A program made the position numbers and the translations under genes. From Halobacteriovoraceae bacterium (GTDB lineage Bacteria > Bdellovibrionota > Bacteriovoracia > Bacteriovoracales > Bacteriovoracaceae), in contig CAVRCF010000003.1 of assembly GCA_963719505.1 (NCBI GenBank), positions 160,001 through 224,000 of the forward strand: a DNA stretch of 64,000 nt, in the 5' to 3' direction. Positions 1 through 64,000 of the stretch are shown here, piece after piece. Every line of letters starts with the position of its first letter. The stretch's first letter is position 1. The notes beneath the pieces are model-generated. The model saw only the letters and a list, made by a program, of their open reading frames with translations. It was not told the origin of the DNA and ran no database searches.

Positions 1-419
1 AACAAAAACAGAATCCAAAATCAAATCAATGTGAGGCTAAAGTCGCCCTAATTGAGGACGAAGAGCTCTTGAGTGAAATGATTATTGACTACTTAGAGGA
101 TTGTGGTTTTGAAACAAAAGCGTATAGAAATGTAGATGATTTTCTTGAGGCCTTAAATGAAACTCAATTTGATCTCATTGTCTCTGATATAAATTTGCCG
201 AAAAAAACTGGTTTTGATCTTATGAAGCATATGGCGGAAAATGCTCCACAAATTTTGCAGCGACTTCTGTTTATTACTGGTGGCTCGTTAGAAGTTTTAG
301 ATCCAGAGGGTAAAGACCTTATCACTAAAAATAATATAAAAATTCTTTTCAAACCTTTTGTTTTGAGTCAGCTTCATGAATTGATAGACGATGTTTTAGC
401 TTCTGTTGATCGAAAATAG
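1..419 (+). CDS. Receiver domain, C-terminal part of a response regulator or hybrid kinase (5' end outside window)
   Basis: Frame is open from base 3 (…VALIEDEELL…); has LIVSDINLP (phospho-Asp), ITG and FKPF receiver motifs. Confidence 0.85.
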   Translation, partial: QKQNPKSNQCEAKVALIEDEELLSEMIIDYLEDCGFETKAYRNVDDFLEALNETQFDLIVSDINLPKKTGFDLMKHMAENAPQILQRLLFITGGSLEVLDPEGKDLITKNNIKILFKPFVLSQLHELIDDVLASVDRK

Positions 420-545
420 CCATTACAGTATAAGAATTTTTTGAATTTCTTCTTTGTCGACAAAAATCACAAATTTGCAAATTTACTATGTCTATGTTTT
501 ATTAGTTGATAATCCGCCTAATAATTTATCCAAGGATCATCGTTT

Positions 546-1955
546 ATGAATATGGTTGCCTACAGTTTTATCGGTTTTCTCGTTCTTTTCATACTCATTG
601 GTGTCTCTTCAGTTTTAAAAAGTCAGAAAAGTAACTCAGACTATCTTCTTGCCGGACAGGGAGTTGCTCCTTGGTTAGCCGCTTTATCTGCCGTTGCCAC
701 GAATAACTCAGGCTATATGTTTATAGGATTGATAGGTTTTACTTATACTTCCGGTTTGCAATCAGTTTGGATCATGTTTGGTTGGATTTTAGGTGACTAT
801 GTTATTTCTAAATTTGTTCATTTGAAACTCAGAGAAAATACTCAAGAACAAAAGCTATTAAGCTTTGGTGGTGTTCTCGGACGTTGGTACGGGGGGAAAT
901 TCACTAAGCTTCGAAAGATAGTAGGTGTTGTCACTTTTGTCTTTTTAGGCATTTATGCAGCCGCTCAATTTAAAGCTGGTTCAAAAGCGCTTTATGTTCT
1001 TTTTGGATGGGATTATTCAACGGGGGCTATCATTGGTGCAATTATTGTTTTCCTTTATTGTCTCTCGGGTGGAATAAGAGCTTCTATTTGGACTGATGCA
1101 GCTCAATCTTTTGTCATGATTATCTCTATGGGTCTGCTTTACTACTTTGGTATTAAAGAAGTAGGAGGAGTTGAAAGTTTAGTTAGTAAACTCGATGCGG
1201 TCTCTCCTGAATATTTAAGCTTAATGCCTTCTGGCTTACAAATGGATAACGGACTTGGTGTGTTTTTCTTTATCTTAGGGTGGCTATTTGCAGGTTTTGG
1301 TGTCATTGGGCAGCCCCATATTATGATCCGTTTTATGTCTATTGATGACTCAAAAAATATGAAGAAAACTCAGAGATATTATTATTTATTCTTCGTTGTG
1401 TTCACATTTTTGACCTACGGAGTTGGGCTTATATCAAGAGTAATCCTTCCTGGAACTGAGAGCTTTGATGCGGAACTAGCACTGCCTCTCATGAGTCAAA
1501 AGCTTTTACCAGAGTTTCTTATTGGAATGGTCTTAGCGGGTCTGTTCTCTGCCACGATGTCTACTGCAGACTCTCAGGTTCTAAGTTGCTCAGCGGCTTT
1601 TACTAGAGACATCTTTCCAGGAAAAAAAGATAATCTTTTATATACAAAAATTGCAACAGGATCAGTGACAGTTCTTGCTCTTCTCGTTGCTTTATATGGT
1701 GGATCAAATGTTTTTGAGTTAGTTGTTTTCTCATGGAGTGTTTTAGCCGCAGCATTTGCGCCGCTACTCTTTCTCTATACCATTGGAAATAAAGTTACCG
1801 AAAATGTAGGGATCATTGTTATTCTCTCTGGAATGGGAATGGCATTTCTGTGGAAGATTTTAGGTCTATCGGGTGTGATTTATGAAGTCGCTCCTGGCAT
1901 GATGACGGGTCTTATTGTTTATTACCTAATCAGAAAGAAGTCTGACGAAGTTTAG
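546..1955 (+). CDS. putP: Sodium/proline (SSS family) symporter
   Basis: DYLLAG, ALSAVAT, GQPHIMIRFM, ATMSTADSQ motifs; many TM helices. Confidence 0.85.
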   Translation: MNMVAYSFIGFLVLFILIGVSSVLKSQKSNSDYLLAGQGVAPWLAALSAVATNNSGYMFIGLIGFTYTSGLQSVWIMFGWILGDYVISKFVHLKLRENTQEQKLLSFGGVLGRWYGGKFTKLRKIVGVVTFVFLGIYAAAQFKAGSKALYVLFGWDYSTGAIIGAIIVFLYCLSGGIRASIWTDAAQSFVMIISMGLLYYFGIKEVGGVESLVSKLDAVSPEYLSLMPSGLQMDNGLGVFFFILGWLFAGFGVIGQPHIMIRFMSIDDSKNMKKTQRYYYLFFVVFTFLTYGVGLISRVILPGTESFDAELALPLMSQKLLPEFLIGMVLAGLFSATMSTADSQVLSCSAAFTRDIFPGKKDNLLYTKIATGSVTVLALLVALYGGSNVFELVVFSWSVLAAAFAPLLFLYTIGNKVTENVGIIVILSGMGMAFLWKILGLSGVIYEVAPGMMTGLIVYYLIRKKSDEV

Positions 1956-1986
1956 AGCTTAGGACCTTTTTGATGGCGCGCACTTT

Positions 1987-3243
1987 TTAAGCAGCTTTTA
2001 GGGATAGTTTTCTAGAGTAGTGACTATCCACGCTTCCCAGATCAATTTTGTTCAAAAGGTTAGAGAAGGCCATCTTGCCTGCAAGGAGATCAATATCTTG
2101 ATACCATTTTGGTAAAAATTTGGGCTCTGTTATATTCATAGATTTGTATGCATCATTAAGAAGAAATACATCATTAATATCGACTTTTCCGCAAAAAAGC
2201 AGATGAGTAAGTTCTAAATTTTTTGTTCGAAAGGCCCATCTAAAAAAGCTGTGAACTCTAATCAATCCTTCAAGATAGGTTCCATCTTTTGTAAAAACAA
2301 TTCCTCCTTGAGCTCCACCTCCTCTGAAAATTCTTGAACTTGACAGATAGCTCTCGTGTTCAGACTGATCATTTGCAATAAAAAAATGGTAGAGGTCATA
2401 GAAGTCGGCTCCTCTTAGCGCCATATCAATAGCAATAACTCTTAATGCGAGCCTTTTTAATCTGGCAAGGTCCATAGTTCCCGTAATAACTTCAGCAAAG
2501 GTTGCTAGACCCTCTTGTGTTTTTGTTGTTCGAGGAGCTCCTTGGCCCATTATGGTTAAATTTTTTTGAAGACTTCCGTTTATGCCTGTTAGTGAGTGAG
2601 TCATGACCTCATGGACAAGTAGCTGATCAAAGTCATACTTAGTAAACTGCGCCTCTTTTCGAATTTTTATTTTGGTTTTGCTCGCAGATGCTTTTGCCGT
2701 CATCTTTTCTGTAATTTCAAACTTAGGCCCTTGATCTTGAAATACCTTCTTGGACTCCTCTTTGAGATACTTCCTTAAGTCTGCGCTGCTAAACCTTTGT
2801 GGAGAGTCTACTAAATAGGGGGGAGCGTATTCTTGATGGGCCAGTAATATCTTATTGGCGGTATCAAGATGTGAGTAGTTACTTCCAAAGAGCTTGTGAT
2901 CAGGTCGACCATACTCTCTAATACTAAGATCTTGAAAATTGGAACTTCCCGCAGCATCAACTAACTCGATTGCATTAAGATAGCTTCTAATCATTGAAGA
3001 AGTATAGATGTGTAAGGGATCGTTGGCAGAGAGCTGCCTCTCTAGTTTTCCGAGTGCTAGTTTGGCGTCAGTAAAGTCAGCCTTTTTGTATTTAAAACTT
3101 AAGCTAGGTCTTTGACCTTTTTTCATTTGACTAAAAAAAGAACTCTCTAAGTGACTAGGCCAGCTTATATGTTCGAGTATTCGAATACTCTTTACTACTT
3201 CGACAGCCTTATTATTTATATTCATTAATTTTAGATTCTTCAT
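1987..3243 (-). CDS. QEGLA-motif (DUF1704/MATCAP-like) metallopeptidase
   Basis: HEVMTH zinc motif followed by TQEGLA; RIFRGG and FTKDxxYLxG motifs. Confidence 0.85.
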   Translation of the reverse strand: MKNLKLMNINNKAVEVVKSIRILEHISWPSHLESSFFSQMKKGQRPSLSFKYKKADFTDAKLALGKLERQLSANDPLHIYTSSMIRSYLNAIELVDAAGSSNFQDLSIREYGRPDHKLFGSNYSHLDTANKILLAHQEYAPPYLVDSPQRFSSADLRKYLKEESKKVFQDQGPKFEITEKMTAKASASKTKIKIRKEAQFTKYDFDQLLVHEVMTHSLTGINGSLQKNLTIMGQGAPRTTKTQEGLATFAEVITGTMDLARLKRLALRVIAIDMALRGADFYDLYHFFIANDQSEHESYLSSSRIFRGGGAQGGIVFTKDGTYLEGLIRVHSFFRWAFRTKNLELTHLLFCGKVDINDVFLLNDAYKSMNITEPKFLPKWYQDIDLLAGKMAFSNLLNKIDLGSVDSHYSRKLSLKAA

Positions 3244-3451
3244 CTCCCTCTGATCGACCTTTTTATGATTTAAGCTGAGTTTTATTTAAAGGATGTAAGT
3301 CGTTGAAAATACGTGGTTAATGTCAAGAACGTGTTAAATTTTTGCCTTCTAATTTACTTTAAACCCATAGAATTATAAACAGTTGGGATAAAAGTTTTCG
3401 TTGATACAAAATATATCTAAAAGAGAAAACGCATGTTAAGGCGGACCTATA

Positions 3452-4603
3452 ATGTTACAAAAAATCTCGACTCTCTTCTTTCTCTCACTTTTATTTCTTT
3501 CAAATGGATATTCAAAAGAGTACGGCTGGGGCACGATTATTGAAGATGAAAAAAGTAAACTAAAAATTGGAGGAAGACTCCAGGTCATCTTAGAACAAGA
3601 CTCCGATACAGAAGCTCAAGATTTTTATTTGAGAAGAACCAGGTTAAATCTTGAATATAAACCTTGGGAGGGACACACCTTTGTCTACGATATTCGAAAT
3701 GATGGAGCAAATAAAGCTGATAAGGGTGAGGAAACTTTCAATATTGGTGATGCTTATTGGAAAATTGATATCAATGAGAACACAGTAAACAATATAAAAC
3801 TTTTTAGAGCGAAAGTGGATGTTTCATACTCGCAAACTTCCAGTTCCAAAAACCTTTTTAATCCTCAAAGAGCTGAGGTGTCAGAGCATGCTTCAGACTT
3901 TGTCGTTCATAATAGGCGAGCTGTGAATGCACAAGTTAATGGGAATATTCAAAATTTGGCTTACCAAGTGGCTTTGTCTGATGGCGTGAACTCTGAAGAT
4001 TTAAGTGATCTCGATGCTAAAGAAGTAAAAAAAGTAAATTATCAAAAGCTCACTTACGGCGCAAAATTGAGGTACTTCTTTGTGGGAGATGCAAAGAAAA
4101 ATAAATCACAAGACACTTTTTATGGTCTGAGTGAGTCCTTTTCTATTGGATTAGGTTACTTTGCTAATGATAAAATTAATATCGATAACTCAAATAACTC
4201 AGCTTCTTTGCAGGAGTTTTCCTTCAGAAGAAGTCTGACAAATATTGATTTTTCATACTCAGGTCAAAATATTCGATTTCTTGCAGAATACTTTGAATTT
4301 ACTGGAGACTTGCTTGATTTGAGTGCGAACTCTAAAGCAGATGCCCTAGGAGATTCTGGCGGATACTACGCTCAGCTAGAATATGTTTTTAATAAATGGG
4401 CTCCTTATATTATCTATGAAAATTTTGATAAAAATAAAGATGAAAGTCAGAGTGAACAATCAGTGAAAACTGTTGGGATAAATTTTTGTCAAAGACTTGA
4501 AGCTACGCGCTTTGGTATTGCCCACAAAGAAATTCAAAATCAAAGGCGAGTGGGAGATAATAACGAAGAACTTCTCTATGCTTACTTCATGTTGAATTTT
4601 TAA
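3452..4603 (+). CDS. Outer-membrane porin (OprO/OprP-like)
   Basis: Signal peptide, GGRLQ…FYLRRTRL motif, amphipathic strands, C-terminal Phe. Confidence 0.7.
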   Translation: MLQKISTLFFLSLLFLSNGYSKEYGWGTIIEDEKSKLKIGGRLQVILEQDSDTEAQDFYLRRTRLNLEYKPWEGHTFVYDIRNDGANKADKGEETFNIGDAYWKIDINENTVNNIKLFRAKVDVSYSQTSSSKNLFNPQRAEVSEHASDFVVHNRRAVNAQVNGNIQNLAYQVALSDGVNSEDLSDLDAKEVKKVNYQKLTYGAKLRYFFVGDAKKNKSQDTFYGLSESFSIGLGYFANDKINIDNSNNSASLQEFSFRRSLTNIDFSYSGQNIRFLAEYFEFTGDLLDLSANSKADALGDSGGYYAQLEYVFNKWAPYIIYENFDKNKDESQSEQSVKTVGINFCQRLEATRFGIAHKEIQNQRRVGDNNEELLYAYFMLNF

Positions 4604-4671
4604 GACCTATTCTTTTATCCATATTCACAAAATATTTTGAACTTTATAAACTATCAAAGTATATTATTCAG

Positions 4672-5313
4672 ATGAATGAGACATATGAGTCTTGGAAAAA
4701 AGGTAATATTACAGATTCTCGCATGGCCTTGATTTACTTTATCAATCGCTTTGCTGTTGATTTTGATGATCAAAGGCTTATGAAGCTTATTGGACATATT
4801 CCCTATGAAAAGATCCTTGATAACTACCAATTTAAAAAAATAAAAGGTAAAGCCATTATCTGCCTGAAAAAATGGGTTAGTGGTGAATGGGATCTCACTC
4901 TTTGTGAGAAAATATTTACGCCCTTTGAGGTACTCTCTTTTCAGGCCAGAGGCATTCGGCCTGTTACAATGAGATATAATAATGAAAACTTGCCTGTTCT
5001 ACATCGAAAGAACTCTCTGGATTTCTTCGTTCATGATCTGGAACACGGGTATATGTTTTTTCACGATGAAGATTTAAAACAGATGCAAAAACAATTCTTT
5101 ACCAAAATCGAAAGGTCCTTGTCTTGCGGCCTATGGACAGAAAAATTGGAGGATAAAGTCTTTAAAGAAAAATTCTATTATATGATAAGTGATATGAATT
5201 CCCATAAAGAGCATTACAGAGCTTATCTTCAATCAATGCTTTCGTTAAATGAGTTTAGAGAGTTTGAATTTTTATTTGATGAAAAAGAAAGTAGCGACCA
5301 AACAAATGTCTGA
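4672..5313 (+). CDS. Hypothetical protein with HDLEH motif
   Basis: 213-aa ORF; FFVHDLEH resembles a metal-binding helix. Confidence 0.6.
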   Translation: MNETYESWKKGNITDSRMALIYFINRFAVDFDDQRLMKLIGHIPYEKILDNYQFKKIKGKAIICLKKWVSGEWDLTLCEKIFTPFEVLSFQARGIRPVTMRYNNENLPVLHRKNSLDFFVHDLEHGYMFFHDEDLKQMQKQFFTKIERSLSCGLWTEKLEDKVFKEKFYYMISDMNSHKEHYRAYLQSMLSLNEFREFEFLFDEKESSDQTNV

Positions 5314-5327
5314 TCGCCAAAAAATAT

Positions 5328-6110
5328 TTAAGCGCTCAATGAGACAATAATAAGAAGACTAAGTCCTGTTCCAATAGTCGCTGGTAAAAGGATTGCTGCA
5401 GTACTCGCACCAGTTATGAGAAGAATTGCGAGAATCACCAAAAGGATGGCAGTGGTCATTATTAAAGCTAATATTCCAACTGTAAGCCAAATGGCCATTG
5501 CGATTTCATCTAAGATGCCACTTTTTAAAGATTTACTATTAGAGTTTTGAGTAAAGCTCTCAATGCTTGAAAGGTAGTCTTGATAACTCATGCTTATAAG
5601 TTTATCTAATCTGCTCTTTAGGACGAACTCAAAGCCCCCAGCTTGACGAGCTTGGCTTAGAAGGTTCTGAGCTGTTTCTTCCTCAGATTCAGTCGTAGCA
5701 GATTGTTCTAGTTTATTTTTGAGATCCTTTACAGTCAAACCGCTTTTAGAAGCGAGTTTTCTCAAAAGGCTTCCTCTGCGAAGTATCTTGGAAGAAACTT
5801 TTCTAACCTTTCTAAAGTCTTCACTGTTTTGACTTAAAAGGTATTCTTCTTGTTCAACAAGACTTAGGCTTTCCATTTTAGAAATTTTTTGAGTCGTCTT
5901 TTTGATGAACTTTCTTTTATTGCGTTCAAATTTCTTAAGAGACATCGGGGAAGAGGTTGCTGACTTACTGATAGTTGAGTTTGCGTCAATCATCTTTGTG
6001 ACTTCGTCGAGAGCTTGGGCAATCTGTCTGTCTTCAACGCCTGGTGTGTAGGCAAGGGCTTGACCTGATGAAAAGGCGATAAGAACTAGATTTAAGATAA
6101 AATTTTTCAT
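5328..6110 (-). CDS. Exported hypothetical protein with C-terminal hydrophobic helices
   Basis: N-terminal signal peptide, GGAG RBS, long hydrophobic C-terminus. Confidence 0.65.
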   Translation of the reverse strand: MKNFILNLVLIAFSSGQALAYTPGVEDRQIAQALDEVTKMIDANSTISKSATSSPMSLKKFERNKRKFIKKTTQKISKMESLSLVEQEEYLLSQNSEDFRKVRKVSSKILRRGSLLRKLASKSGLTVKDLKNKLEQSATTESEEETAQNLLSQARQAGGFEFVLKSRLDKLISMSYQDYLSSIESFTQNSNSKSLKSGILDEIAMAIWLTVGILALIMTTAILLVILAILLITGASTAAILLPATIGTGLSLLIIVSLSA

Positions 6111-6263
6111 TTATTCTCCTGTTTTTTACTTTGTTGTCGTATTTATTAATGCGAATATAGAGATGGTTTTAGGGTTTTGATAGCTTAAGGGGAAACAGAA
6201 GCGAAGGTATATGTCACTTTGCCACAAGAGTTATTAAACGATGTATTTTTAGGAAATCAGTAT

Positions 6264-6836
6264 ATGGAGTCAAAACAAGAGAAATTTCAACAAGTTATCG
6301 ATACAGCCTTTAGCCTTTTAGAACAAAGAGGGATTAAAGGGGTGAGTATAAGCTTAATTTCCCAAAGGTCTAAAATATCTAGGGGCTGGATTTATAAGTA
6401 TATAGCCAGTGATATTGATGGTGTGCTTAGGTTTTGTCTTAAAGCGTATGCTGATGAATTTGCTCGTTTTGCTGACCTCAAAACTTGTGTGAATGCTGAG
6501 GAACTTAAAGTTTCGATTCTTAGCTTCACCTCACTGATGGTTGATAGGGTTTGTGAGAATCAATCGATTCTGTCTCTTTATTTTTCTCATATTGGGGCGA
6601 AAAATCTAGTTGGGGATATTGTCCGAGAGACTGACCAGCGCTATTTGCAACATATTGCCAATAACTTTGAACTCGTTTTTAAAGACACTAAGAAAAGAGC
6701 TTTTGTAAAAGCCGAAGTTTTTCATTCTATGCGCATGGGGGGACTCTTAGTTTTCACAAAACCTGGAGATAAAGATATAGCCGGCTTGAAAAAAGAATAT
6801 CTATCTCATCTTGAGATCCTTTTAAAATCTCTATAA
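6264..6836 (+). CDS. TetR/AcrR family regulator
   Basis: N-terminal HTH (GVSISLISQRSKISRGWIYKY); ATG at 6264 after AGGA preferred over TTG 6219. Confidence 0.8.
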   Translation: MESKQEKFQQVIDTAFSLLEQRGIKGVSISLISQRSKISRGWIYKYIASDIDGVLRFCLKAYADEFARFADLKTCVNAEELKVSILSFTSLMVDRVCENQSILSLYFSHIGAKNLVGDIVRETDQRYLQHIANNFELVFKDTKKRAFVKAEVFHSMRMGGLLVFTKPGDKDIAGLKKEYLSHLEILLKSL

Positions 6837-6913
6837 AACCTTTATGCATAAATAGTTTACCAATAACTTGAAATACATTTGTCATTTCCAATCAATAGGA
6901 TTTAGAATCTGAA

Positions 6914-8221
6914 ATGATCAAATTTTCCGTCATTCTTATTGCACTTTCGACCATTATTTATCTACAGGTAAAGCGAACAAATGAGCAGTCCATTGCCAGT
7001 TTATGTGAGCTGACAACAGATATTCGGCAATGTCCTGAAAATCTAGGAAGTCTTTTTCTTCCCCGAACATACTCTGCAAGGGCCATATATGTTGGCTTTT
7101 CTAGAGACCAAATTCATGTCGATTTCTTGTATTCCCTTATTGATGAGGTGTCTAAACTTGATGTGGCTCCCAAGGTAAATATTTTGATCCCCAGTCTAGA
7201 AGAATACGAAGCTCATAAAGTTTTAAAGAAGTACTTTGGCAAAGAGGATTATAGCTTTATCAATCTTATTCCGACAGCTTCAAAGGATGCTGTTTGGGCC
7301 CAAGACTATTTAGAAATTCTTTTTAATACCAAAACAGGACAAAGCGAGATCGTCGACTTGCCTTATTATGAAAGAGAAGGGGAGGACCTTCCTGCATCAG
7401 TAGCACTTGTGTGCCAAAAAGAGTTAAAACCTCAAGCTGAATTTACGACAGAATACAAGCCAGGAAGTGGAGATTATGGAGGAAATATAGAAGCTATTAC
7501 CACCAAGATTTTAACTGTAGGAACAAATCTCTCTGATGAAACATATAAGGTCCTAAAAAGCTTAACCTCACAGGAAATAACAGAACTTAATGTCGACTGG
7601 TTAGAGACAGGTCATGTGGATGAGTTAATTACAACACTTCCGTTTAAGAAAAATGCCGAGCCTTGTGAACAGGCCCTCCTTATCGCATCTCCAAAACTGG
7701 CATATGACACTATTGCTGCAACTCCTATAGATCTTAAAGAACAGAAAAATCCCAATAGCCCATTTTTTGATAATGAAGATGTGTGGGTTGATCATTTTCA
7801 CTGCCTCTTTAGGAAAAACTCCAAAAGATCAGATTGCTTAGAATTAGAAAAAGCAAATTTAGTGTACCAAAGTATTATTGATCAAGGTGTTGCAACTATT
7901 CAGACTCTTATTGAGAAACATCATGGATGTCGTCTCAAAGAAGAGAGATTCCCTCAACTCTTTGTCCCTTTAAAGTATAGAGATAAGTATGGAACTTTGG
8001 ACGATAGAGCAGTTTCTTTGAATCCAAATAGTGTTAATAATATTTTCTTCTTTCCCAATCTAATCTTGGCAAAGCAGTCTTTTGAACCTTTTCAAAAAAC
8101 AGTTGATAAGGTCTTACTCAACTTTCCTTTTAAAGCGATTTATATCGATGATAAGTTTGCCCACGAACTCAATGGTGGGATTCATTGTGCGACAAATATC
8201 TCCTATGGCTGTGCCCCGTAA
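6914..8221 (+). CDS. Protein-arginine deiminase (PAD) family protein, N-terminally anchored or secreted
   Basis: WAQD, GGNIE, WLETGHVDE and GGIHCATN match PAD catalytic Asp/His/Asp/Cys motifs. Confidence 0.85.
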   Translation: MIKFSVILIALSTIIYLQVKRTNEQSIASLCELTTDIRQCPENLGSLFLPRTYSARAIYVGFSRDQIHVDFLYSLIDEVSKLDVAPKVNILIPSLEEYEAHKVLKKYFGKEDYSFINLIPTASKDAVWAQDYLEILFNTKTGQSEIVDLPYYEREGEDLPASVALVCQKELKPQAEFTTEYKPGSGDYGGNIEAITTKILTVGTNLSDETYKVLKSLTSQEITELNVDWLETGHVDELITTLPFKKNAEPCEQALLIASPKLAYDTIAATPIDLKEQKNPNSPFFDNEDVWVDHFHCLFRKNSKRSDCLELEKANLVYQSIIDQGVATIQTLIEKHHGCRLKEERFPQLFVPLKYRDKYGTLDDRAVSLNPNSVNNIFFFPNLILAKQSFEPFQKTVDKVLLNFPFKAIYIDDKFAHELNGGIHCATNISYGCAP

Positions 8222-8243
8222 TGAAGTCTAAGGGAAATGTTTT

Positions 8244-8272
8244 TTGACAATCTTTTTACGATATCGTAATTA
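8244..8272 (+). promoter_or_regulatory. Sigma70-type promoter with perfect 14-bp palindrome (likely PadR operator)
   Basis: TTGACA at 8244-8249; TTACGATATCGTAA palindrome at 8256-8269 just before the GTG start. Confidence 0.6.
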
Positions 8273-8278
8273 GTAATA

Positions 8279-8578
8279 GTGAAAATAAACGACTTCTTTT
8301 CAAGTTTCATCAAGATTCATATCCTTCACCACTGTGATAAGGAAGAGGTTTTTGGTTCGTGGATGATTCAAGAGCTCCAGGAACACGGTTACACCATTAG
8401 CCCTGGATCCCTCTATCCACTTTTTAAATCCCTTGAAAAAAAAGGCCTTTTATTGTCTCGAGTCGAGCAAGATGGAAAAACTAGAAGACGCCTTTATAAG
8501 ATTACGACAAAAGGAAGAAAAGAGCTCAAAGAAGCAAAAGTTAAACTGAGAGAACTCATTGGTGAGATTTTAGAATAG
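8279..8578 (+). CDS. PadR family regulator
   Basis: ISPGSLYPLFKSLEKKGLL…RRLYKITTKG. Confidence 0.9.
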   Translation: MKINDFFSSFIKIHILHHCDKEEVFGSWMIQELQEHGYTISPGSLYPLFKSLEKKGLLLSRVEQDGKTRRRLYKITTKGRKELKEAKVKLRELIGEILE

Positions 8579-8599
8579 TATCACTATGAGAGGAACAAA

Positions 8600-9889
8600 A
8601 TGAAAAAGATTACGACTAAAGAACTTTTTAAAGTCTGGGGGCATGTAGCCGCTCATAGCTTTGGAGGACCAGCAGGGCAGATTGCTGTTATTCATAAACT
8701 TGTTGTTGAAGACAAAAAACTCATTTCAGAAGAAAGATTCTTACACGCTTTAAATTTTTGCATGTTACTTCCAGGTCCAGAGGCACAACAACTCGCGACT
8801 TATATGGGCTTTCTTATGAGTAAGTGGAAAGGCGGCCTCATCGCTGGTGGATTATTTATACTCCCGGGGTTTCTCTCCATCCTTGCTCTTTCGTATTTAT
8901 ACGTTCTTTTTAATGATGTCAGTATCGTTCAAGGCCTCTTCTATGGTATTAAGCCTGCTATTATTGCAATTGTTCTGGCAGCTCTTTATAAAATCTCTAA
9001 AAAATCTTTGAAGACATCTTTTCATTGGGTTTTAGCTAGTCTGGCTTTTATCTCGCTTTTCTTTTTAAACCTTCCTTTTCCTCTCGTTGTTATAAGCTCT
9101 GGTCTTCTTGGTATCATCTATGGAAAATTTGTGGCGAATCACGAGTTGAAAGATATTGAAGATCTTGAAAAGCCCTCCGCAAAGCAGACCATATTTACAG
9201 TCGTGGTTTGGGCAATTGTCTGGTTTGTACCAATCGTGCTTACTTTAATTATTATGGGGCCAAACTCGACACTGCATACGTTAAATCTATATTTTAGTAA
9301 AATGTCATTAGTGACTTTCGGTGGCGCCTATGCGGCTTTAAGTTACGTCGCCCAACAAGCGGTCGAAGTCTATGGTTGGCTGCAAGGGACTGAGATGTTG
9401 GATGGTTTGGCGCTTGCTGAAACAACTCCTGGTCCTCTTATTCAAGTCGTCCAATACGTCGGCTTTATGGGGGCTTATCGATTTCCAGATGCCATGAATC
9501 CTCTTTTTAGTGCCTTTATAGGGTCAGTGTTAACAACGTGGATGACTTTTGTTCCCTGCTTTCTCCTTATTTTTACTTTCGCGCCCTATATCGAATTTAT
9601 TAGAGGCCAAAAAATATTTTCTGATGCTCTCTCTGCTATTACGGCGTCAATCGTTGGTGTTATTTTTAATCTTTCTTTATGGTTCGTTTTAAAAGCACTC
9701 TTTCTTAGATCAAAAGAATTTGAAAATAGTCTCCTAGACTTTGAATATCCATTAATTTCATCAATTGATTTTTACGCTGTAGGTATTTGTTTAGTGGCGC
9801 TTATTATGCAGTTTAAGTTCAAAAACGGACTTTTTACAATTTTGGCCGTAAGCACCAGTTTGGGAATACTGGTTAAGGTATTAATCTAA
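8600..9889 (+). CDS. chrA: Chromate efflux transporter
   Basis: SFGGPAGQIA, LLPGPEAQQLA, TFGGAYA, AETTPGP motifs. Confidence 0.92.
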   Translation: MKKITTKELFKVWGHVAAHSFGGPAGQIAVIHKLVVEDKKLISEERFLHALNFCMLLPGPEAQQLATYMGFLMSKWKGGLIAGGLFILPGFLSILALSYLYVLFNDVSIVQGLFYGIKPAIIAIVLAALYKISKKSLKTSFHWVLASLAFISLFFLNLPFPLVVISSGLLGIIYGKFVANHELKDIEDLEKPSAKQTIFTVVVWAIVWFVPIVLTLIIMGPNSTLHTLNLYFSKMSLVTFGGAYAALSYVAQQAVEVYGWLQGTEMLDGLALAETTPGPLIQVVQYVGFMGAYRFPDAMNPLFSAFIGSVLTTWMTFVPCFLLIFTFAPYIEFIRGQKIFSDALSAITASIVGVIFNLSLWFVLKALFLRSKEFENSLLDFEYPLISSIDFYAVGICLVALIMQFKFKNGLFTILAVSTSLGILVKVLI

Positions 9890-10029
9890 TATTCTGGCTT
9901 TATTTTATCGACAAAAAATGAGCATAGAGTCATTTGTGAAGAATTGTAAAAATATCTATATATAGGCTTATTAGCATCAACATGTAATGACACTCTTTAA
10001 AAGCTATCATTTAGCTAAAGGAGGGTGTT

Positions 10030-10266
10030 ATGAACATCGAAAAATTAGTTAGTCAGCCATCACAAAACTATGAAGTTCCAGATCAAATTTTAGTAGATAG
10101 CCACCTAGAAATTGATCAAAAAATTAAGGCTTTGGAAAATTGGAAGCAGCAGTGCTCTCATTTGCAAGAAAGCTCGGGTGAGGGGATGGAAAACGGATCG
10201 GAGAATCAATTGCAAGCTGTGTCAAAAGCTCTCATTGAAGCTCGAGAAATAAAAAAGAGTAGATAA
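10030..10266 (+). CDS. Small hypothetical protein
   Basis: Strong AGGAGG RBS; 78-aa ORF. Confidence 0.65.
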   Translation: MNIEKLVSQPSQNYEVPDQILVDSHLEIDQKIKALENWKQQCSHLQESSGEGMENGSENQLQAVSKALIEAREIKKSR

Positions 10267-10372
10267 CTCTTTTTCTAAAATTGAAAAATGCCACTGCATT
10301 CACTTCTTGAATGTTTCCAGTGGTGTAGTAAACTATCTTCACTTAACTCAATAAACAAAGGTAAATTTAAAG

Positions 10373-12724
10373 ATGAAGATTGATAAAAAAGGACTACCTC
10401 CGGCTCTGAAAACTTTAGTCAATAGAACAGTCGCCATTTTAGGTGATGTCATCAAAGAGGAAGGCGGGGAACAAATTTTTAAAACTGTCGATTCGATAAG
10501 AAAAGAGATGGTGAAGTACAGGTCTTCACCCAATACTCAAAAAGATAAACTCCTTCAAAGTCTTTACACCCGACTTGAAAAAGAGCCAAAAGAAAATAAG
10601 CATAAGATTGCTCACTCTTACACGTTAATGTTGGAGCTTATCAATGTTTGTGAAGCAGCTTTTCGAACCTACAAGCTAAGATCACAAGAAGAGCCATTAT
10701 CTGGTTTTTCAAAACAATCCAGTACGATGGTTTATGTTTTAACCGCTCATCCAACGGAAGCCAGAACACCAGAGAACATTGAACTCTTCTCTAGGATTCA
10801 GAAGATACTTGTGGATATTTTAGAAAAAACGGCAGAACAAGACTATTTAGAGTCAATTATAAAACACAACTTAAAGATGGCTTGGTTACTTCCCGTAACG
10901 AAACATCAAAAACCTGAAGTTCTCGATGAGGCAAAGCACCTTTTTTCAATCGTTTTTAGAACTGATATTTTTGATACGCTTTTGAGGGCCGACAGAGATT
11001 TAGGAAAAATAAGAGTTCGAACTTGGGTTGGTGGCGATAAAGATGGTCATCCTGGAGTGGATGAAAAAGTAATGTTAAAATGTTTACAGGCTTCGAGAGA
11101 CTACTTTATAAAAGCTTTGGATAGCATAATAGGTAAGTTGAGGGAAGATGTTGACATGCTTGGGAATAAGCAACTAAGTCAAACTGCTCACGATCTGCCA
11201 AAGGTTTTAAAAACAATAGCAAAGATTAAACCAGCAGATTCGCAAAAGCTCTCATCACTACATCATCAATTAAATGACCTCAGCTTAGCATATGAGAAGA
11301 TCGTAGGAGCAAAGAGTCCAAGACTTTTAAAGTTAGACGCCATCTTTAATATGTTTCCAGGTCTCGTTATTCCAATTGAGATAAGAGAAGATAGCGAGGT
11401 TATCGCAGAAGCTCTAAAATCAAGTAAACCACTGGCCATTGAAAGAATGCTTGTGTCTCTGTCTCAAATTGCAAAAGGAAAAGCAATCCGTCACTATGCT
11501 CAAGGTCTTATTATAAGCATGTGTCACTCTTATAACGATATAGAGAATACAATAGAGCTAAGCAAAAAGACTATTGGAGACCTTCGTATCCCTGTTATTC
11601 CTCTTTTTGAAACATCACAAGCTTTAGAAGACTCTTCGGACATCGTCTCTCGTCTTTTAAAAAATAAAGAATACATTCGCAATGTAAAAAAGAGTTGGGA
11701 TAACAAATTAGAGGTCATGCTGGGGTATTCAGATTCCTCTAAAGGAATGGGGGTTCTGCCAAGTAGAATCGCAATTGCAAAGACTATGAGAGGACTTGAT
11801 GAGCTCATTAGTAAAAATGGGCTAACTCCTGTTTTCTTTCACGGCTCAGGGGGATCTGTTGATAGAGGTGGTGGAAGCATTAAAGAGCAAACAGCTTGGT
11901 GGCCAAAGTCAGCTCTGAGTTTATATAAGGCCACAATACAAGGTGAGATGGTTGAACGAACCTTTACCTCATCAGAGGTAACTCTCTCCGGTATCGATAA
12001 GGTTATGACTAACTTTAAAAAAGCGAAGTCGAAAAAAGGATTAATTAAAGTTAATAGAAGTGTAGAAATCTTTGCAGAGGAAGTCGCAAAAAACTACAAA
12101 AAGAAAATAGCAGAAGAAAAGTTTTTTGAGATGGTTGGGGCTGCAACACCTTACTCGTATCTCAATGTTTTAAAACTTGGATCAAGACCAACGAAAAGAG
12201 CATCTGAGAAAACTCAAACTCTAGACTTTAATTCCATAAGAGCAATTCCTTGGATATTGTGCTGGACTCAAACGAGAATACTTTTTCCATCGTGGTGGGG
12301 TGTCGGGAGTGCATGGTCTCAAATTAAAGATGACGACAAAAAGTCTAGTGCACTCAAGAAATCCTATGAAACAAGTAATCTCTTTGCTTCTTATGTGAGA
12401 ACTCTGGGGTTTACTTTGAGTAAGGTCGACCTTTCAATTTTCAAACTCTATCTGTCAAAGAGTAGGCTCTCTAAAGTTGAGCAAGAAAATGTCTTCGAGG
12501 AATTTAAGGTCGAGTACTTATTAGTTGAAAAGTTTTTAAAATCAATAACGGGTCATAAAAACCTTCTTTGGGATAAACCTTGGCTTGCCGATTCAATAAA
12601 ACTAAGGTCTTCAATGATTCATCCATTGAATGTGCTACAAATTCAGGGAAATAATGATTCTGATGAAAGTCTGGTGCGTAAAACAGTCGCGGGTATATCT
12701 TCAGGAATGATGACAACAGGTTGA
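10373..12724 (+). CDS. ppc: Phosphoenolpyruvate carboxylase
   Basis: LTAHPTE, IPLFET, VMLGYSDS, RAIPW motifs and C-terminal G-x-x-x-TG. Confidence 0.92.
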   Translation: MKIDKKGLPPALKTLVNRTVAILGDVIKEEGGEQIFKTVDSIRKEMVKYRSSPNTQKDKLLQSLYTRLEKEPKENKHKIAHSYTLMLELINVCEAAFRTYKLRSQEEPLSGFSKQSSTMVYVLTAHPTEARTPENIELFSRIQKILVDILEKTAEQDYLESIIKHNLKMAWLLPVTKHQKPEVLDEAKHLFSIVFRTDIFDTLLRADRDLGKIRVRTWVGGDKDGHPGVDEKVMLKCLQASRDYFIKALDSIIGKLREDVDMLGNKQLSQTAHDLPKVLKTIAKIKPADSQKLSSLHHQLNDLSLAYEKIVGAKSPRLLKLDAIFNMFPGLVIPIEIREDSEVIAEALKSSKPLAIERMLVSLSQIAKGKAIRHYAQGLIISMCHSYNDIENTIELSKKTIGDLRIPVIPLFETSQALEDSSDIVSRLLKNKEYIRNVKKSWDNKLEVMLGYSDSSKGMGVLPSRIAIAKTMRGLDELISKNGLTPVFFHGSGGSVDRGGGSIKEQTAWWPKSALSLYKATIQGEMVERTFTSSEVTLSGIDKVMTNFKKAKSKKGLIKVNRSVEIFAEEVAKNYKKKIAEEKFFEMVGAATPYSYLNVLKLGSRPTKRASEKTQTLDFNSIRAIPWILCWTQTRILFPSWWGVGSAWSQIKDDDKKSSALKKSYETSNLFASYVRTLGFTLSKVDLSIFKLYLSKSRLSKVEQENVFEEFKVEYLLVEKFLKSITGHKNLLWDKPWLADSIKLRSSMIHPLNVLQIQGNNDSDESLVRKTVAGISSGMMTTG

Positions 12725-12846
12725 TCCGATATCTTTTAAGCGAAAAGTCTATTGAGAGAGAATATATTTTACTTTATTTAGAGGGAGGATTGGATCTGTA
12801 AAAAAGATCCCCCTCCAGCTCTAACTTTTCTTTTACACGAAAAAAG

Positions 12847-13077
12847 CTAATCTTCTTTTAAACCTATTTTATCATCAACATAGATGACTTTCTTTTTTAC
12901 CTTGTAGCGAAATTCATATGAAGGTCGAAAGCGTATTCTTGCGAGCCCTGGGATCGACAAACTGGCTGAACCTCTCTCCCTATAGTCTATTTGTTTTAGG
13001 TAAAACCCTTTCTTAGGAGGCTCATCTTTTGCGTATGAAGAAGTTAAACAAATTAAAATGACTAGTATTGCTTTCAT
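12847..13077 (-). CDS. Small secreted protein with one 35-aa beta-hairpin repeat
   Basis: Signal peptide; 2 bp from the upstream gene; shares repeat motif. Confidence 0.65.
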   Translation of the reverse strand: MKAILVILICLTSSYAKDEPPKKGFYLKQIDYRERGSASLSIPGLARIRFRPSYEFRYKVKKKVIYVDDKIGLKED

Positions 13078-13079
13078 AT

Positions 13080-14162
13080 TTACCTTTTGTAATGAAACTC
13101 TAAGGTCGAGGACTTCTCAACAGTTAAAACTTTAAATCCGACACCTTTATCAAGAGAGTACTTCACTCTTATTTGATGAAGGCTCAATTCTGAATTTGTA
13201 TCCGTGTAGGACTTATTATCAAAATAATGAATGATGGCTTCATTAAAGGTTCTAATGGGGTAGTAAATCTTACTTAAACTGTTAAAGTTGAGCCCAGGGA
13301 TATCAAGTCTTATATCATCTATAGCTTTCTTGTATTCAATTTGAACCCCTTTCGTAAAAGAAGAGCTAAATACAGCGAGGTCAAGACCTGCTGTTAAGGA
13401 ATGGATGGCGAAGACTCTTTCGAGACTAAATTGCTGAAAAAGATTATTACGAGCTGATAGGGCATTAAAGTTTTCCATCATTTTTTTTAATCGTTTTTGT
13501 CCAGAAGTTAGATGGTCCCCATGAGAGAGGATATATGGTCTATTTTTTACTTTAAATCTAAATCGAACTCTTTTACTTTTGCCTAAAGAGACAGCTCCTA
13601 GCGACACGCCAGTGTTGAAGGAATAATTTTTGAAAAAACCGCCCACATACCAATTTCCAATCCTTGGCATGAGAACAAGGTTACGAATTAAAAGAGATAT
13701 TTTTTGAGCATCAGAGCGCAGCACCTTAATGATTTTATTTCTTTTCCTTTTTTTTATCTTTTGGAAGTTAAGAAAATTATCTAACTCTTTATAGAGGTGA
13801 GAGTAGACTTGCTCTTGCGTCATGAGGTCAACTTCAGCATCAACTTGTTCCAAAGTAGGCTCTTCTTCGTTTATGTCATCTCCAGGGAGCCCTTCTGGTA
13901 GGTTTTTTTGCCAGACAAATTCAGCAGCGGCACCTCCAGAGAAAGAGAGTAAGCCCACATCTCCTGAAGCAGTTACTCCAACCTGCATATCAAAACGTTC
14001 TAATTCAACTTTCTCGCTGAAGAATTTAGAGAGTGAGTTTGATATTATTTTCCCGTGTGTATCGGCAACACTTCCAATTCTGTTGACGAGCATAGAGTCT
14101 CGAAAGTTATTGCTGGCCAAAGTAGTTATGGAATATAAAAGGATGAAGATGAATTTATTCAT
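13080..14162 (-). CDS. Secreted protein with four 35-aa beta-hairpin repeats
   Basis: Signal peptide; four ungapped internal repeats. Confidence 0.7.
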   Translation of the reverse strand: MNKFIFILLYSITTLASNNFRDSMLVNRIGSVADTHGKIISNSLSKFFSEKVELERFDMQVGVTASGDVGLLSFSGGAAAEFVWQKNLPEGLPGDDINEEEPTLEQVDAEVDLMTQEQVYSHLYKELDNFLNFQKIKKRKRNKIIKVLRSDAQKISLLIRNLVLMPRIGNWYVGGFFKNYSFNTGVSLGAVSLGKSKRVRFRFKVKNRPYILSHGDHLTSGQKRLKKMMENFNALSARNNLFQQFSLERVFAIHSLTAGLDLAVFSSSFTKGVQIEYKKAIDDIRLDIPGLNFNSLSKIYYPIRTFNEAIIHYFDNKSYTDTNSELSLHQIRVKYSLDKGVGFKVLTVEKSSTLEFHYKR

Positions 14163-14490
14163 AAGACTTTACCTTTAAATGATATTCTACCGCAGAGCTC
14201 GAAGATAGATTCCAACTAAAAAAGCCAACTCTGACATCGGTACTCATCCCTATAACTAAATAATCAAGATCAAAGTCTTTAGAGGGTCTTTTAAATTGTT
14301 TCTTCCTTAAAGCTCTCTTTAAAGAATTATTTAAAAAAGAGCTATAACGTTTTTCACTGATGTTTATTTTTTTAATGTTGTTTTGCTGAGACTTGGTATT
14401 TTCATGGAGCACCAGTATGGAAATTTCCTCGGCAAAGACAACTGCTGGTTGGAAAAATGATAATAGTGTCAATAATAGTAAAAGCTTCAT
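14155..14490 (-). CDS. Secreted protein with one 35-aa beta-hairpin repeat
   Basis: Signal peptide, GGAG RBS, 8-bp overlap with next gene. Confidence 0.7.
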   Translation of the reverse strand: MKLLLLLTLLSFFQPAVVFAEEISILVLHENTKSQQNNIKKINISEKRYSSFLNNSLKRALRKKQFKRPSKDFDLDYLVIGMSTDVRVGFFSWNLSSSSAVEYHLKVKSYE

Positions 14491-14505
14491 ATCTACTCCA
14501 CGGAT

Positions 14506-14540
14506 AAAAAGCAGTGAAGGCTTTATTCTCCTTCACTGCT
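14506..14540 (-). terminator. Rho-independent terminator
   Basis: AGCAGTGAAGG/CCTTCACTGCT stem followed by a T-run on the minus strand. Confidence 0.75.
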
Positions 14541-14551
14541 GTTAAATTCTT

Positions 14552-15076
14552 TTAGCCACCGTATGGAAGCGAAGAGTCTTGAATCGTGATTTTGATGTCA
14601 TTACCTCTTTTGATAAAACCTAAAGTGTATTCCACTTTAATTTCATTACCGTCAAGTTTAGTGAAATAGTAGTGGCCCATAGCAATAGCTTTCATTCCAT
14701 AAGTTATGATATTATGGTTATCAAAACGGACATTTGTATAGGGTGCAATTGCAAAACCGTTGTCTTCAGGAAACTTTGTATTCCCACCAACAAAATATGA
14801 AAGAGCCCCTTCTACACTTGGTCTAAATGGGATTTGAGCTGCAAGAGTTGGTTTAAAAAGAACAACCCCATCGTTGTAGTCATAGAGATCAAGAATATGA
14901 TCTAAAGCTTCTTGTTTGTAATCACCCTTACTCATGAAGACATCGCCAATTCTTACGATACCAGCACCCCACTTTTCTTGTGTTTGCTTTACTTCATCAA
15001 TTGTTATTCCATATTGAGCAAAACAAGTAGCACTAAACATAAGTGTTAGTGAAAGAACTAAGTTTTTAAATTTCAT
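14552..15076 (-). CDS. COG4337 / iota-class carbonic-anhydrase-like exported protein
   Basis: LFKPTLA, GALSYFVGG, EDxGFA, AMGxYYF, KVEYT, SSLPY motifs; signal peptide. Confidence 0.75.
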   Translation of the reverse strand: MKFKNLVLSLTLMFSATCFAQYGITIDEVKQTQEKWGAGIVRIGDVFMSKGDYKQEALDHILDLYDYNDGVVLFKPTLAAQIPFRPSVEGALSYFVGGNTKFPEDNGFAIAPYTNVRFDNHNIITYGMKAIAMGHYYFTKLDGNEIKVEYTLGFIKRGNDIKITIQDSSLPYGG

Positions 15077-15491
15077 AATTTCTCCTTGAGAGTGTTAATG
15101 TTGCAGAAGAAACATATTCTGGATGGAAAAATAATGAAATTACAATAAAGCATAAAAATTGATCGATTTAATCGATTTATACCTTTATCTATTTGAAAAT
15201 TAGGAATAGAAATTGTCTTCGTATATATTATCGCCAGGTAAATCTAATTGATGTCGAAGAATTTTTGCGCGGAAGGATCTTGTCAGCGGTTGAAGGTAGA
15301 CAGCATGGATTGGTTTATCGGAGTAAATAAATTTCTATTCTCGCTTAAATATCTACTTATAAGTGATGTTTACGCACATAGCCTTAAAAAAATATCACAT
15401 TTATCTCCTTTATCTATCAAAATTCGTTCCTGTCCAGATGTAAAAACGTCTTTGTAGTGGCACAATTATTCAAAAACGAGGAGAGCGTCAT

Positions 15492-16004
15492 ATGCCGTTT
15501 TGGATGATTGTTGTAGAGTGGTCAGCACGACTTATTTTATTAATTTTGATTGGACTATCAATATGGTCGGTAGCGATAATATTAGACAGAAAAAAATACT
15601 TAAAATCTTTTGATCTTGAAAAAGAATTTCTAGATATAGAGAGACAAGCTCATAAGCTTTCAAAAGAAAATATTCAGATTGGTCTTACGAGGCACTTTTA
15701 TCAGCTTCAGATTCGATTACAAAAAGGATTAGGTGTTCTTGGAACCTTGGGGTCCACGACTCCGTTTATTGGATTGCTTGGAACTATCCTTGGTATCATT
15801 GTCGCTTTTGGTGAGTTGTCTTCCGGTAGCGGAGGAACAAATGCCATAATGTTTGCCCTAGCGGAAGCATTAATTCTAACGGCTGTGGGTTTGTTTGTCG
15901 CTATCCCAGCTGTTATAGCTTTTAATATCTTCTCTAAAAAATCGAAACATCTTATCTCTGATCTTCAAAGTAGACTTGATGAGTTTGTGGCAAGGGAGAA
16001 ATAG
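15492..16004 (+). CDS. exbB: MotA/TolQ/ExbB proton channel
   Basis: LGTLGSTTPFIGLLGT, AEALILTAVGLFVAIPA. Confidence 0.88.
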   Translation: MPFWMIVVEWSARLILLILIGLSIWSVAIILDRKKYLKSFDLEKEFLDIERQAHKLSKENIQIGLTRHFYQLQIRLQKGLGVLGTLGSTTPFIGLLGTILGIIVAFGELSSGSGGTNAIMFALAEALILTAVGLFVAIPAVIAFNIFSKKSKHLISDLQSRLDEFVAREK

Positions 16005-16421
16005 ATGGCTTCAAGTTTTGATCCCAATGAAAGCGATGGAATAAACGAAATCAATATCACGCCATTCGTTGATGTTGTTCTTGTTCTTCTTGTGATCTTT
16101 ATGGTTACTGCTCCTATGATGGTTAAAGAGACGATGAATATCAAGCTTCCAAAAGGCAAGAGTACCCAAAAAAGTGAAATAAAAACTTTTGCCGTGGCTA
16201 TCTCAAAAAATGGTCAGGTCCTTTTTGACGGTGAAATTATAGAAATGAGTCTTCTTTATGATAAAGCTGTCAGGCTAAAAAATGAAAACCCCGAAATTCA
16301 ACTTCTTATCTCAGCCGATAAAGAAGCTATGCACGGAGAGGTGATAAAAGTTTTAGATCAAGTTAAACTCGCCGGAGTTACAAATTTCGCCTTTCAAATT
16401 GAAAAAATCATAGAGCAGTAG
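16005..16421 (+). CDS. exbD: ExbD/TolR
   Basis: EINITPFVDVVLVLLVIFMVTAP. Confidence 0.9.
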   Translation: MASSFDPNESDGINEINITPFVDVVLVLLVIFMVTAPMMVKETMNIKLPKGKSTQKSEIKTFAVAISKNGQVLFDGEIIEMSLLYDKAVRLKNENPEIQLLISADKEAMHGEVIKVLDQVKLAGVTNFAFQIEKIIEQ

Positions 16422-16422
16422 A

Positions 16423-17058
16423 ATGAATAAGACTCTATCTCAATCTCTTCTTCTTCACAGTTTCTTTGTCATTGTATTCTTCGTTCTAATGCAGATGAGT
16501 GAAAGAAAGGTGATTGAAACTTTCAGCTTCGATATTGTTGAAAAGCAAGCTGTCGAAATTAAAAGAAACCAAAAAGTTGTTATCAATGCCAAGCCTTCTG
16601 AAGTTATTAAACGGAAAGAGGCCCCAAAAACTAGAGAAGTCTTCGGAGTAAAGAGAAAGACTCTGACCAGTGAGAAGGGAAGCGTTGTTGCAAAGGTTGG
16701 GAATACTGTGACAAAGAAAGAAGACGATAAAGTCTTACGTGATGATGAATCAGACTCACTACCTGAACCAGCAGAAGAATTTCTTATCACCTCTATGCCC
16801 AGAGCAATAAATGAAATCAGACCCGTCTATCCCAAATGGGCAAAAGAGCAGAAAATATCGGGTTCTGTTATATTTGAAATTTTAATTGATCAAAAGGGAG
16901 ACGTAAGACAAGCAAAGATATTGCGTGGCCTTCATCCTAAATTAGATAAACTAGCAAAAGATGCGATAATGAAATTTAAATTTAAGCCGGCATTTATAGA
17001 AAAAAAACCGGCACCAGCGAGAATAAAATATGCGATTAAATATTTACTTGAGTCTTAG
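16423..17058 (+). CDS. tonB: TonB family energy transducer
   Basis: N-terminal TM with SLLLH; C-terminal PVYP…G.V…FKFKPA TonB_C domain. Confidence 0.88.
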   Translation: MNKTLSQSLLLHSFFVIVFFVLMQMSERKVIETFSFDIVEKQAVEIKRNQKVVINAKPSEVIKRKEAPKTREVFGVKRKTLTSEKGSVVAKVGNTVTKKEDDKVLRDDESDSLPEPAEEFLITSMPRAINEIRPVYPKWAKEQKISGSVIFEILIDQKGDVRQAKILRGLHPKLDKLAKDAIMKFKFKPAFIEKKPAPARIKYAIKYLLES

Positions 17059-19240
17059 TCTCTTTCTCATAGGCACTTGTTATGCACAAACAGCAATTAA
17101 AGGTATCCTTTTGGAAAAGGGAACAAAGGCTGTTCTTGCAGATACGAATGTCTATATTATGCCTTACAAACTAAAGGCGACCACAGATACCCAAGGGAAA
17201 TTTTTCTTCCCCGATGTCCCAAAAGGGGACTTTGAGTTTCTTGTTAATAAAAGCGGATATCTTAGACTAACTGTCGAATCAAGTACTAGTGACCTCAACT
17301 CAGATCTATATTTAGAAAAAGAATTCTACGATGTTTTTGAGACAGTTGTTACTGGTAAAGAGATCAAAAAAGATATCGCTAAAAAAAGTCTTTCTCAAAA
17401 AGACTTTTTAAAAGCTCCAGGAGCTCAAGAAGATCCAGTTCGAGCTGTGCAGAATTTACCAGGGGTAGCGAACCAAACCTTTAGCTCTCAGATTGTCATC
17501 CAAGGAAGTGAACCTGATGATACTCGCTATACTATCAACGGGCATGAAATCCCTTTAATTTTTCACTTTGGTGGACTAACTTCAGTTGTAACTCCTACTG
17601 CAGTAAAAGATGTTGAGTTTTTGGCAGCTGGCTTTGGACCCGAATATGGGCGAGCGCTCGGTGGTATTATTAACCTCAATACCAGACAAGCTAGAACTGA
17701 CCGATGGCGTGGTGAAGGTTTTGTTGATATCACAAAGCTTGGAGCTTTAACAGAAGGTCCGCTGTCTGAGAAGTCGTCTCTTGTGGCCAGTGCCAGGATA
17801 AGTTATTTTGGGAAAATCTTTGAAAAGGTTGCCGAAGAGATGGATGACTTTGCTGTAACAGCGGCTCCAGAATTTCAAGATTATTACGTCAACTATGATT
17901 ACGATATCTCAAAAGATGAAAGATTTTCTCTCATCGCTCTGTCTAGTAAAGACACCTTAGAGCTCATTATTAAAGAGGGAGACAACCCTAATATAGAAGG
18001 AGATATATCGAATGAAACAACTTTTAGTCGAGTTATTCCACGGTATATAAGACGCATCAATGACAAGACAAAATTGGATGTTTCCCTCGCTGTTGGTAAG
18101 GATAATTTAAACTTCTCCTTGGGAGATCGATTTTTTGATTTAGATGCAACTACCGTGACACAAAGAGGTGAAGTTGAGTATAAGTATAGTGACAAACTTA
18201 CCAACTATTTCGGAACAGATATTCAGTGGAGAAAATTTGAGTTAGATTTACTTCTGCCAAGTCGCTCCAGTGGTGGAGGAGTCAATACTGCGGGAAGCAC
18301 TTCCACATTTGCTCGAATTGAAGATGAAAATACTGAGTCGGCAATCTACCTGAGAAATATTTATAAGTTTAATGAAAAGCTTACGCTTTCACCAAATCTT
18401 AGAGCAGAATACTTCTCGACCACTGAAGACTCCTATCTTATGCCTCGTTTGAACGCAACCTACGCTTTGAGTCCGTCTTTATCTTTGAACTTTGCAACGG
18501 GTCTTTATTATCAAGCACCACAAAATGGTGAAAATAGTGAAGACTTTGGAAACCCAGATGTTAAAGCTGAAAAAGCCACTCATTATCTTTTTTCTGTGGT
18601 TAAAGATTTTAGAGGGGGCTCTAACAAAGGGTTAACTATTGATGTAGGAGCTTTCTATAAGGAGCTCGATGATTTAATTGTCTCAACAAGCGAGAAGCGC
18701 TCGGATGGGACAAGCATAAGAAATGATAACGGTGGAGAAGGCTCGGTTCAAGGCGTCCAATTTCAAGGAAGTTATAAAATTGCAGAATACACTTTGCTTA
18801 CGTCCTACACCTACCTTAACTCTAGAAGAAAAGATCCTGAAAGCGGAGAGTACCCATCACAATTTGATCAAACTCATAATCTTAACCTTATTGGGATTTA
18901 TGAGCGCTCTCGCTGGTCTTTTTCTACACGAGTTCGTTTTGTCTCTGGTGGTCCCTATACTCCGATTGAGGGAAGCATCTATGATAGTGATGTTGACGTT
19001 TATCTACCAACGAGAGGATCGTTCTATTCACAGAGATTTGATGACTTTTTCCAACTCGATTTCAGAGTCGATAGAAAGTTTATTTATCAGACTTGGATTC
19101 TCTCAGCTTATCTTGATATACAAAATCTAACCAATGCAAATAACGGTCAAGGGATCTCTTACAGCTATGATTACAGTCAAAGTGAAAAAGCCGCAGGGAC
19201 ACCAATCTTACCAATAATCGGCCTAAGAGGAGAGTTTTAG
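17030..19240 (+). CDS. TonB-dependent receptor
   Basis: Signal peptide, plug domain (DPVRAVQNLPGV), barrel strands, C-terminal GEF. Confidence 0.9.
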   Translation: MRLNIYLSLSLFLIGTCYAQTAIKGILLEKGTKAVLADTNVYIMPYKLKATTDTQGKFFFPDVPKGDFEFLVNKSGYLRLTVESSTSDLNSDLYLEKEFYDVFETVVTGKEIKKDIAKKSLSQKDFLKAPGAQEDPVRAVQNLPGVANQTFSSQIVIQGSEPDDTRYTINGHEIPLIFHFGGLTSVVTPTAVKDVEFLAAGFGPEYGRALGGIINLNTRQARTDRWRGEGFVDITKLGALTEGPLSEKSSLVASARISYFGKIFEKVAEEMDDFAVTAAPEFQDYYVNYDYDISKDERFSLIALSSKDTLELIIKEGDNPNIEGDISNETTFSRVIPRYIRRINDKTKLDVSLAVGKDNLNFSLGDRFFDLDATTVTQRGEVEYKYSDKLTNYFGTDIQWRKFELDLLLPSRSSGGGVNTAGSTSTFARIEDENTESAIYLRNIYKFNEKLTLSPNLRAEYFSTTEDSYLMPRLNATYALSPSLSLNFATGLYYQAPQNGENSEDFGNPDVKAEKATHYLFSVVKDFRGGSNKGLTIDVGAFYKELDDLIVSTSEKRSDGTSIRNDNGGEGSVQGVQFQGSYKIAEYTLLTSYTYLNSRRKDPESGEYPSQFDQTHNLNLIGIYERSRWSFSTRVRFVSGGPYTPIEGSIYDSDVDVYLPTRGSFYSQRFDDFFQLDFRVDRKFIYQTWILSAYLDIQNLTNANNGQGISYSYDYSQSEKAAGTPILPIIGLRGEF

Positions 19241-20086
19241 ATGAATAAAAAGATTAATTTTTTTCTGTTACTCGTTTTATGTTTTTCACTTTTTTCTTGT
19301 GGAGATGATGACTTCCCTGAAGCTTCTGAGCTTGGAGACTTAAGGGTACTTGCCATCACAGCTGATACGCCTCAGATTAACTCTGCCGGAACAGTAACCC
19401 TTACACCTCTTATAAGTTTTGTAAAAGGTGCTGGTTCAACTGTTGATTTTTCCTGGGAAGCCTGCCCAGATCCTGGTATTGACTTTGGTGCTGACCTGAA
19501 CTGTGATTCATCACTTGCAGCTTTTAAACTTAGCGGAAACGGGACATTTAACACAAATACTCTCTCGGGAAGCTTCTTTACTGGGGTTACCCCGAATATC
19601 AGCTTAACCATTCCAGGTGTAGTCTTTACTAATTACTTTAATGCTCTGAATGAGGATCTTAAATTTAACGGTGTCGATTATATTTTCATTATTAAATACA
19701 CTGATCAAAGTACCGAGGCCAAAGCCACGGCGATTAAACGAATAAGTCTCACCTCAAAATCTAATGCTGATCTCAATACAAATCCTACAGCGGGTAATAT
19801 TCTTTTTAATGGTAGTGTGTTAGCCGCTTATCCACAAAGTGAAGGAGTTATTACTTTGGCGTCGCCCTCTGCCGCTCAGACTTTCACTCAAAGAACTAAT
19901 ATTGGTTTAAAAAGCTTTCCAGAGGATATGTATACTAGCTGGTACTCAAGTTCTGGTGAATACCTTTTTAATAGAACGGATATTGATGAAGATAATACTT
20001 TTACGCCCAGTGGATCAAGTGGGGTCTTTGTCAGTGTCTATAGGGATGGTAGAGGCGGAGTCTTTACAAATATTATAAGCTTTTAA
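19241..20086 (+). CDS. TBDR-associated lipoprotein
   Basis: Lipobox LFSC; LRVLAI.A..P and RDGRGG motifs. Confidence 0.75.
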   Translation: MNKKINFFLLLVLCFSLFSCGDDDFPEASELGDLRVLAITADTPQINSAGTVTLTPLISFVKGAGSTVDFSWEACPDPGIDFGADLNCDSSLAAFKLSGNGTFNTNTLSGSFFTGVTPNISLTIPGVVFTNYFNALNEDLKFNGVDYIFIIKYTDQSTEAKATAIKRISLTSKSNADLNTNPTAGNILFNGSVLAAYPQSEGVITLASPSAAQTFTQRTNIGLKSFPEDMYTSWYSSSGEYLFNRTDIDEDNTFTPSGSSGVFVSVYRDGRGGVFTNIISF

Positions 20087-20100
20087 TGAAAGAGAAATAA

Positions 20101-22561
20101 ATGATGCAAATACTTATTGTGGGACTTATTGTTATGGGCTTTTTTTCAATTACTGGAGACGACTTGAAGACCAATTCAGCTGTACAGAAAGATTCAAAGA
20201 TCGAAGCAAAAATTGAAGAAATTGTCGGTGAGATGACTCTCGAGGAAAAGGTTGCCCAAATAATTCAGGCAGAAATTAAGTTCATCTCCCCAAAAGATAT
20301 TGAGAGCTATCCGCTGGGTTCAATCTTAAATGGTGGAGGCTCTTTTCCAAATAATGACAAGCAAGCAAAAGCGAGTGACTGGGTTTCATTAGCTGAATCA
20401 TTTCATAGTGAGTCTTTAAAGCACGGCATGAAGATTCCGATCATTTGGGGAACAGATGCCGTGCACGGACATAATAATGTCCACGGCGCTACTTTATTTC
20501 CTCACAATATTGGTCTTGGTGCAGCTCAAAACCCAAAACTGATTGAACAGATTGGGCGTGCGACAGCGAAGGAAGTTCTCGCAACGGGAATTGATTGGAT
20601 TTTTGCACCAACTGTAGCTGTGGTGAGAAACGATAGATGGGGGCGAACTTATGAAAGTTACTCAGAGGATCCTAAGATTGTTAAGTCTTATGCCGCTAGC
20701 ATGGTATACGGTCTTCAGGGTAGAGGAGATGAAATTCTTAGTCGAGATCATGTCATTGCCACGGCCAAACATTTTATTGGCGATGGTGGAACTCAAGACG
20801 GAGTGGATCAGGGTGACACAATTGTCAGTGAGCAAGAGCTACTAAGTCTTCATGCTCAAGGTTATATAAGTGCTATCAATGCTGGAGTTCAAACGGTAAT
20901 GGCCAGCTTTAATAGTTGGAACGGTTTAAAGATGCATGGGCATAAATATCTTTTAACGGATGTCTTAAAAGGTAAAATGAAATTTGATGGCTTCGTTATC
21001 GGTGACTGGAATGGACATGGGCAAGTAAAAGGGTGTCGAAATGATTCTTGTGCTGAGGCCATTAACGCTGGAGTTGATATGCTTATGGCACCAGAAGATT
21101 GGAAGGCTCTCTATCACAATACACTTGCTCAAGTTAAAAATGGAGAAATCCCTCAGACGCGTTTAAATGATGCAGTTACTCGCATTCTTAGAGTCAAAAT
21201 GCGTTATGGTGCTTTTGAGCTTGAGGCACCTTCAAAAAGAAGGCATGCAGGAAAATCTAAAATTATTGGATCAGTTGAGCATAAAGCCCTAGCAAGACAA
21301 GCCGTTAGAGAGTCTTTAGTTCTTTTAAAAAATAAAAATAATATCCTTCCTCTTTCAGCGAATACCAATGTTTTAGTCGCTGGCAGTGGAGCTCATAATA
21401 TAGGTAAACAAAGTGGCGGCTGGAGTCTTAGTTGGCAAGGAACGGGAAATACAAACGATGATTTTCCTGAGGCCACTTCAGTTTATGATGGATTTAAAAA
21501 GACTCTTCTAAAAGGCGGAGGCAAAGCGGCTTTAAGTGTTAATGGAGAGTTTGAAGATAAGCCTGATGTTGCTGTGGTCGTTTTTGGTGAAGAGCCATAT
21601 GCCGAAGGACAAGGGGATATTGAGAATCTTTACTATGGAAGCCGATACCAAGGAGATCTCAAACTTCTTAAAAAGCTAAGGTCACAAAACATTCCGATTA
21701 TAAGCATTTTTTTAACGGGGAGACCACTTTGGATTAACCCTGAATTAAATGCCAGTGATGCTTTCGTTGTAGCCTGGCTTCCGGGAACGGAAGCAAATGG
21801 GATTGCGGATGTCCTGATTAAAGATGCGAATGGAAATATAGATTTTGATTTTAAAGGTAAGCTCTCTTTCTCGTGGCCAAGTCACGCCAATCAAGTCTCA
21901 ATAAATATTGGAGATAAAGATTATCAGCCGCTATTTCCCTATGGCTTTGGCTTAACCTATGCCGACAAAGATAAGTTAGGAGATAACCTTTCTGAAAACC
22001 CTTTTCCCAACAATGATGGCCCAGGTGACTTAAAAAACTCTTGAAATATTCGATAAACGTCCCAGTAATCCTTTTAAAAATTTTCTAGCAGATTCAATCA
22101 ATCAAAAAAAAGAACTACCAGCGGGTATTGGCACTAGTGCAGATCAGTCGGTTAGGGTTATTGCCATTGATAAAGAACTTCAAGAAGATGCTCGCCAAAT
22201 TTCTTTTCTGGGTTCAAAAGAGAAGTCCTACTTCTTTGAATCCTCTTACACTTTGGACCTTTCTAAATACCTTAAAACAAATGGATCACTCTCTTTTGAT
22301 ATAAGACAAGATGTCAAAGCATCCAAAGAAATTTATTTAAAAATTGAACAGACAAAGATTAAATTTAGCGAAAAGTATAATCAACTCGGAAACGGAAAAT
22401 GGACGACAATTGAAATTCCCTTAGATTGTTTTGTGTCCGAAGGTTTAGACTTAGCTTCAGTGACTAGGGCTTTTGAGGTCAGTAGCAAGGGCTCGGTAAC
22501 TTTCTCCCTTGCTAATTTAAAGCTTAATCAGAAAGCAATCAGCGGCAGTTGTCTTCGGTAA
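20101..22561 (+). CDS. GH3 exo-1,3/1,4-beta-glucanase (ExoP-like), frameshifted at about 22035
   Basis: GTDAVHGH, RWGRTYES, AKHFIGDGG, GDWNG; removing one A from A6 at 22032-22037 fuses ORFs 20101-22044 and 22253-22561 through DKELQEDAR. Confidence 0.85.
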
Positions 22562-22761
22562 AGCTTTAGCAGCTTAATGACTTTAAAATTTACGCCTCAA
22601 AGCTAGATTGCCAATAAATTAGGTAGGAAATAATTGAAAAAATGTAAATTCTTACCTTTTTACACTAATCTAGAGCTAATTATTTTAGCTACTTAGCTCT
22701 TTAGATATCGTAAGTATCAATTTGTCTTAGACAATTAGCTGTTGTCTGCTATCATTATATT

Positions 22762-22944
22762 ATGAAAAATTATAAATTTAGTCTTCCTGAAAAAATCAGC
22801 TTCGAGGACTTGGCCCAAGAGATTGTGCCAAACTACGATGAATTATCAACCGAAACTCAAGAGAACACTTTGAGTGCATTTGCAGCTTATGGCTGCTTTG
22901 GTTCTCCTTACTTTGACATATCATTTTGTGGGGAGTCTTCTTGA
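22762..22944 (+). CDS. Putative RiPP precursor peptide
   Basis: 60 aa: acidic leader with FxxPxxI, core AYGCFGSPYFDISFCGESS; stop overlaps the RRE start (TTGA); extended -10 TGcTATCAT upstream. Confidence 0.7.
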   Translation: MKNYKFSLPEKISFEDLAQEIVPNYDELSTETQENTLSAFAAYGCFGSPYFDISFCGESS

Positions 22945-23210
22945 GACTCAAGTCAAATATTATTATTAAAAGATATAATGACGAAAGCTGCTACTTGATT
23001 GATTTAGAAAGTGAAGAAGAAAATTTTTATAAATGTGAGGATGTAACATCGCTGCTGGTAAATTATATCAATGATAAGGATACATTTGATAAAGAAGACC
23101 TCATTAATATTTTAAAGTCTGTTTATCGTGACGTAAAGAGTGACCAAATTGAAAATGATGTGACAGAGTTTATCAATTACATGAAAGAGCAGAATTTTGT
23201 TGCTGAATAA
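22941..23210 (+). CDS. PqqD family / RiPP recognition element protein
   Basis: Three strands then helices ending DQIENDVTEFINYMKEQNFV; TTG start after GGGAG. Confidence 0.85.
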   Translation: MRLKSNIIIKRYNDESCYLIDLESEEENFYKCEDVTSLLVNYINDKDTFDKEDLINILKSVYRDVKSDQIENDVTEFINYMKEQNFVAE

Positions 23211-24321
23211 ATGCACGAAAGCTTTGATTGCGATTAGTATCTCCAAAGTTTGCTGACTTAATCGCATTTAGTGAAATCTCATCAAGTTTACTCGTTTCCA
23301 TCTGTTTTAATTCCTCAAAAATTAAAATCCAATCTTCAGATTCCATATCAACTAAAAATCCATTGATGCCATGAGTGATTTGTTCCTCATGACCCGAGTT
23401 ATTCTTATGACATATACATATCGCTCCAAGGCTTAAAGCTTCTTGAAGCGCCAATCCAAAAGGTTCATAGATTGAAGGAAAAAGTATAAATCTTGAAGAT
23501 AAGATGTCTCTTTCAAGCTGGCTTTGACTATTGGTCCAGTTTAGATTTGTTATATTTTTTTGAGCGAGAAAAGCTTCACCTTCTGATGTTAGGAGGTTGA
23601 TATCTAAGCCACGAATAGTGAGGCCCGTTTTAGACCAGTCATTATTGAGGATAAAGTGAAACCCTTTTTGTGGGTGAACGCGAGCAAAAGTATAAATATC
23701 ATACTTAAACTTTCTTTGTGAGTATTCACTAAGATCTTTCTTCTCAGCTGCACCTGGAAGAGGGATGTGAAATATAGTTTTATTTTCTATTTGATCTTTA
23801 TAGTACTTTTTTAAATGTTCGGATGTGATTTTTGAATTCGTTACATAGGCGCCACTTACCTTTATCCAGCTATTTTCAAACCTTAGAAAGGAAAAACTCA
23901 TAAGATCAATCATGCTGGTAATGGCATTTTTAAAGAAAACGCCATCAAATTTTTGAAGCTTAGATGTCTTAAGTATTGAATCATGAAGGGGCTTACCCAG
24001 AATATGAGTGTCATAAACAGTGGGAATTTTGATGAAGTCGATATAAGCCAAGGTCATATAATCGGCAATTTTGAAACTAAATTTTCTGTGGCCCAGTTGT
24101 GTCTTTAGGGTTGCCTGATACTTTGCAATGACTTCCTCTGTAAATGTATTATTGAATTCATCCATCTGTACATGCATTAAATTTTTATTAGTTTTGATTT
24201 TATCAGGTGAAAAAATAACAAAGAAAACATCATCAAACTCCTCGGAGTACCTCATTGTCCACTGTGCAATTCTTCTCATTCCTCCATTGTTAATAACACA
24301 GCTAAAGAGAGCTTGAGTCAT
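23173..24321 (-). CDS. Glycosyltransferase family 4
   Basis: ARVHPQKG; FPSIYEPFGLALQEA; NGFLVD. Confidence 0.88.
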   Translation of the reverse strand: MTQALFSCVINNGGMRRIAQWTMRYSEEFDDVFFVIFSPDKIKTNKNLMHVQMDEFNNTFTEEVIAKYQATLKTQLGHRKFSFKIADYMTLAYIDFIKIPTVYDTHILGKPLHDSILKTSKLQKFDGVFFKNAITSMIDLMSFSFLRFENSWIKVSGAYVTNSKITSEHLKKYYKDQIENKTIFHIPLPGAAEKKDLSEYSQRKFKYDIYTFARVHPQKGFHFILNNDWSKTGLTIRGLDINLLTSEGEAFLAQKNITNLNWTNSQSQLERDILSSRFILFPSIYEPFGLALQEALSLGAICICHKNNSGHEEQITHGINGFLVDMESEDWILIFEELKQMETSKLDEISLNAIKSANFGDTNRNQSFRAFIQQQNSALSCN

Positions 24322-25718
24322 AGGTACCTCTGCATATAGTTGAATATGGTTTTGAAATTTTTAATAGCTTCATCTACATCAAAACCTTTAGAAGTAGGGT
24401 AGAGAATGACCTCTAATTTATTTAAGAGATCGACTTTGTTTGCCTTGATGTCATCCTGTGAGGTTGAAAAAGTGTAGACTGTTCCATCTATTTCTGGAAG
24501 ATAGAAATGATCAACAAAAAAATAGTCAGCATAGTGTTCTTGGACATCTTTTGATATTAAAGACATTTTCTTCTTTAATGGAAGAAGCTCACTTTCTTTA
24601 TATGAATCAAAATGAGAGATGGGCCTAAAGGATTCTGAGTCAATGCCTCTAATCATATCTTCAATGAAAGAATTCATTTTGAAATCCTCATTCCATATTG
24701 AGTTATAGACATGTTGAGTCATAAGACATATCAACCTTAGATCGTGTGCCCAACTTGAGAAAAAATTGATATCTCTGTCGGTCTCTAGATCCATAAGCTT
24801 AAAGAGTTGGCCTCTGATATTATCTAGAGGAAGTCCCTTGATAAAAAGTTTAATATATTGAGGTGCACATTCAGGCTTTTTTGTGAAATCAATGGATTCA
24901 GTGTCTATAAAACGGCCATCAATCAATAAGTTATCGTAGCTTATTGACTTGTGAACGATTCCTTTTTTGAAAGCATTAATATAATGATGAAATAAAGTTT
25001 TTAGTATTTCTGATGGGGGAGAGTTAAATTTATTTTTAATGAAGTTTTGCGCTTTGATCTTATCTTCTTCACTGAGAAGGCAAGGGTGTAATTGGGCTAA
25101 GCGATATGTTTTGGCATCTCTTACTTGAAGAGTATTATGCATTTGATTAAAAGTTTTTTCTTTGTATAAGAATGATCCTAAAATCTCCAGTGAACCAAGA
25201 TTTGATCTCTGATTTACAACGATAGAGGAGATAATCGAGTTTAAGCAGTCTCTGGCCAAATAACCGCCCCAGCGGTGGTGGAAGTCTGGAGTTATCGCCA
25301 AAGAGTTTTTTCCGCAACCCTTCAATTGGGTATCATATAGTAAAACATGGCGAGAAGAGCCTATGGATTGATAATCAGGAGCAAAAAATCTTTCAGTGTT
25401 CAATGTCAAGTCGGCTTCTTTGTAAAAATTCTCGCTAGATTCTTTACTTTCAAAGCCACCTGAGTTGAAGGCCTTTGTAGCAAGACCAAATTGTGTCAAA
25501 TCTGTTTTTGTTTTATCAAAGATCATATGTTCACAGGCTTCTTGAACATCTTTAACATGCCATGATTTAAGTTGATGCGGGTAACTAGCTTTTAGCTGCT
25601 TAATATACTCAGCATTCATTTCCAATCTTTCTAAGCAGTCAGGGTTGATAACCCATGGCATAACTTCTTTTTCTTTCAAATAAACAGATGTATACTTTCT
25701 AAGATCTAAGTCTTTCAT
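24318..25718 (-). CDS. SelO/YdiU-like (MchC-like) kinase-fold ATP-dependent enzyme
   Basis: GSSR…QLKGCGKN, GIVHKSISYDNLLIDGRFIDTES parallel SelO QLKGAG and GFVHGVMNTDN…IDYGP. Confidence 0.7.
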   Translation of the reverse strand: MKDLDLRKYTSVYLKEKEVMPWVINPDCLERLEMNAEYIKQLKASYPHQLKSWHVKDVQEACEHMIFDKTKTDLTQFGLATKAFNSGGFESKESSENFYKEADLTLNTERFFAPDYQSIGSSRHVLLYDTQLKGCGKNSLAITPDFHHRWGGYLARDCLNSIISSIVVNQRSNLGSLEILGSFLYKEKTFNQMHNTLQVRDAKTYRLAQLHPCLLSEEDKIKAQNFIKNKFNSPPSEILKTLFHHYINAFKKGIVHKSISYDNLLIDGRFIDTESIDFTKKPECAPQYIKLFIKGLPLDNIRGQLFKLMDLETDRDINFFSSWAHDLRLICLMTQHVYNSIWNEDFKMNSFIEDMIRGIDSESFRPISHFDSYKESELLPLKKKMSLISKDVQEHYADYFFVDHFYLPEIDGTVYTFSTSQDDIKANKVDLLNKLEVILYPTSKGFDVDEAIKNFKTIFNYMQRYL

Positions 25719-25746
25719 CTAAAAAGCTTACAGGTAGATCTGGGAT

Positions 25747-26871
25747 ATGAAAATGACAAAGTATTTGTGGATTCAGCTTGAAGGAAAGGACCATTGGAAA
25801 AGTTCGAGAGTCCTTGTTGAATCATGGAAACGTGCCTACCAGAGTCGAGCCGACATCGATTTTCAGGAAGTCTCTACAATTAATAACAAAGAGGAAATCT
25901 TAGCTTGGTTTAAAAATATTAACTTCAATCCAGACGTAATTGTGGTGGCCGATCCAAGAGTCAATATTGTGCTTCTCAAGTCAATCTTTAAAGAAAAATT
26001 CTTTTTTATCCATATTCTTGGAGACCCTATTAGGAAACTTTTAGATATCCATCAACAGGCACTTTTTGTAGATAAAACAAACCTCATTGTTGGAAGCTTA
26101 GCTAATTATAAAATATTATCAAAAATCGTTTCTCAAAATATAATTAAATATTTCCCTTTTAATCCTCCAGTTGAGACCCAAGCCCATTTTTCGAAGAAAA
26201 GAAAAAAATTTCTTTATATGGGGCGCATCGCTTATTTTAAGAATGTCCATCATCTCATAAACCTTTTTGATGAATTTTGTAAGTTAAACTCTGAGCAGAT
26301 TGAACTCACTATCGCTGGTTGTCCAAGTAACGTTAATCTTCCAGCCGAGCCAATGGGACATTATATAGGATATCCCGCTGAAATTTTTTTAAATGCACTC
26401 GAAAAAGAAAAAAACTCCAATCTTACTGTAAACTATCTTGGAGGTTTGGATGAAGACTCTCTAAAGAAAGAGGTGGAAAAGGCTGACGTCCTGGTGAGTT
26501 TGTCCACAGCTCCAGAAGAAGATTTTGGATTAAGTGTTCTCGAGGCTCTCGGCTTCGGTAAACCTTGTATTTTGACTCGCTGGGGAGGGTATCGTGAATT
26601 TGAAGGTCTCGAGGGAGTTAGCTTCGTCCCCGTCGACAAAGTTGATAATGGTCTTGTTCTCGATAAGAGGCGCTTCTTTGAGCTTATAAAAAAAGGATGC
26701 CTATTGAGTAAATTGACACTTATCGAATGGCAAAATAAAAGGGATGAAGTCCTGATGTCGACTAGCCTTAAACCAAGAGACGAAGAACTTAAGAAGAACG
26801 ATGAATTTAAAGTGAAATTTGGAGATTTTTATAATGCCTACGAGCGATATGTATCCCCTTACTGGGATTAG
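25747..26871 (+). CDS. Glycosyltransferase family 4
   Basis: YMGRIAYFKN; EEDFGLSVLEALGFGKPCILTRWGGYRE. Confidence 0.85.
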   Translation: MKMTKYLWIQLEGKDHWKSSRVLVESWKRAYQSRADIDFQEVSTINNKEEILAWFKNINFNPDVIVVADPRVNIVLLKSIFKEKFFFIHILGDPIRKLLDIHQQALFVDKTNLIVGSLANYKILSKIVSQNIIKYFPFNPPVETQAHFSKKRKKFLYMGRIAYFKNVHHLINLFDEFCKLNSEQIELTIAGCPSNVNLPAEPMGHYIGYPAEIFLNALEKEKNSNLTVNYLGGLDEDSLKKEVEKADVLVSLSTAPEEDFGLSVLEALGFGKPCILTRWGGYREFEGLEGVSFVPVDKVDNGLVLDKRRFFELIKKGCLLSKLTLIEWQNKRDEVLMSTSLKPRDEELKKNDEFKVKFGDFYNAYERYVSPYWD

Positions 26872-27481
26872 AGAAGACGAAAATTGGATCGTGACTCATA
26901 AGAAAAGATTGGATTTATCCTTTTCTACAAAAGAGAAACCTGTTTTCTTGAGTGCGAGTCTTCCTGTCATTATTCAATCAGATCAATTGCCACTTGCCTG
27001 GTTAAAAAGTGATCCAGGATTTAAAATCTTGCTCAGAGATAAAGCTGCTAACATTGAGAGAGATTGGATCTACCATCCAATGACCTCTCATAATAAAAGA
27101 AAATACCAACTACGACAAAAGCCAATTAAAGAGGTGATGCGAGTGTTAGTTGTTCTCGATTCAAACTCCTCACAATCTCAGCTCGCCGCATTTATTGAAG
27201 AGTCAAAAAAAAGATGGGACAAAGCTGATGTTTTATTTATTGGGTTTAGGCATTTATTACCGAAACTCAATACAGTATTAGTTGACCCTTACTTGTTTTG
27301 TTTTCAGTCCTCTTGGAGTCCAGATTTGATCATCTTTGATAATGGAGAAATCGACTTCTCTCCTTTCGTCCTGCACGGTCTTCATCTTGGGGGCAAGCTC
27401 GCTGATACTGCTCTGAGGGATGGTCAAAAGCCTAGTGAAGTTATAACAAGGTGGTATGGAGACTGGGAGCTTTATGATTAA
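26819..27481 (+). CDS. Hypothetical protein (RiPP-cluster associated)
   Basis: Overlaps both neighbours; no motif recognised. Confidence 0.6.
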   Translation: MEIFIMPTSDMYPLTGIREDENWIVTHKKRLDLSFSTKEKPVFLSASLPVIIQSDQLPLAWLKSDPGFKILLRDKAANIERDWIYHPMTSHNKRKYQLRQKPIKEVMRVLVVLDSNSSQSQLAAFIEESKKRWDKADVLFIGFRHLLPKLNTVLVDPYLFCFQSSWSPDLIIFDNGEIDFSPFVLHGLHLGGKLADTALRDGQKPSEVITRWYGDWELYD

Positions 27482-28073
27482 TGATATTATTATCGTCGAC
27501 GATTTTTTACCTAGTGAACTCCTTAAAACTTTTATGGATAAGAATAGGGAGTACAGCGCTATAGATAAGGTTTATTACGCAGGAGAGACTAACTTTCCAA
27601 CGTCTGGCGAGGTAAAAAAGCTTGGTCAATTTCTAAAAGAAAAAAAGATATTTGAATTTAAAGACTTTGAAATGAGGTTACGCAGAACATCTCCTCAGAA
27701 TAGTAACGATTTTAAAAGCTTTATTCACGTTGATACTTTCTGTGAATTTTCAGGAATTATTTATTTAAACTCTTCTCAAGATCGTAAAGATCCAACGGGA
27801 ACATATTTTTGGCAACATAAAGTTACAGGAAGAAAAATGTCACGTTTAGATAGCTTAAAAAATCAATTTATTGATAATGCTATTGTCGAGTCGAAGTCAA
27901 AAGATTTCTCGAGCTGGGATTGTTGGAAAAAAATTGAGTTCGTGAGTAATAGGGCCATCTTTTTTCCAGCAAACTTTTTTCATTCACCAGTTCCACCGGA
28001 TATTTTCTCAGGAGATAGACTTACTATAGATTTGTTTTTTAACAAGTTGAGTGACTTTAAGTTTCGAGAGTAA
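27474..28073 (+). CDS. 2OG-Fe(II) oxygenase (DUF6445-like)
   Basis: IIIVDDFL, HVD…GIIYLN…GTYFW.HK.TG, NRAIFF…FHS, RLT. Confidence 0.8.
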   Translation: MINDIIIVDDFLPSELLKTFMDKNREYSAIDKVYYAGETNFPTSGEVKKLGQFLKEKKIFEFKDFEMRLRRTSPQNSNDFKSFIHVDTFCEFSGIIYLNSSQDRKDPTGTYFWQHKVTGRKMSRLDSLKNQFIDNAIVESKSKDFSSWDCWKKIEFVSNRAIFFPANFFHSPVPPDIFSGDRLTIDLFFNKLSDFKFRE

Positions 28074-28136
28074 GGATAATCTAACGAGGTGCCGGTCTTG
28101 CATCTTAACTTGTTAACTGTATGCCTTAGGACTCTT

Positions 28137-29018
28137 TCATGAGCTTTCTTCTTTGTGATAAACTTCTTTGTTGGTACAAACCTTTATCTCATCAGCTCCA
28201 AAACACTCATTTAATGTTTCCATAAAGTTGTCGAGCTTATCAAATTGAATTTTTGCAGTTTCTTGGTGGGAATTTACAACTAATGTAAGGTCTTTTTGTT
28301 GCGAGTATCGCTCCTTGATTTCATCAATTAGACTGGATATAGTACTTTTCTTCCAGTAATCAATTGCACCCAAATTGTTTGGAATTTCCATGATTTTTCC
28401 AGAGTTAGTTTCCAGTAGGAAAGGAGAAGTTGTGCATTCAACACCATCCCATAGAAGATTTAGGTAACGCTGCAGGTTGTCACCTTCCCAGCCACTTCCG
28501 TCGAGGAGACTTGGATTCGTAGCAGAACTTTCAACCTTTAGTCCACAATCAATAAGCGACTCACAGACTCGTTCATCAGCCATCCAGCCACCGGCGCGAA
28601 AAGATGTTATTCCTTTGAAGCCGCGAGACTTTAGTTTTTTTAATGAGTAGTCGATAAGCTCTCTTATTTCGGATTTGTCATAAGACAATAGCATGACCTC
28701 TTGACCTTTCATTTCTCCTTGATTGTAGTCACCGTCAATACTAAAACATGGACCTTGACGGGGTGTTACTCCTGCAGCATGCACAAGGTGATGAGGTGTA
28801 TGCAGGTGAAGTCCTATCTCATCATCTTGAGCTAAAACCGAGTCTATCTTCTCATCGACTTCTTCAGATGAAAAGCTAGACTTCGTATAGTAGGCGGGGT
28901 TCATAAAGTGTACCACAGGGACTTGCCAGCGCTTTTTAAATTGCCGTATTCGTCCAAGGTTTTCCTCTCTGAGTGATGTTCCTTCCCAATCGACACTGAG
29001 TATTAGGCTAATGCTCAT
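28137..29018 (-). CDS. Polysaccharide deacetylase-like (NodB fold) protein
   Basis: LSVDWEG, EIGLHLH, SFRAGGW, MEIP motifs. Confidence 0.75.
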   Translation of the reverse strand: MSISLILSVDWEGTSLREENLGRIRQFKKRWQVPVVHFMNPAYYTKSSFSSEEVDEKIDSVLAQDDEIGLHLHTPHHLVHAAGVTPRQGPCFSIDGDYNQGEMKGQEVMLLSYDKSEIRELIDYSLKKLKSRGFKGITSFRAGGWMADERVCESLIDCGLKVESSATNPSLLDGSGWEGDNLQRYLNLLWDGVECTTSPFLLETNSGKIMEIPNNLGAIDYWKKSTISSLIDEIKERYSQQKDLTLVVNSHQETAKIQFDKLDNFMETLNECFGADEIKVCTNKEVYHKEESS

Positions 29019-29470
29019 TGATATCTCTCCACACTTTAGAGCTATTTACCTATCATGGGGGATATATGAACTTATTTAAAGCAGGAGGATTAAGACAGAA
29101 AAATTTGCGTTATTTCTTTAAGGGACTTAAATCACTGATGTTTAAAAAAGAGTTTAATCAACTCTCAGATGATACAAGGTTAAATATTCGAAAATCTTTC
29201 CTGGCCGTCTTTTCTTGGGTCATAATGATCGTTCTTTCAGTCATTATTGTGAGCTATTTTTCAACAGGTGAAGATTCCACTCATTCAGTTTTCTTTAATG
29301 TTGTGTCTGCCTTAACCAATTGCGGTTTAAGTCTTGGTACTCTAGATCAAACATTACCACTTGTTTCAAAGTTTATTTTTATCTTCTTAATGTCCGTAGG
29401 AAGGATTAATATTTCAGTGATGATTATGGTCTTTTTTCTCTTCGTCTCTAAAGTCAGTAAGATTAAATAG
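29018..29470 (+). pseudogene. TrkH/KtrB C-terminal fragment
   Basis: FNVVSALTNCGLSLG…KFIFIFLMSVGR matches only the last pore repeat. Confidence 0.6.
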
Positions 29471-29529
29471 TCGAGTTCTTATTTGGAACTGAAATCCATC
29501 TTTCATAGGTGAAGAAGTATTTTTCTGTC

Positions 29530-29892
29530 TTAAGGCAATATAAGAAAACCGTAAATAACAAATATTATGACACCAATCAAATGCGTTAAAGATGTCTTTT
29601 TACTCCCGTTTTTATAGACAACAATAAAGTCGATTAAAGCCACAGCTGAGATCATGAAACTTGTGTAGGCGATCATTTTCCAAGCTTCATTGAAATAGAG
29701 CATTAACATAACAAAGCCTATGAAGATATCCCTTACACCTAGACTCGATACATAAGCGGAGGCGATGCCGCTTACTGGAATCCCAAAGCCCTCAGACATT
29801 TTTGTAGGAAGTATTAGTGCAACTGTGCCGAGTAATACTGCAAGTACCCCGGTTATTAGGGCTACGTATTGTAATAAGTTCAGAATATTCAT
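29530..29892 (-). CDS. DUF4267-like membrane protein
   Basis: GFGIP, GVRDIFIG, D and H in TM segments. Confidence 0.7.
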   Translation of the reverse strand: MNILNLLQYVALITGVLAVLLGTVALILPTKMSEGFGIPVSGIASAYVSSLGVRDIFIGFVMLMLYFNEAWKMIAYTSFMISAVALIDFIVVYKNGSKKTSLTHLIGVIIFVIYGFLILP

Positions 29893-30261
29893 CTAGGGCC
29901 TTCTTTATATAATTATTTTTATTTATAAACTGTAACACGACTTAATCATACAGAACTTTCTTTTGAGCCTCAAAAATAAAAATCTTAAATCGTGTATGTG
30001 ATGCTATATTTTGAATTAAATATTATCCAGTAGCAAAAACATTAACTCTATTGATCGTAATTACGGTCGTTTAAATGGTGAAAAGTGGGGAAAGCAGCTA
30101 TTTTCGCCCCTTATGAAATCTAAAACACACTTCCTTAAATTTCTTTATAGGTTGTACATGTTTTTGCTGTCCAAAATGGCATATTTTTTAAAAAAGTATT
30201 AAATGTAAGCTTTTTTTTCTCCGAAAAGTAACTAAACCTCAATTTATATTTGGAGTAAAAC

Positions 30262-31944
30262 TTGAATTATCAAAAGCTTCTAATTATTTTAACTCTCTCA
30301 TTTATTAGCAGTTGTGCGTCAGTCGACCCACAAAAAGAGACCGTTTATGTCAAACAATTAGCTTGGGAAAACTATAAAGGGTGTAAAAACAAATTTAATA
30401 GATATTATCAAAGAGAGGATGCTAAGGAGGTTCTTGTATGTTCTGTAAAATATATGAGGGGAATGCCCAAGCATCATGCACAGTGGGAGGAAGGTAAAGA
30501 GTATATGGCATTCGCGACTAAAGATCGTGAATTTCAGCTTGAGCCAATTTACGATCAAATATACGCTCCTGAGCCAACCTATAGATCAGACCCTCCTTTA
30601 AAAGTCTTTCTGTACAGAAAGAAAAAAGGAGATTTCTTTATTCGTTATGATTTACGCACTAATACAGAAAAAGTAACTCCAATTGATCATTTAGAGCTAG
30701 GAAAAACTTTTTACCGAGCAACTTCATTCGATAAAGTTAGAAAAGACAAACGACTTTATTCAGGAGCATTTTCAGATAATATGCAGGCTTATTATTTTTT
30801 AGATAATGAGTTCAATATTATAAAAAAAATTGAAAATGTTGATAATGATATTAAAAGAAAACTGCTTTTTCCTCCAGTTCATTCACTTCGCTTAACTTTT
30901 CATGTTTCAGCAAAAAATGAAACTCGAATGATAAGACATAACCTTAAAGGGAGAGTGTTTTATCAAGTCTACGACCCGCAAGGAAATAAGCTTGGTGATG
31001 AGATCGACTTCAAAAAAGTAGTCTATTTTTATCAAAAGACGAGTCGAAATGTAAAAGACGCTACTTATGATGTAAGACCTTGGGTTGCTAAGGGAGGTGG
31101 CGTTTATATGCCAATTATTCATCATGGAAGCAATATCTTCTTTGATGGGACTAAAGATTATGGGGATTTCTTAGGTCAATATATATTGCCGGTAAAAGAG
31201 GACCATAGAAATAAAGTTTTTGTTGGATATCAAGAAGCTAAAGGGGAAAAAATTCAGAAAAGCACAGCAGGACCTATCGTTTTTAAAGATGACAAGGGCA
31301 TTTATTTTACAAAGTTAAACTATGATTTTCATGGAGCAGCCAAAGCTCCAATGGGAACTGTTAATTATCTGAAAAAAAAGCCTGAAAGTTTCTATCGAGA
31401 AGTTTTAGAGTTGCCATTTTACCCAGGTACTTTAACTTCTACAGGTGACTTAGTAATAGATGAAATTGAAGTCTATAGAGAACTAGATGATAGCTATTCG
31501 ATTGAAAAAAATGCATTCATCAAACGCAAGATGTCATCAATACATCCTGTAAATCAGTTTAAATCAATTGAAGAAGTTGAAAGAACACTTATAAAAGTTC
31601 AAGAAGATCTAATTGCAAAAGCTAAGATTAGAGCAGAGAAAGATAGAGAGAAAAGAGAATACCAAGAATCTTTAGCAGCAGCGAGAGCTAGAACTGATGA
31701 CATCATGGCCAATAGCAGATCTGCTCGTGACGAGAGACAAAAGAATCACTCAGCCAAAATGGCGATTAAAGATCACAATAAAAAATATGAAAAACCAAAC
31801 CCCTTGTTTAATCTAGATTTACATAAAATCATGGATTCTGCTGGGGCGAAAAGAAAAGCAGCTTGTTACAAAAAAATGAGCGATTCAAAAAAGAAATACT
31901 TAAGCGGATCTCAAGGGTGGTATCTTCAAGGAAAATGTAAGTAA
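30262..31944 (+). CDS. Lipoprotein, C-x23-C QGWY-tail family, copy 1
   Basis: Lipobox ISSC; coiled coil; CYKKMSDSKKKYLSGSQGWYLQGKC tail. Confidence 0.75.
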   Translation: MNYQKLLIILTLSFISSCASVDPQKETVYVKQLAWENYKGCKNKFNRYYQREDAKEVLVCSVKYMRGMPKHHAQWEEGKEYMAFATKDREFQLEPIYDQIYAPEPTYRSDPPLKVFLYRKKKGDFFIRYDLRTNTEKVTPIDHLELGKTFYRATSFDKVRKDKRLYSGAFSDNMQAYYFLDNEFNIIKKIENVDNDIKRKLLFPPVHSLRLTFHVSAKNETRMIRHNLKGRVFYQVYDPQGNKLGDEIDFKKVVYFYQKTSRNVKDATYDVRPWVAKGGGVYMPIIHHGSNIFFDGTKDYGDFLGQYILPVKEDHRNKVFVGYQEAKGEKIQKSTAGPIVFKDDKGIYFTKLNYDFHGAAKAPMGTVNYLKKKPESFYREVLELPFYPGTLTSTGDLVIDEIEVYRELDDSYSIEKNAFIKRKMSSIHPVNQFKSIEEVERTLIKVQEDLIAKAKIRAEKDREKREYQESLAAARARTDDIMANSRSARDERQKNHSAKMAIKDHNKKYEKPNPLFNLDLHKIMDSAGAKRKAACYKKMSDSKKKYLSGSQGWYLQGKCK

Positions 31945-32405
31945 TGGAGAAACTCGTTCATAAAACTTGGCTACTTGATGGGATGTTCCATAGTGCTCCT
32001 GGATTGCTGGTGTTAGAAGGTGAGCGTTTATCATTTCTCCTCGTTGATATTGGGACTTTCTCTGAGGAAAGACTTTCTAAATTTGAAAGCTTTAGGAAAC
32101 TGAAAGATAGTTATAGTAAGCTGTGTAATGGTGAAGTTATCGAGATTGTAAGTTGTGATCTTAATAGTATTCAAGCCAGTTTTCCTTGGTACACTATGAA
32201 GGGAGGAGCGACTCTAAGCTTTAAGGGCCTTGATCAAAAATTAAAGTTATCTTTCATGCAACCACAAAATACAAAGTTTCCCACTCATAAACTAGATAGC
32301 AGCTTGTTACAAGTAATGGCACTTAGTGAAGGAGTGAGTGACCTCAAGTCAGGAATAGCATTTGGAAAAAAGTTCAAAGATATTATGTCTCACATGAACA
32401 CCTAA
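31944..32405 (+). CDS. Partner protein of QGWY-tail lipoprotein
   Basis: TAATG coupling; paralog at 40353-40815 (HKTWLLDG.FHSAPG, QPQNTKFP.HK). Confidence 0.75.
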   Translation: MEKLVHKTWLLDGMFHSAPGLLVLEGERLSFLLVDIGTFSEERLSKFESFRKLKDSYSKLCNGEVIEIVSCDLNSIQASFPWYTMKGGATLSFKGLDQKLKLSFMQPQNTKFPTHKLDSSLLQVMALSEGVSDLKSGIAFGKKFKDIMSHMNT

Positions 32406-32466
32406 ATTTTTCTAGTCTCAGAAAGAAATAAACAAGATCAGAGGCTTGTCGTTTCGAATACAAATC

Positions 32467-33798
32467 TTATACAACTAAGTCACTATCGTTCTCTTCTTCT
32501 CTTGATTCATCATGCGTACTTAGTGCAATTCCAAAGGTTAGAATTCCAACTCTACCCATTAACATTAAGATAACAATAAGAACTTTAGCAGTGAAACCAA
32601 AGTCTGCAGTGATACCCATTGATATCCCAACAGTTCCAAGAGCTGATGCTGCCTCGAATAAGATTTTTAAAAATTCAATTTCAGGGTGGAGTGCCGTTAG
32701 TAAAAACAAAAAGACAAATAAAACAAAAATATAATACGTAAAAGATGCTATTGCTGTGTGAAGTCTTCTCTCTGGTATTTCTCTTTTGCGAAAACGAATC
32801 GAGTTTCTCCCTTTTAGTATACTTCTAACAAGGCCTATAAGAGCTGATAAGGTCGTTAGCTTTAACCCCCCACCAGTACCAGATGGAGAGGCTCCAAAAA
32901 TCATTGCAAAAGTTAAAATGACTAAGGTCGATTTAGAAAGAGTCCCAATATCCAATGTGTTAAAACCTACAGTGGTTGATGCAGTCATCACTTGAAATAA
33001 AGAACTCAAAAAACGATTGAATGGTGAAAGGCTTTGTATGCCGGGCTCAGAAACAAATATTAGAAACGTTCCGATCACGGTTATCCATAAAGTCATCGAT
33101 AGAATGACTTTACTTGTAAATAAGAGACTTTTTCTTTGACCTCTAAAATTTTGCATAATGTCTGCAAAAACAATAAAGCCTATTGCTCCAAGATAGCTTA
33201 ATAGACTTAAAATAAAATTGACGCTTACAGAGTCTCTATAAGTTACAAATCCGTTTGGAAATAAACTAAAACCAGCTGTACAAAATGCAGAGATACTGTG
33301 AAAAATACTAAGCCATAGTGAATTATCTAAACCTTCTGAAGAAAATACAAAGTATAGCCAACACGCACCAATGAGCTCACTTACAAAAGTAAAAAGGATG
33401 ACATTTTTAAGAAAGTCACCAATTTCAAATCCCTCTGGTAGTGAGAAAGCAGACTTTGAGATTGCCTCTCTCGTTCGGGTGAGTCTAGATCCAATTGACA
33501 GAGCTACAAAAGAGCTAAAAGTCATATATCCAAGCCCTCCAGCTTGAAAGAGCAGGAGAACGATCAATTGTCCCCAAAAATTATAGCTAGAAGCTACATC
33601 AATAGTAACCAAACCAGTTGTTGAAACTGCAGAAGTTGCGATAAACAAATTATCAATACCATTAACTTCAGTATTTTGAAAAAATGGGGTGGAGAGAGCA
33701 ATCCAACCAATGATTATATAAGAAAGGTAACCAATAAAGATTGCTTTCGCTGGCTGACTTTTCACGAAAAGATAAATAATTGCAGAAATGCGATTCAT
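32467..33798 (-). CDS. KtrB/TrkH potassium uptake protein
   Basis: TSAVSTTGL, SAFCTAGF, GASPSGTGGGLK, SALGTVG. Confidence 0.9.
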   Translation of the reverse strand: MNRISAIIYLFVKSQPAKAIFIGYLSYIIIGWIALSTPFFQNTEVNGIDNLFIATSAVSTTGLVTIDVASSYNFWGQLIVLLLFQAGGLGYMTFSSFVALSIGSRLTRTREAISKSAFSLPEGFEIGDFLKNVILFTFVSELIGACWLYFVFSSEGLDNSLWLSIFHSISAFCTAGFSLFPNGFVTYRDSVSVNFILSLLSYLGAIGFIVFADIMQNFRGQRKSLLFTSKVILSMTLWITVIGTFLIFVSEPGIQSLSPFNRFLSSLFQVMTASTTVGFNTLDIGTLSKSTLVILTFAMIFGASPSGTGGGLKLTTLSALIGLVRSILKGRNSIRFRKREIPERRLHTAIASFTYYIFVLFVFLFLLTALHPEIEFLKILFEAASALGTVGISMGITADFGFTAKVLIVILMLMGRVGILTFGIALSTHDESREEENDSDLVV

Positions 33799-34247
33799 AA
33801 TAAAACCTATTTTTTTTGATCTTAATTTTAGTTGTGATAATTAAGAATGACTACTTTTTTCAAATAAATCCTCGATCCTTTTCAAACCTCAAAAAAAATA
33901 CAAACGAAGGAGGCTAGTCATTTTGTTATTATAAACCGCCCAAAAAAGGGGCGAAAGTGCTCGCTAAAAACAACTGATCCCTAAATTTGTATCCCGAGTT
34001 ATATGTGCCCATAATCATTAAGCTTTAGTCTAGTAGCCGACAGGTTTAGTCATCGCTCCTCGATAAGAAGGACTTAAAACAATGGCTCTCTCCACGTCAA
34101 AAATTGGCTCTCATTAAAAACAAGAAACCTGTAGAGGTAAGAGCGAGCTTCAGGGAAATCTGAATAATATTGAGCTTTTCTCTTTATTTAAAAAATAGTA
34201 TCGTTTTTTACGTCAATAATTAAATTGTCACAGGATATGGTTGTATT

Positions 34248-35654
34248 ATGAAACAAGATTTTTTTAAACAAGTAGAGTTAAACTTTGATGAGGCTGCAAA
34301 ATATTTAAACAGCTCTAAAGATATCCTAAATCAAATAAAAGCAACTAATACAATTATTACCTTGAAATTTCCAATTAAGCGAGATGACGGATCTGTAGAG
34401 GTCATTCAAGCGTGGAGAGCACAACATAGTTATCACCGAGCTCCATGTAAAGGGGGAATTCGTTATGCCGCCATTGCAAATGAAGATGAAGTGAAAGCGC
34501 TTGCGGCTCTCATGAGTTATAAATGTGCCGTTGTGGATGTTCCATTTGGTGGAGCGAAAGGTGCTGTTAAAATTAATACGAAAGACTATTCTGAAGCAGA
34601 GCTAGAGCGCATAACGAGAAGACTGACTTTTGAACTTTATAATAGAAATTTTATTGGTCCAGGCATTGATGTTCCGGCACCTGATTACGGATCTGGTCCT
34701 AGAGAAATGGCTTGGATAGCAGATACGTTTAGGTCTCTATCAAATGACATCAATGGCTTAGGATGTGTAACTGGAAAGCCTGTATCCCAAGGTGGTATTA
34801 GAGGAAGAAACGAAGCAACTGGTATGGGGGTGGCTTTTGGACTACGCGAATTTTGTGAATCTGAAGAGTACTTAGGTAAATTAGGTTTACCTATTGGAAT
34901 AAGTGGCAAGAAAGTTGCCATTCAGGGATTCGGTAACGTCGGTTATCACAGTGCTTTCTATTTGGAACAGATGGGAGCTAAAATTGTGGCGATTTCTGAG
35001 TACGAGGGAATCATTGAAAATCCAGAAGGATTAAATATTGTTGAATTGCTAGCTCATCGTAAAGAAAATAAGTCTTTTAAAGGTTACAAAGGTGGAACGT
35101 TTTCAACTGATACGAATAAAATCTTCTCTTTCGATTGTGATATTCTTATCCCAGCGGCTTTAGAGTCACAAATCACCACGGAAAATTATAATGATGTAAA
35201 AGCTCAAATTATTGCAGAGGCTGCAAATGGACCTGTAACTTTTGATGCAAGTAAGAAGCTTTTTGAAAAAGGAGTCGTTGTTATTCCAGATATTTATTTA
35301 AATGCTGGTGGGGTAACAGTTTCTTACTTTGAATGGATAAAGAATTTATCACATATTAGGTTTGGAAGAATTGAAAGTCGAAATGATCAGACTAGCTACA
35401 AAAACATCGTCAACATGGTTTCAGAGATGACGGGTAAGAAAGTTGATAAGAGTATCATCGAGAAGTTTTCAACTAAAGGTGATGAAGCTTCATTGGTTGC
35501 TTCTGGACTTGAAGAAACAATGATAACTGCTTTACAGGACCTTCTTTTAATAGCGAAAGAACACAAATACGAAATTGATCTAAGAACTGCTGCGTTCATT
35601 TGTGCTATAAAGAAAATTTCTCTTTGCTATGAAGAAAGTGGAATCTTTCCTTAA
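34248..35654 (+). CDS. gdhA: Glutamate dehydrogenase (Glu/Leu/Phe/Val family)
   Basis: KGGIRY, PFGGAKG, DVPAPD, IQGFGNVG, NAGGVTVSYFEW. Confidence 0.92.
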   Translation: MKQDFFKQVELNFDEAAKYLNSSKDILNQIKATNTIITLKFPIKRDDGSVEVIQAWRAQHSYHRAPCKGGIRYAAIANEDEVKALAALMSYKCAVVDVPFGGAKGAVKINTKDYSEAELERITRRLTFELYNRNFIGPGIDVPAPDYGSGPREMAWIADTFRSLSNDINGLGCVTGKPVSQGGIRGRNEATGMGVAFGLREFCESEEYLGKLGLPIGISGKKVAIQGFGNVGYHSAFYLEQMGAKIVAISEYEGIIENPEGLNIVELLAHRKENKSFKGYKGGTFSTDTNKIFSFDCDILIPAALESQITTENYNDVKAQIIAEAANGPVTFDASKKLFEKGVVVIPDIYLNAGGVTVSYFEWIKNLSHIRFGRIESRNDQTSYKNIVNMVSEMTGKKVDKSIIEKFSTKGDEASLVASGLEETMITALQDLLLIAKEHKYEIDLRTAAFICAIKKISLCYEESGIFP

Positions 35655-35910
35655 AATCAAATGATAATGAATCTCATTCATCAATATGGCTCAGATTTTT
35701 TCATTTTTTTACAAGATGTCTGAGTCAGTAATGACATATAAACTATCAATTTCTAAAGATGAAATAAATCAACTGCCCTCGTTTTGATTTCAATGGAAAT
35801 TCTCACCATCAAACGACTAGACCCGGTGACGCTCTTCGATTACTTTAATAATTTAGCATCACAAAGTGCGAAATAATTTTCTAGATCCAATTTACTTTGA
35901 ATTTAATTGG

Positions 35911-36029
35911 GCACGAACTCTTGGACCTTCTCAAACCCCAGAAACAAAAAAGCTGGGAAGCTTGTAATTTGAGTAATCTAAATGTCCAAGAAAGGGTTCT
36001 GAAATGGCGAGAGCGGCTCAACTTAAACC
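35911..36029. repeat. tRNA-Asp-linked att-like repeat, copy A (both arms, diverged)
   Basis: CACGAACTCTTG…AAACCCCAGAAAC…GTAATCTAAATG…GGGTTC + TGGCGAGAGCGGCTCAACTTAAACC. Confidence 0.85.
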
Positions 36030-36229
36030 TACTTAATATTATATACTACTAATTAGATCGGCTATTGCCGCTTTTAACTTTTTAACTATTGTTAGACTAT
36101 TAAAAAACGCTTCTAAACTAAATTATACATATTAAAAGTTAAGTTTGAAGAATATGATAAAATTAATCCTGCGGACGAGTTAAAATTTTTGTATTTATTA
36201 ATAATGTTTAGAAAACGGAGAACTCTAAA

Positions 36230-37693
36230 ATGAGCAATTTCTTTATTTATTTAACAATGTTTCTTTTAAGTATTAGTCTGATTTCATGCTCATCTGGCCC
36301 AACTAGTGGTGGTTACTTTCCTCAGGGGAAACCATTCAATATCGAGGGAACTGTATTTGAATATAGATACACAAAAGATAGCAAGTATGGGCTTACTATC
36401 GAATATTCTAATACTTGGGAACTTGAACCTATTTACTCTTCGATTAAAATCTTAAGTAAAAATGTTATACTCGTTTTAGAAACTGGAGCTAAATTTTATA
36501 AGCATTACAACTATAATACAAAAGAAATGAAAGAGACTGAAATTACCAAGGTTTATGTACCTGCTAATGAAGGCGAAAATGGTGCAGGCAGGGCAGTTTA
36601 TGTTGTTGTCAAAAAAGACTCATCTCACCATTTAGTTACTGATAAGCAAAACTTGAGTTTATTTGAATTAAAAGATCTTGATACCACAGACTCAAATTTA
36701 TTAGTGACGCAAACTCCTTTTGGTGATTTATTTATTCGTAAAAAAATTAATGATAGAAAATTTTACCAAGGAGTTTCAGCCAAAGGCGAGCTGACATCTT
36801 CTACATTCCCGGCGGATAAAGTTCACTTCATGATGAATGAAAGCACAATTAAAAAAGTCACACAATACCTGATACCGCTATTAACAATTGATGAATCGAG
36901 AGAGTTATACTGGCCAATTATCTTCTATTTCAATAATAACAAAGAATATTTAATTGAGAAGCCTGATCACATTCAGGGAGCTTACGTTGATTTTAATTTA
37001 AATGTATACAATCCTAGTTACAAAAAAAATCTATTTAATTTACCAACGAGTAGTGTGTTTTTCATTGTTTACTCTGGGCAGAACGGAAACAGTGCGTTTG
37101 AAAAAAGCTTTGTTATGCAAGACCTAGGTAGTTTTTCAGAAATGAAAAAAGTGCTTACAGACAAACCTAATAATATTAATGGTCTAAATCTGATTAGCAT
37201 ATTACCCGGAAAAGATAGTACTGGTAAAGGAGTTGTTTTTAATAATACTTTTCCTATTCTAAAAAATGAAGAAGGTAAGTATACTATTAAATCGCGTTTT
37301 GGAAGCTATAATGCAAACAATAGAGAATTTGATACACTTGACCAGGTTAGAAATCATTTAAATGAGAGAAGTTTAAATATTAATTCTGTCTCTACGAAAA
37401 TGTATGCTGATAACAAGAAAGAAGAGGCAAATAGAAGAGCAGTTAGTGATGCCACAGATAAAAGGATCAAAGATTGGCAGGATAAATTAAATGCCTCAGA
37501 CCTGGCAATTAAACAGGCTAATGAGCAAGCACAAAAAGATGAGAAAAATCGCGCCTGGAAAAGTGTCGGAGATCAAATTCAAAATGCTGGAGATAAAGCA
37601 AAGGTCAAAGGGGACTGTATCAGAAAAAGAACTCAGACCAAAAAAGATTACTTAGACAAGAAACAGGGATGGTATGAGACAGGTGGTTGTTAG
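36230..37693 (+). CDS. Lipoprotein, C-x23-C QGWY-tail family, copy 2
   Basis: Lipobox LISC; CIRKRTQTKKDYLDKKQGWYETGGC tail; sole gene between repeats A and B. Confidence 0.78.
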   Translation: MSNFFIYLTMFLLSISLISCSSGPTSGGYFPQGKPFNIEGTVFEYRYTKDSKYGLTIEYSNTWELEPIYSSIKILSKNVILVLETGAKFYKHYNYNTKEMKETEITKVYVPANEGENGAGRAVYVVVKKDSSHHLVTDKQNLSLFELKDLDTTDSNLLVTQTPFGDLFIRKKINDRKFYQGVSAKGELTSSTFPADKVHFMMNESTIKKVTQYLIPLLTIDESRELYWPIIFYFNNNKEYLIEKPDHIQGAYVDFNLNVYNPSYKKNLFNLPTSSVFFIVYSGQNGNSAFEKSFVMQDLGSFSEMKKVLTDKPNNINGLNLISILPGKDSTGKGVVFNNTFPILKNEEGKYTIKSRFGSYNANNREFDTLDQVRNHLNERSLNINSVSTKMYADNKKEEANRRAVSDATDKRIKDWQDKLNASDLAIKQANEQAQKDEKNRAWKSVGDQIQNAGDKAKVKGDCIRKRTQTKKDYLDKKQGWYETGGC

Positions 37694-37752
37694 TTAGATT
37701 CTCCAGACTTTATGATATTTACCTAGTTATCACTTTTTAATTTGGTTAGTAT

Positions 37753-37869
37753 GAACTCTTGAACCTTTTTAAACCCCAGAAACAAAAAAACAAGCTCAAG
37801 GCTTGTAATTTTGGTAATCTGAATGCCTTAAAAGGGTTCGGAGATGGGGGGAGCGGCTTCACTTGAGCC
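37753..37869. repeat. tRNA-Asp-linked att-like repeat, copy B (both arms)
   Basis: Near-identical to 57997-58101, then GCTTCACTTGAGCC. Confidence 0.88.
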
Positions 37870-37971
37870 AATTTTCAAATGTTTAGATGTCTCAACTATG
37901 TCAATTCCTTGCAGTTAATCTTACAAGACCAAATAAGTTCTAGTGTGTAAATTAGTGAATTTTATTTACTG

Positions 37972-37992
37972 CTGTATCGAATAGTGATACAG
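37972..37992. promoter_or_regulatory. Inverted repeat, likely HigA operator
   Basis: CTGTATC-N7-GATACAG just upstream of higB. Confidence 0.5.
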
Positions 37993-38014
37993 TGATAAGG
38001 CAGATGGAGTTATT

Positions 38015-38305
38015 TTGATTATTAATTTTCAAGGAAAGATAGCCAAAGACATATGGGTGACGAATACCTCCAAGTCTTTACCAAGAGAATTATGGATACG
38101 TGCCAAAGCCTTACTGACAATTATACATGCAACAAGAGACTTGGATGATTTAAAAATTAAAGGACAACCACCCAATATTCGTCTTCATAAACTAAAAGGC
38201 GATCGAAAAGAATATTGGAGCATAACAATAAAATTACCTTGGTGTATTACGTTCAAGTTTAAAAATGGTGAATTTACCGAGGTTAAGATAGAAAACTATC
38301 ATTAA
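38015..38305 (+). CDS. higB: HigB toxin (RelE/ParE superfamily)
   Basis: PPNIRLHKLKGDRKEYWSI…W.ITFKF…V.IENYH. Confidence 0.88.
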   Translation: MIINFQGKIAKDIWVTNTSKSLPRELWIRAKALLTIIHATRDLDDLKIKGQPPNIRLHKLKGDRKEYWSITIKLPWCITFKFKNGEFTEVKIENYH

Positions 38306-38309
38306 GAAA

Positions 38310-38585
38310 GTGAGGTCTATTATGATTACTAATCCTATGCCAATGCACCCAGGTGAAGTTTTATCTTCTATTTATATGAGTGAAATGGGTCTTACTCAGG
38401 TTGGACTTGCTAAGCTCTGCAAATGTACGAGTGCAAAAGTAAACGAGATTGTTAATAAGAAACGCGGTATCACAGCAGCTTTTGCAATAACACTAGAGAC
38501 TGTCCTTGGTACAAGTGCAGAGATGTGGGTGAGAATGCAAGCAGAGTATGACCTTTGGGAAGCTAGGCAGAAGTTGGCTTCTTGA
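38310..38585 (+). CDS. higA: HigA antitoxin
   Basis: PMHPGEVL, HTH, RGITA, TSAEMW.RMQAEYDL. Confidence 0.9.
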   Translation: MRSIMITNPMPMHPGEVLSSIYMSEMGLTQVGLAKLCKCTSAKVNEIVNKKRGITAAFAITLETVLGTSAEMWVRMQAEYDLWEARQKLAS

Positions 38586-38849
38586 TGGATGGTACTTTTA
38601 TGTCTTAGAATTGGGTATTTAAGAGCCAAATTATATGGCCCTTATTGATTGACTTGATTATTTGTTTAGATCAACTCGATATATACACGAATGGTTACCA
38701 TTAGAATTTAGTAATTTTTCAACCATTTCAAACTGATAAGTTTCATTAATTTTTTTAATAGATACAATATGCCTTGCAATTAAATTAGGTGTTTGAGTTC
38801 CTAGTTCATTTGATGCAAAAGAAGTGCTTCCAGTTATTTTTGCATAATT

Positions 38850-40088
38850 TGGAAGTAACACGAATTGCGTTTACAACACCTGACTAAATATTGCCGGTAA
38901 TATTTGAGTCATGCGTTCTCAGTTAAAATTGTAGTAACCACAAAACAATTTTTAACAAAAGGAAAACACATGACTCAACAACAGTATCTCATTAATCGTA
39001 AGCTCAACATAGTTGAATTTGCAGACACTTTAAAAAATATTACAAAAGCATGCAAAAGACTTGGTGTAAGCCGACAGCATTACTACGATATTAAAACTGC
39101 CATACAAGAAGACGGACTTGAAGGCCTTATAGAAAAGTCTAGAAGAGGTCCAAGAGTTGGAAACAGGTGCGCTCCAGAAGTCGAGAAAGCTGTTCTAGAC
39201 TATTCTTTACAGTATCCTACCCATGGACAAGTTCGAGTTTCGAATGAGCTTAAAAGAAAAAGCAATATTGCTATTAGCGCTGGCGGAATTCGCTCAATCT
39301 GGCTCAGGCATGACTTACAAGTAAAACATCTAAGGTTAAAACGTCTAGAGAAATGGTCGGCTCAGGAGAATAATATTTTAACTGAGTCTCAAGTCCAAGC
39401 ACTCGAAGAGAGAAAGCAAGAGAAAGAAGCTCATGGCGAAGTAGAGACTCATCACTCTGGATTTCTATTCGCCCAAGATACTTACTACGTTGGCTACATT
39501 AAAGGTGTTGGAAAAATTTATCAGCAAACAGGAATTGATACCTATTCTAATGTGGGGTTTGCAAAACTCTATCTGGATAAAAGTCAAACTGTTGCGGCAG
39601 ATTTTTTAAACAGCAAAGTACTTCCATTCTTCGACGAACACAGGATCTCAGTTCTTAGGATTTTGACAGACAATGGACGAGAATATTGTGGTCACAAAGA
39701 TGCGCATCACTATCAATTATTCATGCACTTGAATGATATAGAACATAGTCGAACAAAAGTAAGACATCCTCAAACGAATGGATCAGTAGAGAAATTAAAT
39801 CAAATCATCCAAAATGAATTTTATAGTGTTGCATTTAGAAAGAAGCTTTATACGAGCCTAGAAGGACTGCAGGATGATCTTGATTTTTACATGAAGGATT
39901 ACAACTTCGACAGAACAAATCAAGGAAAGAGGTGCAAAGGAAGAACTCCTTATGAAACATTTTCAGAAGGAGTAAAATTGTATAAAGAAATGGTTTTTGA
40001 CACCGAGGTAGAAAGTAGCGAAATAGATTTACAATAGTTTTATATTTTGACTGAGAGCGTTTTGTAAACGCAAGTCGTGACTACTGCA
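38850..40088 (+). mobile_element. IS481-family insertion sequence
   Basis: 27-bp imperfect terminal IRs (…CACGAATTGCGTTTACAA / TTGTAAACGCAAGTCGTG…); CATAATT duplicated at 38843-38849 and 40089-40095. Confidence 0.9.
38970..40037 (+). CDS. IS481-family transposase
   Basis: QDTYYVG, LTDNGREYCG, HPQTNG.VE DDE motifs; ATG 38970 after AGGA. Confidence 0.92.
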   Translation: MTQQQYLINRKLNIVEFADTLKNITKACKRLGVSRQHYYDIKTAIQEDGLEGLIEKSRRGPRVGNRCAPEVEKAVLDYSLQYPTHGQVRVSNELKRKSNIAISAGGIRSIWLRHDLQVKHLRLKRLEKWSAQENNILTESQVQALEERKQEKEAHGEVETHHSGFLFAQDTYYVGYIKGVGKIYQQTGIDTYSNVGFAKLYLDKSQTVAADFLNSKVLPFFDEHRISVLRILTDNGREYCGHKDAHHYQLFMHLNDIEHSRTKVRHPQTNGSVEKLNQIIQNEFYSVAFRKKLYTSLEGLQDDLDFYMKDYNFDRTNQGKRCKGRTPYETFSEGVKLYKEMVFDTEVESSEIDLQ

Positions 40089-40352
40089 CATAATTAACAA
40101 TATCCTTAGGATTAAAAACACCAAGTTCATTTCTGTAGCCCATTATAGGATGTGGGCAGAAGTATCTAGCAGAAGGTTGCAAACGGAGGGTTGAGAACTT
40201 CACTATAGATTGATTTGCTAAACTTCTACGGTGGTCACTTGGTACAGGTATGGTCTGCTAGCAAACTAATTTTTTTATTTGGTTTTTAAAGTATGCACGA
40301 GTAGAGATTTTTCTTTTGAACCTCTTTCTAGTCTCTATTCTAACCAAAAAGC

Positions 40353-40815
40353 TTACTTTCCTAGTATTGTTTTAAGTTTATTCCCAAATTCTCTTCCTGC
40401 TTTCAAATCACTTATGCCTTCATTAATGGACATTAATTGAATCAATGAATTATCAATCTTGTGATAGGGGAATTTAGTATTTTGAGGTTGTACAAAGGAG
40501 AAGCGCACAGGCTTTGCTAGACCTCCAATATTAAGCACTGCACCTCCCATAAAGAAGTACCATGGAAATTTAGCTTTAATATTTTGCTTTGACCCCCAAT
40601 TCAGTATTGATTAATTGGACCGGTTCTTCTTTTTTCAGAAAGTCGATACTACTCTCTGTATTACTGTAGGCTTCTAAATCTAAAAGCTTTTTCTCACTAA
40701 ATGTTCCTCGCCCAACAAGAGAAAAAGAAAACATACTGTTATCAATTTCAATATACCCTGGTGCGCTGTGAAATATCCCATCTAATAACCACGTTTTATG
40801 AACTATATTTCTCAT
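40353..40815 (-). pseudogene. Partner protein paralog, frameshifted in a G5 run (about 40593-40597)
   Basis: Two ORFs jointly align to 31944-32405; deleting one G gives …LGSKQNIKAKFPWY. Confidence 0.75.
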
Positions 40816-42302
40816 TATTTACAGCCACCAGTTTCGTACCAACCTTGTTTTTTCGCTAAGTAATCTTTTTTGGTTTGAGTTTGTTTATTTATGCACTTTG
40901 CTTTTTTATTTGCAGCGGCACCTGCTTTTTGAATTTGATCTCCAACTCGGCTCCACACAGCATTTTTTTCATCTTCTCTTGCTTTTTCTTCAGCAATCTT
41001 CTGTGCTTCACGGTTTTTATATTTTTTCTCTTCGGCGTTTAGAATATCAATCCTTCTTTTTTCTCGCTCAGTTACGGCAGTACGCTCTTTTGTAATTTTG
41101 CTGAAATAAGAATTTTTATTTTGAGTTGCTATCGATTTATAGTTTTGAATCCGATAATTTATGGCTGCACGAGCCTCAGGCCTACTATCAAATGCTATAG
41201 CTAATTCTCCATCAAGAGATTGATTAGGTCTAGCAGCATAGACATGTTTTTCATTATCGTTTTTATAAATAACATATGCTCTATTGAATGTTGCACCGCC
41301 AGTAGTAATATCTATGCCATTTATTACTTCATAATCTGTCGCAGTATTAGTATTTGTAAACGTATTTTTTATAGCGTTGAGTATTCCACTATTAGTATCT
41401 AAGCTACCAGGGTTTATACTTACAAATTCTTTTCCGTCTTTTAAGGCTAAAATATCAAAGTTAGAGAAATAAGGGATCTTGTAAAAATCATTTTGTTTTG
41501 TCTCTGGATAAGCCCAGTGTTGTAATGAATTGTCGATAAATCCAAGAACACCTTCTGGTCTTTTAGCGATATCTCCTCTTTGATTAAAAAGTATCGGCCA
41601 ATACAGATTTCTCTCTTTATTAACAATTCTAAAAGGGATAATGAATGTTCTTTTATGGTCACCGTTATAGTAAGTACGTAAAACAACTTCATTTGCAGGG
41701 ATAGGCTCTAGATCTAGGAGTTTTCCTTCTATATCGTATCTTTTGTAGTATTTTTTATCACCCTCTTTATGTCTTACTAGAAATCCATAATAAAATCCTG
41801 GAAGGACTGCATCGAATAGCTCTCTATCGTCAAAAAAATTTCTAATCGGTTCGTCTAGATTACTGAACTTATTAGGGTAAAGCCTACCTGTTTTCGAGTT
41901 AATAGGATAAACGTCCCCATTTGATTTCTGTGCAAGACCTAGCCAATTTAAATGGCTATCTCTTTTTCCCCCTCTCTTTGGGTACCAAATTTTTTTAATA
42001 TCAGTATCAGCGTGAGAATTAGTCTTAATGTTGAAAACTTCGAAAGTATCAGAATTATTTTTTCTTAGATAAATGACTTCGTCGCTAAACGATCTAATAT
42101 TCGCGTATTTGGGCGGTATAACCCAACTCTTAGAACCTCGTTTAACCATTCCCATATAAATTCCAGAGGTCGTATCTTTCTCCCAGCAATAGCTATATTT
42201 TTGTCCGCCTAAAGTCGCAACTCCATTACAAGTATAACTTTCACGAAAACTTGCACAGGAATTAAATATTAAGATAATAAGAGCAATTAAAAATAGTTTC
42301 AT
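40815..42302 (-). CDS. Lipoprotein, C-x23-C QGWY-tail family, copy 3
   Basis: Lipobox FNSC; CINKQTQTKKDYLAKKQGWYETGGC tail. Confidence 0.78.
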   Translation of the reverse strand: MKLFLIALIILIFNSCASFRESYTCNGVATLGGQKYSYCWEKDTTSGIYMGMVKRGSKSWVIPPKYANIRSFSDEVIYLRKNNSDTFEVFNIKTNSHADTDIKKIWYPKRGGKRDSHLNWLGLAQKSNGDVYPINSKTGRLYPNKFSNLDEPIRNFFDDRELFDAVLPGFYYGFLVRHKEGDKKYYKRYDIEGKLLDLEPIPANEVVLRTYYNGDHKRTFIIPFRIVNKERNLYWPILFNQRGDIAKRPEGVLGFIDNSLQHWAYPETKQNDFYKIPYFSNFDILALKDGKEFVSINPGSLDTNSGILNAIKNTFTNTNTATDYEVINGIDITTGGATFNRAYVIYKNDNEKHVYAARPNQSLDGELAIAFDSRPEARAAINYRIQNYKSIATQNKNSYFSKITKERTAVTEREKRRIDILNAEEKKYKNREAQKIAEEKAREDEKNAVWSRVGDQIQKAGAAANKKAKCINKQTQTKKDYLAKKQGWYETGGCK

Positions 42303-42533
42303 ACATATGCCTTTGAATAGAACTAATTCTTTAATGATAGTTAAAAAAAACCAATAAGTTTAGCAGGTAAAATCGGCGTTATATTGGGTCGAATTATGTA
42401 CCTAATTATGTGACTAACTTACTGACTGGGTTCTGGGGGAATCGCCCACTGTTAAACGAGAATATCTGGCCCTATGGCTTCGTACGTTACAGGGAAAAGC
42501 CATCTTAGTAGATGACAGTTTTTTCGGAATAGG

Positions 42534-42565
42534 TCGAAAATGGCGGGAGCGGCTCCACTTGAACC
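42534..42565. repeat. tRNA-Asp 3'-end duplicate (attR-like), copy C
   Basis: TCGAAAATGGCGGGAGCG identical to 58084-58101, followed by GCTCCACTTGAACC. Confidence 0.88.
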
Positions 42566-42711
42566 TCTTTCCAATAACTTAAAGTCTATGAGCATAGTAA
42601 TTGCCTTCGCCTACCATACTACAAAATTGATCAGCTCTGTTGGTAGTAAAAACTACCTTTATATAGAAAAATATAGTTTTTTGTGCTATTATGAATTCAA
42701 TGGAGGTACTT

Positions 42712-42936
42712 ATGGGTGCTAAGCAGCTTGCAACAAAAATTGATGAGAGTATTAAAGATGCTTTAGATCTATTCTGTGAAGATAGAGGTCTGAAGATTAA
42801 TAGGTTTCTAGAGGATGCAATTCTGGACAAAATTGAAGAGTATGAAGATATATCTGATATTCGAAAATTAAGAAAAGAAAAATCTCGCGACTTTCAAGAT
42901 GTTCTAAAAGAGTTGAAAACTAGTGGCAAATTATAA
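42712..42936 (+). CDS. Antitoxin (RHH-like)
   Basis: GGAGG RBS; small acidic protein overlapping relE. Confidence 0.7.
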   Translation: MGAKQLATKIDESIKDALDLFCEDRGLKINRFLEDAILDKIEEYEDISDIRKLRKEKSRDFQDVLKELKTSGKL

Positions 42937-43186
42937 AATCGAAATTACTTCTACAGCAGAGAAGTCGTTAAAAAAAATACCTAAAAAAGATATTGGTAAA
43001 GTTGTTGAAGCAATCCAGATTTTGGCAATATCACCTTTCCCTAGTGGTTGCCGAAAACTTAAAGGTGAAGAAGACGTCTATCGTGTTCGCCAAGGAAATT
43101 ACCGAATAATTTATGATATTCTTGATACTAAGTTAATTGTCTTAGTTTTGAAAATTGGACACCGTAAAGACATCTATAAAAAGTAG
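42923..43186 (+). CDS. relE: RelE/ParE family toxin
   Basis: P.P.G.RKLKG…YRVRQGNYRIIY…IGHRKDIY. Confidence 0.9.
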   Translation: MANYKIEITSTAEKSLKKIPKKDIGKVVEAIQILAISPFPSGCRKLKGEEDVYRVRQGNYRIIYDILDTKLIVLVLKIGHRKDIYKK

Positions 43187-43450
43187 CTCTATTTCGAGCA
43201 TACAATTACTTACAAAACAACCACGAATAATAAACTTAAGAAAGCGTTCGATGAATGTGGCATTAGATATAAGACTTGGCATTGTTGCAGACATACTAGA
43301 GGTACATTTCTGTATGGAAAAACAGGGGATAAAGCTCTATCAATGAGCTGGTTAGGGCACTCGAGTGAGCGAGTTCACGACAAATATCTACATACTTATG
43401 AGGCCTTGATGAGAGAGATTAAATCGAAGGATTGTGATTGGGGAGATTAA
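43187..43450 (+). pseudogene. Tyrosine recombinase/integrase C-terminal remnant (not in ORF track)
   Basis: Translates …YKTWHCCRHTRGT…SWLGHSSERVHDKYLH…: HxxR, LGH and catalytic Tyr boxes; no start codon. Confidence 0.8.
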
Positions 43451-43493
43451 ATAAAATTAGTAAACTTTGATGCTCAAAATCCGATAATATTGT

Positions 43494-44048
43494 ATGGCAT
43501 TTCAAGATGATGAGCGTGAAAAAGAGATGATTGAATCATTTGGACTAGATTCTGTCGAAGGACGAACTAGTACTGACGCAATTTAAAAAATTAGTGGAAA
43601 GGAATTGGAATTCGAATTGAAGTCTACTCAGTCTGGCTCAGTAACAACTGTAAGAGATTTTGGGCAGGAGCATATTCGAAAATGAAAGACAAAACACTGG
43701 TTAATTGGTGTATACACAAATAATATCCTTGATTATTGTTGGTATGGCTCTCCAAAAGATATCGCCAAATGGATAAAAAGCAAGGAAGAGTATATTCAAG
43801 CAGACTTTGATTTAGCAAGTTTGGTTCCCGATCTAGTTGGAACTGAAGTATTAAATAAGATCTTAGGTGATAAAGATTTTTATTCTTTGGAAGACGCTAG
43901 AAAATTGCATAAGAAACAATATACCAAGAATAAGTACTTAGAGTTAATGGATACGGAAACAGGTTATAGTAAATCTAAAATGCTTAGAATTCTTCAGGAC
44001 AGATGTAGGTATATAATTGAAAGAGGCTCTCTACTAATATTTTTATAA
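43494..44048 (+). pseudogene. PD-(D/E)xK restriction endonuclease-like pseudogene
   Basis: MAFQDDERE…TDAI / frameshift / EFELKST…TTVRDFG.EHIRK* …HWLIG; frameshift plus internal TGA. Confidence 0.6.
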
Positions 44049-44049
44049 A

Positions 44050-44800
44050 AAATGAAAATTACTCGAACTTACTTGCACTCGTTAAAGAGGAGGACCCTGA
44101 TTTACTCCTCTTGCTAGAACCTGATGAGAAATGGAAGCAAGGTGTGCGAGCTTTAGAGGACCAATTTAAATTCTACAAACTACTGCCAAGGAATAATGCC
44201 TACGGGATGTTTCTTTATTCAAAATTTAAGTTAGAGGATCTAGAAGTCCGTTATTTGATAGATGAAAATGTTCCTTCTCTATATACGAAATTTTCTATTG
44301 ATAATTCGAGCCCAGTTCACCTTTTTTGCCTTCATCCAAGGCCACCAAGACCAGGTGAGTCTTCTAGTCTTCAAAGAGATGCTGAGTTAATTAAAGTTGC
44401 AAAGGAAGTTAAAGAGATCAATACAGAGCCTGCTTTTGTGATTGGTGATTTAAATGATGTCGCTTGGTCACATACAACTCGTCTTTTCAAAAGGCTAAGC
44501 GAAACACTAGACCCCCGAGTTGGAAGAGGATTCCTTAATACATTTCCTGCCAGCAGTAAGATCTTCTCTTTTCCTCTCGATCACGTTTTCCACACAAAAA
44601 AACTTGGCTTGAAAGAAATGAAGGTGCTAAGAAATATAGGTTCCGATCATCGTCCTATATCTATTTCTTTTGAAATCTTAGAGCGTGGCGAGGAGAGCTC
44701 TTCTCCTGAGTGTGCTGATTCAGAAGATAAAGAGGAAGCAAAGTCTACCGAGCAAGAGTCAAAAAAGTGGGATGGGCCAGTAAAAGAGGTTGATAGTTAG
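44050..44800 (+). pseudogene. EEP (endonuclease/exonuclease/phosphatase) family protein, 5'-truncated
   Basis: DPDLLLLLE, GDLNDVAWS, PLDHVF, GSDH; N-terminal TM region absent. Confidence 0.75.
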
Positions 44801-44874
44801 TAGTATAAAAAACGCTTTTCAGAGGCTTTTTTTGCAAGTGTAGACTGTGAATCTTCAAAATCAAAAGGTTAAAG

Positions 44875-45267
44875 CTAAGTTATTTTAGACAAAAATTCAT
44901 TCACCTTTGAGATCAGCAGTTTCTTATCCACAGGCTTTTTTATGTAATCATCAAACTTAAAAGGGTTATTCGTTTCTGGCCAGGAGTCTTCTTCGTAAGC
45001 ACTCATTGCAAGTATCTTATGATTTGGGTTTTCAGATTTTAGGTGATTTAGTGCCTCAATACCATTCATTTCAGGCATTTCAATATCAAATATGAATAAA
45101 TCAAAATTAAACTCACTTGCCATCTTTACTGCTTCTAGGCCATTTTCGGCGAATTTTATCTGTGCATTAGTATTGCGTAGATAAAAATCATAAATTCTAA
45201 AGTTTTCAATACAGTCGTCTGCAATTAAGATTTTATATTTACTGAGGTCTAAATTTGCTTCATTCAA
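44875..45267 (-). CDS. Single-domain response regulator
   Basis: ILIADD, FDIEMPEMNG, MSA, KKPV. Confidence 0.9.
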   Translation of the reverse strand: MNEANLDLSKYKILIADDCIENFRIYDFYLRNTNAQIKFAENGLEAVKMASEFNFDLFIFDIEMPEMNGIEALNHLKSENPNHKILAMSAYEEDSWPETNNPFKFDDYIKKPVDKKLLISKVNEFLSKIT

Positions 45268-46399
45268 TGGTTATATCTCCAATGATGTGTTGCTTGTATT
45301 TTTTCGTGAAAGGAAACTTAATCATAAAACTTGCACCTTTACCTAAAGTAGATTGTGCATCAACAGATGCTTTCATTAATTTAGCTAAACCGAATGATAT
45401 ATGTAGACCAAGTCCACTTCCACCAAACTCTTTCGTTATCTCTGTGCTTTCTTGGCTAAACTCACCGAATATATTTTTTTTAAAGGTTGGATCAAAACCT
45501 TGTCCTGTATCATGAATTGTAAAGGTGGCAATATCATTTATATCTGTAGAGACTTCAAAAGAAATTGTTCCAGTCTTTGTGAACTTTAAAGCATTACTTA
45601 AAAAGTTATTTAGTATTTGTTTCAAACGAAAGGCATCAGCTGATATAAATGATTTTTCACAAATGTTTTCACAGATATGAAATTCCCAGTTTAATTTTTT
45701 TGCCTTTACTAAAACAGCAGAATCTAATGCAAATCCTTGTGCAAATCCATAGATACTTACTTCTTGATTATTTACTTGGAGCTTATTCATCTCAAGTTTT
45801 GAAAAATCAAGGATCTCATCTACAAGTCTTTTAATATCGTGAGTTTGACGATAAAAAATTTCGGCGGTTTCTTCCGCAGGTATAGCATCAGGGTCCTCCC
45901 GCAAAATATTACTGTATCCTATCATCGTGTTTAATGGGTTCCTAACTTCATGAGCTATAAAGTTCATCAAGTAAGTTTTAGCCTTTACGAGCTTAGAGAT
46001 CTTAAGATTTCTTTCATTTAGATATGAATTTAACTCATTAACATAGTCTGTTCTTTGACGTAGTGTTTGTCTCTTTTGAAATTTCTCGAGGCCTGACTGT
46101 GGTAAACAAAATCCTATAAATTTAAATATTAAATTATCATCATCCTCAGTTACTTTAAAAAAATTAAAATTTGACTCTAAGCTTTCACTATTAATAGCTA
46201 CCTTTATCTTGTCGCTCTTAATGACTATAATTAGGCTGCTTTTTTCAAAAAGGGATAAAACTATTTTCTGTAATTCACGACATATCTTTAAACACTTCTC
46301 AGTAGATTTTTCTGTATAGGTCAGTAACTCAAAGAAGATCTCTTCAAATAAAAAAACATCAGAATTTTGATAAATAGGAAATTTCAAGTTTCTATTCAT
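45260..46399 (-). CDS. Histidine kinase
   Basis: AHEVRNPLN, NFLSNALKFT, DTGQG, GGSGLGL. Confidence 0.9.
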   Translation of the reverse strand: MNRNLKFPIYQNSDVFLFEEIFFELLTYTEKSTEKCLKICRELQKIVLSLFEKSSLIIVIKSDKIKVAINSESLESNFNFFKVTEDDDNLIFKFIGFCLPQSGLEKFQKRQTLRQRTDYVNELNSYLNERNLKISKLVKAKTYLMNFIAHEVRNPLNTMIGYSNILREDPDAIPAEETAEIFYRQTHDIKRLVDEILDFSKLEMNKLQVNNQEVSIYGFAQGFALDSAVLVKAKKLNWEFHICENICEKSFISADAFRLKQILNNFLSNALKFTKTGTISFEVSTDINDIATFTIHDTGQGFDPTFKKNIFGEFSQESTEITKEFGGSGLGLHISFGLAKLMKASVDAQSTLGKGASFMIKFPFTKKYKQHIIGDITIE

Positions 46400-46799
46400 A
46401 CTGAAGCACTTTTTTGAAGTTAATGACAGTTCCTTTTGTGTCAGATTTTATTTTAAACTGATCAGCTATTCTTTTGCAGGAAGCGAGACCAAGCCCTAAA
46501 GTATCACCTGTTGAAAAATTCTCTTTTAATGCTCTATTTATGTTTTCTATACCTGGCCCTTTGTCTTTTGATATAATGATTGCCTCACAGCTATCCACAT
46601 AAAAAGTTAGTGAAATTGTTAATTCGCCATCGTGGGCGTACTTAACTAGGTTTGTTCCAAGTTCAGATACTGCTGTTACGTATCGACATAGATCAACACT
46701 ATTAATATCTTTTCTTATGCCAAAGTTCATTATGGAGCCTAGTACAGAGATAACATCTGATTCGGCAGTGATTGGAAACGTTTTTTCTACTTTTTCCAT
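46392..46799 (-). CDS. rsbT: RsbT-like anti-sigma/serine kinase
   Basis: TAVSELGTNLVKYA, DKGPGI, STGDTLGLGL. Confidence 0.85.
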   Translation of the reverse strand: MEKVEKTFPITAESDVISVLGSIMNFGIRKDINSVDLCRYVTAVSELGTNLVKYAHDGELTISLTFYVDSCEAIIISKDKGPGIENINRALKENFSTGDTLGLGLASCKRIADQFKIKSDTKGTVINFKKVLQYE

Positions 46800-47107
46800 A
46801 ATATCTCATAATCACTATGGCTATCTCTTGATGAGATAGACGTTGAGAGCATAGGTGACATGTTTATTTTTTTAGTTTTATGATCCAAGATATTTAAGAC
46901 ATTTATAAATCGCACAAGATCTGTTAATTCTTGATCAGAGATATGGTTCAAACCATCAAAATCTAATATCACTTCACTCGTTGTTGAAGCTTTACACAAG
47001 TCATTTAACTTTTCATAAGTTTCTGGGAAACACATTTGTTCCAATGATTCATGATAAATATTCACTTTAATAGTGTGACCTTGTCTGCTAAAAAAATTTA
47101 TTGGCAT
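46787..47107 (-). CDS. Divergent STAS protein (RsbS-like)
   Basis: VILDFDGLNHISD; position between RsbR-like gene and rsbT. Confidence 0.55.
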   Translation of the reverse strand: MPINFFSRQGHTIKVNIYHESLEQMCFPETYEKLNDLCKASTTSEVILDFDGLNHISDQELTDLVRFINVLNILDHKTKKINMSPMLSTSISSRDSHSDYEILWKK

Positions 47108-47108
47108 A

Positions 47109-47528
47109 TCAGATATTTTCCTGATCCCTTGTTAACTTATAACCCAATTTTAACATACAGTATTGGAGGGCATTACCAATTGTAGTCTTAGTGGTCATTT
47201 GATCAAAATTAATATTGAGGGTTGTCATTGAGTGAGCAACGGTGGCATTTATTCCAGATAAAACGCAATCGCAACCCATTAATGTAGCGGCTTTATTAAG
47301 GTTTAAGATATGCTTTGAGACGGAACTATCAATAGCAGGTACATTAGAAATATCTACGATTAAAAAAGGTGCATCCTTATCTTGGATTGAGTGTAAGGTT
47401 TTTGATAAAATAGCCTCAGCTTTAGTTGAGTCAAGAAAGCCAGATATTGATAAAAATAAAATTCCATCCCACAGTTGATTAACGGTAATTAGTTCTTTGT
47501 AATCCGCATTATTTGCAAAATCAGTCAT
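47109..47528 (-). CDS. STAS protein (RsbR-like, no sensor domain)
   Basis: LWDGILFLSISGFLDS, IVDISNVPAIDS, LMGCDCVLSGI. Confidence 0.85.
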   Translation of the reverse strand: MTDFANNADYKELITVNQLWDGILFLSISGFLDSTKAEAILSKTLHSIQDKDAPFLIVDISNVPAIDSSVSKHILNLNKAATLMGCDCVLSGINATVAHSMTTLNINFDQMTTKTTIGNALQYCMLKLGYKLTRDQENI

Positions 47529-48192
47529 ACATCATCCTTATTTAAAAATATTTATTAGTATAAACACAACGTATAGTAAGCTCAATAAGGCTAAACGTAA
47601 AAGTAATAATGTATAACTTGTCGTTCATACATAGCTGCAGTGAGTCGTTCTAAAGATTTAAAGTAAAAAGAGATTTTTGAGTATATCCGAAAAAAGTTTG
47701 GTTTTTAAAAGGAAATGAACTCTTATGAACATAAGATAACGGACAAGTTTGTAAAAAATGGTAGTGAATAAGTGTCTTGGTGACAAGATAACTAGATGAA
47801 AAAGTAGCAATGCGGATTTTTTATAGAGCTTTTGAAGTTATCCGCGCAGGCACTGAAATTGAGCAGAGTTTTGGGTGCAGGAATCCATCCCTGTTTTTGG
47901 CCCTCAGGGTGACAGGCCGATTTTTTTGTAGAAAAAGAGGAAAGTTAGTCGTGGATTTGGGTGTTACAAGTCTTGCTTCAAAGATAAAAGTTTCTCGTAA
48001 AACCATTTATCATTAGAAAAAGAAATATCCTGATTAAGAGATGCTAAAAGATGACATAGCTAGTAAATTTTGTGAGAATTTTTATATTAAATTAAAATGG
48101 AGTTTAATATGAAATTTGTAGCACTATTATTACTTTTATTATCAACTTCAATTTTTGCTAAAGATAAGTTTGATTTAAACTGTTCGTGACCC

Positions 48193-49539
48193 TGGACTGC
48201 GGTCGTAATATCGGAGTCCAACATACTTATTTAAAGCCCTGAAAATAGGTCAATTCTTAAATCTGATATAATCAATTTAGGAGTTGAAAATGACAAAAAG
48301 AAACAGAAAAACATTTACCAAAGAGCAAAAAGACTGGGCCGTCGACGAATTCATTGCCGGAAGCCTCAGTGTCGATCAAATTGCAGAGCAACTCGGAGCT
48401 GAACCTCAATACATTTATCGATGGAAAGTTCTCAGAGAAGAAAAACTTAAAGGTCTCAGAGTTGAGGAGCTAACAGCTCGCGGAAATTCTATCGAGGAAT
48501 CACAAAGGATTTTTGAATTTGAGCTCGAAGTTGATGCCTATAAAAAGAAATTTGCCGAACAAGTTCTCATAAGTGACCTTTTAAAAAAACTCCTGAAGTA
48601 TCCACCCTTACAACGAGAGAGCGAATTGACTGGGTTACTAAAAACTATAAAAGCACAGGAACTAAAAAGAAGGCAATCCAAATAATGGAGCTATCATCAT
48701 CTACTTATTATAAAGATTCAAAAGTTACCAGAGCAGAAAAAGAAGAACATGATGCTGATATTCGAGGTAAAGTTGAACAGCTAAGAGTAGCGTTTTCAAG
48801 AGCCGGTTACAGGCCATTACTACAGCACTTAAAAAGACATGGTATCTCTGTTGGAGAAACTCGTTTAAGACGAATTCTAGGTGAATCAGGGCTCTTTTTA
48901 AAGCCAAAAAGAAAGTATATGAGAACAACGACGTCAGATCATGATGAACTTGTTCATCCAAATTTGATTCAAGGGATGACTATTGATGGAGTTAATCAAG
49001 TTTGGGCCGGAGATATAACTTATATTCGAATTAACAATGGATTTGTTTTCCTGGCAGTCCTTCTTGATCTTTATTCACGTAAAGTCATTGGTTGGTCAGT
49101 CTCAAAAAGAATAGATGGGCAGTTAACTCTAGATGCTTTGAAGATGGCCATCAAACGAAGAAATCCACCAGAGGGAGTTATTCACCACACAGATCGAGGA
49201 GTTCAGTATCTCTGTGAAAAATATGTAAAAGAATTGAAGGAAAATAATTTTCACCTATCTTGTTCTCGAAAAGGGAATCCTTATGACAACGCTTGGTCAG
49301 AATCTTTTATGAAAACTTTAAAGCACGAAAAAGTTTTTATGAGGAAGTACGATACATTTTTAGACGTGATTGATAAGCTGCCATATTTTATTGAAGAAGT
49401 TTATAATAAGAAAAGATTGCATTCATCTTTGAATTACTTGCCACCGGAAGAATTTGAAGATATTTACACTGAAGAAAAAAAGGATCGACCTGTTTTTATA
49501 CTTTAGCGTGTTGGTGTCCGATCAAACGACCGCAGTCCA
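48193..49539 (+). mobile_element. IS3-family element (nested)
   Basis: IRs TGGACTGCGGTCGT… / …ACGACCGCAGTCCA; CCC on both flanks. Confidence 0.9.
48290..49506 (+). CDS. IS3 transposase orfA/orfB (probable -1 frameshift)
   Basis: HTH orfA; orfB WAGDITY, HHTDRGVQY, DNAWSESF; TTTTAAAAAAAC slippery site at about 48580. Confidence 0.88.
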
Positions 49540-49575
49540 CCCCCCTTTTGATGGCTACCTCTTAACGGAGGAAAA

Positions 49576-50741
49576 ATGGGAAGAAATAGAAGAAGATTTA
49601 GTGAAGATCAAAAAGTTCAAATCCTACAGGAACATCGTTCAAAAGGTGCTCCAATTTCAGTTTTAGCACGAGTCCATGATATAAATGCAGTAACTTTATA
49701 CCAATGGAAAAGAGCTATGAAAGACAAACCTGATACTAATATTGATGTTGCTGACCTTTTGAAACAAATTGATCAACTAAAAAAAGACAAAGATAAACTA
49801 CTAAAGAAAGTTGGCGAGTTTACCCTCAGAGAAGAGGTCGCTCAGGATATCATCGACTTTTATAAAAAAAAGATCTTGGAACAGGAGTTGAGCGAGCAAA
49901 AGAATTCATCAAACTCAAAAAGAAAGGATCAAAAAAAATGATCTGCGAAATGTTTGGAGTTCACTCAAAATCAATTTATAAAACTACTAGCTCAAAGAAA
50001 TTTTACTTTAAAGCTGAAGATGAAGATATTCTCAGCCAGATTCGATCTATCGTTTCTTTGCGCCCAACTTATGGTTATAAAAGAGTTACGGCCATGGTCA
50101 ATCGTATGCGACTTACCCTAGGCCATCCAAGGCTTAATAAGAAGCGTATTTACAGGATAATGAGAATGAATGGCCTTCTTCTTCCAAAGTCTGCTGTGAC
50201 GAGAACTCACACTTCAACTGGAAAAGTAATGACTCTGCATTCGAATATGAGGTGGTGCAGTGATTGTTTTGAGATTAAGTGCTTTAACGGAGAAAAATTT
50301 TTTGTATCTTTTGTTTTAGATACATGTGACAGAGAAGTTCTCTCATTTGTAGCCTCAAAATCACCACTGCTTGCGACTGATATTGAAAGTTTAATGCTAA
50401 AAGCTGTACGCTATAGGTTTAAAGATTATAAGACTTCTAGAACGATAGAATTTTTATCGGATAGAGGAAGTATTTACCGAGCCCATTCAGTTAAGAATTT
50501 AGCGAATCATCTTGGTTTAAAAAGCTGTTACACAGCAGCCTATAGTCCAGAATCAAATGGAATGAGTGAAGCTTTTGTGAAAACGATCAAGCGAGATTAC
50601 GTCTACAACAGCGATTGTTACAGCTCAGATATATTGCTTAAAATGATTAAGGGATGGGTGAACGATTATAATGAAATAGCACCACATTCAGGGCTTGGCA
50701 TGTTGAGTCCAAAAGAGTATTTATTAGAAAATCAAAGGTAG
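49576..50741 (+). CDS. IS2-like transposase orfA/orfB
   Basis: RRRFSEDQK HTH; RWCSD, LSDRGS, SPESNGMSEAFVKT; A-run+G at about 49864. Confidence 0.88.
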
Positions 50742-50762
50742 CCTGAAACGGGGTCCAATCCA

Positions 50763-50947
50763 AATATGATGTCTTGGATCTAATTAAAAACAATAAGTTG
50801 AAGTTAGTGCTAGCAGACTTAACACCTGAGTCTATGCCCATTTCATTCATCTACTCACATAAAAAACACCTTTCTCAAAAAGTGACAGCTTTTATGGATT
50901 GGTTTGATGAAATTTTCCAAAGCAATATAACGATTAATAAAGGATAA
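50763..50947 (+). pseudogene. LysR regulator C-terminal remnant
   Basis: LKLVLADLTPESMPISFIYSHKKHLSQKVTAFMDWF begins at the IS right end. Confidence 0.65.
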
Positions 50948-50951
50948 ATTT

Positions 50952-52013
50952 ATGTTAACTAAGAAGAGATACTCTCTTAAGGAAATTATTATTTGGACTA
51001 AAGCTGAGATTTTTATGTTTTTCATCTTATCAATTGCTGTGGCTATTTTATATTCATTTTTTAAACTTGAGTTTCTTCAAGTCCCATGGACGCCCGTTGC
51101 TCTGATAGGTACGGCGGTGGCATTTGTCTTAGGGTTTCAGAATAACTCGGCTTATGGGCGAATTTGGGAGGCACGTAAAATTTGGGGTGGAATTGTTAAT
51201 ACTTCGAGAATGTGGGGTATGAATATTAAAGACATGATAACAAATGAACACGTAAAGGACTCATCATCACTGGAAAACTTAGACGACTATGTGAAACACT
51301 TTGTAAAAAGACACATCGTTTGGTTAACTGCTCTAAGACATGCAATGAGGCAACCTAAAAAATGGGAAGTCTATTCCGATTTAAAAAGTAACAATAAGTG
51401 GTCAGAGATAATCCACATTCCAGAGAGGAAGGTTGATGTTATAATAGATCTTAAAAAATACTTGTCTGAAAGCGAAATGTCTTATGTTGAAAATAAAAGT
51501 AACAAGCCAGCTGCTATTTTGTTTCTCCAGTCGAGTGAACTCAAAAAGTTAAAAGAAAGCGGACATATATGGGAGTTCTCGTATTTGGAACTACAAAGTC
51601 TTTTAAATGAACTTTTTACGTTGCAAGGAAAGTCAGAGCGAATAAAAAACTTTCCATACCCAAGACAGTACGCAACTTTGAGCCATATCTTCGTTTGGAT
51701 CTTTTTAATCTTACTTCCATTTGGCTTAATACCTGAGTTCTCAAAAATAGGTCAAAGCTTTTCAAGTCAGTTTCCCATTGTTGGTGATTACTTTGTAATT
51801 ATTGGTGTGTTTTTTTGTGTTGTTGTATCTTGGGTTTTTTACACTATGGAGAGAATTGGCAGAACTGGAGAAAACCCTTTTGAAGGCACTCCAAACGACG
51901 TTCCTATTTCAACAATCTCAAGAGGTATTGAAATTGACTTGTTGCAATTACTAAATGAGGATAAAGAATCTATACCTTCTCAGTTTCCTGAAAATTATGA
52001 TGTACAGATGTAG
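50952..52013 (+). CDS. Bestrophin-like (YneE) channel
   Basis: GFQNNSAYGRIWEARKIWG, ERIKNFPYP, ENPFEG. Confidence 0.88.
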   Translation: MLTKKRYSLKEIIIWTKAEIFMFFILSIAVAILYSFFKLEFLQVPWTPVALIGTAVAFVLGFQNNSAYGRIWEARKIWGGIVNTSRMWGMNIKDMITNEHVKDSSSLENLDDYVKHFVKRHIVWLTALRHAMRQPKKWEVYSDLKSNNKWSEIIHIPERKVDVIIDLKKYLSESEMSYVENKSNKPAAILFLQSSELKKLKESGHIWEFSYLELQSLLNELFTLQGKSERIKNFPYPRQYATLSHIFVWIFLILLPFGLIPEFSKIGQSFSSQFPIVGDYFVIIGVFFCVVVSWVFYTMERIGRTGENPFEGTPNDVPISTISRGIEIDLLQLLNEDKESIPSQFPENYDVQM

Positions 52014-52036
52014 TAACTAATAAATTATATTGGTGA

Positions 52037-52733
52037 CTAATCTGTTTGTGTGTACCAAGCTCTTATGAGAAGCGATTGGAAAAATTGTACTGGTTTTTTA
52101 AAGCTTGATGCTTCAAATATCCCTTCAGCTTCTTGCGGAGATATAATACCAAGGTTCTCTTTCACTCCCTTTACAGCATTTTGTAACTCTGATTCATTAA
52201 CTTTGTGATCTTGCTTCATGCCTAACCAGTTCTTCATTAAATTTGGAAATGAAGAAGTTTCAAAGTCTGCACTTATCTCGGCATTAATAAAAATACCTTT
52301 TGCTTTAACCGACTTTCAATATCTTTAAATAGGTTTTCTCTTTCCTCAATAGTTTTTAAAAAAAATGGGTAACAAATAAACACATTGAGGCATCAAATTT
52401 ATCTTCGCTCACGAGCTCGTGTAGGAAACCGTGGAATAGCTCACACTGACTTTCTAAGTTTTCATTTTTAAATCGTTCTTTACAATCATTAATCATCGAT
52501 AGTGATGGCTCTATCCCAACAAATTTCCATGTTGGGTTTTCTTTCGCTATTTTAATTACTTCAACTCCAGTCCCAATACCAACGCAAAGTATATGAGCAT
52601 TGTCAGGTAGATTTTGTAATATTAGCGAATTTAAGTAATGCAGGTTTTCAGAGATTGGTTTGTATGATTCATTTGTTTTATCATAAACATCTGCAGTCAT
52701 ATTATTAAAAATTTCTACAGCTTTATTCTTCAT
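52037..52733 (-). pseudogene. Class I SAM methyltransferase, frameshifted
   Basis: ILCVGIGTG, GIEPS; frame breaks at about 52360 and 52310. Confidence 0.75.
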
Positions 52734-52758
52734 TTTGCTTTCCAGTTAATTTTCTGTC

Positions 52759-52850
52759 GCACGAACTCTTGAACCTTTTCAAACCCCAGAAACAAAAAAA
52801 CGAAGCAAAAGCTTCGTAATCTCGGTAATCTAAATGCCCAAAAAGGGTTC
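52759..52850. repeat. tRNA-Asp-linked repeat, copy D (hairpin arm only)
   Basis: Matches 57995-58085 with variant stem ACGAAGC-AAAA-GCTTCGT; no tRNA core. Confidence 0.88.
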
Positions 52851-52874
52851 AATCTATAATCAGGTTAGAGATTA

Positions 52875-53955
52875 TTAAAGTTTATTTAAATAACTAATAT
52901 CAATTAATCTCTGATATTTTTTTCGTAATAAAAATGAAGGTAAATATTTAAGAATTAAGTTTCTGAAGAAGTTTTTTAAATTAGAAGTTGAATGGACAAA
53001 TTTTCCATAACTCCAAGACTCGTCAACTATAGATTTAACTTTTTTATATCGAAGGTTGACTAAATGAGAACCTGCACTATCGAACCCATATTTGTTGATA
53101 CAAAGACTCAGTGTGTAAGCATCCTCTATCGCTTGACAGGCGCCTTGTGCCAAGTTTGCAGTAGTTGCATGAATTGAATCACCTATTAAAATTATGTTAT
53201 TAGAATACCACTTTTTTGGAACTGGGTTGAGATCATGCATGTCGTTTCTGTAGATTTTGTCACTACATTCGATTATTTCAATTGCAGTTTCTTCAAAATC
53301 ATCTAAAAGTTGCTTGAGCTTTTTCTTTACATCTGTTGAGTCTTTTAGACCCTCTGGAGAAGTAGTTGCTAAGTACCAATATATTCTATCATCATAAAAA
53401 GGAATAGTGGCAAATCTTACATTGTTACCGAGTTGTTCGTTATATGCATCTTGAAACTTTAATTGAATAGGTTTAGATGTTACTCCTCGCCACACAGTCT
53501 GATCTGAGTATCTTTTAGCAATACTAGGAAAGAGTTGTTTTCTGACTAGAGAATTTATACCGTCACAGGCAACAAGAACTTCATAATTCGAGTGTGTTCC
53601 GTCTTCCCAAGAAATCATAGATGAATCTTGTTTTATTTGTTTTAAACGTTTATTGAAGATAATCTTTTCTTTTGGAAGATTTTCTAAAAGCATATCAGCT
53701 AAAAACTTCCTTGAAACGTTAGCGCCTTGACTTGAAATAGGGAGGTTTCTTATCAAATTTAACTTGTGATCAGTAATTACTGCTTTGTTTATGTATGCTC
53801 CTCGAGTAAGAAGAGTTTTTGTATTTATTACGTTTGATAGAATCTCAATAGTGCTTGAGCTTAAACCAATACCTGTTTCTATTTCTGGAACAACCTCTTG
53901 AGATTCATAAAGAACAAAGTCAATTTCTAAAATCTGTAAAAAATTTGCAAGTGTT
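52875..53955 (-). pseudogene. FAD-dependent monooxygenase, N-terminal GxGxxG lost at the IS1380 boundary
   Basis: Frame open up to LTLANFL at about 53955; ACDGINS.VR, IGDSIHA…QGACQAIED. Confidence 0.8.
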
Positions 53956-53957
53956 AA

Positions 53958-55818
53958 CGTAACCGCGCACGATGATACCTAATATCGTGCGTTCCAAGTA
54001 GTCGTAATAAGGCTTTTCATCATTTTGATAAATTCACCCAAAAATTGAAAAAAAAGTGTTTTTTTTACGGCCCTGCATAAAGAAAAAGCTTTTTTGTTTT
54101 GATATCTTTTTATCGCCAAACAAAAAAAAACAAACCAAAAAAGCTTTTTAGCAAAAGAACTGCCATGTACAAAACTATCAAAATTGAATCAACTTCTCAA
54201 ACATTCTCTTCTCATTCTGGTCTATTTTTATTTGAAGAGCTCTGGAAGCAACTAAAACTAGATAAAAGACTCAAATCTAAGATGCCCCGCAAAAAGAAAA
54301 ACATAGGTCCAACTCAATTAGATAAGTTTAAATCTCTACTTTATTCGTTTGTTGTTGGAAATGATTGTCTTTCTGATATTGATAATTCAAATAAAGATCC
54401 ATTGTTTGCAGAACTTACTGGGAAGGTTGCAGCTAGGACTCAAGGTGATTTTTTAAAGTCATTTGGAAATAGACATGCTGAAAAATTACAGGAATTTTTA
54501 GTTGAGCTAACTTTTGAGCTTAGAGCTTTGATGTTTCCAGATGATATAAAGTTTATTCTTTCAATGGATTCTACGCCTCATGAACATTACGGAAAAAATA
54601 TGGAAGGGATGGCGTGGAACTATAAAAATATGTGGTGCCTTGATTCTCAAAATGCTTATGATCAATTTGGATTTAGTTATTTGTTCGATCTTCGTCCTGG
54701 AAATACTCATTCGGGTAAAGATGCTGAGCGCTGGGTGCATGAAATTTTTAAGAATTGTCCAAGTCATTTAGAAAGATGGTTTAGAGCAGACTCCGCATAT
54801 GGAAAGCAAGAAGTTTATAAAGCTCTTCAAGCCAAAGGAGCAAAGTTTGCAATAGTTCTTAGGGATAATATAAGTCGATATGTTAGAAAGAAGAATCGAA
54901 ATATGTTGAATTGGGAGAAGACAGAACTTGAGTTTTTCAAGTCAAAAGAGTGTGAAATAGCGATGTCTCATTACCCAATTAAAAGCTTAGGGGAGATGCG
55001 AGTCGTTTTTATTAGAGCCCGAAAGAGCGTAGATGATATCAATGAGGCTCGAGACCTCTTTAAGAATTACAATCCTGAAGAACACGACTATAGACATTAT
55101 TCTATCATAACAAACATTGGTTTTTCAGAGATGAACAATGAAGAAGTTTTTGAGTTTTATAAAGATAGAGCAACAGCAGAGAGCTATATTCGAGAGCAAA
55201 AGTACGGCTTTGATTTTTTAAACTTTCCTTGTCGTCGTTTGAGAGCGAATAAAATTTTTGGATTAGTAGGAACGTTTGCACATAATTTAACGAGAGTAAT
55301 TTCTTTTTGCATGGAAGAGAAGTGGCGAACAGTTCGAGATAGAAAAAGTGGAGAAAGGATTCGTGTAAAACAGCTTGGATATTTTTCAAAGAGTGTTAGA
55401 AGTCATGTCATAAATATTGCGGGGCAGTTGATCCGAAGTGCTCGGAAACTAAAGTTAAGAATTTACTTTAAACAGGAGGTGGTGCTTAACAGGATTATGA
55501 AAAATTTATTGTTTAAGTTTAGTTTACAAACCTGAGCGCGTGTTCTTTGAAAAATGAATATTGTAAACCAGCTTGAACTACTGCCACCAAGGCAGACGTG
55601 CGCCTTGAGTACGTCTTTGAGTAGTTAAAACATACGCTCGAGAAGAAAGGTTGTGTTTTTATCGGAGGAAAATAGAGAATGGAAATGAAGTAGGGGACAA
55701 CTTTTGAATAAAGGTTTGGGAATGGCTGTTTTGGCGACAAAATAAGTAGATGAAAAAGTACCTGGGAGCTTTTTGAAGAGAGTTTTGAGTTTACTCGCGG
55801 AAAATTTTGATGTTGGAA
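53958..55818 (+). mobile_element. IS1380-family unit, tandem copy 1 (1861 bp)
   Basis: Direct repeat with 55819-57679; encodes transposase. Confidence 0.85.
54099..55535 (+). CDS. IS1380-family transposase (likely start ATG 54165)
   Basis: SMDST, LRPGN.HS, RADSAY, FY.DRATAE..IRE.K. Confidence 0.9.
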   Translation: MISFYRQTKKNKPKKLFSKRTAMYKTIKIESTSQTFSSHSGLFLFEELWKQLKLDKRLKSKMPRKKKNIGPTQLDKFKSLLYSFVVGNDCLSDIDNSNKDPLFAELTGKVAARTQGDFLKSFGNRHAEKLQEFLVELTFELRALMFPDDIKFILSMDSTPHEHYGKNMEGMAWNYKNMWCLDSQNAYDQFGFSYLFDLRPGNTHSGKDAERWVHEIFKNCPSHLERWFRADSAYGKQEVYKALQAKGAKFAIVLRDNISRYVRKKNRNMLNWEKTELEFFKSKECEIAMSHYPIKSLGEMRVVFIRARKSVDDINEARDLFKNYNPEEHDYRHYSIITNIGFSEMNNEEVFEFYKDRATAESYIREQKYGFDFLNFPCRRLRANKIFGLVGTFAHNLTRVISFCMEEKWRTVRDRKSGERIRVKQLGYFSKSVRSHVINIAGQLIRSARKLKLRIYFKQEVVLNRIMKNLLFKFSLQT

Positions 55819-57679
55819 CGTAACCGCGCACGATGATACCTAATATCGTGCGTTCCAAGTAGTCGTAATAAGGCTTTTCATCATTTTGATAAATTCACCC
55901 AAAAATTGAAAAAAAAGTGTTTTTTTTACGGCCCTGCATAAAGAAAAAGCTTTTTTGTTTTGATATCTTTTTATCGCCAAACAAAAAAAAACAAACCAAA
56001 AAAGCTTTTTAGCAAAAGAACTGCCATGTACAAAACTATCAAAATTGAATCAACTTCTCAAACATTCTCTTCTCATTCTGGTCTATTTTTATTTGAAGAG
56101 CTCTGGAAGCAACTAAAACTAGATAAAAGACTCAAATCTAAGATGCCCCGCAAAAAGAAAAACATAGGTCCAACTCAATTAGATAAGTTTAAATCTCTAC
56201 TTTATTCGTTTGTTGTTGGAAATGATTGTCTTTCTGATATTGATAATTCAAATAAAGATCCATTGTTTGCAGAACTTACTGGGAAGGTTGCAGCTAGGAC
56301 TCAAGGTGATTTTTTAAAGTCATTTGGAAATAGACATGCTGAAAAATTACAGGAATTTTTAGTTGAGCTAACTTTTGAGCTTAGAGCTTTGATGTTTCCA
56401 GATGATATAAAGTTTATTCTTTCAATGGATTCTACGCCTCATGAACATTACGGAAAAAATATGGAAGGGATGGCGTGGAACTATAAAAATATGTGGTGCC
56501 TTGATTCTCAAAATGCTTATGATCAATTTGGATTTAGTTATTTGTTCGATCTTCGTCCTGGAAATACTCATTCGGGTAAAGATGCTGAGCGCTGGGTGCA
56601 TGAAATTTTTAAGAATTGTCCAAGTCATTTAGAAAGATGGTTTAGAGCAGACTCCGCATATGGAAAGCAAGAAGTTTATAAAGCTCTTCAAGCCAAAGGA
56701 GCAAAGTTTGCAATAGTTCTTAGGGATAATATAAGTCGATATGTTAGAAAGAAGAATCGAAATATGTTGAATTGGGAGAAGACAGAACTTGAGTTTTTCA
56801 AGTCAAAAGAGTGTGAAATAGCGATGTCTCATTACCCAATTAAAAGCTTAGGGGAGATGCGAGTCGTTTTTATTAGAGCCCGAAAGAGCGTAGATGATAT
56901 CAATGAGGCTCGAGACCTCTTTAAGAATTACAATCCTGAAGAACACGACTATAGACATTATTCTATCATAACAAACATTGGTTTTTCAGAGATGAACAAT
57001 GAAGAAGTTTTTGAGTTTTATAAAGATAGAGCAACAGCAGAGAGCTATATTCGAGAGCAAAAGTACGGCTTTGATTTTTTAAACTTTCCTTGTCGTCGTT
57101 TGAGAGCGAATAAAATTTTTGGATTAGTAGGAACGTTTGCACATAATTTAACGAGAGTAATTTCTTTTTGCATGGAAGAGAAGTGGCGAACAGTTCGAGA
57201 TAGAAAAAGTGGAGAAAGGATTCGTGTAAAACAGCTTGGATATTTTTCAAAGAGTGTTAGAAGTCATGTCATAAATATTGCGGGGCAGTTGATCCGAAGT
57301 GCTCGGAAACTAAAGTTAAGAATTTACTTTAAACAGGAGGTGGTGCTTAACAGGATTATGAAAAATTTATTGTTTAAGTTTAGTTTACAAACCTGAGCGC
57401 GTGTTCTTTGAAAAATGAATATTGTAAACCAGCTTGAACTACTGCCACCAAGGCAGACGTGCGCCTTGAGTACGTCTTTGAGTAGTTAAAACATACGCTC
57501 GAGAAGAAAGGTTGTGTTTTTATCGGAGGAAAATAGAGAATGGAAATGAAGTAGGGGACAACTTTTGAATAAAGGTTTGGGAATGGCTGTTTTGGCGACA
57601 AAATAAGTAGATGAAAAAGTACCTGGGAGCTTTTTGAAGAGAGTTTTGAGTTTACTCGCGGAAAATTTTGATGTTGGAA
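55819..57679 (+). mobile_element. IS1380-family unit, tandem copy 2
   Basis: Apparently identical head-to-tail copy. Confidence 0.85.
55960..57396 (+). CDS. IS1380-family transposase, copy 2
   Basis: Protein identical to 54099-55535. Confidence 0.9.
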   Translation: MISFYRQTKKNKPKKLFSKRTAMYKTIKIESTSQTFSSHSGLFLFEELWKQLKLDKRLKSKMPRKKKNIGPTQLDKFKSLLYSFVVGNDCLSDIDNSNKDPLFAELTGKVAARTQGDFLKSFGNRHAEKLQEFLVELTFELRALMFPDDIKFILSMDSTPHEHYGKNMEGMAWNYKNMWCLDSQNAYDQFGFSYLFDLRPGNTHSGKDAERWVHEIFKNCPSHLERWFRADSAYGKQEVYKALQAKGAKFAIVLRDNISRYVRKKNRNMLNWEKTELEFFKSKECEIAMSHYPIKSLGEMRVVFIRARKSVDDINEARDLFKNYNPEEHDYRHYSIITNIGFSEMNNEEVFEFYKDRATAESYIREQKYGFDFLNFPCRRLRANKIFGLVGTFAHNLTRVISFCMEEKWRTVRDRKSGERIRVKQLGYFSKSVRSHVINIAGQLIRSARKLKLRIYFKQEVVLNRIMKNLLFKFSLQT

Positions 57680-57721
57680 AAAAAGATAGCGATTTAAAAT
57701 GAGCCGAATTGAAAAAAAAGA

Positions 57722-57948
57722 GCTAGAGCAAAAAAAAAGGCGCAACTATGCGACCTCTATGGACCAGCGAACTCAAAATGAGCCGAATGAAAAAAATATT
57801 GTCAGAGCAGTGGAAAAGATTCTCGCGGATTTGGGCTAGAGCAAAAAAAAAGGCGCAACTATGCGACCTCTATGGACCAGCGAACTCAAAATGAGCCGAA
57901 TGAAAAAAATATTGTCAGAGCAGTGGAAAAGATTCTCGCGGATTTGGG
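57722..57948. repeat. 113-bp tandem duplication ending in CTCGCGGATTTGG(G)
   Basis: Units begin at 57722 and 57835 with GCTAGAGCAAAAAAAAAGGCGC. Confidence 0.9.
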
Positions 57949-57994
57949 ATTTGGGTTTTGTTTTTAGATGTTTTTTTCATTGATATTTTCCGCT

Positions 57995-58090
57995 CACGAA
58001 CTTTTGAACCTTTTTAAACCCCAGAAACAAAAAAACAAGCTCAAAGGCTTGTAATTTCGGTAATCTAAATGCCCAAAAAGGGTTCGAAAA
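57995..58090 (-). repeat. tRNA-Asp-linked repeat, copy E, containing a terminator-like hairpin
   Basis: Directly 3' of the tRNA CCA; ACAAGC/GCTTGT stem plus T-run on the minus strand. Confidence 0.88.
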
Positions 58091-58167
58091 TGGCGGGAGC
58101 GAAGGGACTCGAACCCTCGGCCTTCTGCGTGACAGGCAGACGTTATAACCAACTTAACTACGCCCCC
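58091..58167 (-). tRNA. tRNA-Asp (GTC)
   Basis: GGGGGCGTAGTTAAGTTGGTTATAACG TCTGC CTGTCAC GCAGA AGGCC GAGGG TTCGAGT CCCTT CGCTCCCGCCA folds as a cloverleaf with encoded CCA. Confidence 0.97.
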
Positions 58168-58186
58168 GTGTGTTTTCGTAAGATAG

Positions 58187-58215
58187 AATATAAATGGTGA
58201 GGGGAAAAGCGTCAA
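58187..58215 (-). promoter_or_regulatory. Sigma70 promoter of tRNA-Asp
   Basis: TTGACG-17 bp-TATATT. Confidence 0.7.
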
Positions 58216-58301
58216 GAAAAAAAGGTCTCAAGCCATTAAAAAAACATCTTTTACCAACAGAACCTGTTTATGCTATGATTGGCTATGTTGCGAGGTGACA
58301 A

Positions 58302-59357
58302 ATGGGTTTTATTCACAGTCTATGGAATTATATTTTAGTATCAGCACCGTATCTTTTATTCGGTCTTCTTTTGGCGGGGTTCGTTAGCGAATTTATGCCA
58401 ATGGATAAGATTAAAAAGTGGCTTGGTGGCAATAGCTTTATGTCTGTCATAAGGGCTTCTCTCATTGGCGTTCCTCTTCCGCTTTGTTCGTGTTCTGTTA
58501 TTCCAACAGCTGTAACTTTAAGAAAATCTGGAGCAAGTAATGCTTCAACATCTGCATTTCTTATATCCACACCAGAATCTGGGGTCGACTCAATAAGTTT
58601 AACTTATGCCCTTATTGACCTACCAATGGCCATCATAAGACCAATCGCTGCATTCTTATCTGCGATCGTTGCGGGATTCTTTCATTTAAAATTCAATAAA
58701 TTTGAGGCTCCACTTGAGCCACAGGCCCCTAAGTCTTGTTGTTCAAAAACCAAAGTAACTTTAGAGCAGCCAGAAATAAGAAAAGAGAATCGGTTTATAC
58801 GTGCTGCAAAGTTTGGCTATGGAAGTTTACTCAATGATATCGCTTTATGGTTAGCAATCGGAATGCTTGGTGGTGCTCTGATCGACTTTGTTGTTCCAGC
58901 AGACTTCTTTTTGCAATATGGTTCTAATGTCGGACGGTACCTAATCTTATTAGTAGGTATCCCTCTTTATATTTGTGCAACAGCTTCTACCCCAATTGCC
59001 GTATCCTTGATCCTTAAAGGCCTCTCTCCTGGAGCGGCGCTGATCCTCTTACTAGTGGGACCTGCGACAAATATTTCAAATATTGCAGTTTTACAAAAGT
59101 ATATTGGTAAAAAAGGTGTGGTTATCAATATTTTGAGTATTGCTCTTGTTGCCCTTGCCCTCTCTTATGCAACAGACTGGATGTATGGAAATTGGTTTAC
59201 CCTAAATCTTTCTGAGAAGCTTTCAAGTCATGAGCACACTGGTGCTTGGTGGGAAGTTGTTTCAGGTATTACCTTAAGTGCTCTTATCCTTAAGGGTATT
59301 TTTATTGAGGAAATTAAGCCACGCTTTCATAAAATGAATGAACACTCTCATGCCTAA
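58302..59357 (+). CDS. SO_0444-like / DUF318 metal permease
   Basis: GVPLPLCSCSVIP, STPESGVDS, PLYICATASTP, GPATN. Confidence 0.88.
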   Translation: MGFIHSLWNYILVSAPYLLFGLLLAGFVSEFMPMDKIKKWLGGNSFMSVIRASLIGVPLPLCSCSVIPTAVTLRKSGASNASTSAFLISTPESGVDSISLTYALIDLPMAIIRPIAAFLSAIVAGFFHLKFNKFEAPLEPQAPKSCCSKTKVTLEQPEIRKENRFIRAAKFGYGSLLNDIALWLAIGMLGGALIDFVVPADFFLQYGSNVGRYLILLVGIPLYICATASTPIAVSLILKGLSPGAALILLLVGPATNISNIAVLQKYIGKKGVVINILSIALVALALSYATDWMYGNWFTLNLSEKLSSHEHTGAWWEVVSGITLSALILKGIFIEEIKPRFHKMNEHSHA

Positions 59358-60090
59358 ATCAATTTTCATCACAGGTGGAACATCTGGTATTGGTCTCGCA
59401 GTCGCTAAGCTTTATAAGTCTAGAGGCTTTCGCGTGGGAATTTGTGGAAGAAATAAAGAAGTTCTAAGTCAGTATGCCGGTGAATTTGAAGTTTTTGAAG
59501 TTGAAGTCACTAATCTTTCACAGGTCGAGCTCGCCATAGAGACGTTTGCTAAAGGTGGGTTAGATATCGTTTATGCTAATGCTGGTGTTGGGTACGAGCA
59601 TAAAAGTAGACTTCCAGACTTTAAAAGGGCCCGTGAGATCATTGATATAAATATCAATGGGGTTCTCAATACTTTTGAAGTGGCGACGAAAATATTTTTA
59701 GAAAATGGCTCTGGAGCTTTGGTAGCGACGGCAAGTGTTGCAGGCTTCAATGGACTCCCAGGCGTTCCAGCTTACAGTGGATCGAAAGCCGCGATTATAA
59801 AGATATGCGAATCGTTAAGACTTGATCTTAGGAGTCGAAATATAGCTGTCACTTGCGTTTGTCCGGGTTTTATTGATACTCCCTTAACTCAAAAAAATCC
59901 TCACTCGATGCCCTTTTTAACAAGTCCTGAGTCAATGGCCATAAAGATTTATGAAGGGGTTGAAAAGAAAAAAAGAAATATTCTTTATCCAACACTTTTT
60001 GCTAGGGTGGTTCTCCTTTTGTCTTTTATGCCGAGGGCCCTTTACGATAAGATTATTACCAAACGTTCGTTAGATTATTCAAAAGAGTAG
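59350..60090 (+). CDS. Short-chain dehydrogenase/reductase
   Basis: ITGGTSGIG, NAG, YSGSK, PGFIDT. Confidence 0.9.
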   Translation: MPKSIFITGGTSGIGLAVAKLYKSRGFRVGICGRNKEVLSQYAGEFEVFEVEVTNLSQVELAIETFAKGGLDIVYANAGVGYEHKSRLPDFKRAREIIDININGVLNTFEVATKIFLENGSGALVATASVAGFNGLPGVPAYSGSKAAIIKICESLRLDLRSRNIAVTCVCPGFIDTPLTQKNPHSMPFLTSPESMAIKIYEGVEKKKRNILYPTLFARVVLLLSFMPRALYDKIITKRSLDYSKE

Positions 60091-60145
60091 AACATTATAG
60101 CTTTGTATTGTTTACAGCCAAACGACTTAGGTATATTTTAGATCT

Positions 60146-60715
60146 ATGTCTTTTGGTGTGCATCAATTTATTCATTCAACAGGTCGAGCGAGCTATTTTG
60201 TAGAACGACCTTTTGGCAATATCCTTGTCTTCTCTGATGATATAGAACAAGTTGATCATGACTTTGTAAAAGCAAAAGGCGGTCTCTTTCGCCAGTATTT
60301 TGAAAGCCCTGAAGGAGTTAACTCCCTTAATAGGCAATTATTTAGAATCTATGGAGCAAAAGCTGTTGGCTGCTGGAGCCAAGAGGCTTTTGACCACGCG
60401 ATTGTCTTAGAGAGATTTGGTATCGATTTTAGCGACCCCTCTATTAAATTTAAAACACAAGGGGAGGCGAAGTACTTAGTTATCTCCCAAAAAAGCAAAA
60501 AAATGGCCGTTATGGGTTCGTCATTCGACTTAAAAGCAACGGGTGAGATCATGGTTTTAGGCCATGAGCAAACAGATAATATTTTAACTAAGTTAAAAAA
60601 TGATTCAGTTGATATCGTTTTCTTCTCTTCCTTTGAAAAAGAAAACTCTCTTGTGTTTAAAGAGCCAAGTCAATTTCAAAAGCTAAAAAACTTTCTCGTT
60701 AACCTCTTTGGTTAA
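60146..60715 (+). CDS. Hypothetical protein
   Basis: 189-aa ORF, no motif recognised with confidence. Confidence 0.6.
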   Translation: MSFGVHQFIHSTGRASYFVERPFGNILVFSDDIEQVDHDFVKAKGGLFRQYFESPEGVNSLNRQLFRIYGAKAVGCWSQEAFDHAIVLERFGIDFSDPSIKFKTQGEAKYLVISQKSKKMAVMGSSFDLKATGEIMVLGHEQTDNILTKLKNDSVDIVFFSSFEKENSLVFKEPSQFQKLKNFLVNLFG

Positions 60716-62036
60716 TAATCTTTCGATAAAAACTAAACGAAATTATTCCTGCCGCAATATTTGAAATCGCCATTGAAAAAATCACAGGATGATCCATTTC
60801 TAAAAAATCAAATATATAGTACAGAGGAGTAAAGAAAATAAGTGTTCTTAAAGAAATCATCACTAGGGCCACAATTGGTTTGTCGATGGCATTTAAAAAG
60901 GAATTAATAACGATCACAAAAGAGTATCCACAAAGAGTGAAAGAGATATAGAAGAGAAAATCTTTTGCATAATCCATCGCTTTTGTATCATTTGAAAAAA
61001 TATTTGTAATTGGGTCTGACAAAAGAGTGAGGATAATAATTTGAACAAGTCCATAAAAAAGACAAAACTTTAAAGAGCTTAAAACAGTCTCTTTGACTCT
61101 ATCCAGTTTTTGCTTTCCAAAATTCTGACCTATAATAGGACCGATGGCCACCGAAAGGGCAAGAACTGGAATCATCGTGAAAAACTGAATTTTTGTTCCA
61201 ACTCCAAAACCCGCGACAAAGTCAGTGCTTCTTGTGGAGAGAAAAAAGTTTCCAATACTTAAGGCAATAGGATTAAGGGCATTTGAAACAGCAGCCGGCG
61301 CTGCAATCGAGGTTATCTTTTTAAGGGGATCAAAGGCTTTTTTCGTCAATTCAGATAGGGGGGCAAAAAACTTATACTTAAAGGCAGCAAGAGAGAACTC
61401 TGCTATCAAAGCACAAAGGTTTGCAAACATTGTGGCAATTCCGGCCCCTTCAATCCCTAAAGCCGGAATGAAAGCCAGCCCGAAGATGAGAAGAGGATCC
61501 AGAGCAGTATTAACAATCGTGGCCAAAATAATGGAATAGCTTTGAACCTTTGTAATACCATGGGCTCTGTATGTTCCCGCTATGCAAAGAGAGCACATCC
61601 TAAAGCCCATCCCGATATAGGCATAAACCATGTATTCATTTATATAAACCAGCTGCTGTGTTGTTGCTCCCAGTAAGGAGAAAAGTGGATCAATCGTAAA
61701 AATTCCAAGCGTACTTAAAAAAAATGCAGATGAGAAGCCAACCAAAATGGAAACCGTAGAGGCCCTTTTGACTTCACTTTCTCTTCCAGATCCAAGCATC
61801 CTTGATAAAACCGAATTAACGCCAATGGCAAAACCAATAGAGAGGTTTAATAAAATCATGACCACCGGATAAGAGAACGAAATCGCTGTCAGTTGCTCAA
61901 TTCCCAAAAGAGAGATGAAATAGGTGTCAATGATGTTAAAAGACATATTCGCCGCAATACCGATGGCCATAGGAAGGGCCAAGGAGAACAGATGCTTTCT
62001 TATGCTGCCTTCAGTGAGGCTGGTTGTATGAGAGAT
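60699..62036 (-). CDS. MATE family efflux transporter
   Basis: LTEGSI…LALPM, DTYFISLLG, LDPLLIFG…GIEGAGIAT, GQNFG; start uncertain. Confidence 0.88.
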   Translation of the reverse strand: MSHTTSLTEGSIRKHLFSLALPMAIGIAANMSFNIIDTYFISLLGIEQLTAISFSYPVVMILLNLSIGFAIGVNSVLSRMLGSGRESEVKRASTVSILVGFSSAFFLSTLGIFTIDPLFSLLGATTQQLVYINEYMVYAYIGMGFRMCSLCIAGTYRAHGITKVQSYSIILATIVNTALDPLLIFGLAFIPALGIEGAGIATMFANLCALIAEFSLAAFKYKFFAPLSELTKKAFDPLKKITSIAAPAAVSNALNPIALSIGNFFLSTRSTDFVAGFGVGTKIQFFTMIPVLALSVAIGPIIGQNFGKQKLDRVKETVLSSLKFCLFYGLVQIIILTLLSDPITNIFSNDTKAMDYAKDFLFYISFTLCGYSFVIVINSFLNAIDKPIVALVMISLRTLIFFTPLYYIFDFLEMDHPVIFSMAISNIAAGIISFSFYRKIINQRG

Positions 62037-62164
62037 GGTTTTGTCCTTTATGAGGGGGATTTAATTAAATGTTTAGAGAACTTCTCATTTTTTTTCAAAG
62101 TTTAAAAGATGTAAAAACATAGACATGTTTTAATTATGACGTTGTTAATCAAAAAGGAGACTAT

Positions 62165-62824
62165 ATGAAAATCTTGAACACTTTATTTGTATTTGCAATT
62201 TCAGCAGTCTTTTCATTCGCCAATGCGGGCTTTTCAACCGCTAGTGATGGAGAGTTTGCTACGATCTCAGGAAAAGTGACTAAAGTTGGTCCAGATGCCT
62301 TTTATCTCATGTCTAAGGGAAAAAGAATGTTGGTTGAGATGGATGACTACGATTGGGATGCCGACGGGTATAAACTCAAAGTTGGAGACTCTGTCGTGGT
62401 AAATGGTAAAGTCGATAAGGACTTTATGGAAAAAAGAAAGCTGGAAGCGGGAAGTGTCTATGTTAAGAACATAAATGCTTATTTTTACGCCAATTCAGAT
62501 GATGAAGAAGGAGCACCTTTTCTCAATGCGAGTTACTACACAATGGACACCATTCCAGAGAATACGTCTTTGGATATCCAAGGTAGAGTTGTCGCTATTA
62601 GTGGAAGAGAGCTGGTCGTTGATACAGGCCTTAAGAAGATAAAAGTTGATACGGGAAATCTCATCTATAATCCTTTAGATGATAAAGGTTTCACTCAGAT
62701 TGATCTCAATGACAGGGTAAGAATCTCTGGAATCGTTGACGACTCTTTCTTTAGTGGAAAATCACTTTCTGCCAATTTTGTCGCGGAACTACCCACAACG
62801 AAAAAACAGGTGTATTCCGAATAA
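62165..62824 (+). CDS. Periplasmic tandem OB-fold protein (YgiW/YdeI-like)
   Basis: Signal peptide; two ISG.V…V.V.G.VD repeats. Confidence 0.7.
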   Translation: MKILNTLFVFAISAVFSFANAGFSTASDGEFATISGKVTKVGPDAFYLMSKGKRMLVEMDDYDWDADGYKLKVGDSVVVNGKVDKDFMEKRKLEAGSVYVKNINAYFYANSDDEEGAPFLNASYYTMDTIPENTSLDIQGRVVAISGRELVVDTGLKKIKVDTGNLIYNPLDDKGFTQIDLNDRVRISGIVDDSFFSGKSLSANFVAELPTTKKQVYSE

Positions 62825-62853
62825 AAACTTTGAATTAAAACCAATTTAACCTT

Positions 62854-62880
62854 AGCCCCTATTTGATTAGGGGCTTTTTT
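62854..62880 (+). terminator. Rho-independent terminator
   Basis: AGCCCCTA/TAGGGGCT stem plus T-run. Confidence 0.85.
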
Positions 62881-62909
62881 GTGTGTAGTATTTCTTTACT
62901 GGAGAAATC

Positions 62910-63890
62910 ATGAAAACTTGTCTTATCTTATCCCTTTTATCGTTTTTAAGTTTTGGGGCCACGAAATATAATGCTGAGCTTGATGGGTATGATTATCCAT
63001 TTAAAGTTGAGAGTTTTAAGTTTAGCTCTCAAAATCAAGATTTAAAAATGGCTTATATGGACCTTAAGCCTGAGAAAGTAAATAAAGATAAAGTCGTTGT
63101 TCTTTTGCATGGAAAGAATTTTGCGGGTTACTATTTTGAAAGAATAGCAAATGATCTCCAAGATGCTGGTTACAGAGTTATTATTCCCGATCAAATAGGC
63201 TTTGGGAAAAGCTCTAAGGTTAAGGCTTACCAGTTTAGCTTTTATCAATTCGCGTTCAATACAAAACTTCTTATGGACTCTTTAGGAATAGAAAAATTTG
63301 ATGTTGTTGGCCACTCAATGGGGGGGATGCTTGCCACTCATATGACTTACCTCTATCCGAAAACTGTAAACAAACTTATTTTAATTAATCCCATTGGACT
63401 TGAGCCTTATTTAAAATACGTTGAATTTAAAGATCCAGCTTTCTTTTATGATATTGAAAAAAAGAAGACGGCAGCGAAAATGAGAGAGTATCAAAAAAAG
63501 AATTACTATGATGGAAAGTGGAGCGAGCGATACGAGAAGCTTCTGATTCCCCATGTGGGTCAGTTAAATGGTGAGGACTGGGATCTCGTGTCTTGGAATA
63601 GTGCTCTGACTTATGGTCCAATTTTTAATGAAGATATTACAAGTAAGATGAGTGAGATAAAAAATAAAGTTTTTCTCGTTATTGGAACAAGAGACCAAAC
63701 GGGACCTGGGCGATCATGGAAAAAACCAGGAGTGAACCATAAACTTGGTGATTATAAGAAGCTGGCAAAGAGAACATTTAAACGTTTTCCAAGTGCTAAG
63801 CTTTACGAGCTAAAGGGCTTGGGACATATGCCTCAATTTGAAGATTATAAAAAATTCTCTTCAGTTTTCTATCCCATCTTTAACAAGTGA
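62910..63890 (+). CDS. Secreted alpha/beta hydrolase
   Basis: LLHGKNF, PDQIGFGKS, GHSMGG, GHMP. Confidence 0.9.
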   Translation: MKTCLILSLLSFLSFGATKYNAELDGYDYPFKVESFKFSSQNQDLKMAYMDLKPEKVNKDKVVVLLHGKNFAGYYFERIANDLQDAGYRVIIPDQIGFGKSSKVKAYQFSFYQFAFNTKLLMDSLGIEKFDVVGHSMGGMLATHMTYLYPKTVNKLILINPIGLEPYLKYVEFKDPAFFYDIEKKKTAAKMREYQKKNYYDGKWSERYEKLLIPHVGQLNGEDWDLVSWNSALTYGPIFNEDITSKMSEIKNKVFLVIGTRDQTGPGRSWKKPGVNHKLGDYKKLAKRTFKRFPSAKLYELKGLGHMPQFEDYKKFSSVFYPIFNK

Positions 63891-64000
63891 AGATAAAAGA
63901 GATAAGTCTATTACCTCTTTTGATCGTTTTAAAGGCTCTAGAGTAGAACTATTCTGTATATTGGTTTGAGTCAAATGACTCTTTAGTGTAGTCGGAGTCG

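Follow-up and report, generated by a model that had tools for sequence, protein, structure and literature searches.

In the class IIb microcins, as a passage of PMC7680869 describes, the peptide carries a moiety with a sugar on its C-terminal carboxylate, and MceI and MceJ are involved in the attachment of this moiety. Sequence comparison with hhalign (83 to 99.5%) puts the MchC/MceJ enzymes of MccH47, MccM and MccE492 in one branch of the SelO superfamily with a 466-aa enzyme encoded in the window, the 64,000-nucleotide stretch of DNA analyzed here. Like that enzyme, they have a small peptide gene and one or more glycosyltransferase genes as neighbors. The present locus nevertheless differs from class IIb microcins in several respects. 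It has a PqqD-type RRE, its glycosyltransferases are of the GT4 family, and its precursors do not have a Gly/Ser-rich look, only 3 of 16 ending in Ser. It contains no MchD/MceI HlyC-type acyltransferase, and Pfam scans of the cassette and 21 flanking ORFs detected no siderophore glycosyltransferase or esterase and no HlyD plus peptidase-ABC exporter. The hosts also differ, being Bdellovibrionota here and Gammaproteobacteria in the case of the microcins.

Three further groups of systems invite comparison. The SelO/YdiU protein adenylyltransferases (PF02696) have a fold in common with the 466-aa enzyme over its whole length, as well as the Lys, the Asn, the metal-binding Asp and a replaced HRD Asp, but the enzyme misses their Pfam model and lies in a peptide-modification cassette rather than in a housekeeping position. 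The PQQ and lasso pathways likewise couple a stand-alone PqqD-fold gene to a short precursor with a conserved leader and a variable core; the present cassette, in contrast, has no rSAM enzyme, lasso cyclase/peptidase or YcaO protein, and its RRE is accompanied by an MchC/SelO-type enzyme and GT4s. Glycocins and other glycosylated RiPPs are ribosomal peptides with dedicated glycosyltransferases and often Cys pairs. Glycocins use GT2 SunS-type S/O-glycosyltransferases and are not known to involve an RRE or a kinase-fold enzyme, whereas the cassette has two GT4s, an RRE and an MchC-like enzyme.

A conserved seven-gene cassette

The cassette occupies positions 22762 to 28073, and all seven of its ORFs were confirmed at the coordinates given in an earlier note on this DNA. 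That note had proposed a candidate RiPP locus composed of a precursor, an RRE, a SelO/MchC-like enzyme and two GT4s and lacking the core enzymes of the classical RiPP types; both this composition and the conservation of the neighborhood were borne out. Pfam scans of the seven proteins and 21 flanking ORFs (10 to 42 kb) detected no rSAM, YcaO, LanB/C/M or lasso-cyclase family. The same scans revealed no peptidase or exporter within the cassette of the window, and no Wzx/Wzy, sugar-nucleotide or lipid-carrier genes.

The enzyme, precursor and RRE genes occurred together in all seven lineages with enough flanking DNA, all of them Bdellovibrionota. A close relative (87 to 90% identity) had exactly these seven genes in common with the window but none of the 18 flanking window genes. 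Within the phylum the cassette was patchily distributed, being present in 10 of 401 genomes, and ABC-2 type transporters were encoded in variant loci. This compact set of seven genes from a Bdellovibrio-like bacterium encodes a small peptide and enzymes that, in our view, most probably decorate it with sugars.

The precursor peptide and its RRE

The precursor gene (22762 to 22944, forward strand) encodes 60 aa, and its translation agrees with the sequence previously reported. The ORF differed from that of a relative at 25 of 183 nucleotides; 22 of the changed codons were synonymous and 2 were nonsynonymous, while the 200 nucleotides upstream were only 41.5% identical. Because of this excess of synonymous changes and the existence of homologous precursors in 14 database clusters, we conclude that the 60-aa ORF is a real gene under purifying selection.

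In an alignment of 16 precursors, the leader was conserved and retained the pattern Y4, P9, ...TL.a[FYW][AG]; P9 was invariant, and at least 90% of the sequences had Y4, T36 and Y50. The cores, in contrast, differed in both length and sequence, that of the window being GCFGSPYFDISFCGESS. The product thus looks like a RiPP precursor, with a conserved leader and a variable core. The label "Ser-Ser-terminal" did not survive this comparison, since the last residue was S, T, F, V, M, I or G and only 3 of the 16 precursors ended in Ser. Neither did a disulfide as a universal feature: 14 of 16 cores had two Cys and several Ser/Thr, but the Cys pair was absent from the other 2. An E-[S/T/N] element lay within the final three residues of 14 of 16 precursors and was missing from 2. 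Judging from the alignment, the conserved features of the precursor are Tyr50 and the near-terminal E-[S/T/N] rather than a Ser-Ser end.

Upstream of the gene, a consensus scan picked out a promoter-like site (TAGACA, 16 nucleotides, TG-TATCAT; 22728 to 22755, forward strand). This site stops 7 nucleotides before the precursor ATG, and the transcript may therefore be leaderless; no Shine-Dalgarno-like run was found before the ATG. The site is weak on its own, since the scan returned 22 sites in the region against 19.8 expected. A block, CTGTTRTCTGYTA, lying just upstream was also present in a relative.

The precursor is followed by a stand-alone PqqD-type RRE of 89 aa (22941 to 23210, forward strand), which scored 30.9 bits against Pfam PqqD (cut-off, 23.4), in agreement with its initial description; PqqD homologues from two other loci (L035 and L009) were likewise above the cut-off. 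A longer ORF starting at 22926 was rejected, because the homologues begin at matching residues (MKLRPS...), which places the gene at 22941 to 23210. The TGA stop of the precursor overlaps the TTG start of the RRE at 22941 (TTGA), confirming the proposed translational coupling. Tight coupling was seen in six relatives, and in every lineage the RRE gene was either coupled to the precursor gene or abutted it. A model of the RRE-precursor complex scored 0.41, whereas the best of its controls scored 0.12; at least 75% of contacts were shared between runs, and the partner pLDDT was 56. It thereby passed a mark that 58 of 80 solved complexes attain, as do 2 of 110 mismatches; at scores of 0.60 or lower, however, just 7 of those 80 complexes attain it, along with both mismatches. 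Solved structures of RRE-leader complexes exist, so that likeness to them may account for the pass, and the model weakly suggests that the precursor leader may bind the RRE.

The modifying enzymes

The 466-aa protein (24318 to 25718, reverse strand) is likely the class-defining, ATP-using enzyme of the cassette. It had no Pfam or NCBIfam match, and a genome-wide PF02696 search retrieved two other genes but not this one; a separate canonical SelO is kept in the same genome (324 bits, PF02696). The earlier description of the protein as SelO-like was upheld by fold and profile comparisons. Its AF2 model (pLDDT, 81.7) showed the SelO/YdiU fold over the whole length (VIA Z, 16.2 to 16.8; 296 to 318 residues; rmsd, 4.7 to 6.7), with SbnC (Z, 10.4) and ordinary kinases (Z, 8.8 or lower) as the next-best folds, and Foldseek returned the SelO/YdiU fold with a probability of 1.00.

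Profile comparison placed MchC nearest. With hhalign, the protein matched a 26-sequence MchC-clade alignment, which includes one sequence from a true microcin cluster, at 99.5% (E value, 2.6e-22; residues 100 to 282). It also matched a Cellvibrio "MchC protein" (98.2%), a Vibrio homologue (96.8%) and a Salmonella MchC from a true class IIb microcin cluster (83.3%), while the canonical SelO of its own genome gave only 2.2%. These profiles set the protein nearer to MchC, which represents the microcin-maturation branch of the superfamily, than to canonical SelO. That MchC is a distant relative of SelO, as stated in the earlier note, is in print, in a passage of PMC3281104. Section 8 of that paper names the equivalents of Lys72, Asn171 and Asp184, together with replacement of the HRD Asp, as the defining kinase residues of SELO. 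Invariant residues of the 466-aa protein include G120-H124, K133, G134, G136, N138, R200, R206, N263 and D272. By motif and hhalign rather than by superposed coordinates, K133 is assigned as the Lys, N263 as the Asn and D272 as the metal-binding Asp, with the HRD Asp replaced (H-K/R-S). The sequence IDTE stands in place of the strict D[Y/F]G of SELO.

Two GT4 glycosyltransferases flank this gene, both above the Glycos_transf_1 Pfam cut-off of 26.4. GT4 "a" (382 aa; 23173 to 24321, reverse strand; 51.3 bits) shows translational coupling, through ATGA, with the MchC/SelO-like gene that lies upstream of it, and GT4 "b" (374 aa; 25747 to 26871, forward strand; 69.6 bits) is divergent from the MchC/SelO-like gene, with start codons only 28 nucleotides apart. 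Orthologues were found in six other loci for "a" and in seven for "b." The best NCBIfam matches of GT4 "a" were far under the cut-off, the top one being the protein O-glycosyltransferase SdgA (E value, 6e-12); donor and acceptor are not inferable from sequence for either enzyme.

The next gene (26819 to 27481, forward strand) overlaps both of its neighbors and encodes a conserved protein of about 210 to 220 aa with the motifs YPLTG and DPGFKILLR. It matched no Pfam or NCBIfam family, had only nine relatives among 5.8 billion clusters, was present in six loci and gave a fold model with a pLDDT of just 54.3. Its hhalign value against MchD was 0.5%, so that it is not of the MchD/MceI type.

The last gene (27456 to 28073, forward strand) encodes a 205-aa DUF6445-type, 2OG-Fe(II)-oxygenase-like protein (DUF6445, 23.4 bits, 0.6 under the cut-off of 24; 2OG-FeII_Oxy_3 E value, 0.18), in which H91, D93 and H176 of the HxD...H iron triad were invariant in four of four homologues. 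The window type and the loci L010 and L038 have the gene; the G002 cassette lacks it, and it did not appear in L012, of which part was covered. It is thus an accessory gene and not the core component it had been taken for.

A putative pathway and its alternatives

We consider it fairly probable that the cassette represents an undescribed, self-contained, RiPP-type pathway, in which an MchC/SelO-type enzyme makes a glycopeptide in an RRE-dependent manner. Every chemical step and modified residue named here is one that we infer. The 60-aa product would be the substrate; its leader (Y4...P9...TL.a[FYW][AG]) would be bound by the PqqD-type RRE, which would then offer the C-terminal core, the variable part, to the enzymes. 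If MceIJ/MchCD of the siderophore-microcins are taken as a guide, the MchC/SelO-like enzyme would most likely activate the peptide by transferring an adenylyl group. The C-terminal carboxylate after the conserved E-[S/T/N] tail is the target that we find most probable, and it would then be joined to a sugar hydroxyl. That sugar would be installed and lengthened by the two GT4s, which would either act on Tyr50, a near-invariant residue, or on a Ser/Thr of the peptide, or build the glycan that becomes attached, while the DUF6445 oxygenase would add an optional hydroxyl and the 220-aa protein would serve as a conserved helper. The chemistry proposed in the earlier note, a C-terminal glyco-ester or AMPylation of the peptide, may apply.

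In both gammaproteobacterial plasmid loci examined, MchC-type genes adjoined glycosyltransferases and small peptide genes, and an MchD/MceI acyltransferase lay beside MchC in each. Pfam detected no such partner among the seven cassette proteins, and with the 220-aa protein excluded from this role, the idea of an MceIJ-like pair was not supported; because the partner is absent, what is known of MceIJ may not apply to this cassette. Several other observations speak against the mechanism outlined above. The cassette glycosyltransferases are GT4s and not the kinds annotated beside MchC in the gammaproteobacterial loci, the enzyme falls below the Pfam SelO model, with 2.2% in hhalign to canonical SelO, the window's cassette has no peptidase or exporter, and 2 of 16 precursors have no E-[S/T/N] tail.

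The same cassette could also work by side-chain chemistry, which we regard as unlikely, though by no means far-fetched. The enzyme would then act as canonical SelO does and AMPylate or phosphorylate a side-chain hydroxyl, most likely that of Tyr50, with the GT4s glycosylating other hydroxyls or the nucleotide-linked product. The SelO/YdiU fold, which Pfam lists under the name "Protein adenylyltransferase SelO," is consistent with this, as are the absence of an MchD-type partner and the conservation of Tyr50 but not of the last residue. Yet by sequence the enzyme is far nearer to MchC (99.5%) than to canonical SelO (2.2%), the conserved E-[S/T/N] tail would be left unaccounted for, and no AMPylated RiPP was found in the literature searched.

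It is very doubtful that a lanthipeptide-like route operates here, in which the kinase-fold enzyme would activate Ser/Thr for elimination and Cys would add to give thioether rings. The fold, the Cys and Ser/Thr content of 14 of 16 cores and a low-ranking Foldseek match (rank 22) to SalKC, an enzyme of class III lanthipeptides, would suit such chemistry, but Pfam found no lyase or cyclase family in the cassette, Cys is absent from two precursors, the enzyme does not keep the HRD Asp of true kinases, and two conserved GT4s would go unexplained.

Equally improbable is a cofactor or small molecule resembling PQQ or mycofactocin, of which only a Tyr-containing piece would be kept and then glycosylated. 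Mycofactocin is glycosylated, and the PqqD-type chaperone, the single near-invariant Tyr and the glycosyltransferases recall such pathways; however, the cassette and its 21 flanking ORFs contain no radical SAM enzyme, the cores vary widely across lineages, unlike those of cofactor precursors, and the cassette is patchily distributed. Finally, a glycan, LPS or capsule locus with the small ORF and the PqqD-like gene as bystanders is highly improbable: GT4s are common in polysaccharide loci, weak NCBIfam matches include LPS/EPS transferases and variant loci have ABC-2 type transporters, but precursor and RRE accompany the enzyme in seven of seven lineages and lie inside the exact seven-gene unit found between different flanks in the relative, the small ORF is under purifying selection, and genes of the Wzx/Wzy, sugar-nucleotide and lipid-carrier kinds are absent from the cassette of the window.

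Returning to the RRE-dependent glycopeptide pathway, this combination of genes is most likely undescribed and may yield a bacterial peptide natural product of a new kind. We suggest, tentatively but as a serious possibility, that it constitutes the first RiPP class defined by an RRE-guided enzyme of the SelO/MchC nucleotidyl-transferase superfamily and, in its boldest form, a sugar-bridged macrocycle from predatory bacteria. In that boldest form, the enzyme would adenylate the C-terminal carboxylate of the peptide and ester it to a GT4-placed sugar on Tyr50 of the same peptide. The product may serve its predatory host as an antibacterial or signaling peptide.

The seven-gene cassette and its limits

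The cassette opens on the plus strand with a 60-aa precursor open reading frame (ORF; 22762-22944) that has no Pfam match, followed by a PqqD-type RRE (22941-23210, plus strand; Pfam PqqD, 30.9 bits against a cut-off of 23.4). The TTG start of the RRE overlaps the TGA stop of the precursor (TTGA), and we place this start at 22941 because the N termini of homologues confirm it. Two minus-strand genes coupled via ATGA encode a GT4 glycosyltransferase, GT4a (23173-24321; Glycos_transf_1, 51.3 bits), and a 466-aa enzyme without a Pfam match (24318-25718). Returning to the plus strand, the genes for GT4b (25747-26871; Glycos_transf_1, 69.6 bits), a 220-aa protein (26819-27481) and a 205-aa protein (27456-28073) overlap one another. 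The 205-aa protein matched DUF6445 at 23.4 bits (cut-off, 24) and 2OG-FeII_Oxy_3 with an E value of 0.18; its HxD...H triad is kept in all four homologues. All seven ORFs named in the earlier note could thus be recovered at the same coordinates, the 60-aa sequence being identical to the one quoted there, and its statement that no classical RiPP core enzyme is present agrees with our Pfam analysis of 21 flanking ORFs, in which none of those families was found.

Scanning the cassette proteins against NCBIfam gave no match above any cut-off. For the 220-aa protein, neither Pfam nor PADLOC assigned a family and the ESM Atlas yielded no usable match; its AlphaFold2 (AF2) model (pLDDT, 54.3) was too poor for a fold search. 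Profile comparison with MchD, the HlyC-type acyltransferase of class IIb microcin maturation, ruled it out as an MchD-like protein. A defense-system reading was likewise rejected, PADLOC being empty apart from a chance-level AbiEii match on the RRE (E = 0.0025). No RNA family was detected by Rfam in 21500-29500, and a search of sequencing runs listed no RNA carriers and one DNA run with a 0.05 share of words.

The enzyme was found in 4 of 61 relatives' genomes with a single-protein query and in 10 of 401 genomes of the phylum, the window's own counted, with a profile (E ≤ 1e-5); the hits bear the names Halobacteriovoraceae, Oligoflexia and Bdellovibrio. Seven lineages offered a full-length enzyme and enough flanking DNA, namely the window, a close relative whose cassette enzymes are 87 to 90% identical (loci L013, L014 and L016), G002 (L006), L012/L018, G077 (L035), G302 (L036) and G323 (L034), and the precursor and RRE accompany the enzyme in all seven. 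Loci L010 and L017 were left out of this count since their contigs were too short to judge. Both GT4 genes are present at most of these loci. The 220-aa protein occurs at six (window, L013-16, L006, L012, L035 and L010) and was not detected in L036 or L034. Among the loci examined, the DUF6445 oxygenase is restricted to the window type, L010 and a variant, L038.

In the comparison with the close relative, precisely the seven cassette genes match; of the flanking window genes compared, 10 upstream and 8 downstream, not one does. The limits of 22762 to 28073 proposed in the earlier note are therefore the true limits of a portable unit. The upstream genes encode ExbB, ExbD, TonB, a TonB-dependent receptor and a GH3 glycoside hydrolase; we considered the TonB/ExbBD/receptor operon as part of a Trojan-horse system and rejected the link because none of the flanking genes stays with the cassette in the relative. 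Eight of the 18 had no match in the other loci searched either. In one metagenome contig of this relative (L016:8001-9402), the enzyme gene is broken into two overlapping ORFs (282 and 191 aa) by a frameshift or sequencing error; it is intact in L013 and L014.

Several further features of the window lie outside these limits. The GH3 gene (20101-22561) looks split, with the catalytic domains at 20101-22044 and the C-terminal Exop_C domain in another frame at 22253-22561, beginning at profile position 61 of 155; the cause may be an error in the assembly or a frameshift that made the gene a pseudogene. A 150-aa ORF at 29018-29470 matches only the end of TrkH (profile positions 404-491 of 502) and is probably a gene remnant; a full-length TrkH gene lies 3 kb away on the opposite strand (32467-33798). 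At 38904-40037 lies a gene for an IS-type transposase, in which HTH and rve integrase core domains were recognized.

The 466-aa enzyme and the MchC branch of SelO

A word-seeded search placed nine clusters in the family of the 466-aa enzyme, and a profile search retrieved 295 representatives at an E value of ≤0.001, 57 of them at ≤1e-30. Its AF2 model is good (pLDDT, 81.7; pTM, 0.84). Foldseek with this model ranked YdiU/SelO first (probability, 1.00), with low TM-scores (~0.3), and VIA-align gave Z scores of 16.2 to 16.8 over 296 to 318 residues (rmsd, 4.7 to 6.7) against YdiU and Pseudomonas syringae SelO, the comparators being far lower (SbnC, 10.4; ordinary kinases, ≤8.8). A sequence search of the protein (P0004) against the PDB returned kinase matches at chance level only (E ≥ 0.29). 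Pfam SelO was found in 4 of 50 distant profile hits scanned, in 3 of them above the cut-off, and the cluster of one profile hit includes an "MchC protein" of Cellvibrio japonicus.

When the enzyme-family profile was compared by hhalign, the probability was 98.2% for the Cellvibrio protein, 83.3% for MchC of a Salmonella plasmid, 96.8% for a Vibrio homologue and 99.5% for a 26-sequence MchC-clade alignment (E = 2.6e-22, residues 100-282), versus 2.2% for the canonical SelO of the window's own genome (G000). Salmonella MchC belongs to a genuine class IIb microcin cluster, which also encodes a glycosyltransferase, an MchD-type acyltransferase, HlyD and a peptidase-ABC exporter. Fold and profile evidence together bear out the earlier description of the protein as SelO-like, although it is outside Pfam SelO in the strict sense. 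The kinship of MchC and SelO is stated by Dudkiewicz et al. 2012 (PMC3281104), who describe MchC proteins as a distant SELO subfamily. Residues listed there as conserved in SELO are kept in the enzyme family: K133 is the beta-3 Lys, N263 corresponds to Asn171 and D272 is the metal-binding Asp. In place of the HRD Asp, the family has H-K/R-S, and GSSRH, KGxGxN, HxWGG, R200 and R206 are further invariants. Given these kept nucleotide and metal residues, the 466-aa protein appears to be a catalytically active member of the MchC branch.

The same genome carries other members of the superfamily. Its canonical SelO lies at G000:C3:388550-390367 (L042:8550-10367; PF02696, 324 bits), and a second, distant SelO-family gene of 605 aa (29 bits) on contig C5 (L040:1495-2898) has housekeeping-looking neighbors, with no small ORF or RRE seen. 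At G000:C5:637257-637920, two stretches riddled with stop codons are recognized by the enzyme profile (E = 8.9e-10 and 2.5e-9), as if a second copy had decayed there; the 15 kb around them gave no match in single-sequence and precursor/RRE searches.

The precursor family

Compared with the copy of the close relative, the precursor gene differs at 25 of 183 nucleotides, with 22 synonymous and 2 nonsynonymous codon changes, versus an identity of just 41.5% in the 200 nt upstream. Judged by its sequence, the 60-aa ORF is a real gene. Directly 5' of it, the block CTGTTRTCTGYTA (22735-22761) is common to L016 upstream of 10958 despite the low intergenic identity elsewhere. A promoter-like -10 element ends 7 nt 5' of the precursor ATG and no Shine-Dalgarno sequence is visible; the mRNA may be leaderless.

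A profile of six precursors matched 14 clusters in a collection of 5.8 billion protein clusters. Across 16 aligned sequences, P9 never varies, and Y4, T36 and Y50 are each kept in at least 90%. The N-terminal 40 residues align well and the cores differ in sequence and length, which is the pattern of RiPP precursors. Modeling of the leader-RRE complex, a check proposed earlier, gave a score of 0.41 versus 0.12 for the best control, a value that solved RRE-leader complexes may color; it hints that the RRE may bind the leader.

The Ser-Ser terminus emphasized in the earlier note is not conserved: the last residue is S (3 sequences), T (5), F (3), I (2), V, M or G. Its picture of a Ser-Ser-terminal, disulfide-bridged and hydroxylated product is thus only partly right, as Cys is entirely absent from 2 of the 16 precursors and the oxygenase accompanies few locus types. 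What the cores share is Tyr50, mostly inside [PN]-Y-[FN], and in 14 of the 16 precursors the final three positions include E-[S/T/N]. A lanthipeptide-like route is unlikely, given the Cys-free precursors and the absence of a lyase or cyclase; a cofactor route is unlikely too, as the cores are variable and a radical SAM enzyme is absent.

Related cassettes and proposed chemistry

More distant enzyme homologues (~430 to 610 aa) adjoin other tailoring genes (GT2/GT4, JmjC/2OG oxygenases, ABC-2 transporters, PqqD-like or small ORFs), and the peptide-tailoring theme appears wider than the window-type cassette. Such variants, at L008:3675-8100 (G035), L006:5103-8038 (G002), L038 (G107) and L034 (G323), contain JmjC/2OG oxygenases, GT2/GT4, ABC-2 transporter pairs and a carbamoyltransferase, as well as 90- to 134-aa ORFs with Gly/Pro/Cys-rich tails. 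Reading the 130- to 134-aa ORFs (L006:7646-8038 and L008:5324-5728) as RRE-precursor fusions was unsupported (hhalign to the RRE profile, 0.2 to 0.5%) in a weak test, for which the sequences were taken singly and the profile was shallow. The third accessory family (L036:8360-8914, L035:8701-9201 and L008:3675-4307) was not counted as an oxygenase, its JmjC match being faint (E = 0.18). At L009:865-1237 (G003), a PqqD gene (38.6 bits) has its start overlapped by a 36-aa ORF whose leader (KFTPPEIEEVD...LGVYASDS) is similar. This PqqD gene adjoins a 608-aa protein weakly similar to the enzyme and a 646-aa GT2, and the locus resembles a version of the system with a shorter core. A Vibrio alginolyticus plasmid (NZ_CP099958.1, 69172-77293) carries, at locus L044, a bacteriocin cluster of MchC type that is unlike the enterobacterial ones, with genes for an MchD-type acyltransferase, a SelO-family MchC-like protein, GT2, a 95-aa Gly-rich peptide, a radical SAM enzyme, HlyD and a peptidase-ABC exporter.

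The data establish a peptide gene, a PqqD-type peptide-binding chaperone, an enzyme of the MchC/SelO fold whose nucleotide and metal residues are intact, and two GT4s, and show that these are inherited together. A plain glycan locus is unlikely, as it does not agree with the conserved synteny or with selection on the small ORF. More probably, the cassette encodes an RRE-dependent RiPP pathway whose class-defining enzyme is new and whose product chemistry we infer from the genes. The RRE would bind the precursor leader, the MchC-like enzyme would act on the core with ATP, and the GT4s would attach sugar. In the chemistry that we prefer, a tentative suggestion by analogy, the C-terminal carboxylate would be activated and esterified to a sugar. 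ATP is reportedly needed for C-terminal sugar attachment to microcins (the MceIJ step), as Nolan and Walsh are said to have described in 2008, and each of the two gammaproteobacterial loci examined (Salmonella and Vibrio) has glycosyltransferase genes and a small peptide gene beside the MchC-type gene. The variable last residue is compatible with such esterification. We are cautious mainly because the MchD-type partner present with microcin MchC is absent from the cassette. SelO-type enzymes are protein AMPylases, and modification of the Tyr50 side chain by AMPylation or phosphorylation has almost the same likelihood as the C-terminal ester.

A search of freely accessible main texts found neither an RRE-linked SelO/MchC-type enzyme nor such a cassette described; the words "kinase," "SelO" and "Bdellovibrio" do not occur in a 2025 RRE survey (PMC12710340). 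If our RiPP reading is true, the cassette represents a new use for SelO-type enzymes. To our knowledge, the MchC branch is known solely from siderophore-microcins; a second, independent family in which an RRE replaces the acyltransferase partner would show that the tailoring of ribosomal peptides has drawn on this fold on more than one occasion. With seven genes and no siderophore, the cassette would also be a simpler system for learning what MchC-type enzymes do. As far as we know, Bdellovibrionota are predatory bacteria with little-known secondary metabolism, and the leader motif together with the MchC-like profile would provide a mining handle for an unexplored glycopeptide family in this phylum.

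Follow-up and report, generated by a model that had tools for sequence, protein, structure and literature searches.

Serial integration downstream of tRNA-Asp as a candidate origin of an array of integrase-less accessory modules in a Bacteriovoracaceae genome

Downstream of the tRNA-Asp(GTC) gene of a Bacteriovoracaceae MAG (G000; 3.69 Mb in five contigs), accessory modules are separated by an att-like repeat, which raises the question of what kind of element built the array, and how. The host is an uncultured predatory bacterium. Positions refer to the window, the whole 64,000-nt stretch of DNA analysed, in which the array spans 32383 to 58167 (Table 1). ARAGORN identified a single tRNA-Asp(GTC) gene in the whole genome, and this tRNA was the sole credible match in an Rfam scan of positions 31000 to 59000 (E up to 1); a 14-bit match at 44242 to 44437 to a mammalian lncRNA model was dismissed as chance. 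We use D for the ~105-nt element directly after the tRNA and full unit for the ~150-nt combination of pseudo T-arm, tRNA 3′ core, and D.

Table 1. Features of the tRNA-Asp array, from the tRNA outward
Feature	Position	Strand	Basis and remarks
tRNA-Asp(GTC)	58091-58167	minus	ARAGORN; Rfam RF00005 tRNA, 70.6 bits; array anchor, attL side
D0: D directly after tRNA	57985-58092	minus	CM 125.8 bits and alignments
Two identical tandem IS copies	53940-57947	plus	DDE_Tnp_1_4 transposases 54099-55535 and 55960-57396
FAD-monooxygenase fragment	52875-53756	minus	Pfam; profile matched only from position 153
J1: D without tRNA core or pseudo T-arm	52750-52857	minus	CM 121.5 bits
E2 cargo (10.3-kb module)	43430-52749	mixed	Pfam
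E2: methyltransferase fragment	52356-52733		Pfam
E2: bestrophin	50952-52013		Pfam
E2: two IS3 elements	48284-50741		Pfam; IS copies also elsewhere in genome
E2: STAS / anti-sigma-kinase-like / HK / RR	44875-47528		Pfam
E2: EEP nuclease	44111-44800		Pfam
Tyrosine integrase C-terminal remnant, ~71 aa	43217-43429	plus	tblastn and PF00589
ParE toxin (42923-43186) and upstream putative antitoxin	42691-43186	plus	Pfam (ParE)
J2: pseudo T-arm + tRNA 3′ core + TTTTCGA, no D	42534-42574	minus	
Module E1	38015-42302	mixed	Pfam
E1: lipoprotein paralog	40815-42302	minus	
E1: frameshifted small ORF	40359-40815	minus	
E1: IS481-like	38904-40037	plus	
E1: HigB/HigA-like pair, adjoins pseudo-T-arm end	38015-38585	plus	
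J3: full unit (pseudo T-arm + core + D), attP-like	37740-37878	minus	CM 118.1 bits (37740-37846)
Single-gene module: putative lipoprotein, 487 aa	36230-37693	plus	
J4: full unit, more diverged	35902-36038	minus	CM 99.1 bits (35902-36006)
Single-gene module: extra glutamate dehydrogenase paralog	34248-35654	plus	Pfam
J5: degenerate D, no recognisable core	33853-33959	minus	CM 82.2 bits
TrkH paralog, last recognisable module	32467-33798	minus	Pfam
J6: weak partial D-like copy	32383-32488	minus	CM 36.8 bits, E 1.6e-4; blastn 84% over 38 nt

A covariance model (CM) of D, run over the whole window with filters off, detected six copies, every one of them minus-strand, after which the next best match had an E value of 1.4. 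When positions 57961 to 58101 were compared with the whole 3.69-Mb genome by blastn, matches were recovered at 37753 to 37855 (91.3% over 104 nt, E = 2e-35), 52749 to 52850 (89.4% over 104 nt, E = 6e-30), 35912 to 36015 (82.4% over 108 nt, E = 6e-24), 32419 to 32456 (E = 6e-5), and 42534 to 42551 (18/18 nt, E = 0.03); on the other four contigs the best E value was only 0.37. The 25-nt pseudo-T-arm-plus-core pattern, with up to five substitutions, occurred at three sites in the genome (42541, 37845, and 36005). The first-pass annotation had reported the tRNA-Asp 3′ flank at 35911, 37753, and 52759, which blastn and the CM confirmed, and the core with a second arm at the three sites found by the pattern search. 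Its five junctions are all real, and two further degenerate copies of D extend the array to 32383. J6 is the distal limit of the detectable array.

In line with the first-pass interpretation, the repeat is confined to one locus: D copies lie within 26 kb of tRNA-Asp (blastn on the whole genome, CM on the window). Being short, conserved, non-coding, and equipped with a hairpin, D resembles a dispersed miniature repeat of the MITE or REP kind that might lie near the tRNA by chance. Such repeats are scattered through a genome in many copies, but blastn found no copy of D beyond the locus in 3.69 Mb, so this reading is refuted for G000; elsewhere, too, the unit is tied to tRNA-Asp or, in a diverged version, follows tRNA-Ser(GCT), and we consider a miniature repeat extremely improbable.

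D0 has two hairpins, a short one and a terminator with a T-run, and its tail is conserved; J3 has a terminator-like hairpin at 37790 to 37806. The make-up of the full copies (P arm, core, and P′ arm) is attP-like, as expected between tandemly integrated units. The first-pass view of the repeats as att-like junctions with their anchor at the 3′ end of tRNA-Asp is supported. From the tRNA itself, just the 3′ 10 to 11 nt recur. The pseudo T-arm (GGTTCAAGTGGAGCC) differs from the real T-arm of the tRNA yet hardly varies among five genomes, each from a different genus, a conservation that suggests a protein-binding role. Were the copies decayed in-place duplicates of tRNA-Asp and its trailer, with ordinary chromosomal genes between them, a single locus with every copy in direct orientation would be expected, as is seen. 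However, all five G000 copies tested had their nearest relative in another genome, closer to copies from other genera than to each other, which contradicts local duplication. The shared pseudo T-arm, the brevity of the recurring tRNA segment, and a cargo of extra paralogs or rare genes also make such an origin very improbable.

Two junctions hold only half of the unit. In J1, homology begins at GAACCC and the closest relatives are copies in other genomes; it may be read as attL-like or as carrying a heterologous P arm. In J2, the sequence beyond TTTTCGA is unrelated and has its own terminator-like hairpin (42499 to 42516). Across genomes, D-only copies start with CATTTTCG (L076), GAACCC (52.8 kb in the window), or AAACCC (L075), and core-only copies end with CCATTT (G007), TTTTCGA (J2), or ...TTTATGG (the putative attL of G062). 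All of these breakpoints fall within ~22 nt after CCA, and this clustering suggests site-specific recombination there. It also bears on the idea that D serves as portable homology, with D-bearing circles or fragments entering and leaving by RecA-dependent (Campbell-type) recombination with a resident D. The repeats are long enough (105 to 236 nt) to suit such exchange, near-identity in G051 extends well past the unit, and left homology boundaries vary among copies. Homologous exchange cannot, however, join half units to unrelated sequence, and the clustered breakpoints, the pseudo T-arm conserved in five genera, and the existence of an integrase remnant all count against it; we regard it as improbable.

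Gene content in the window ranges from one gene per module to more than 10, with both strands used and insertion sequences (IS) present. What the modules carry is accessory and includes toxin-antitoxin pairs, an additional glutamate dehydrogenase (GDH), lipoproteins, and IS. Contig C1 carries the housekeeping GDH, which is 42% identical to the array paralog, and a second TrkH copy (34% identity). One segment had been described as a single 1.7-kb lipoprotein gene, correctly; its product has a lipobox-like Cys at the end of its signal peptide (judged by eye) and homologs in 3 of 237 family genomes, G000 included. The ParE pair adjoins the pseudo-T-arm end of E2; ParE is 92% identical over 62 aa to a homolog in G003, and the 81-aa putative antitoxin had no Pfam match. 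The tandem IS region, with 113-bp tandem repeats at 57722 to 57947 and an IS present in five copies genome-wide, entered the tRNA-proximal module at a later stage.

Pfam searches of ORFs and tblastn detected no intact tyrosine or serine recombinase in the window, and PF00589 matched none of its 36 ORFs. The earlier statement that no intact recombinase is present thus holds for these two families; it does not extend to DDE transposases, of which several are intact, and it overlooked the remnant at 43217 to 43429. This remnant is 42% identical to residues 351 to 421 of a 429-aa integrase of G007 (tblastn E = 1.5e-14) and matches PF00589 positions 110 to 169 (E = 0.0013). It keeps the HxxR, LGH, and Y motifs, has lost the N-terminal ~340 aa, and is 640 bp away from the E2 end that bears the pseudo T-arm. 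At least one module thus once carried its own integrase, which is at odds with the non-autonomous cassettes first proposed. Across 20 modules (G000, 6; G078, 5; G062, G002, G007, and G051, 1 each; a metagenome contig, 2; and Ser-type modules of G054, 2, and G043, 1), Pfam searches of ORFs and tblastn with 39 integrases found no intact tyrosine recombinase and fragments in two; in the G043 module the fragment lies near the corresponding, pseudo-T-arm end. Of 29 integrase loci in five D-positive genomes, none belongs to an array and none is within ~1.5 kb of a D-like site, no integrase cluster is common to all six D-positive genomes, and no autonomous element with the unit beside an intact integrase was found in the genomes and contigs examined. 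G000 itself has intact classical islands with integrases at tRNA-Arg (repeat of 28 bp, its copies 22.7 kb apart) and tRNA-Met (repeat of 58 bp).

The CM detected D in 14 of 151 family genomes (11 of 69 genera), the canonical motif occurred in 6 of 237 genomes, and 21 of the 23 tRNA-Asp trailers printed for relatives were unrelated to D. Identity of D between genera reached 93%, the flanking ArsP proteins being ~53% identical. This distribution, the unrelated trailers, the cross-genus identity, and the nearest relatives of the five G000 copies in other genomes argue that D is borne by the elements and is not an inherited trailer. Other small modules delimited by the unit occur in five additional representative genomes, from four further genera, and in metagenome contigs. 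In G003, an E2-type (52.8-kb-type) D stands directly at the tRNA, with the ParE homolog 870 bp farther along; G000 is longer by 5.2 kb between the tRNA and this region, a difference that probably reflects a gain where a repeat marks the boundary. In G062, a complete genome, the initial 18 nt of D adjoin tRNA-Asp and are followed by a 1.45-kb insert (HTH fragment, MazEF) and then by a pseudo T-arm, core, and full D, so that the insert is bounded by putative attL and attR sites of classical form. Both cases bear out the expectation that relatives differ at repeat boundaries. The 4.9-kb integrase-less module of G051 lies between 236-bp repeats that are 98.7% identical and therefore looks recent. 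A GNAT module in G007 shares with E2 the order D, cargo, pseudo T-arm, between unrelated flanks. Compactness is common: many modules consist of one or two genes in 0.9 to 1.9 kb with short spacers (lipoprotein, GDH, GNAT, glyoxalase, DUF3050, or membrane protein). In at least three modules a toxin-antitoxin pair stands at the pseudo-T-arm end, MazEF in G062 and, in the window, a ParE-type pair and HigBA; MazF is also encoded in a Ser-type module of G054.

We consider it moderately probable that the array arose through successive site-specific insertions by one family of tRNA-flank-targeting small elements that are now integrase-less and resemble cis-mobilisable elements (CIMEs), as in the ssrA arrays of Dehalococcoides. 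Besides the unit, its restriction to this locus, the half units, and the integrase remnant, the classical islands at two other tRNA genes of G000 and the comparable patterns in Dehalococcoides and Prochlorococcus favour this reading. The attP of these elements would be the ~150-nt unit, which would combine a T-arm-like P arm, the tRNA acceptor 3′ strand in copy with CCA, and a P′ arm (D) that would supply the tRNA with a replacement terminator. Crossover would occur in the ~22 nt immediately 3′ of CCA. Every newcomer would leave tRNA, core, and D at the tRNA and shove older modules outward, so that junctions between neighbours would resemble complete attP units (J3 and J4), and half units (J1 and J2) would come from neighbours with different arms. 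The integrases would since have been lost, one C-terminal remnant staying in the 10.3-kb module, and the residue would be non-autonomous CIME-like modules with accessory cargo, then invaded by IS. The short modules may have originated by deletion or through loading by the integrase of a sibling element. Counting against serial integration are the absence of an intact integrase from all 20 modules, the recent look of the integrase-less G051 module, the lack of any array-linked, shared, or unit-adjacent integrase, and the compact modules with short spacers, which random decay of integrase-bearing elements does not predict.

The absence of intact integrases from the 20 modules and the near-identical repeats of G051 also favour a true cassette system, in which a recombinase encoded elsewhere would excise compact integrase-less modules as circles, each bearing a single ~150-nt unit, and insert them into the tRNA-Asp flank or into units already resident, an integron-like outcome reached through a tRNA-flank att unit. 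The one- and two-gene modules, the placement of toxin-antitoxin genes, the strong conservation of the unit across genera, and the order in G007 and E2, as expected of a one-unit circle recombining elsewhere, would all fit. Against this, the searches yielded no candidate recombinase and no integron integrase, and the two modules with integrase fragments imply that autonomous relatives existed. The G000 copies are only 82 to 91% identical to D0 (blastn), and the array, full of IS and gene fragments, is relic-like. No circle reads were seen, the sole run found covering a few pieces of 150 to 200 nt. Overall, we judge a cassette system possible but rather unlikely, and serial integration remains our preferred reading.

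Integrons are characterised by intI, attI, Pc, attC sites that fold as single-stranded imperfect palindromes, and co-oriented, mostly promoterless single-ORF cassettes. The array is like them in its ordered series of small modules, most of them without an integrase, at a single point of entry and in its toxin-antitoxin, GNAT, glyoxalase, and nucleotidyltransferase cargo. Unlike integrons, it lacks attI and Pc and is anchored in a tRNA flank. Genome-wide, TIGR02249 gave no intI above the 265-bit cut-off (best, 44 bits). Folding of J3 and J4 on both strands was not of the attC type (z = −1.2 to −1.7 versus shuffles); apart from a short outer inverted repeat, only the terminator hairpin formed. 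Gene orientation is mixed, and some modules are multi-gene or contain IS. The array is not an integron, and no defining feature supports the first-pass description of it as integron-like.

CIMEs and site-specific accretion are reportedly known from work on ICESt1 and ICESt3 of Streptococcus thermophilus. Like CIMEs, the modules are att-flanked, lack integration and transfer genes of their own, and share a single site with related elements arranged in tandem. Unlike the CIMEs of ICESt1 and ICESt3, they have no cognate ICE or IME detected in the six genomes, and their mobilisation is putative.

The locus is a familiar type of integration hotspot, unusual in that no module has an intact integrase. 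Islander-type islands are marked by an intact tDNA and displaced 3′ fragments in direct orientation, as here; the survey lists 125 tandems of at least two islands and 4 of at least three, and accepts arrays only where each member has its own integrase (PMC4383910). With one C-terminal remnant, the tRNA-Asp array would not be called under that rule. In Prochlorococcus, tycheposons that integrate one after another at the same tRNA displace older elements into an island with scattered partial tRNAs, fragmented integrases, degenerate elements, and adaptive cargo (bioRxiv 10.1101/2020.12.28.424599). Serial integration at one tRNA with scattered remnants would be common to both; the integrases, replication genes, and other hallmark genes that define tycheposons were not found here, and their repeats are partial tRNAs, whereas here the conserved part is mostly sequence after the tRNA.

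In Dehalococcoides, many tandem islands lie downstream of ssrA, each bounded by a direct repeat of the 3′ end of the gene; 16 islands keep the serine recombinase DsiB and 15 lack an integration module and are proposed CIMEs (PMC3146451). That array differs from the present one, where a tyrosine integrase remnant is the only trace and none of 20 modules has an intact enzyme, where the attP-like unit is ~150 nt as opposed to 20 bp, and where modules are often single-gene. In Dehalococcoides, about half of the islands are without recombinase genes and their content is strain specific, and both arrays have a conserved extra motif beside the repeat that is unmatched in the gene, the counterpart here being the pseudo T-arm.

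The only tRNA gene in the window, tRNA-Asp(GTC), is single-copy among the 32 tRNAs of the genome that holds it (G000; 3.69 Mb in 5 contigs, assembly completeness 83.5%). It is followed by a ~105-nt element, D, which, read in the tRNA direction, opens with TTTTCGAACCC and a small hairpin, continues as a conserved AT-rich stretch, and closes with a terminator-type hairpin with a T-run and a conserved tail whose last bases are GGTTCAAGAGTTCG. Searching the whole G000 genome with positions 57961 to 58101 (blastn) returned further matches to D, one of them weak, and a second occurrence of the tRNA core without D (see table); on the other contigs, no match to D was better than E = 0.37. A covariance model (CM) of D, run over the whole window with filters off, detected six copies, each on the minus strand, scoring from 125.8 to 36.8 bits. 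Rfam models (E up to 1) gave no credible match in 31000-59000 besides the tRNA. The last 10 to 11 nt of the tRNA stand before D in the copies at 37.8 and 35.9 kb (J3 and J4) and recur in the D-less copy J2; in all three, this core is preceded by a 15-nt T-arm-like sequence that differs from the true T-arm. Pseudo T-arm, core, and D make up a unit of ~150 nt. The GGTTCAAG motif is found both in the pseudo T-arm and in the D tail, and could be an arm-type binding site. Terminator-like hairpins were called in D and in the non-D arm of J2, and the D hairpin falls into two subtypes, set apart by three compensated pairs, which are both present inside G000 and inside a relative, G078. The five junctions claimed in the first-pass annotation are therefore real, far beyond chance, and the repeat is tied to the tRNA-Asp locus rather than scattered genome-wide. 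Two more degenerate junctions carry the array out to 32383.

Features of the tRNA-Asp array and related loci (window positions unless a contig, C, or locus extract, L, is named; contents of segments from Pfam)
Feature	Position	Strand	Content or match
tRNA-Asp(GTC)	58091-58167	minus	sole tRNA in window (ARAGORN)
Segment nearest tRNA			tandem pair of identical IS copies, terminal repeats of 113 bp; monooxygenase fragment
1.86-kb IS (DDE_Tnp_1_4 transposase)	53940-57947		one end formed by the 113-bp tandem repeats
Same IS, elsewhere in G000	C1:42608-44808; C5:83408-85439; C5:1089096-1091112		
J1	52750-52857		D only; blastn 52749-52850, E 6e-30
Segment beyond J1			10.3-kb module: methyltransferase fragment, bestrophin, two IS3 elements, STAS/kinase/response-regulator set, EEP nuclease, ParE-type pair
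Integrase remnant	43217-43429		
J2	42534-42574		core without D; blastn 42534-42551
Segment beyond J2			lipoprotein, IS481-like element, HigBA-like pair
Lipoprotein + ~150-aa ORF pair	40359-42302	minus	small ORF frameshifted
Lipoprotein of this pair	40815-42302		
J3	37740-37878		blastn 37753-37855, E 2e-35
Segment beyond J3			single lipoprotein gene
Lipoprotein	36230-37693		
Inverted repeat, 174 nt	37517-37690 / 40821-40994		
J4	35902-36038		blastn 35912-36015, E 6e-24
Segment beyond J4			single glutamate dehydrogenase (GDH) gene
J5	33853-33959		
Segment beyond J5			TrkH, followed by J6
J6	32383-32488		weak blastn match, 32419-32456
Large-ORF + small-ORF pair	30262-32405	plus	
560-aa ORF	30262-31944		
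TrkH C-terminal fragment	29018-29470	opposite to array TrkH	150 aa
Chromate-transporter gene	8600-9889		
Classical islands of G000	L118 (C1:1166000-1172000); C1:857593-862300		intact integrases
G007 histidine-kinase gene	L034 9094-9846		
DUF3050 gene, G062	L063 15274-16041		
DUF3050 gene, G078	L061 12546-13298		
tRNA-Ser(GCT) array, G054	L070 10487-12654		diverged D subfamily
tRNA-Ser(GCT) array, G043	L067 267-5991		diverged D subfamily

Half units are the key evidence for the mechanism. D-only copies start at CATTTTCG, GAACCC, or AAACCC, and core-only copies stop at CCATTT, TTTTCGA, or TTTATGG, so that six independent breakpoints lie within ~22 nt right after CCA, with unrelated sequence joined at each. 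Homologous exchange is unable to give such joints and site-specific recombination between sites with unlike arms is able to, which leads us to read the unit as a putative attP. Its P arm would be the pseudo T-arm; its core would comprise the acceptor strand, CCA, and the next few nucleotides, with the crossover probably just after CCA; and its P' arm would be D, which after integration would become the tRNA's new trailer and terminator. Repeated integration at the tRNA would then give tRNA-core-D, a module, an attP-like unit, another module, and so on. J3 and J4 match exactly the form expected of such serial integration, in agreement with the earlier proposal that full copies are attP-like junctions between tandem units, and J1 and J2 would represent joints of neighbours with unlike arms.

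The cargo of the array is accessory. The array GDH is an extra paralog whose best relative is 46% identical, the 423-aa GDH common to relatives being located on contig C1; TrkH has a second G000 copy on the same contig; and the IS elements are multi-copy in G000. The lipoprotein family is present in 3 of 237 family genomes, G000 included, and inside G000 the lipoprotein matches only itself and a paralog of the same array, with no match above 31% identity. No shared cassette was found elsewhere, either for the lipoprotein among the 237 family genomes or among relatives of the array GDH. The two array lipoproteins are 31% identical and have a conserved C-terminal motif in common, and their homology accounts for the 174-nt inverted repeat. 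The small ORFs of the minus- and plus-strand ORF pairs are likewise paralogous (42 to 55% identity); the 560-aa ORF has no match to either lipoprotein. An isolated TrkH fragment 3 kb left of the array TrkH hints at rearrangement outside the last detectable D copy. The 113-bp-repeat end of the 1.86-kb IS is, at four of four loci, 35 to 170 nt away from a 3' terminus, which belongs either to a tRNA gene (Asp, His) or to a tRNA-like 3' fragment next to an integrase gene, and the relative orientation never varies; this IS may preferentially target att regions or sequence downstream of tRNAs.

Related arrays were recovered from other genomes of the family and from a metagenome contig. G003, a member of the same genus, has a 52.8-kb-subtype D next to its tRNA (91.6% identity) and, 870 bp after it, a ParE whose protein is 92% identical to that of the window; G000 therefore has an extra 5.2 kb inserted precisely where the tRNA would otherwise meet that D. 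Content thus differs among relatives at a repeat boundary, as the cassette proposal had anticipated. The complete chromosome of G062 has tRNA-Asp, the first 18 nt of D, a 1.45-kb insert (HTH fragment, IS debris, MazEF), and then pseudo T-arm, core, full D, and DUF3050; this is an attL/attR picture, with the nearest integrase more than 800 kb away. G078 has six D copies within 10 kb, starting where 19 nt of the genuine tRNA 3' end survive, and its five modules carry a 380-aa unknown protein, a transposase, HNOB with a kinase, an amidohydrolase group, and DUF3050. In these two genomes, which belong to two genera, the DUF3050 gene starts 16 to 18 nt after a D copy, which may be a sign of a module common to both or of an earlier locus state that both retain. 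Two contigs of G051 with a 55-bp overlap give tRNA-Asp-D, ~4.9 kb of small enzymes, and pseudo T-arm-core-D, with flanking repeats of 236 bp that are 98.7% identical. A 98-kb metagenome contig carries tRNA-Asp-D, a glyoxalase and DUF1761 module, a D-only copy, a module with an AraC fragment and glyoxalase, and a last D copy of which only the CATTTTCG start is left. In G007, a GNAT gene has a D copy on one side and a pseudo-T-arm-core copy on the other, the flanks being unrelated, and a histidine-kinase gene ends just past its H-box at the edge of the latter copy. We rejected a clean secondary-site insertion splitting the kinase, which is not resumed on the far side of the module; the locus is therefore a mosaic. 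Finally, G054 and G043 have a diverged D subfamily after tRNA-Ser(GCT), with pseudo units that carry a Ser-type acceptor core; the G054 modules encode MazF, and the G043 module contains two DNA methyltransferases, IS66, and an N-terminal integrase fragment interrupted by that IS66.

Across the family, D was found by CM in 14 of 151 genomes (11 of 69 genera), G000 included, and its canonical 34-nt motif (≤3 mismatches) in 6 of 237 genomes (5 of 69 genera). Among tRNA-Asp trailers compared in 23 relatives, two, both of the same genus, carry D; the other 21 are unrelated, each with its own terminator. By eye, three of these 21, scored as D-less (G001, L009; G006, L025; G016, L010), show a short likeness to the post-terminator part of D, a T-run and then a stretch like TTTCTGGGG or AAAAGTTCGT, within 95 nt after tRNA-Asp and past their own terminators; these represent either D relics of great age or a functional motif that is shared. 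The ArsP permease and SDR genes upstream are syntenic among relatives (53 to 74% amino acid identity). On the distal flank, a tblastn comparison of window proteins with the loci of relatives revealed no synteny apart from the ArsP/SDR side and one chromate-transporter gene, whose counterpart lies ~11 kb past the G078 array. D reaches 93% nucleotide identity between genera, and the nearest relative of the G000 copies is in another genome for 5 of 5 tested. This cross-genome kinship, together with patchy presence and high identity, indicates that D has a carrier able to move between genera. A sediment-metagenome run (X1; 0.05 of sampled words) yielded, on 33000-52999, ten pieces of 150 to 200 nt at depth 2 to 4 and no joints.

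The proposal that the window contains no intact recombinase holds: Pfam detected no intact site-specific recombinase among its 36 ORFs, and the ten PF00589 matches in G000 are all on other contigs. A remnant is nonetheless present. With 39 tyrosine recombinases from six genomes as queries, tblastn gave a single match in the window (E = 1.5e-14), with 42% identity to the final 71 residues of a 429-aa G007 integrase, in-frame HxxR, LGH, and Y motifs, and coverage of PF00589 positions 110 to 169 of 172. The remnant and the pseudo-T-arm end of the 10.3-kb module are 640 bp apart, and the ParE-type pair occupies the expected place of the remnant's 5' part. Among the 20 modules between adjacent units in all arrays, none carries an intact integrase and two carry fragments (Pfam on the 36 window ORFs, 80 of 149 listed comparator ORFs, and 21 further ORFs); the 39 integrases had no tblastn match at E = 0.01 in 22 loci. 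The first-pass annotation had also suggested looking for an integrase beside the same arms, and no unit came to light beside the 29 integrase loci of five D-positive genomes (G002, G007, G051, G062, and G078) scanned by CM (best E = 0.66). Clustering of the 39 integrases produced no family that every D-positive genome shares, the G007 contig of the remnant's closest full-length relative (C41) has no tRNA and no D within ~1.5 kb of the integrase, and viral contigs gave 0 matches for the D motif and 0 for the pseudo-T-arm motif. G000 also has a pair of classical islands whose integrases are intact: its tRNA-Arg(TCT) island has a perfect 28-bp repeat 22.7 kb away and an integrase that is a distant relative of the window remnant (34% across 70 aa), and its tRNA-Met island has a 58-bp repeat 4.6 kb away.

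A different reading, which we consider unlikely, is that Bacteriovoracaceae possess a tRNA-flank cassette system in which compact one- to two-gene modules, each tagged with the ~150-nt unit, are swapped between genera and stacked after tRNA-Asp by a recombinase encoded outside the module, with tRNA-Ser served by a sister unit; such a gene-capture array would parallel integrons in function but rely on another site and enzyme. The lack of intact integrases in all 20 modules, the many modules that comprise one or two genes and short spacers, the apparently young G051 repeats, and cargo reminiscent of integron cassettes (toxin-antitoxin, GNAT, glyoxalase, nucleotidyltransferase) keep this idea alive, as does the finding that, in the five D-positive genomes, the integrases all lie outside arrays and have no D-like site within ~1.5 kb. 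However, the two integrase fragments each lie near the pseudo-T-arm end of their module and show that autonomous members once existed. The simplest combined picture would be one family of elements, some autonomous and some not, as in cis-mobilizable elements (CIMEs). If loading in trans were true, the arrays would be a second, independent gene-cassette solution beside integrons, with a directly testable substrate in the ~150-nt unit and its predicted crossover just after CCA. Of the original interpretation, then, the tRNA-anchored array of att-bounded modules stands and the integron likeness does not: despite the similar cargo, there is no integron integrase in the G000 genome, and attC-type folding and gene co-orientation likewise failed.

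Similar arrays are known elsewhere. In Dehalococcoides, multiple tandem islands follow ssrA, bordered by 20-bp repeats with an adjoining conserved motif unlike ssrA; 16 have an integration module and 15 have none, the latter being proposed as cis-mobilizable elements (PMC3146451). Prochlorococcus islands beside tRNAs record one integration after another and contain partial tRNAs and integrase fragments (bioRxiv 10.1101/2020.12.28.424599). Islander records tandem arrays but requires an integrase in each member (PMC4383910), which 0 of the 20 modules here keep intact. A Halobacteriovorax comparison reports a hotspot with integrase pseudogenes and nothing resembling this unit (PMC5760749). The literature, supplements excluded, yielded no description of the unit or of tRNA-Asp arrays in Bacteriovoracaceae; closer parallels may lie in the supplements of the tycheposon and Dehalococcoides papers. 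Accessory genes collected at a tRNA flank are thus an already known kind of array, in which the total absence of intact integrases and the compact modules are unusual. We favor reading the locus as a further example of such gathering, in little-studied predatory bacteria, with a well-defined, searchable att unit that offers a map of horizontal gene flow in Bacteriovoracaceae.
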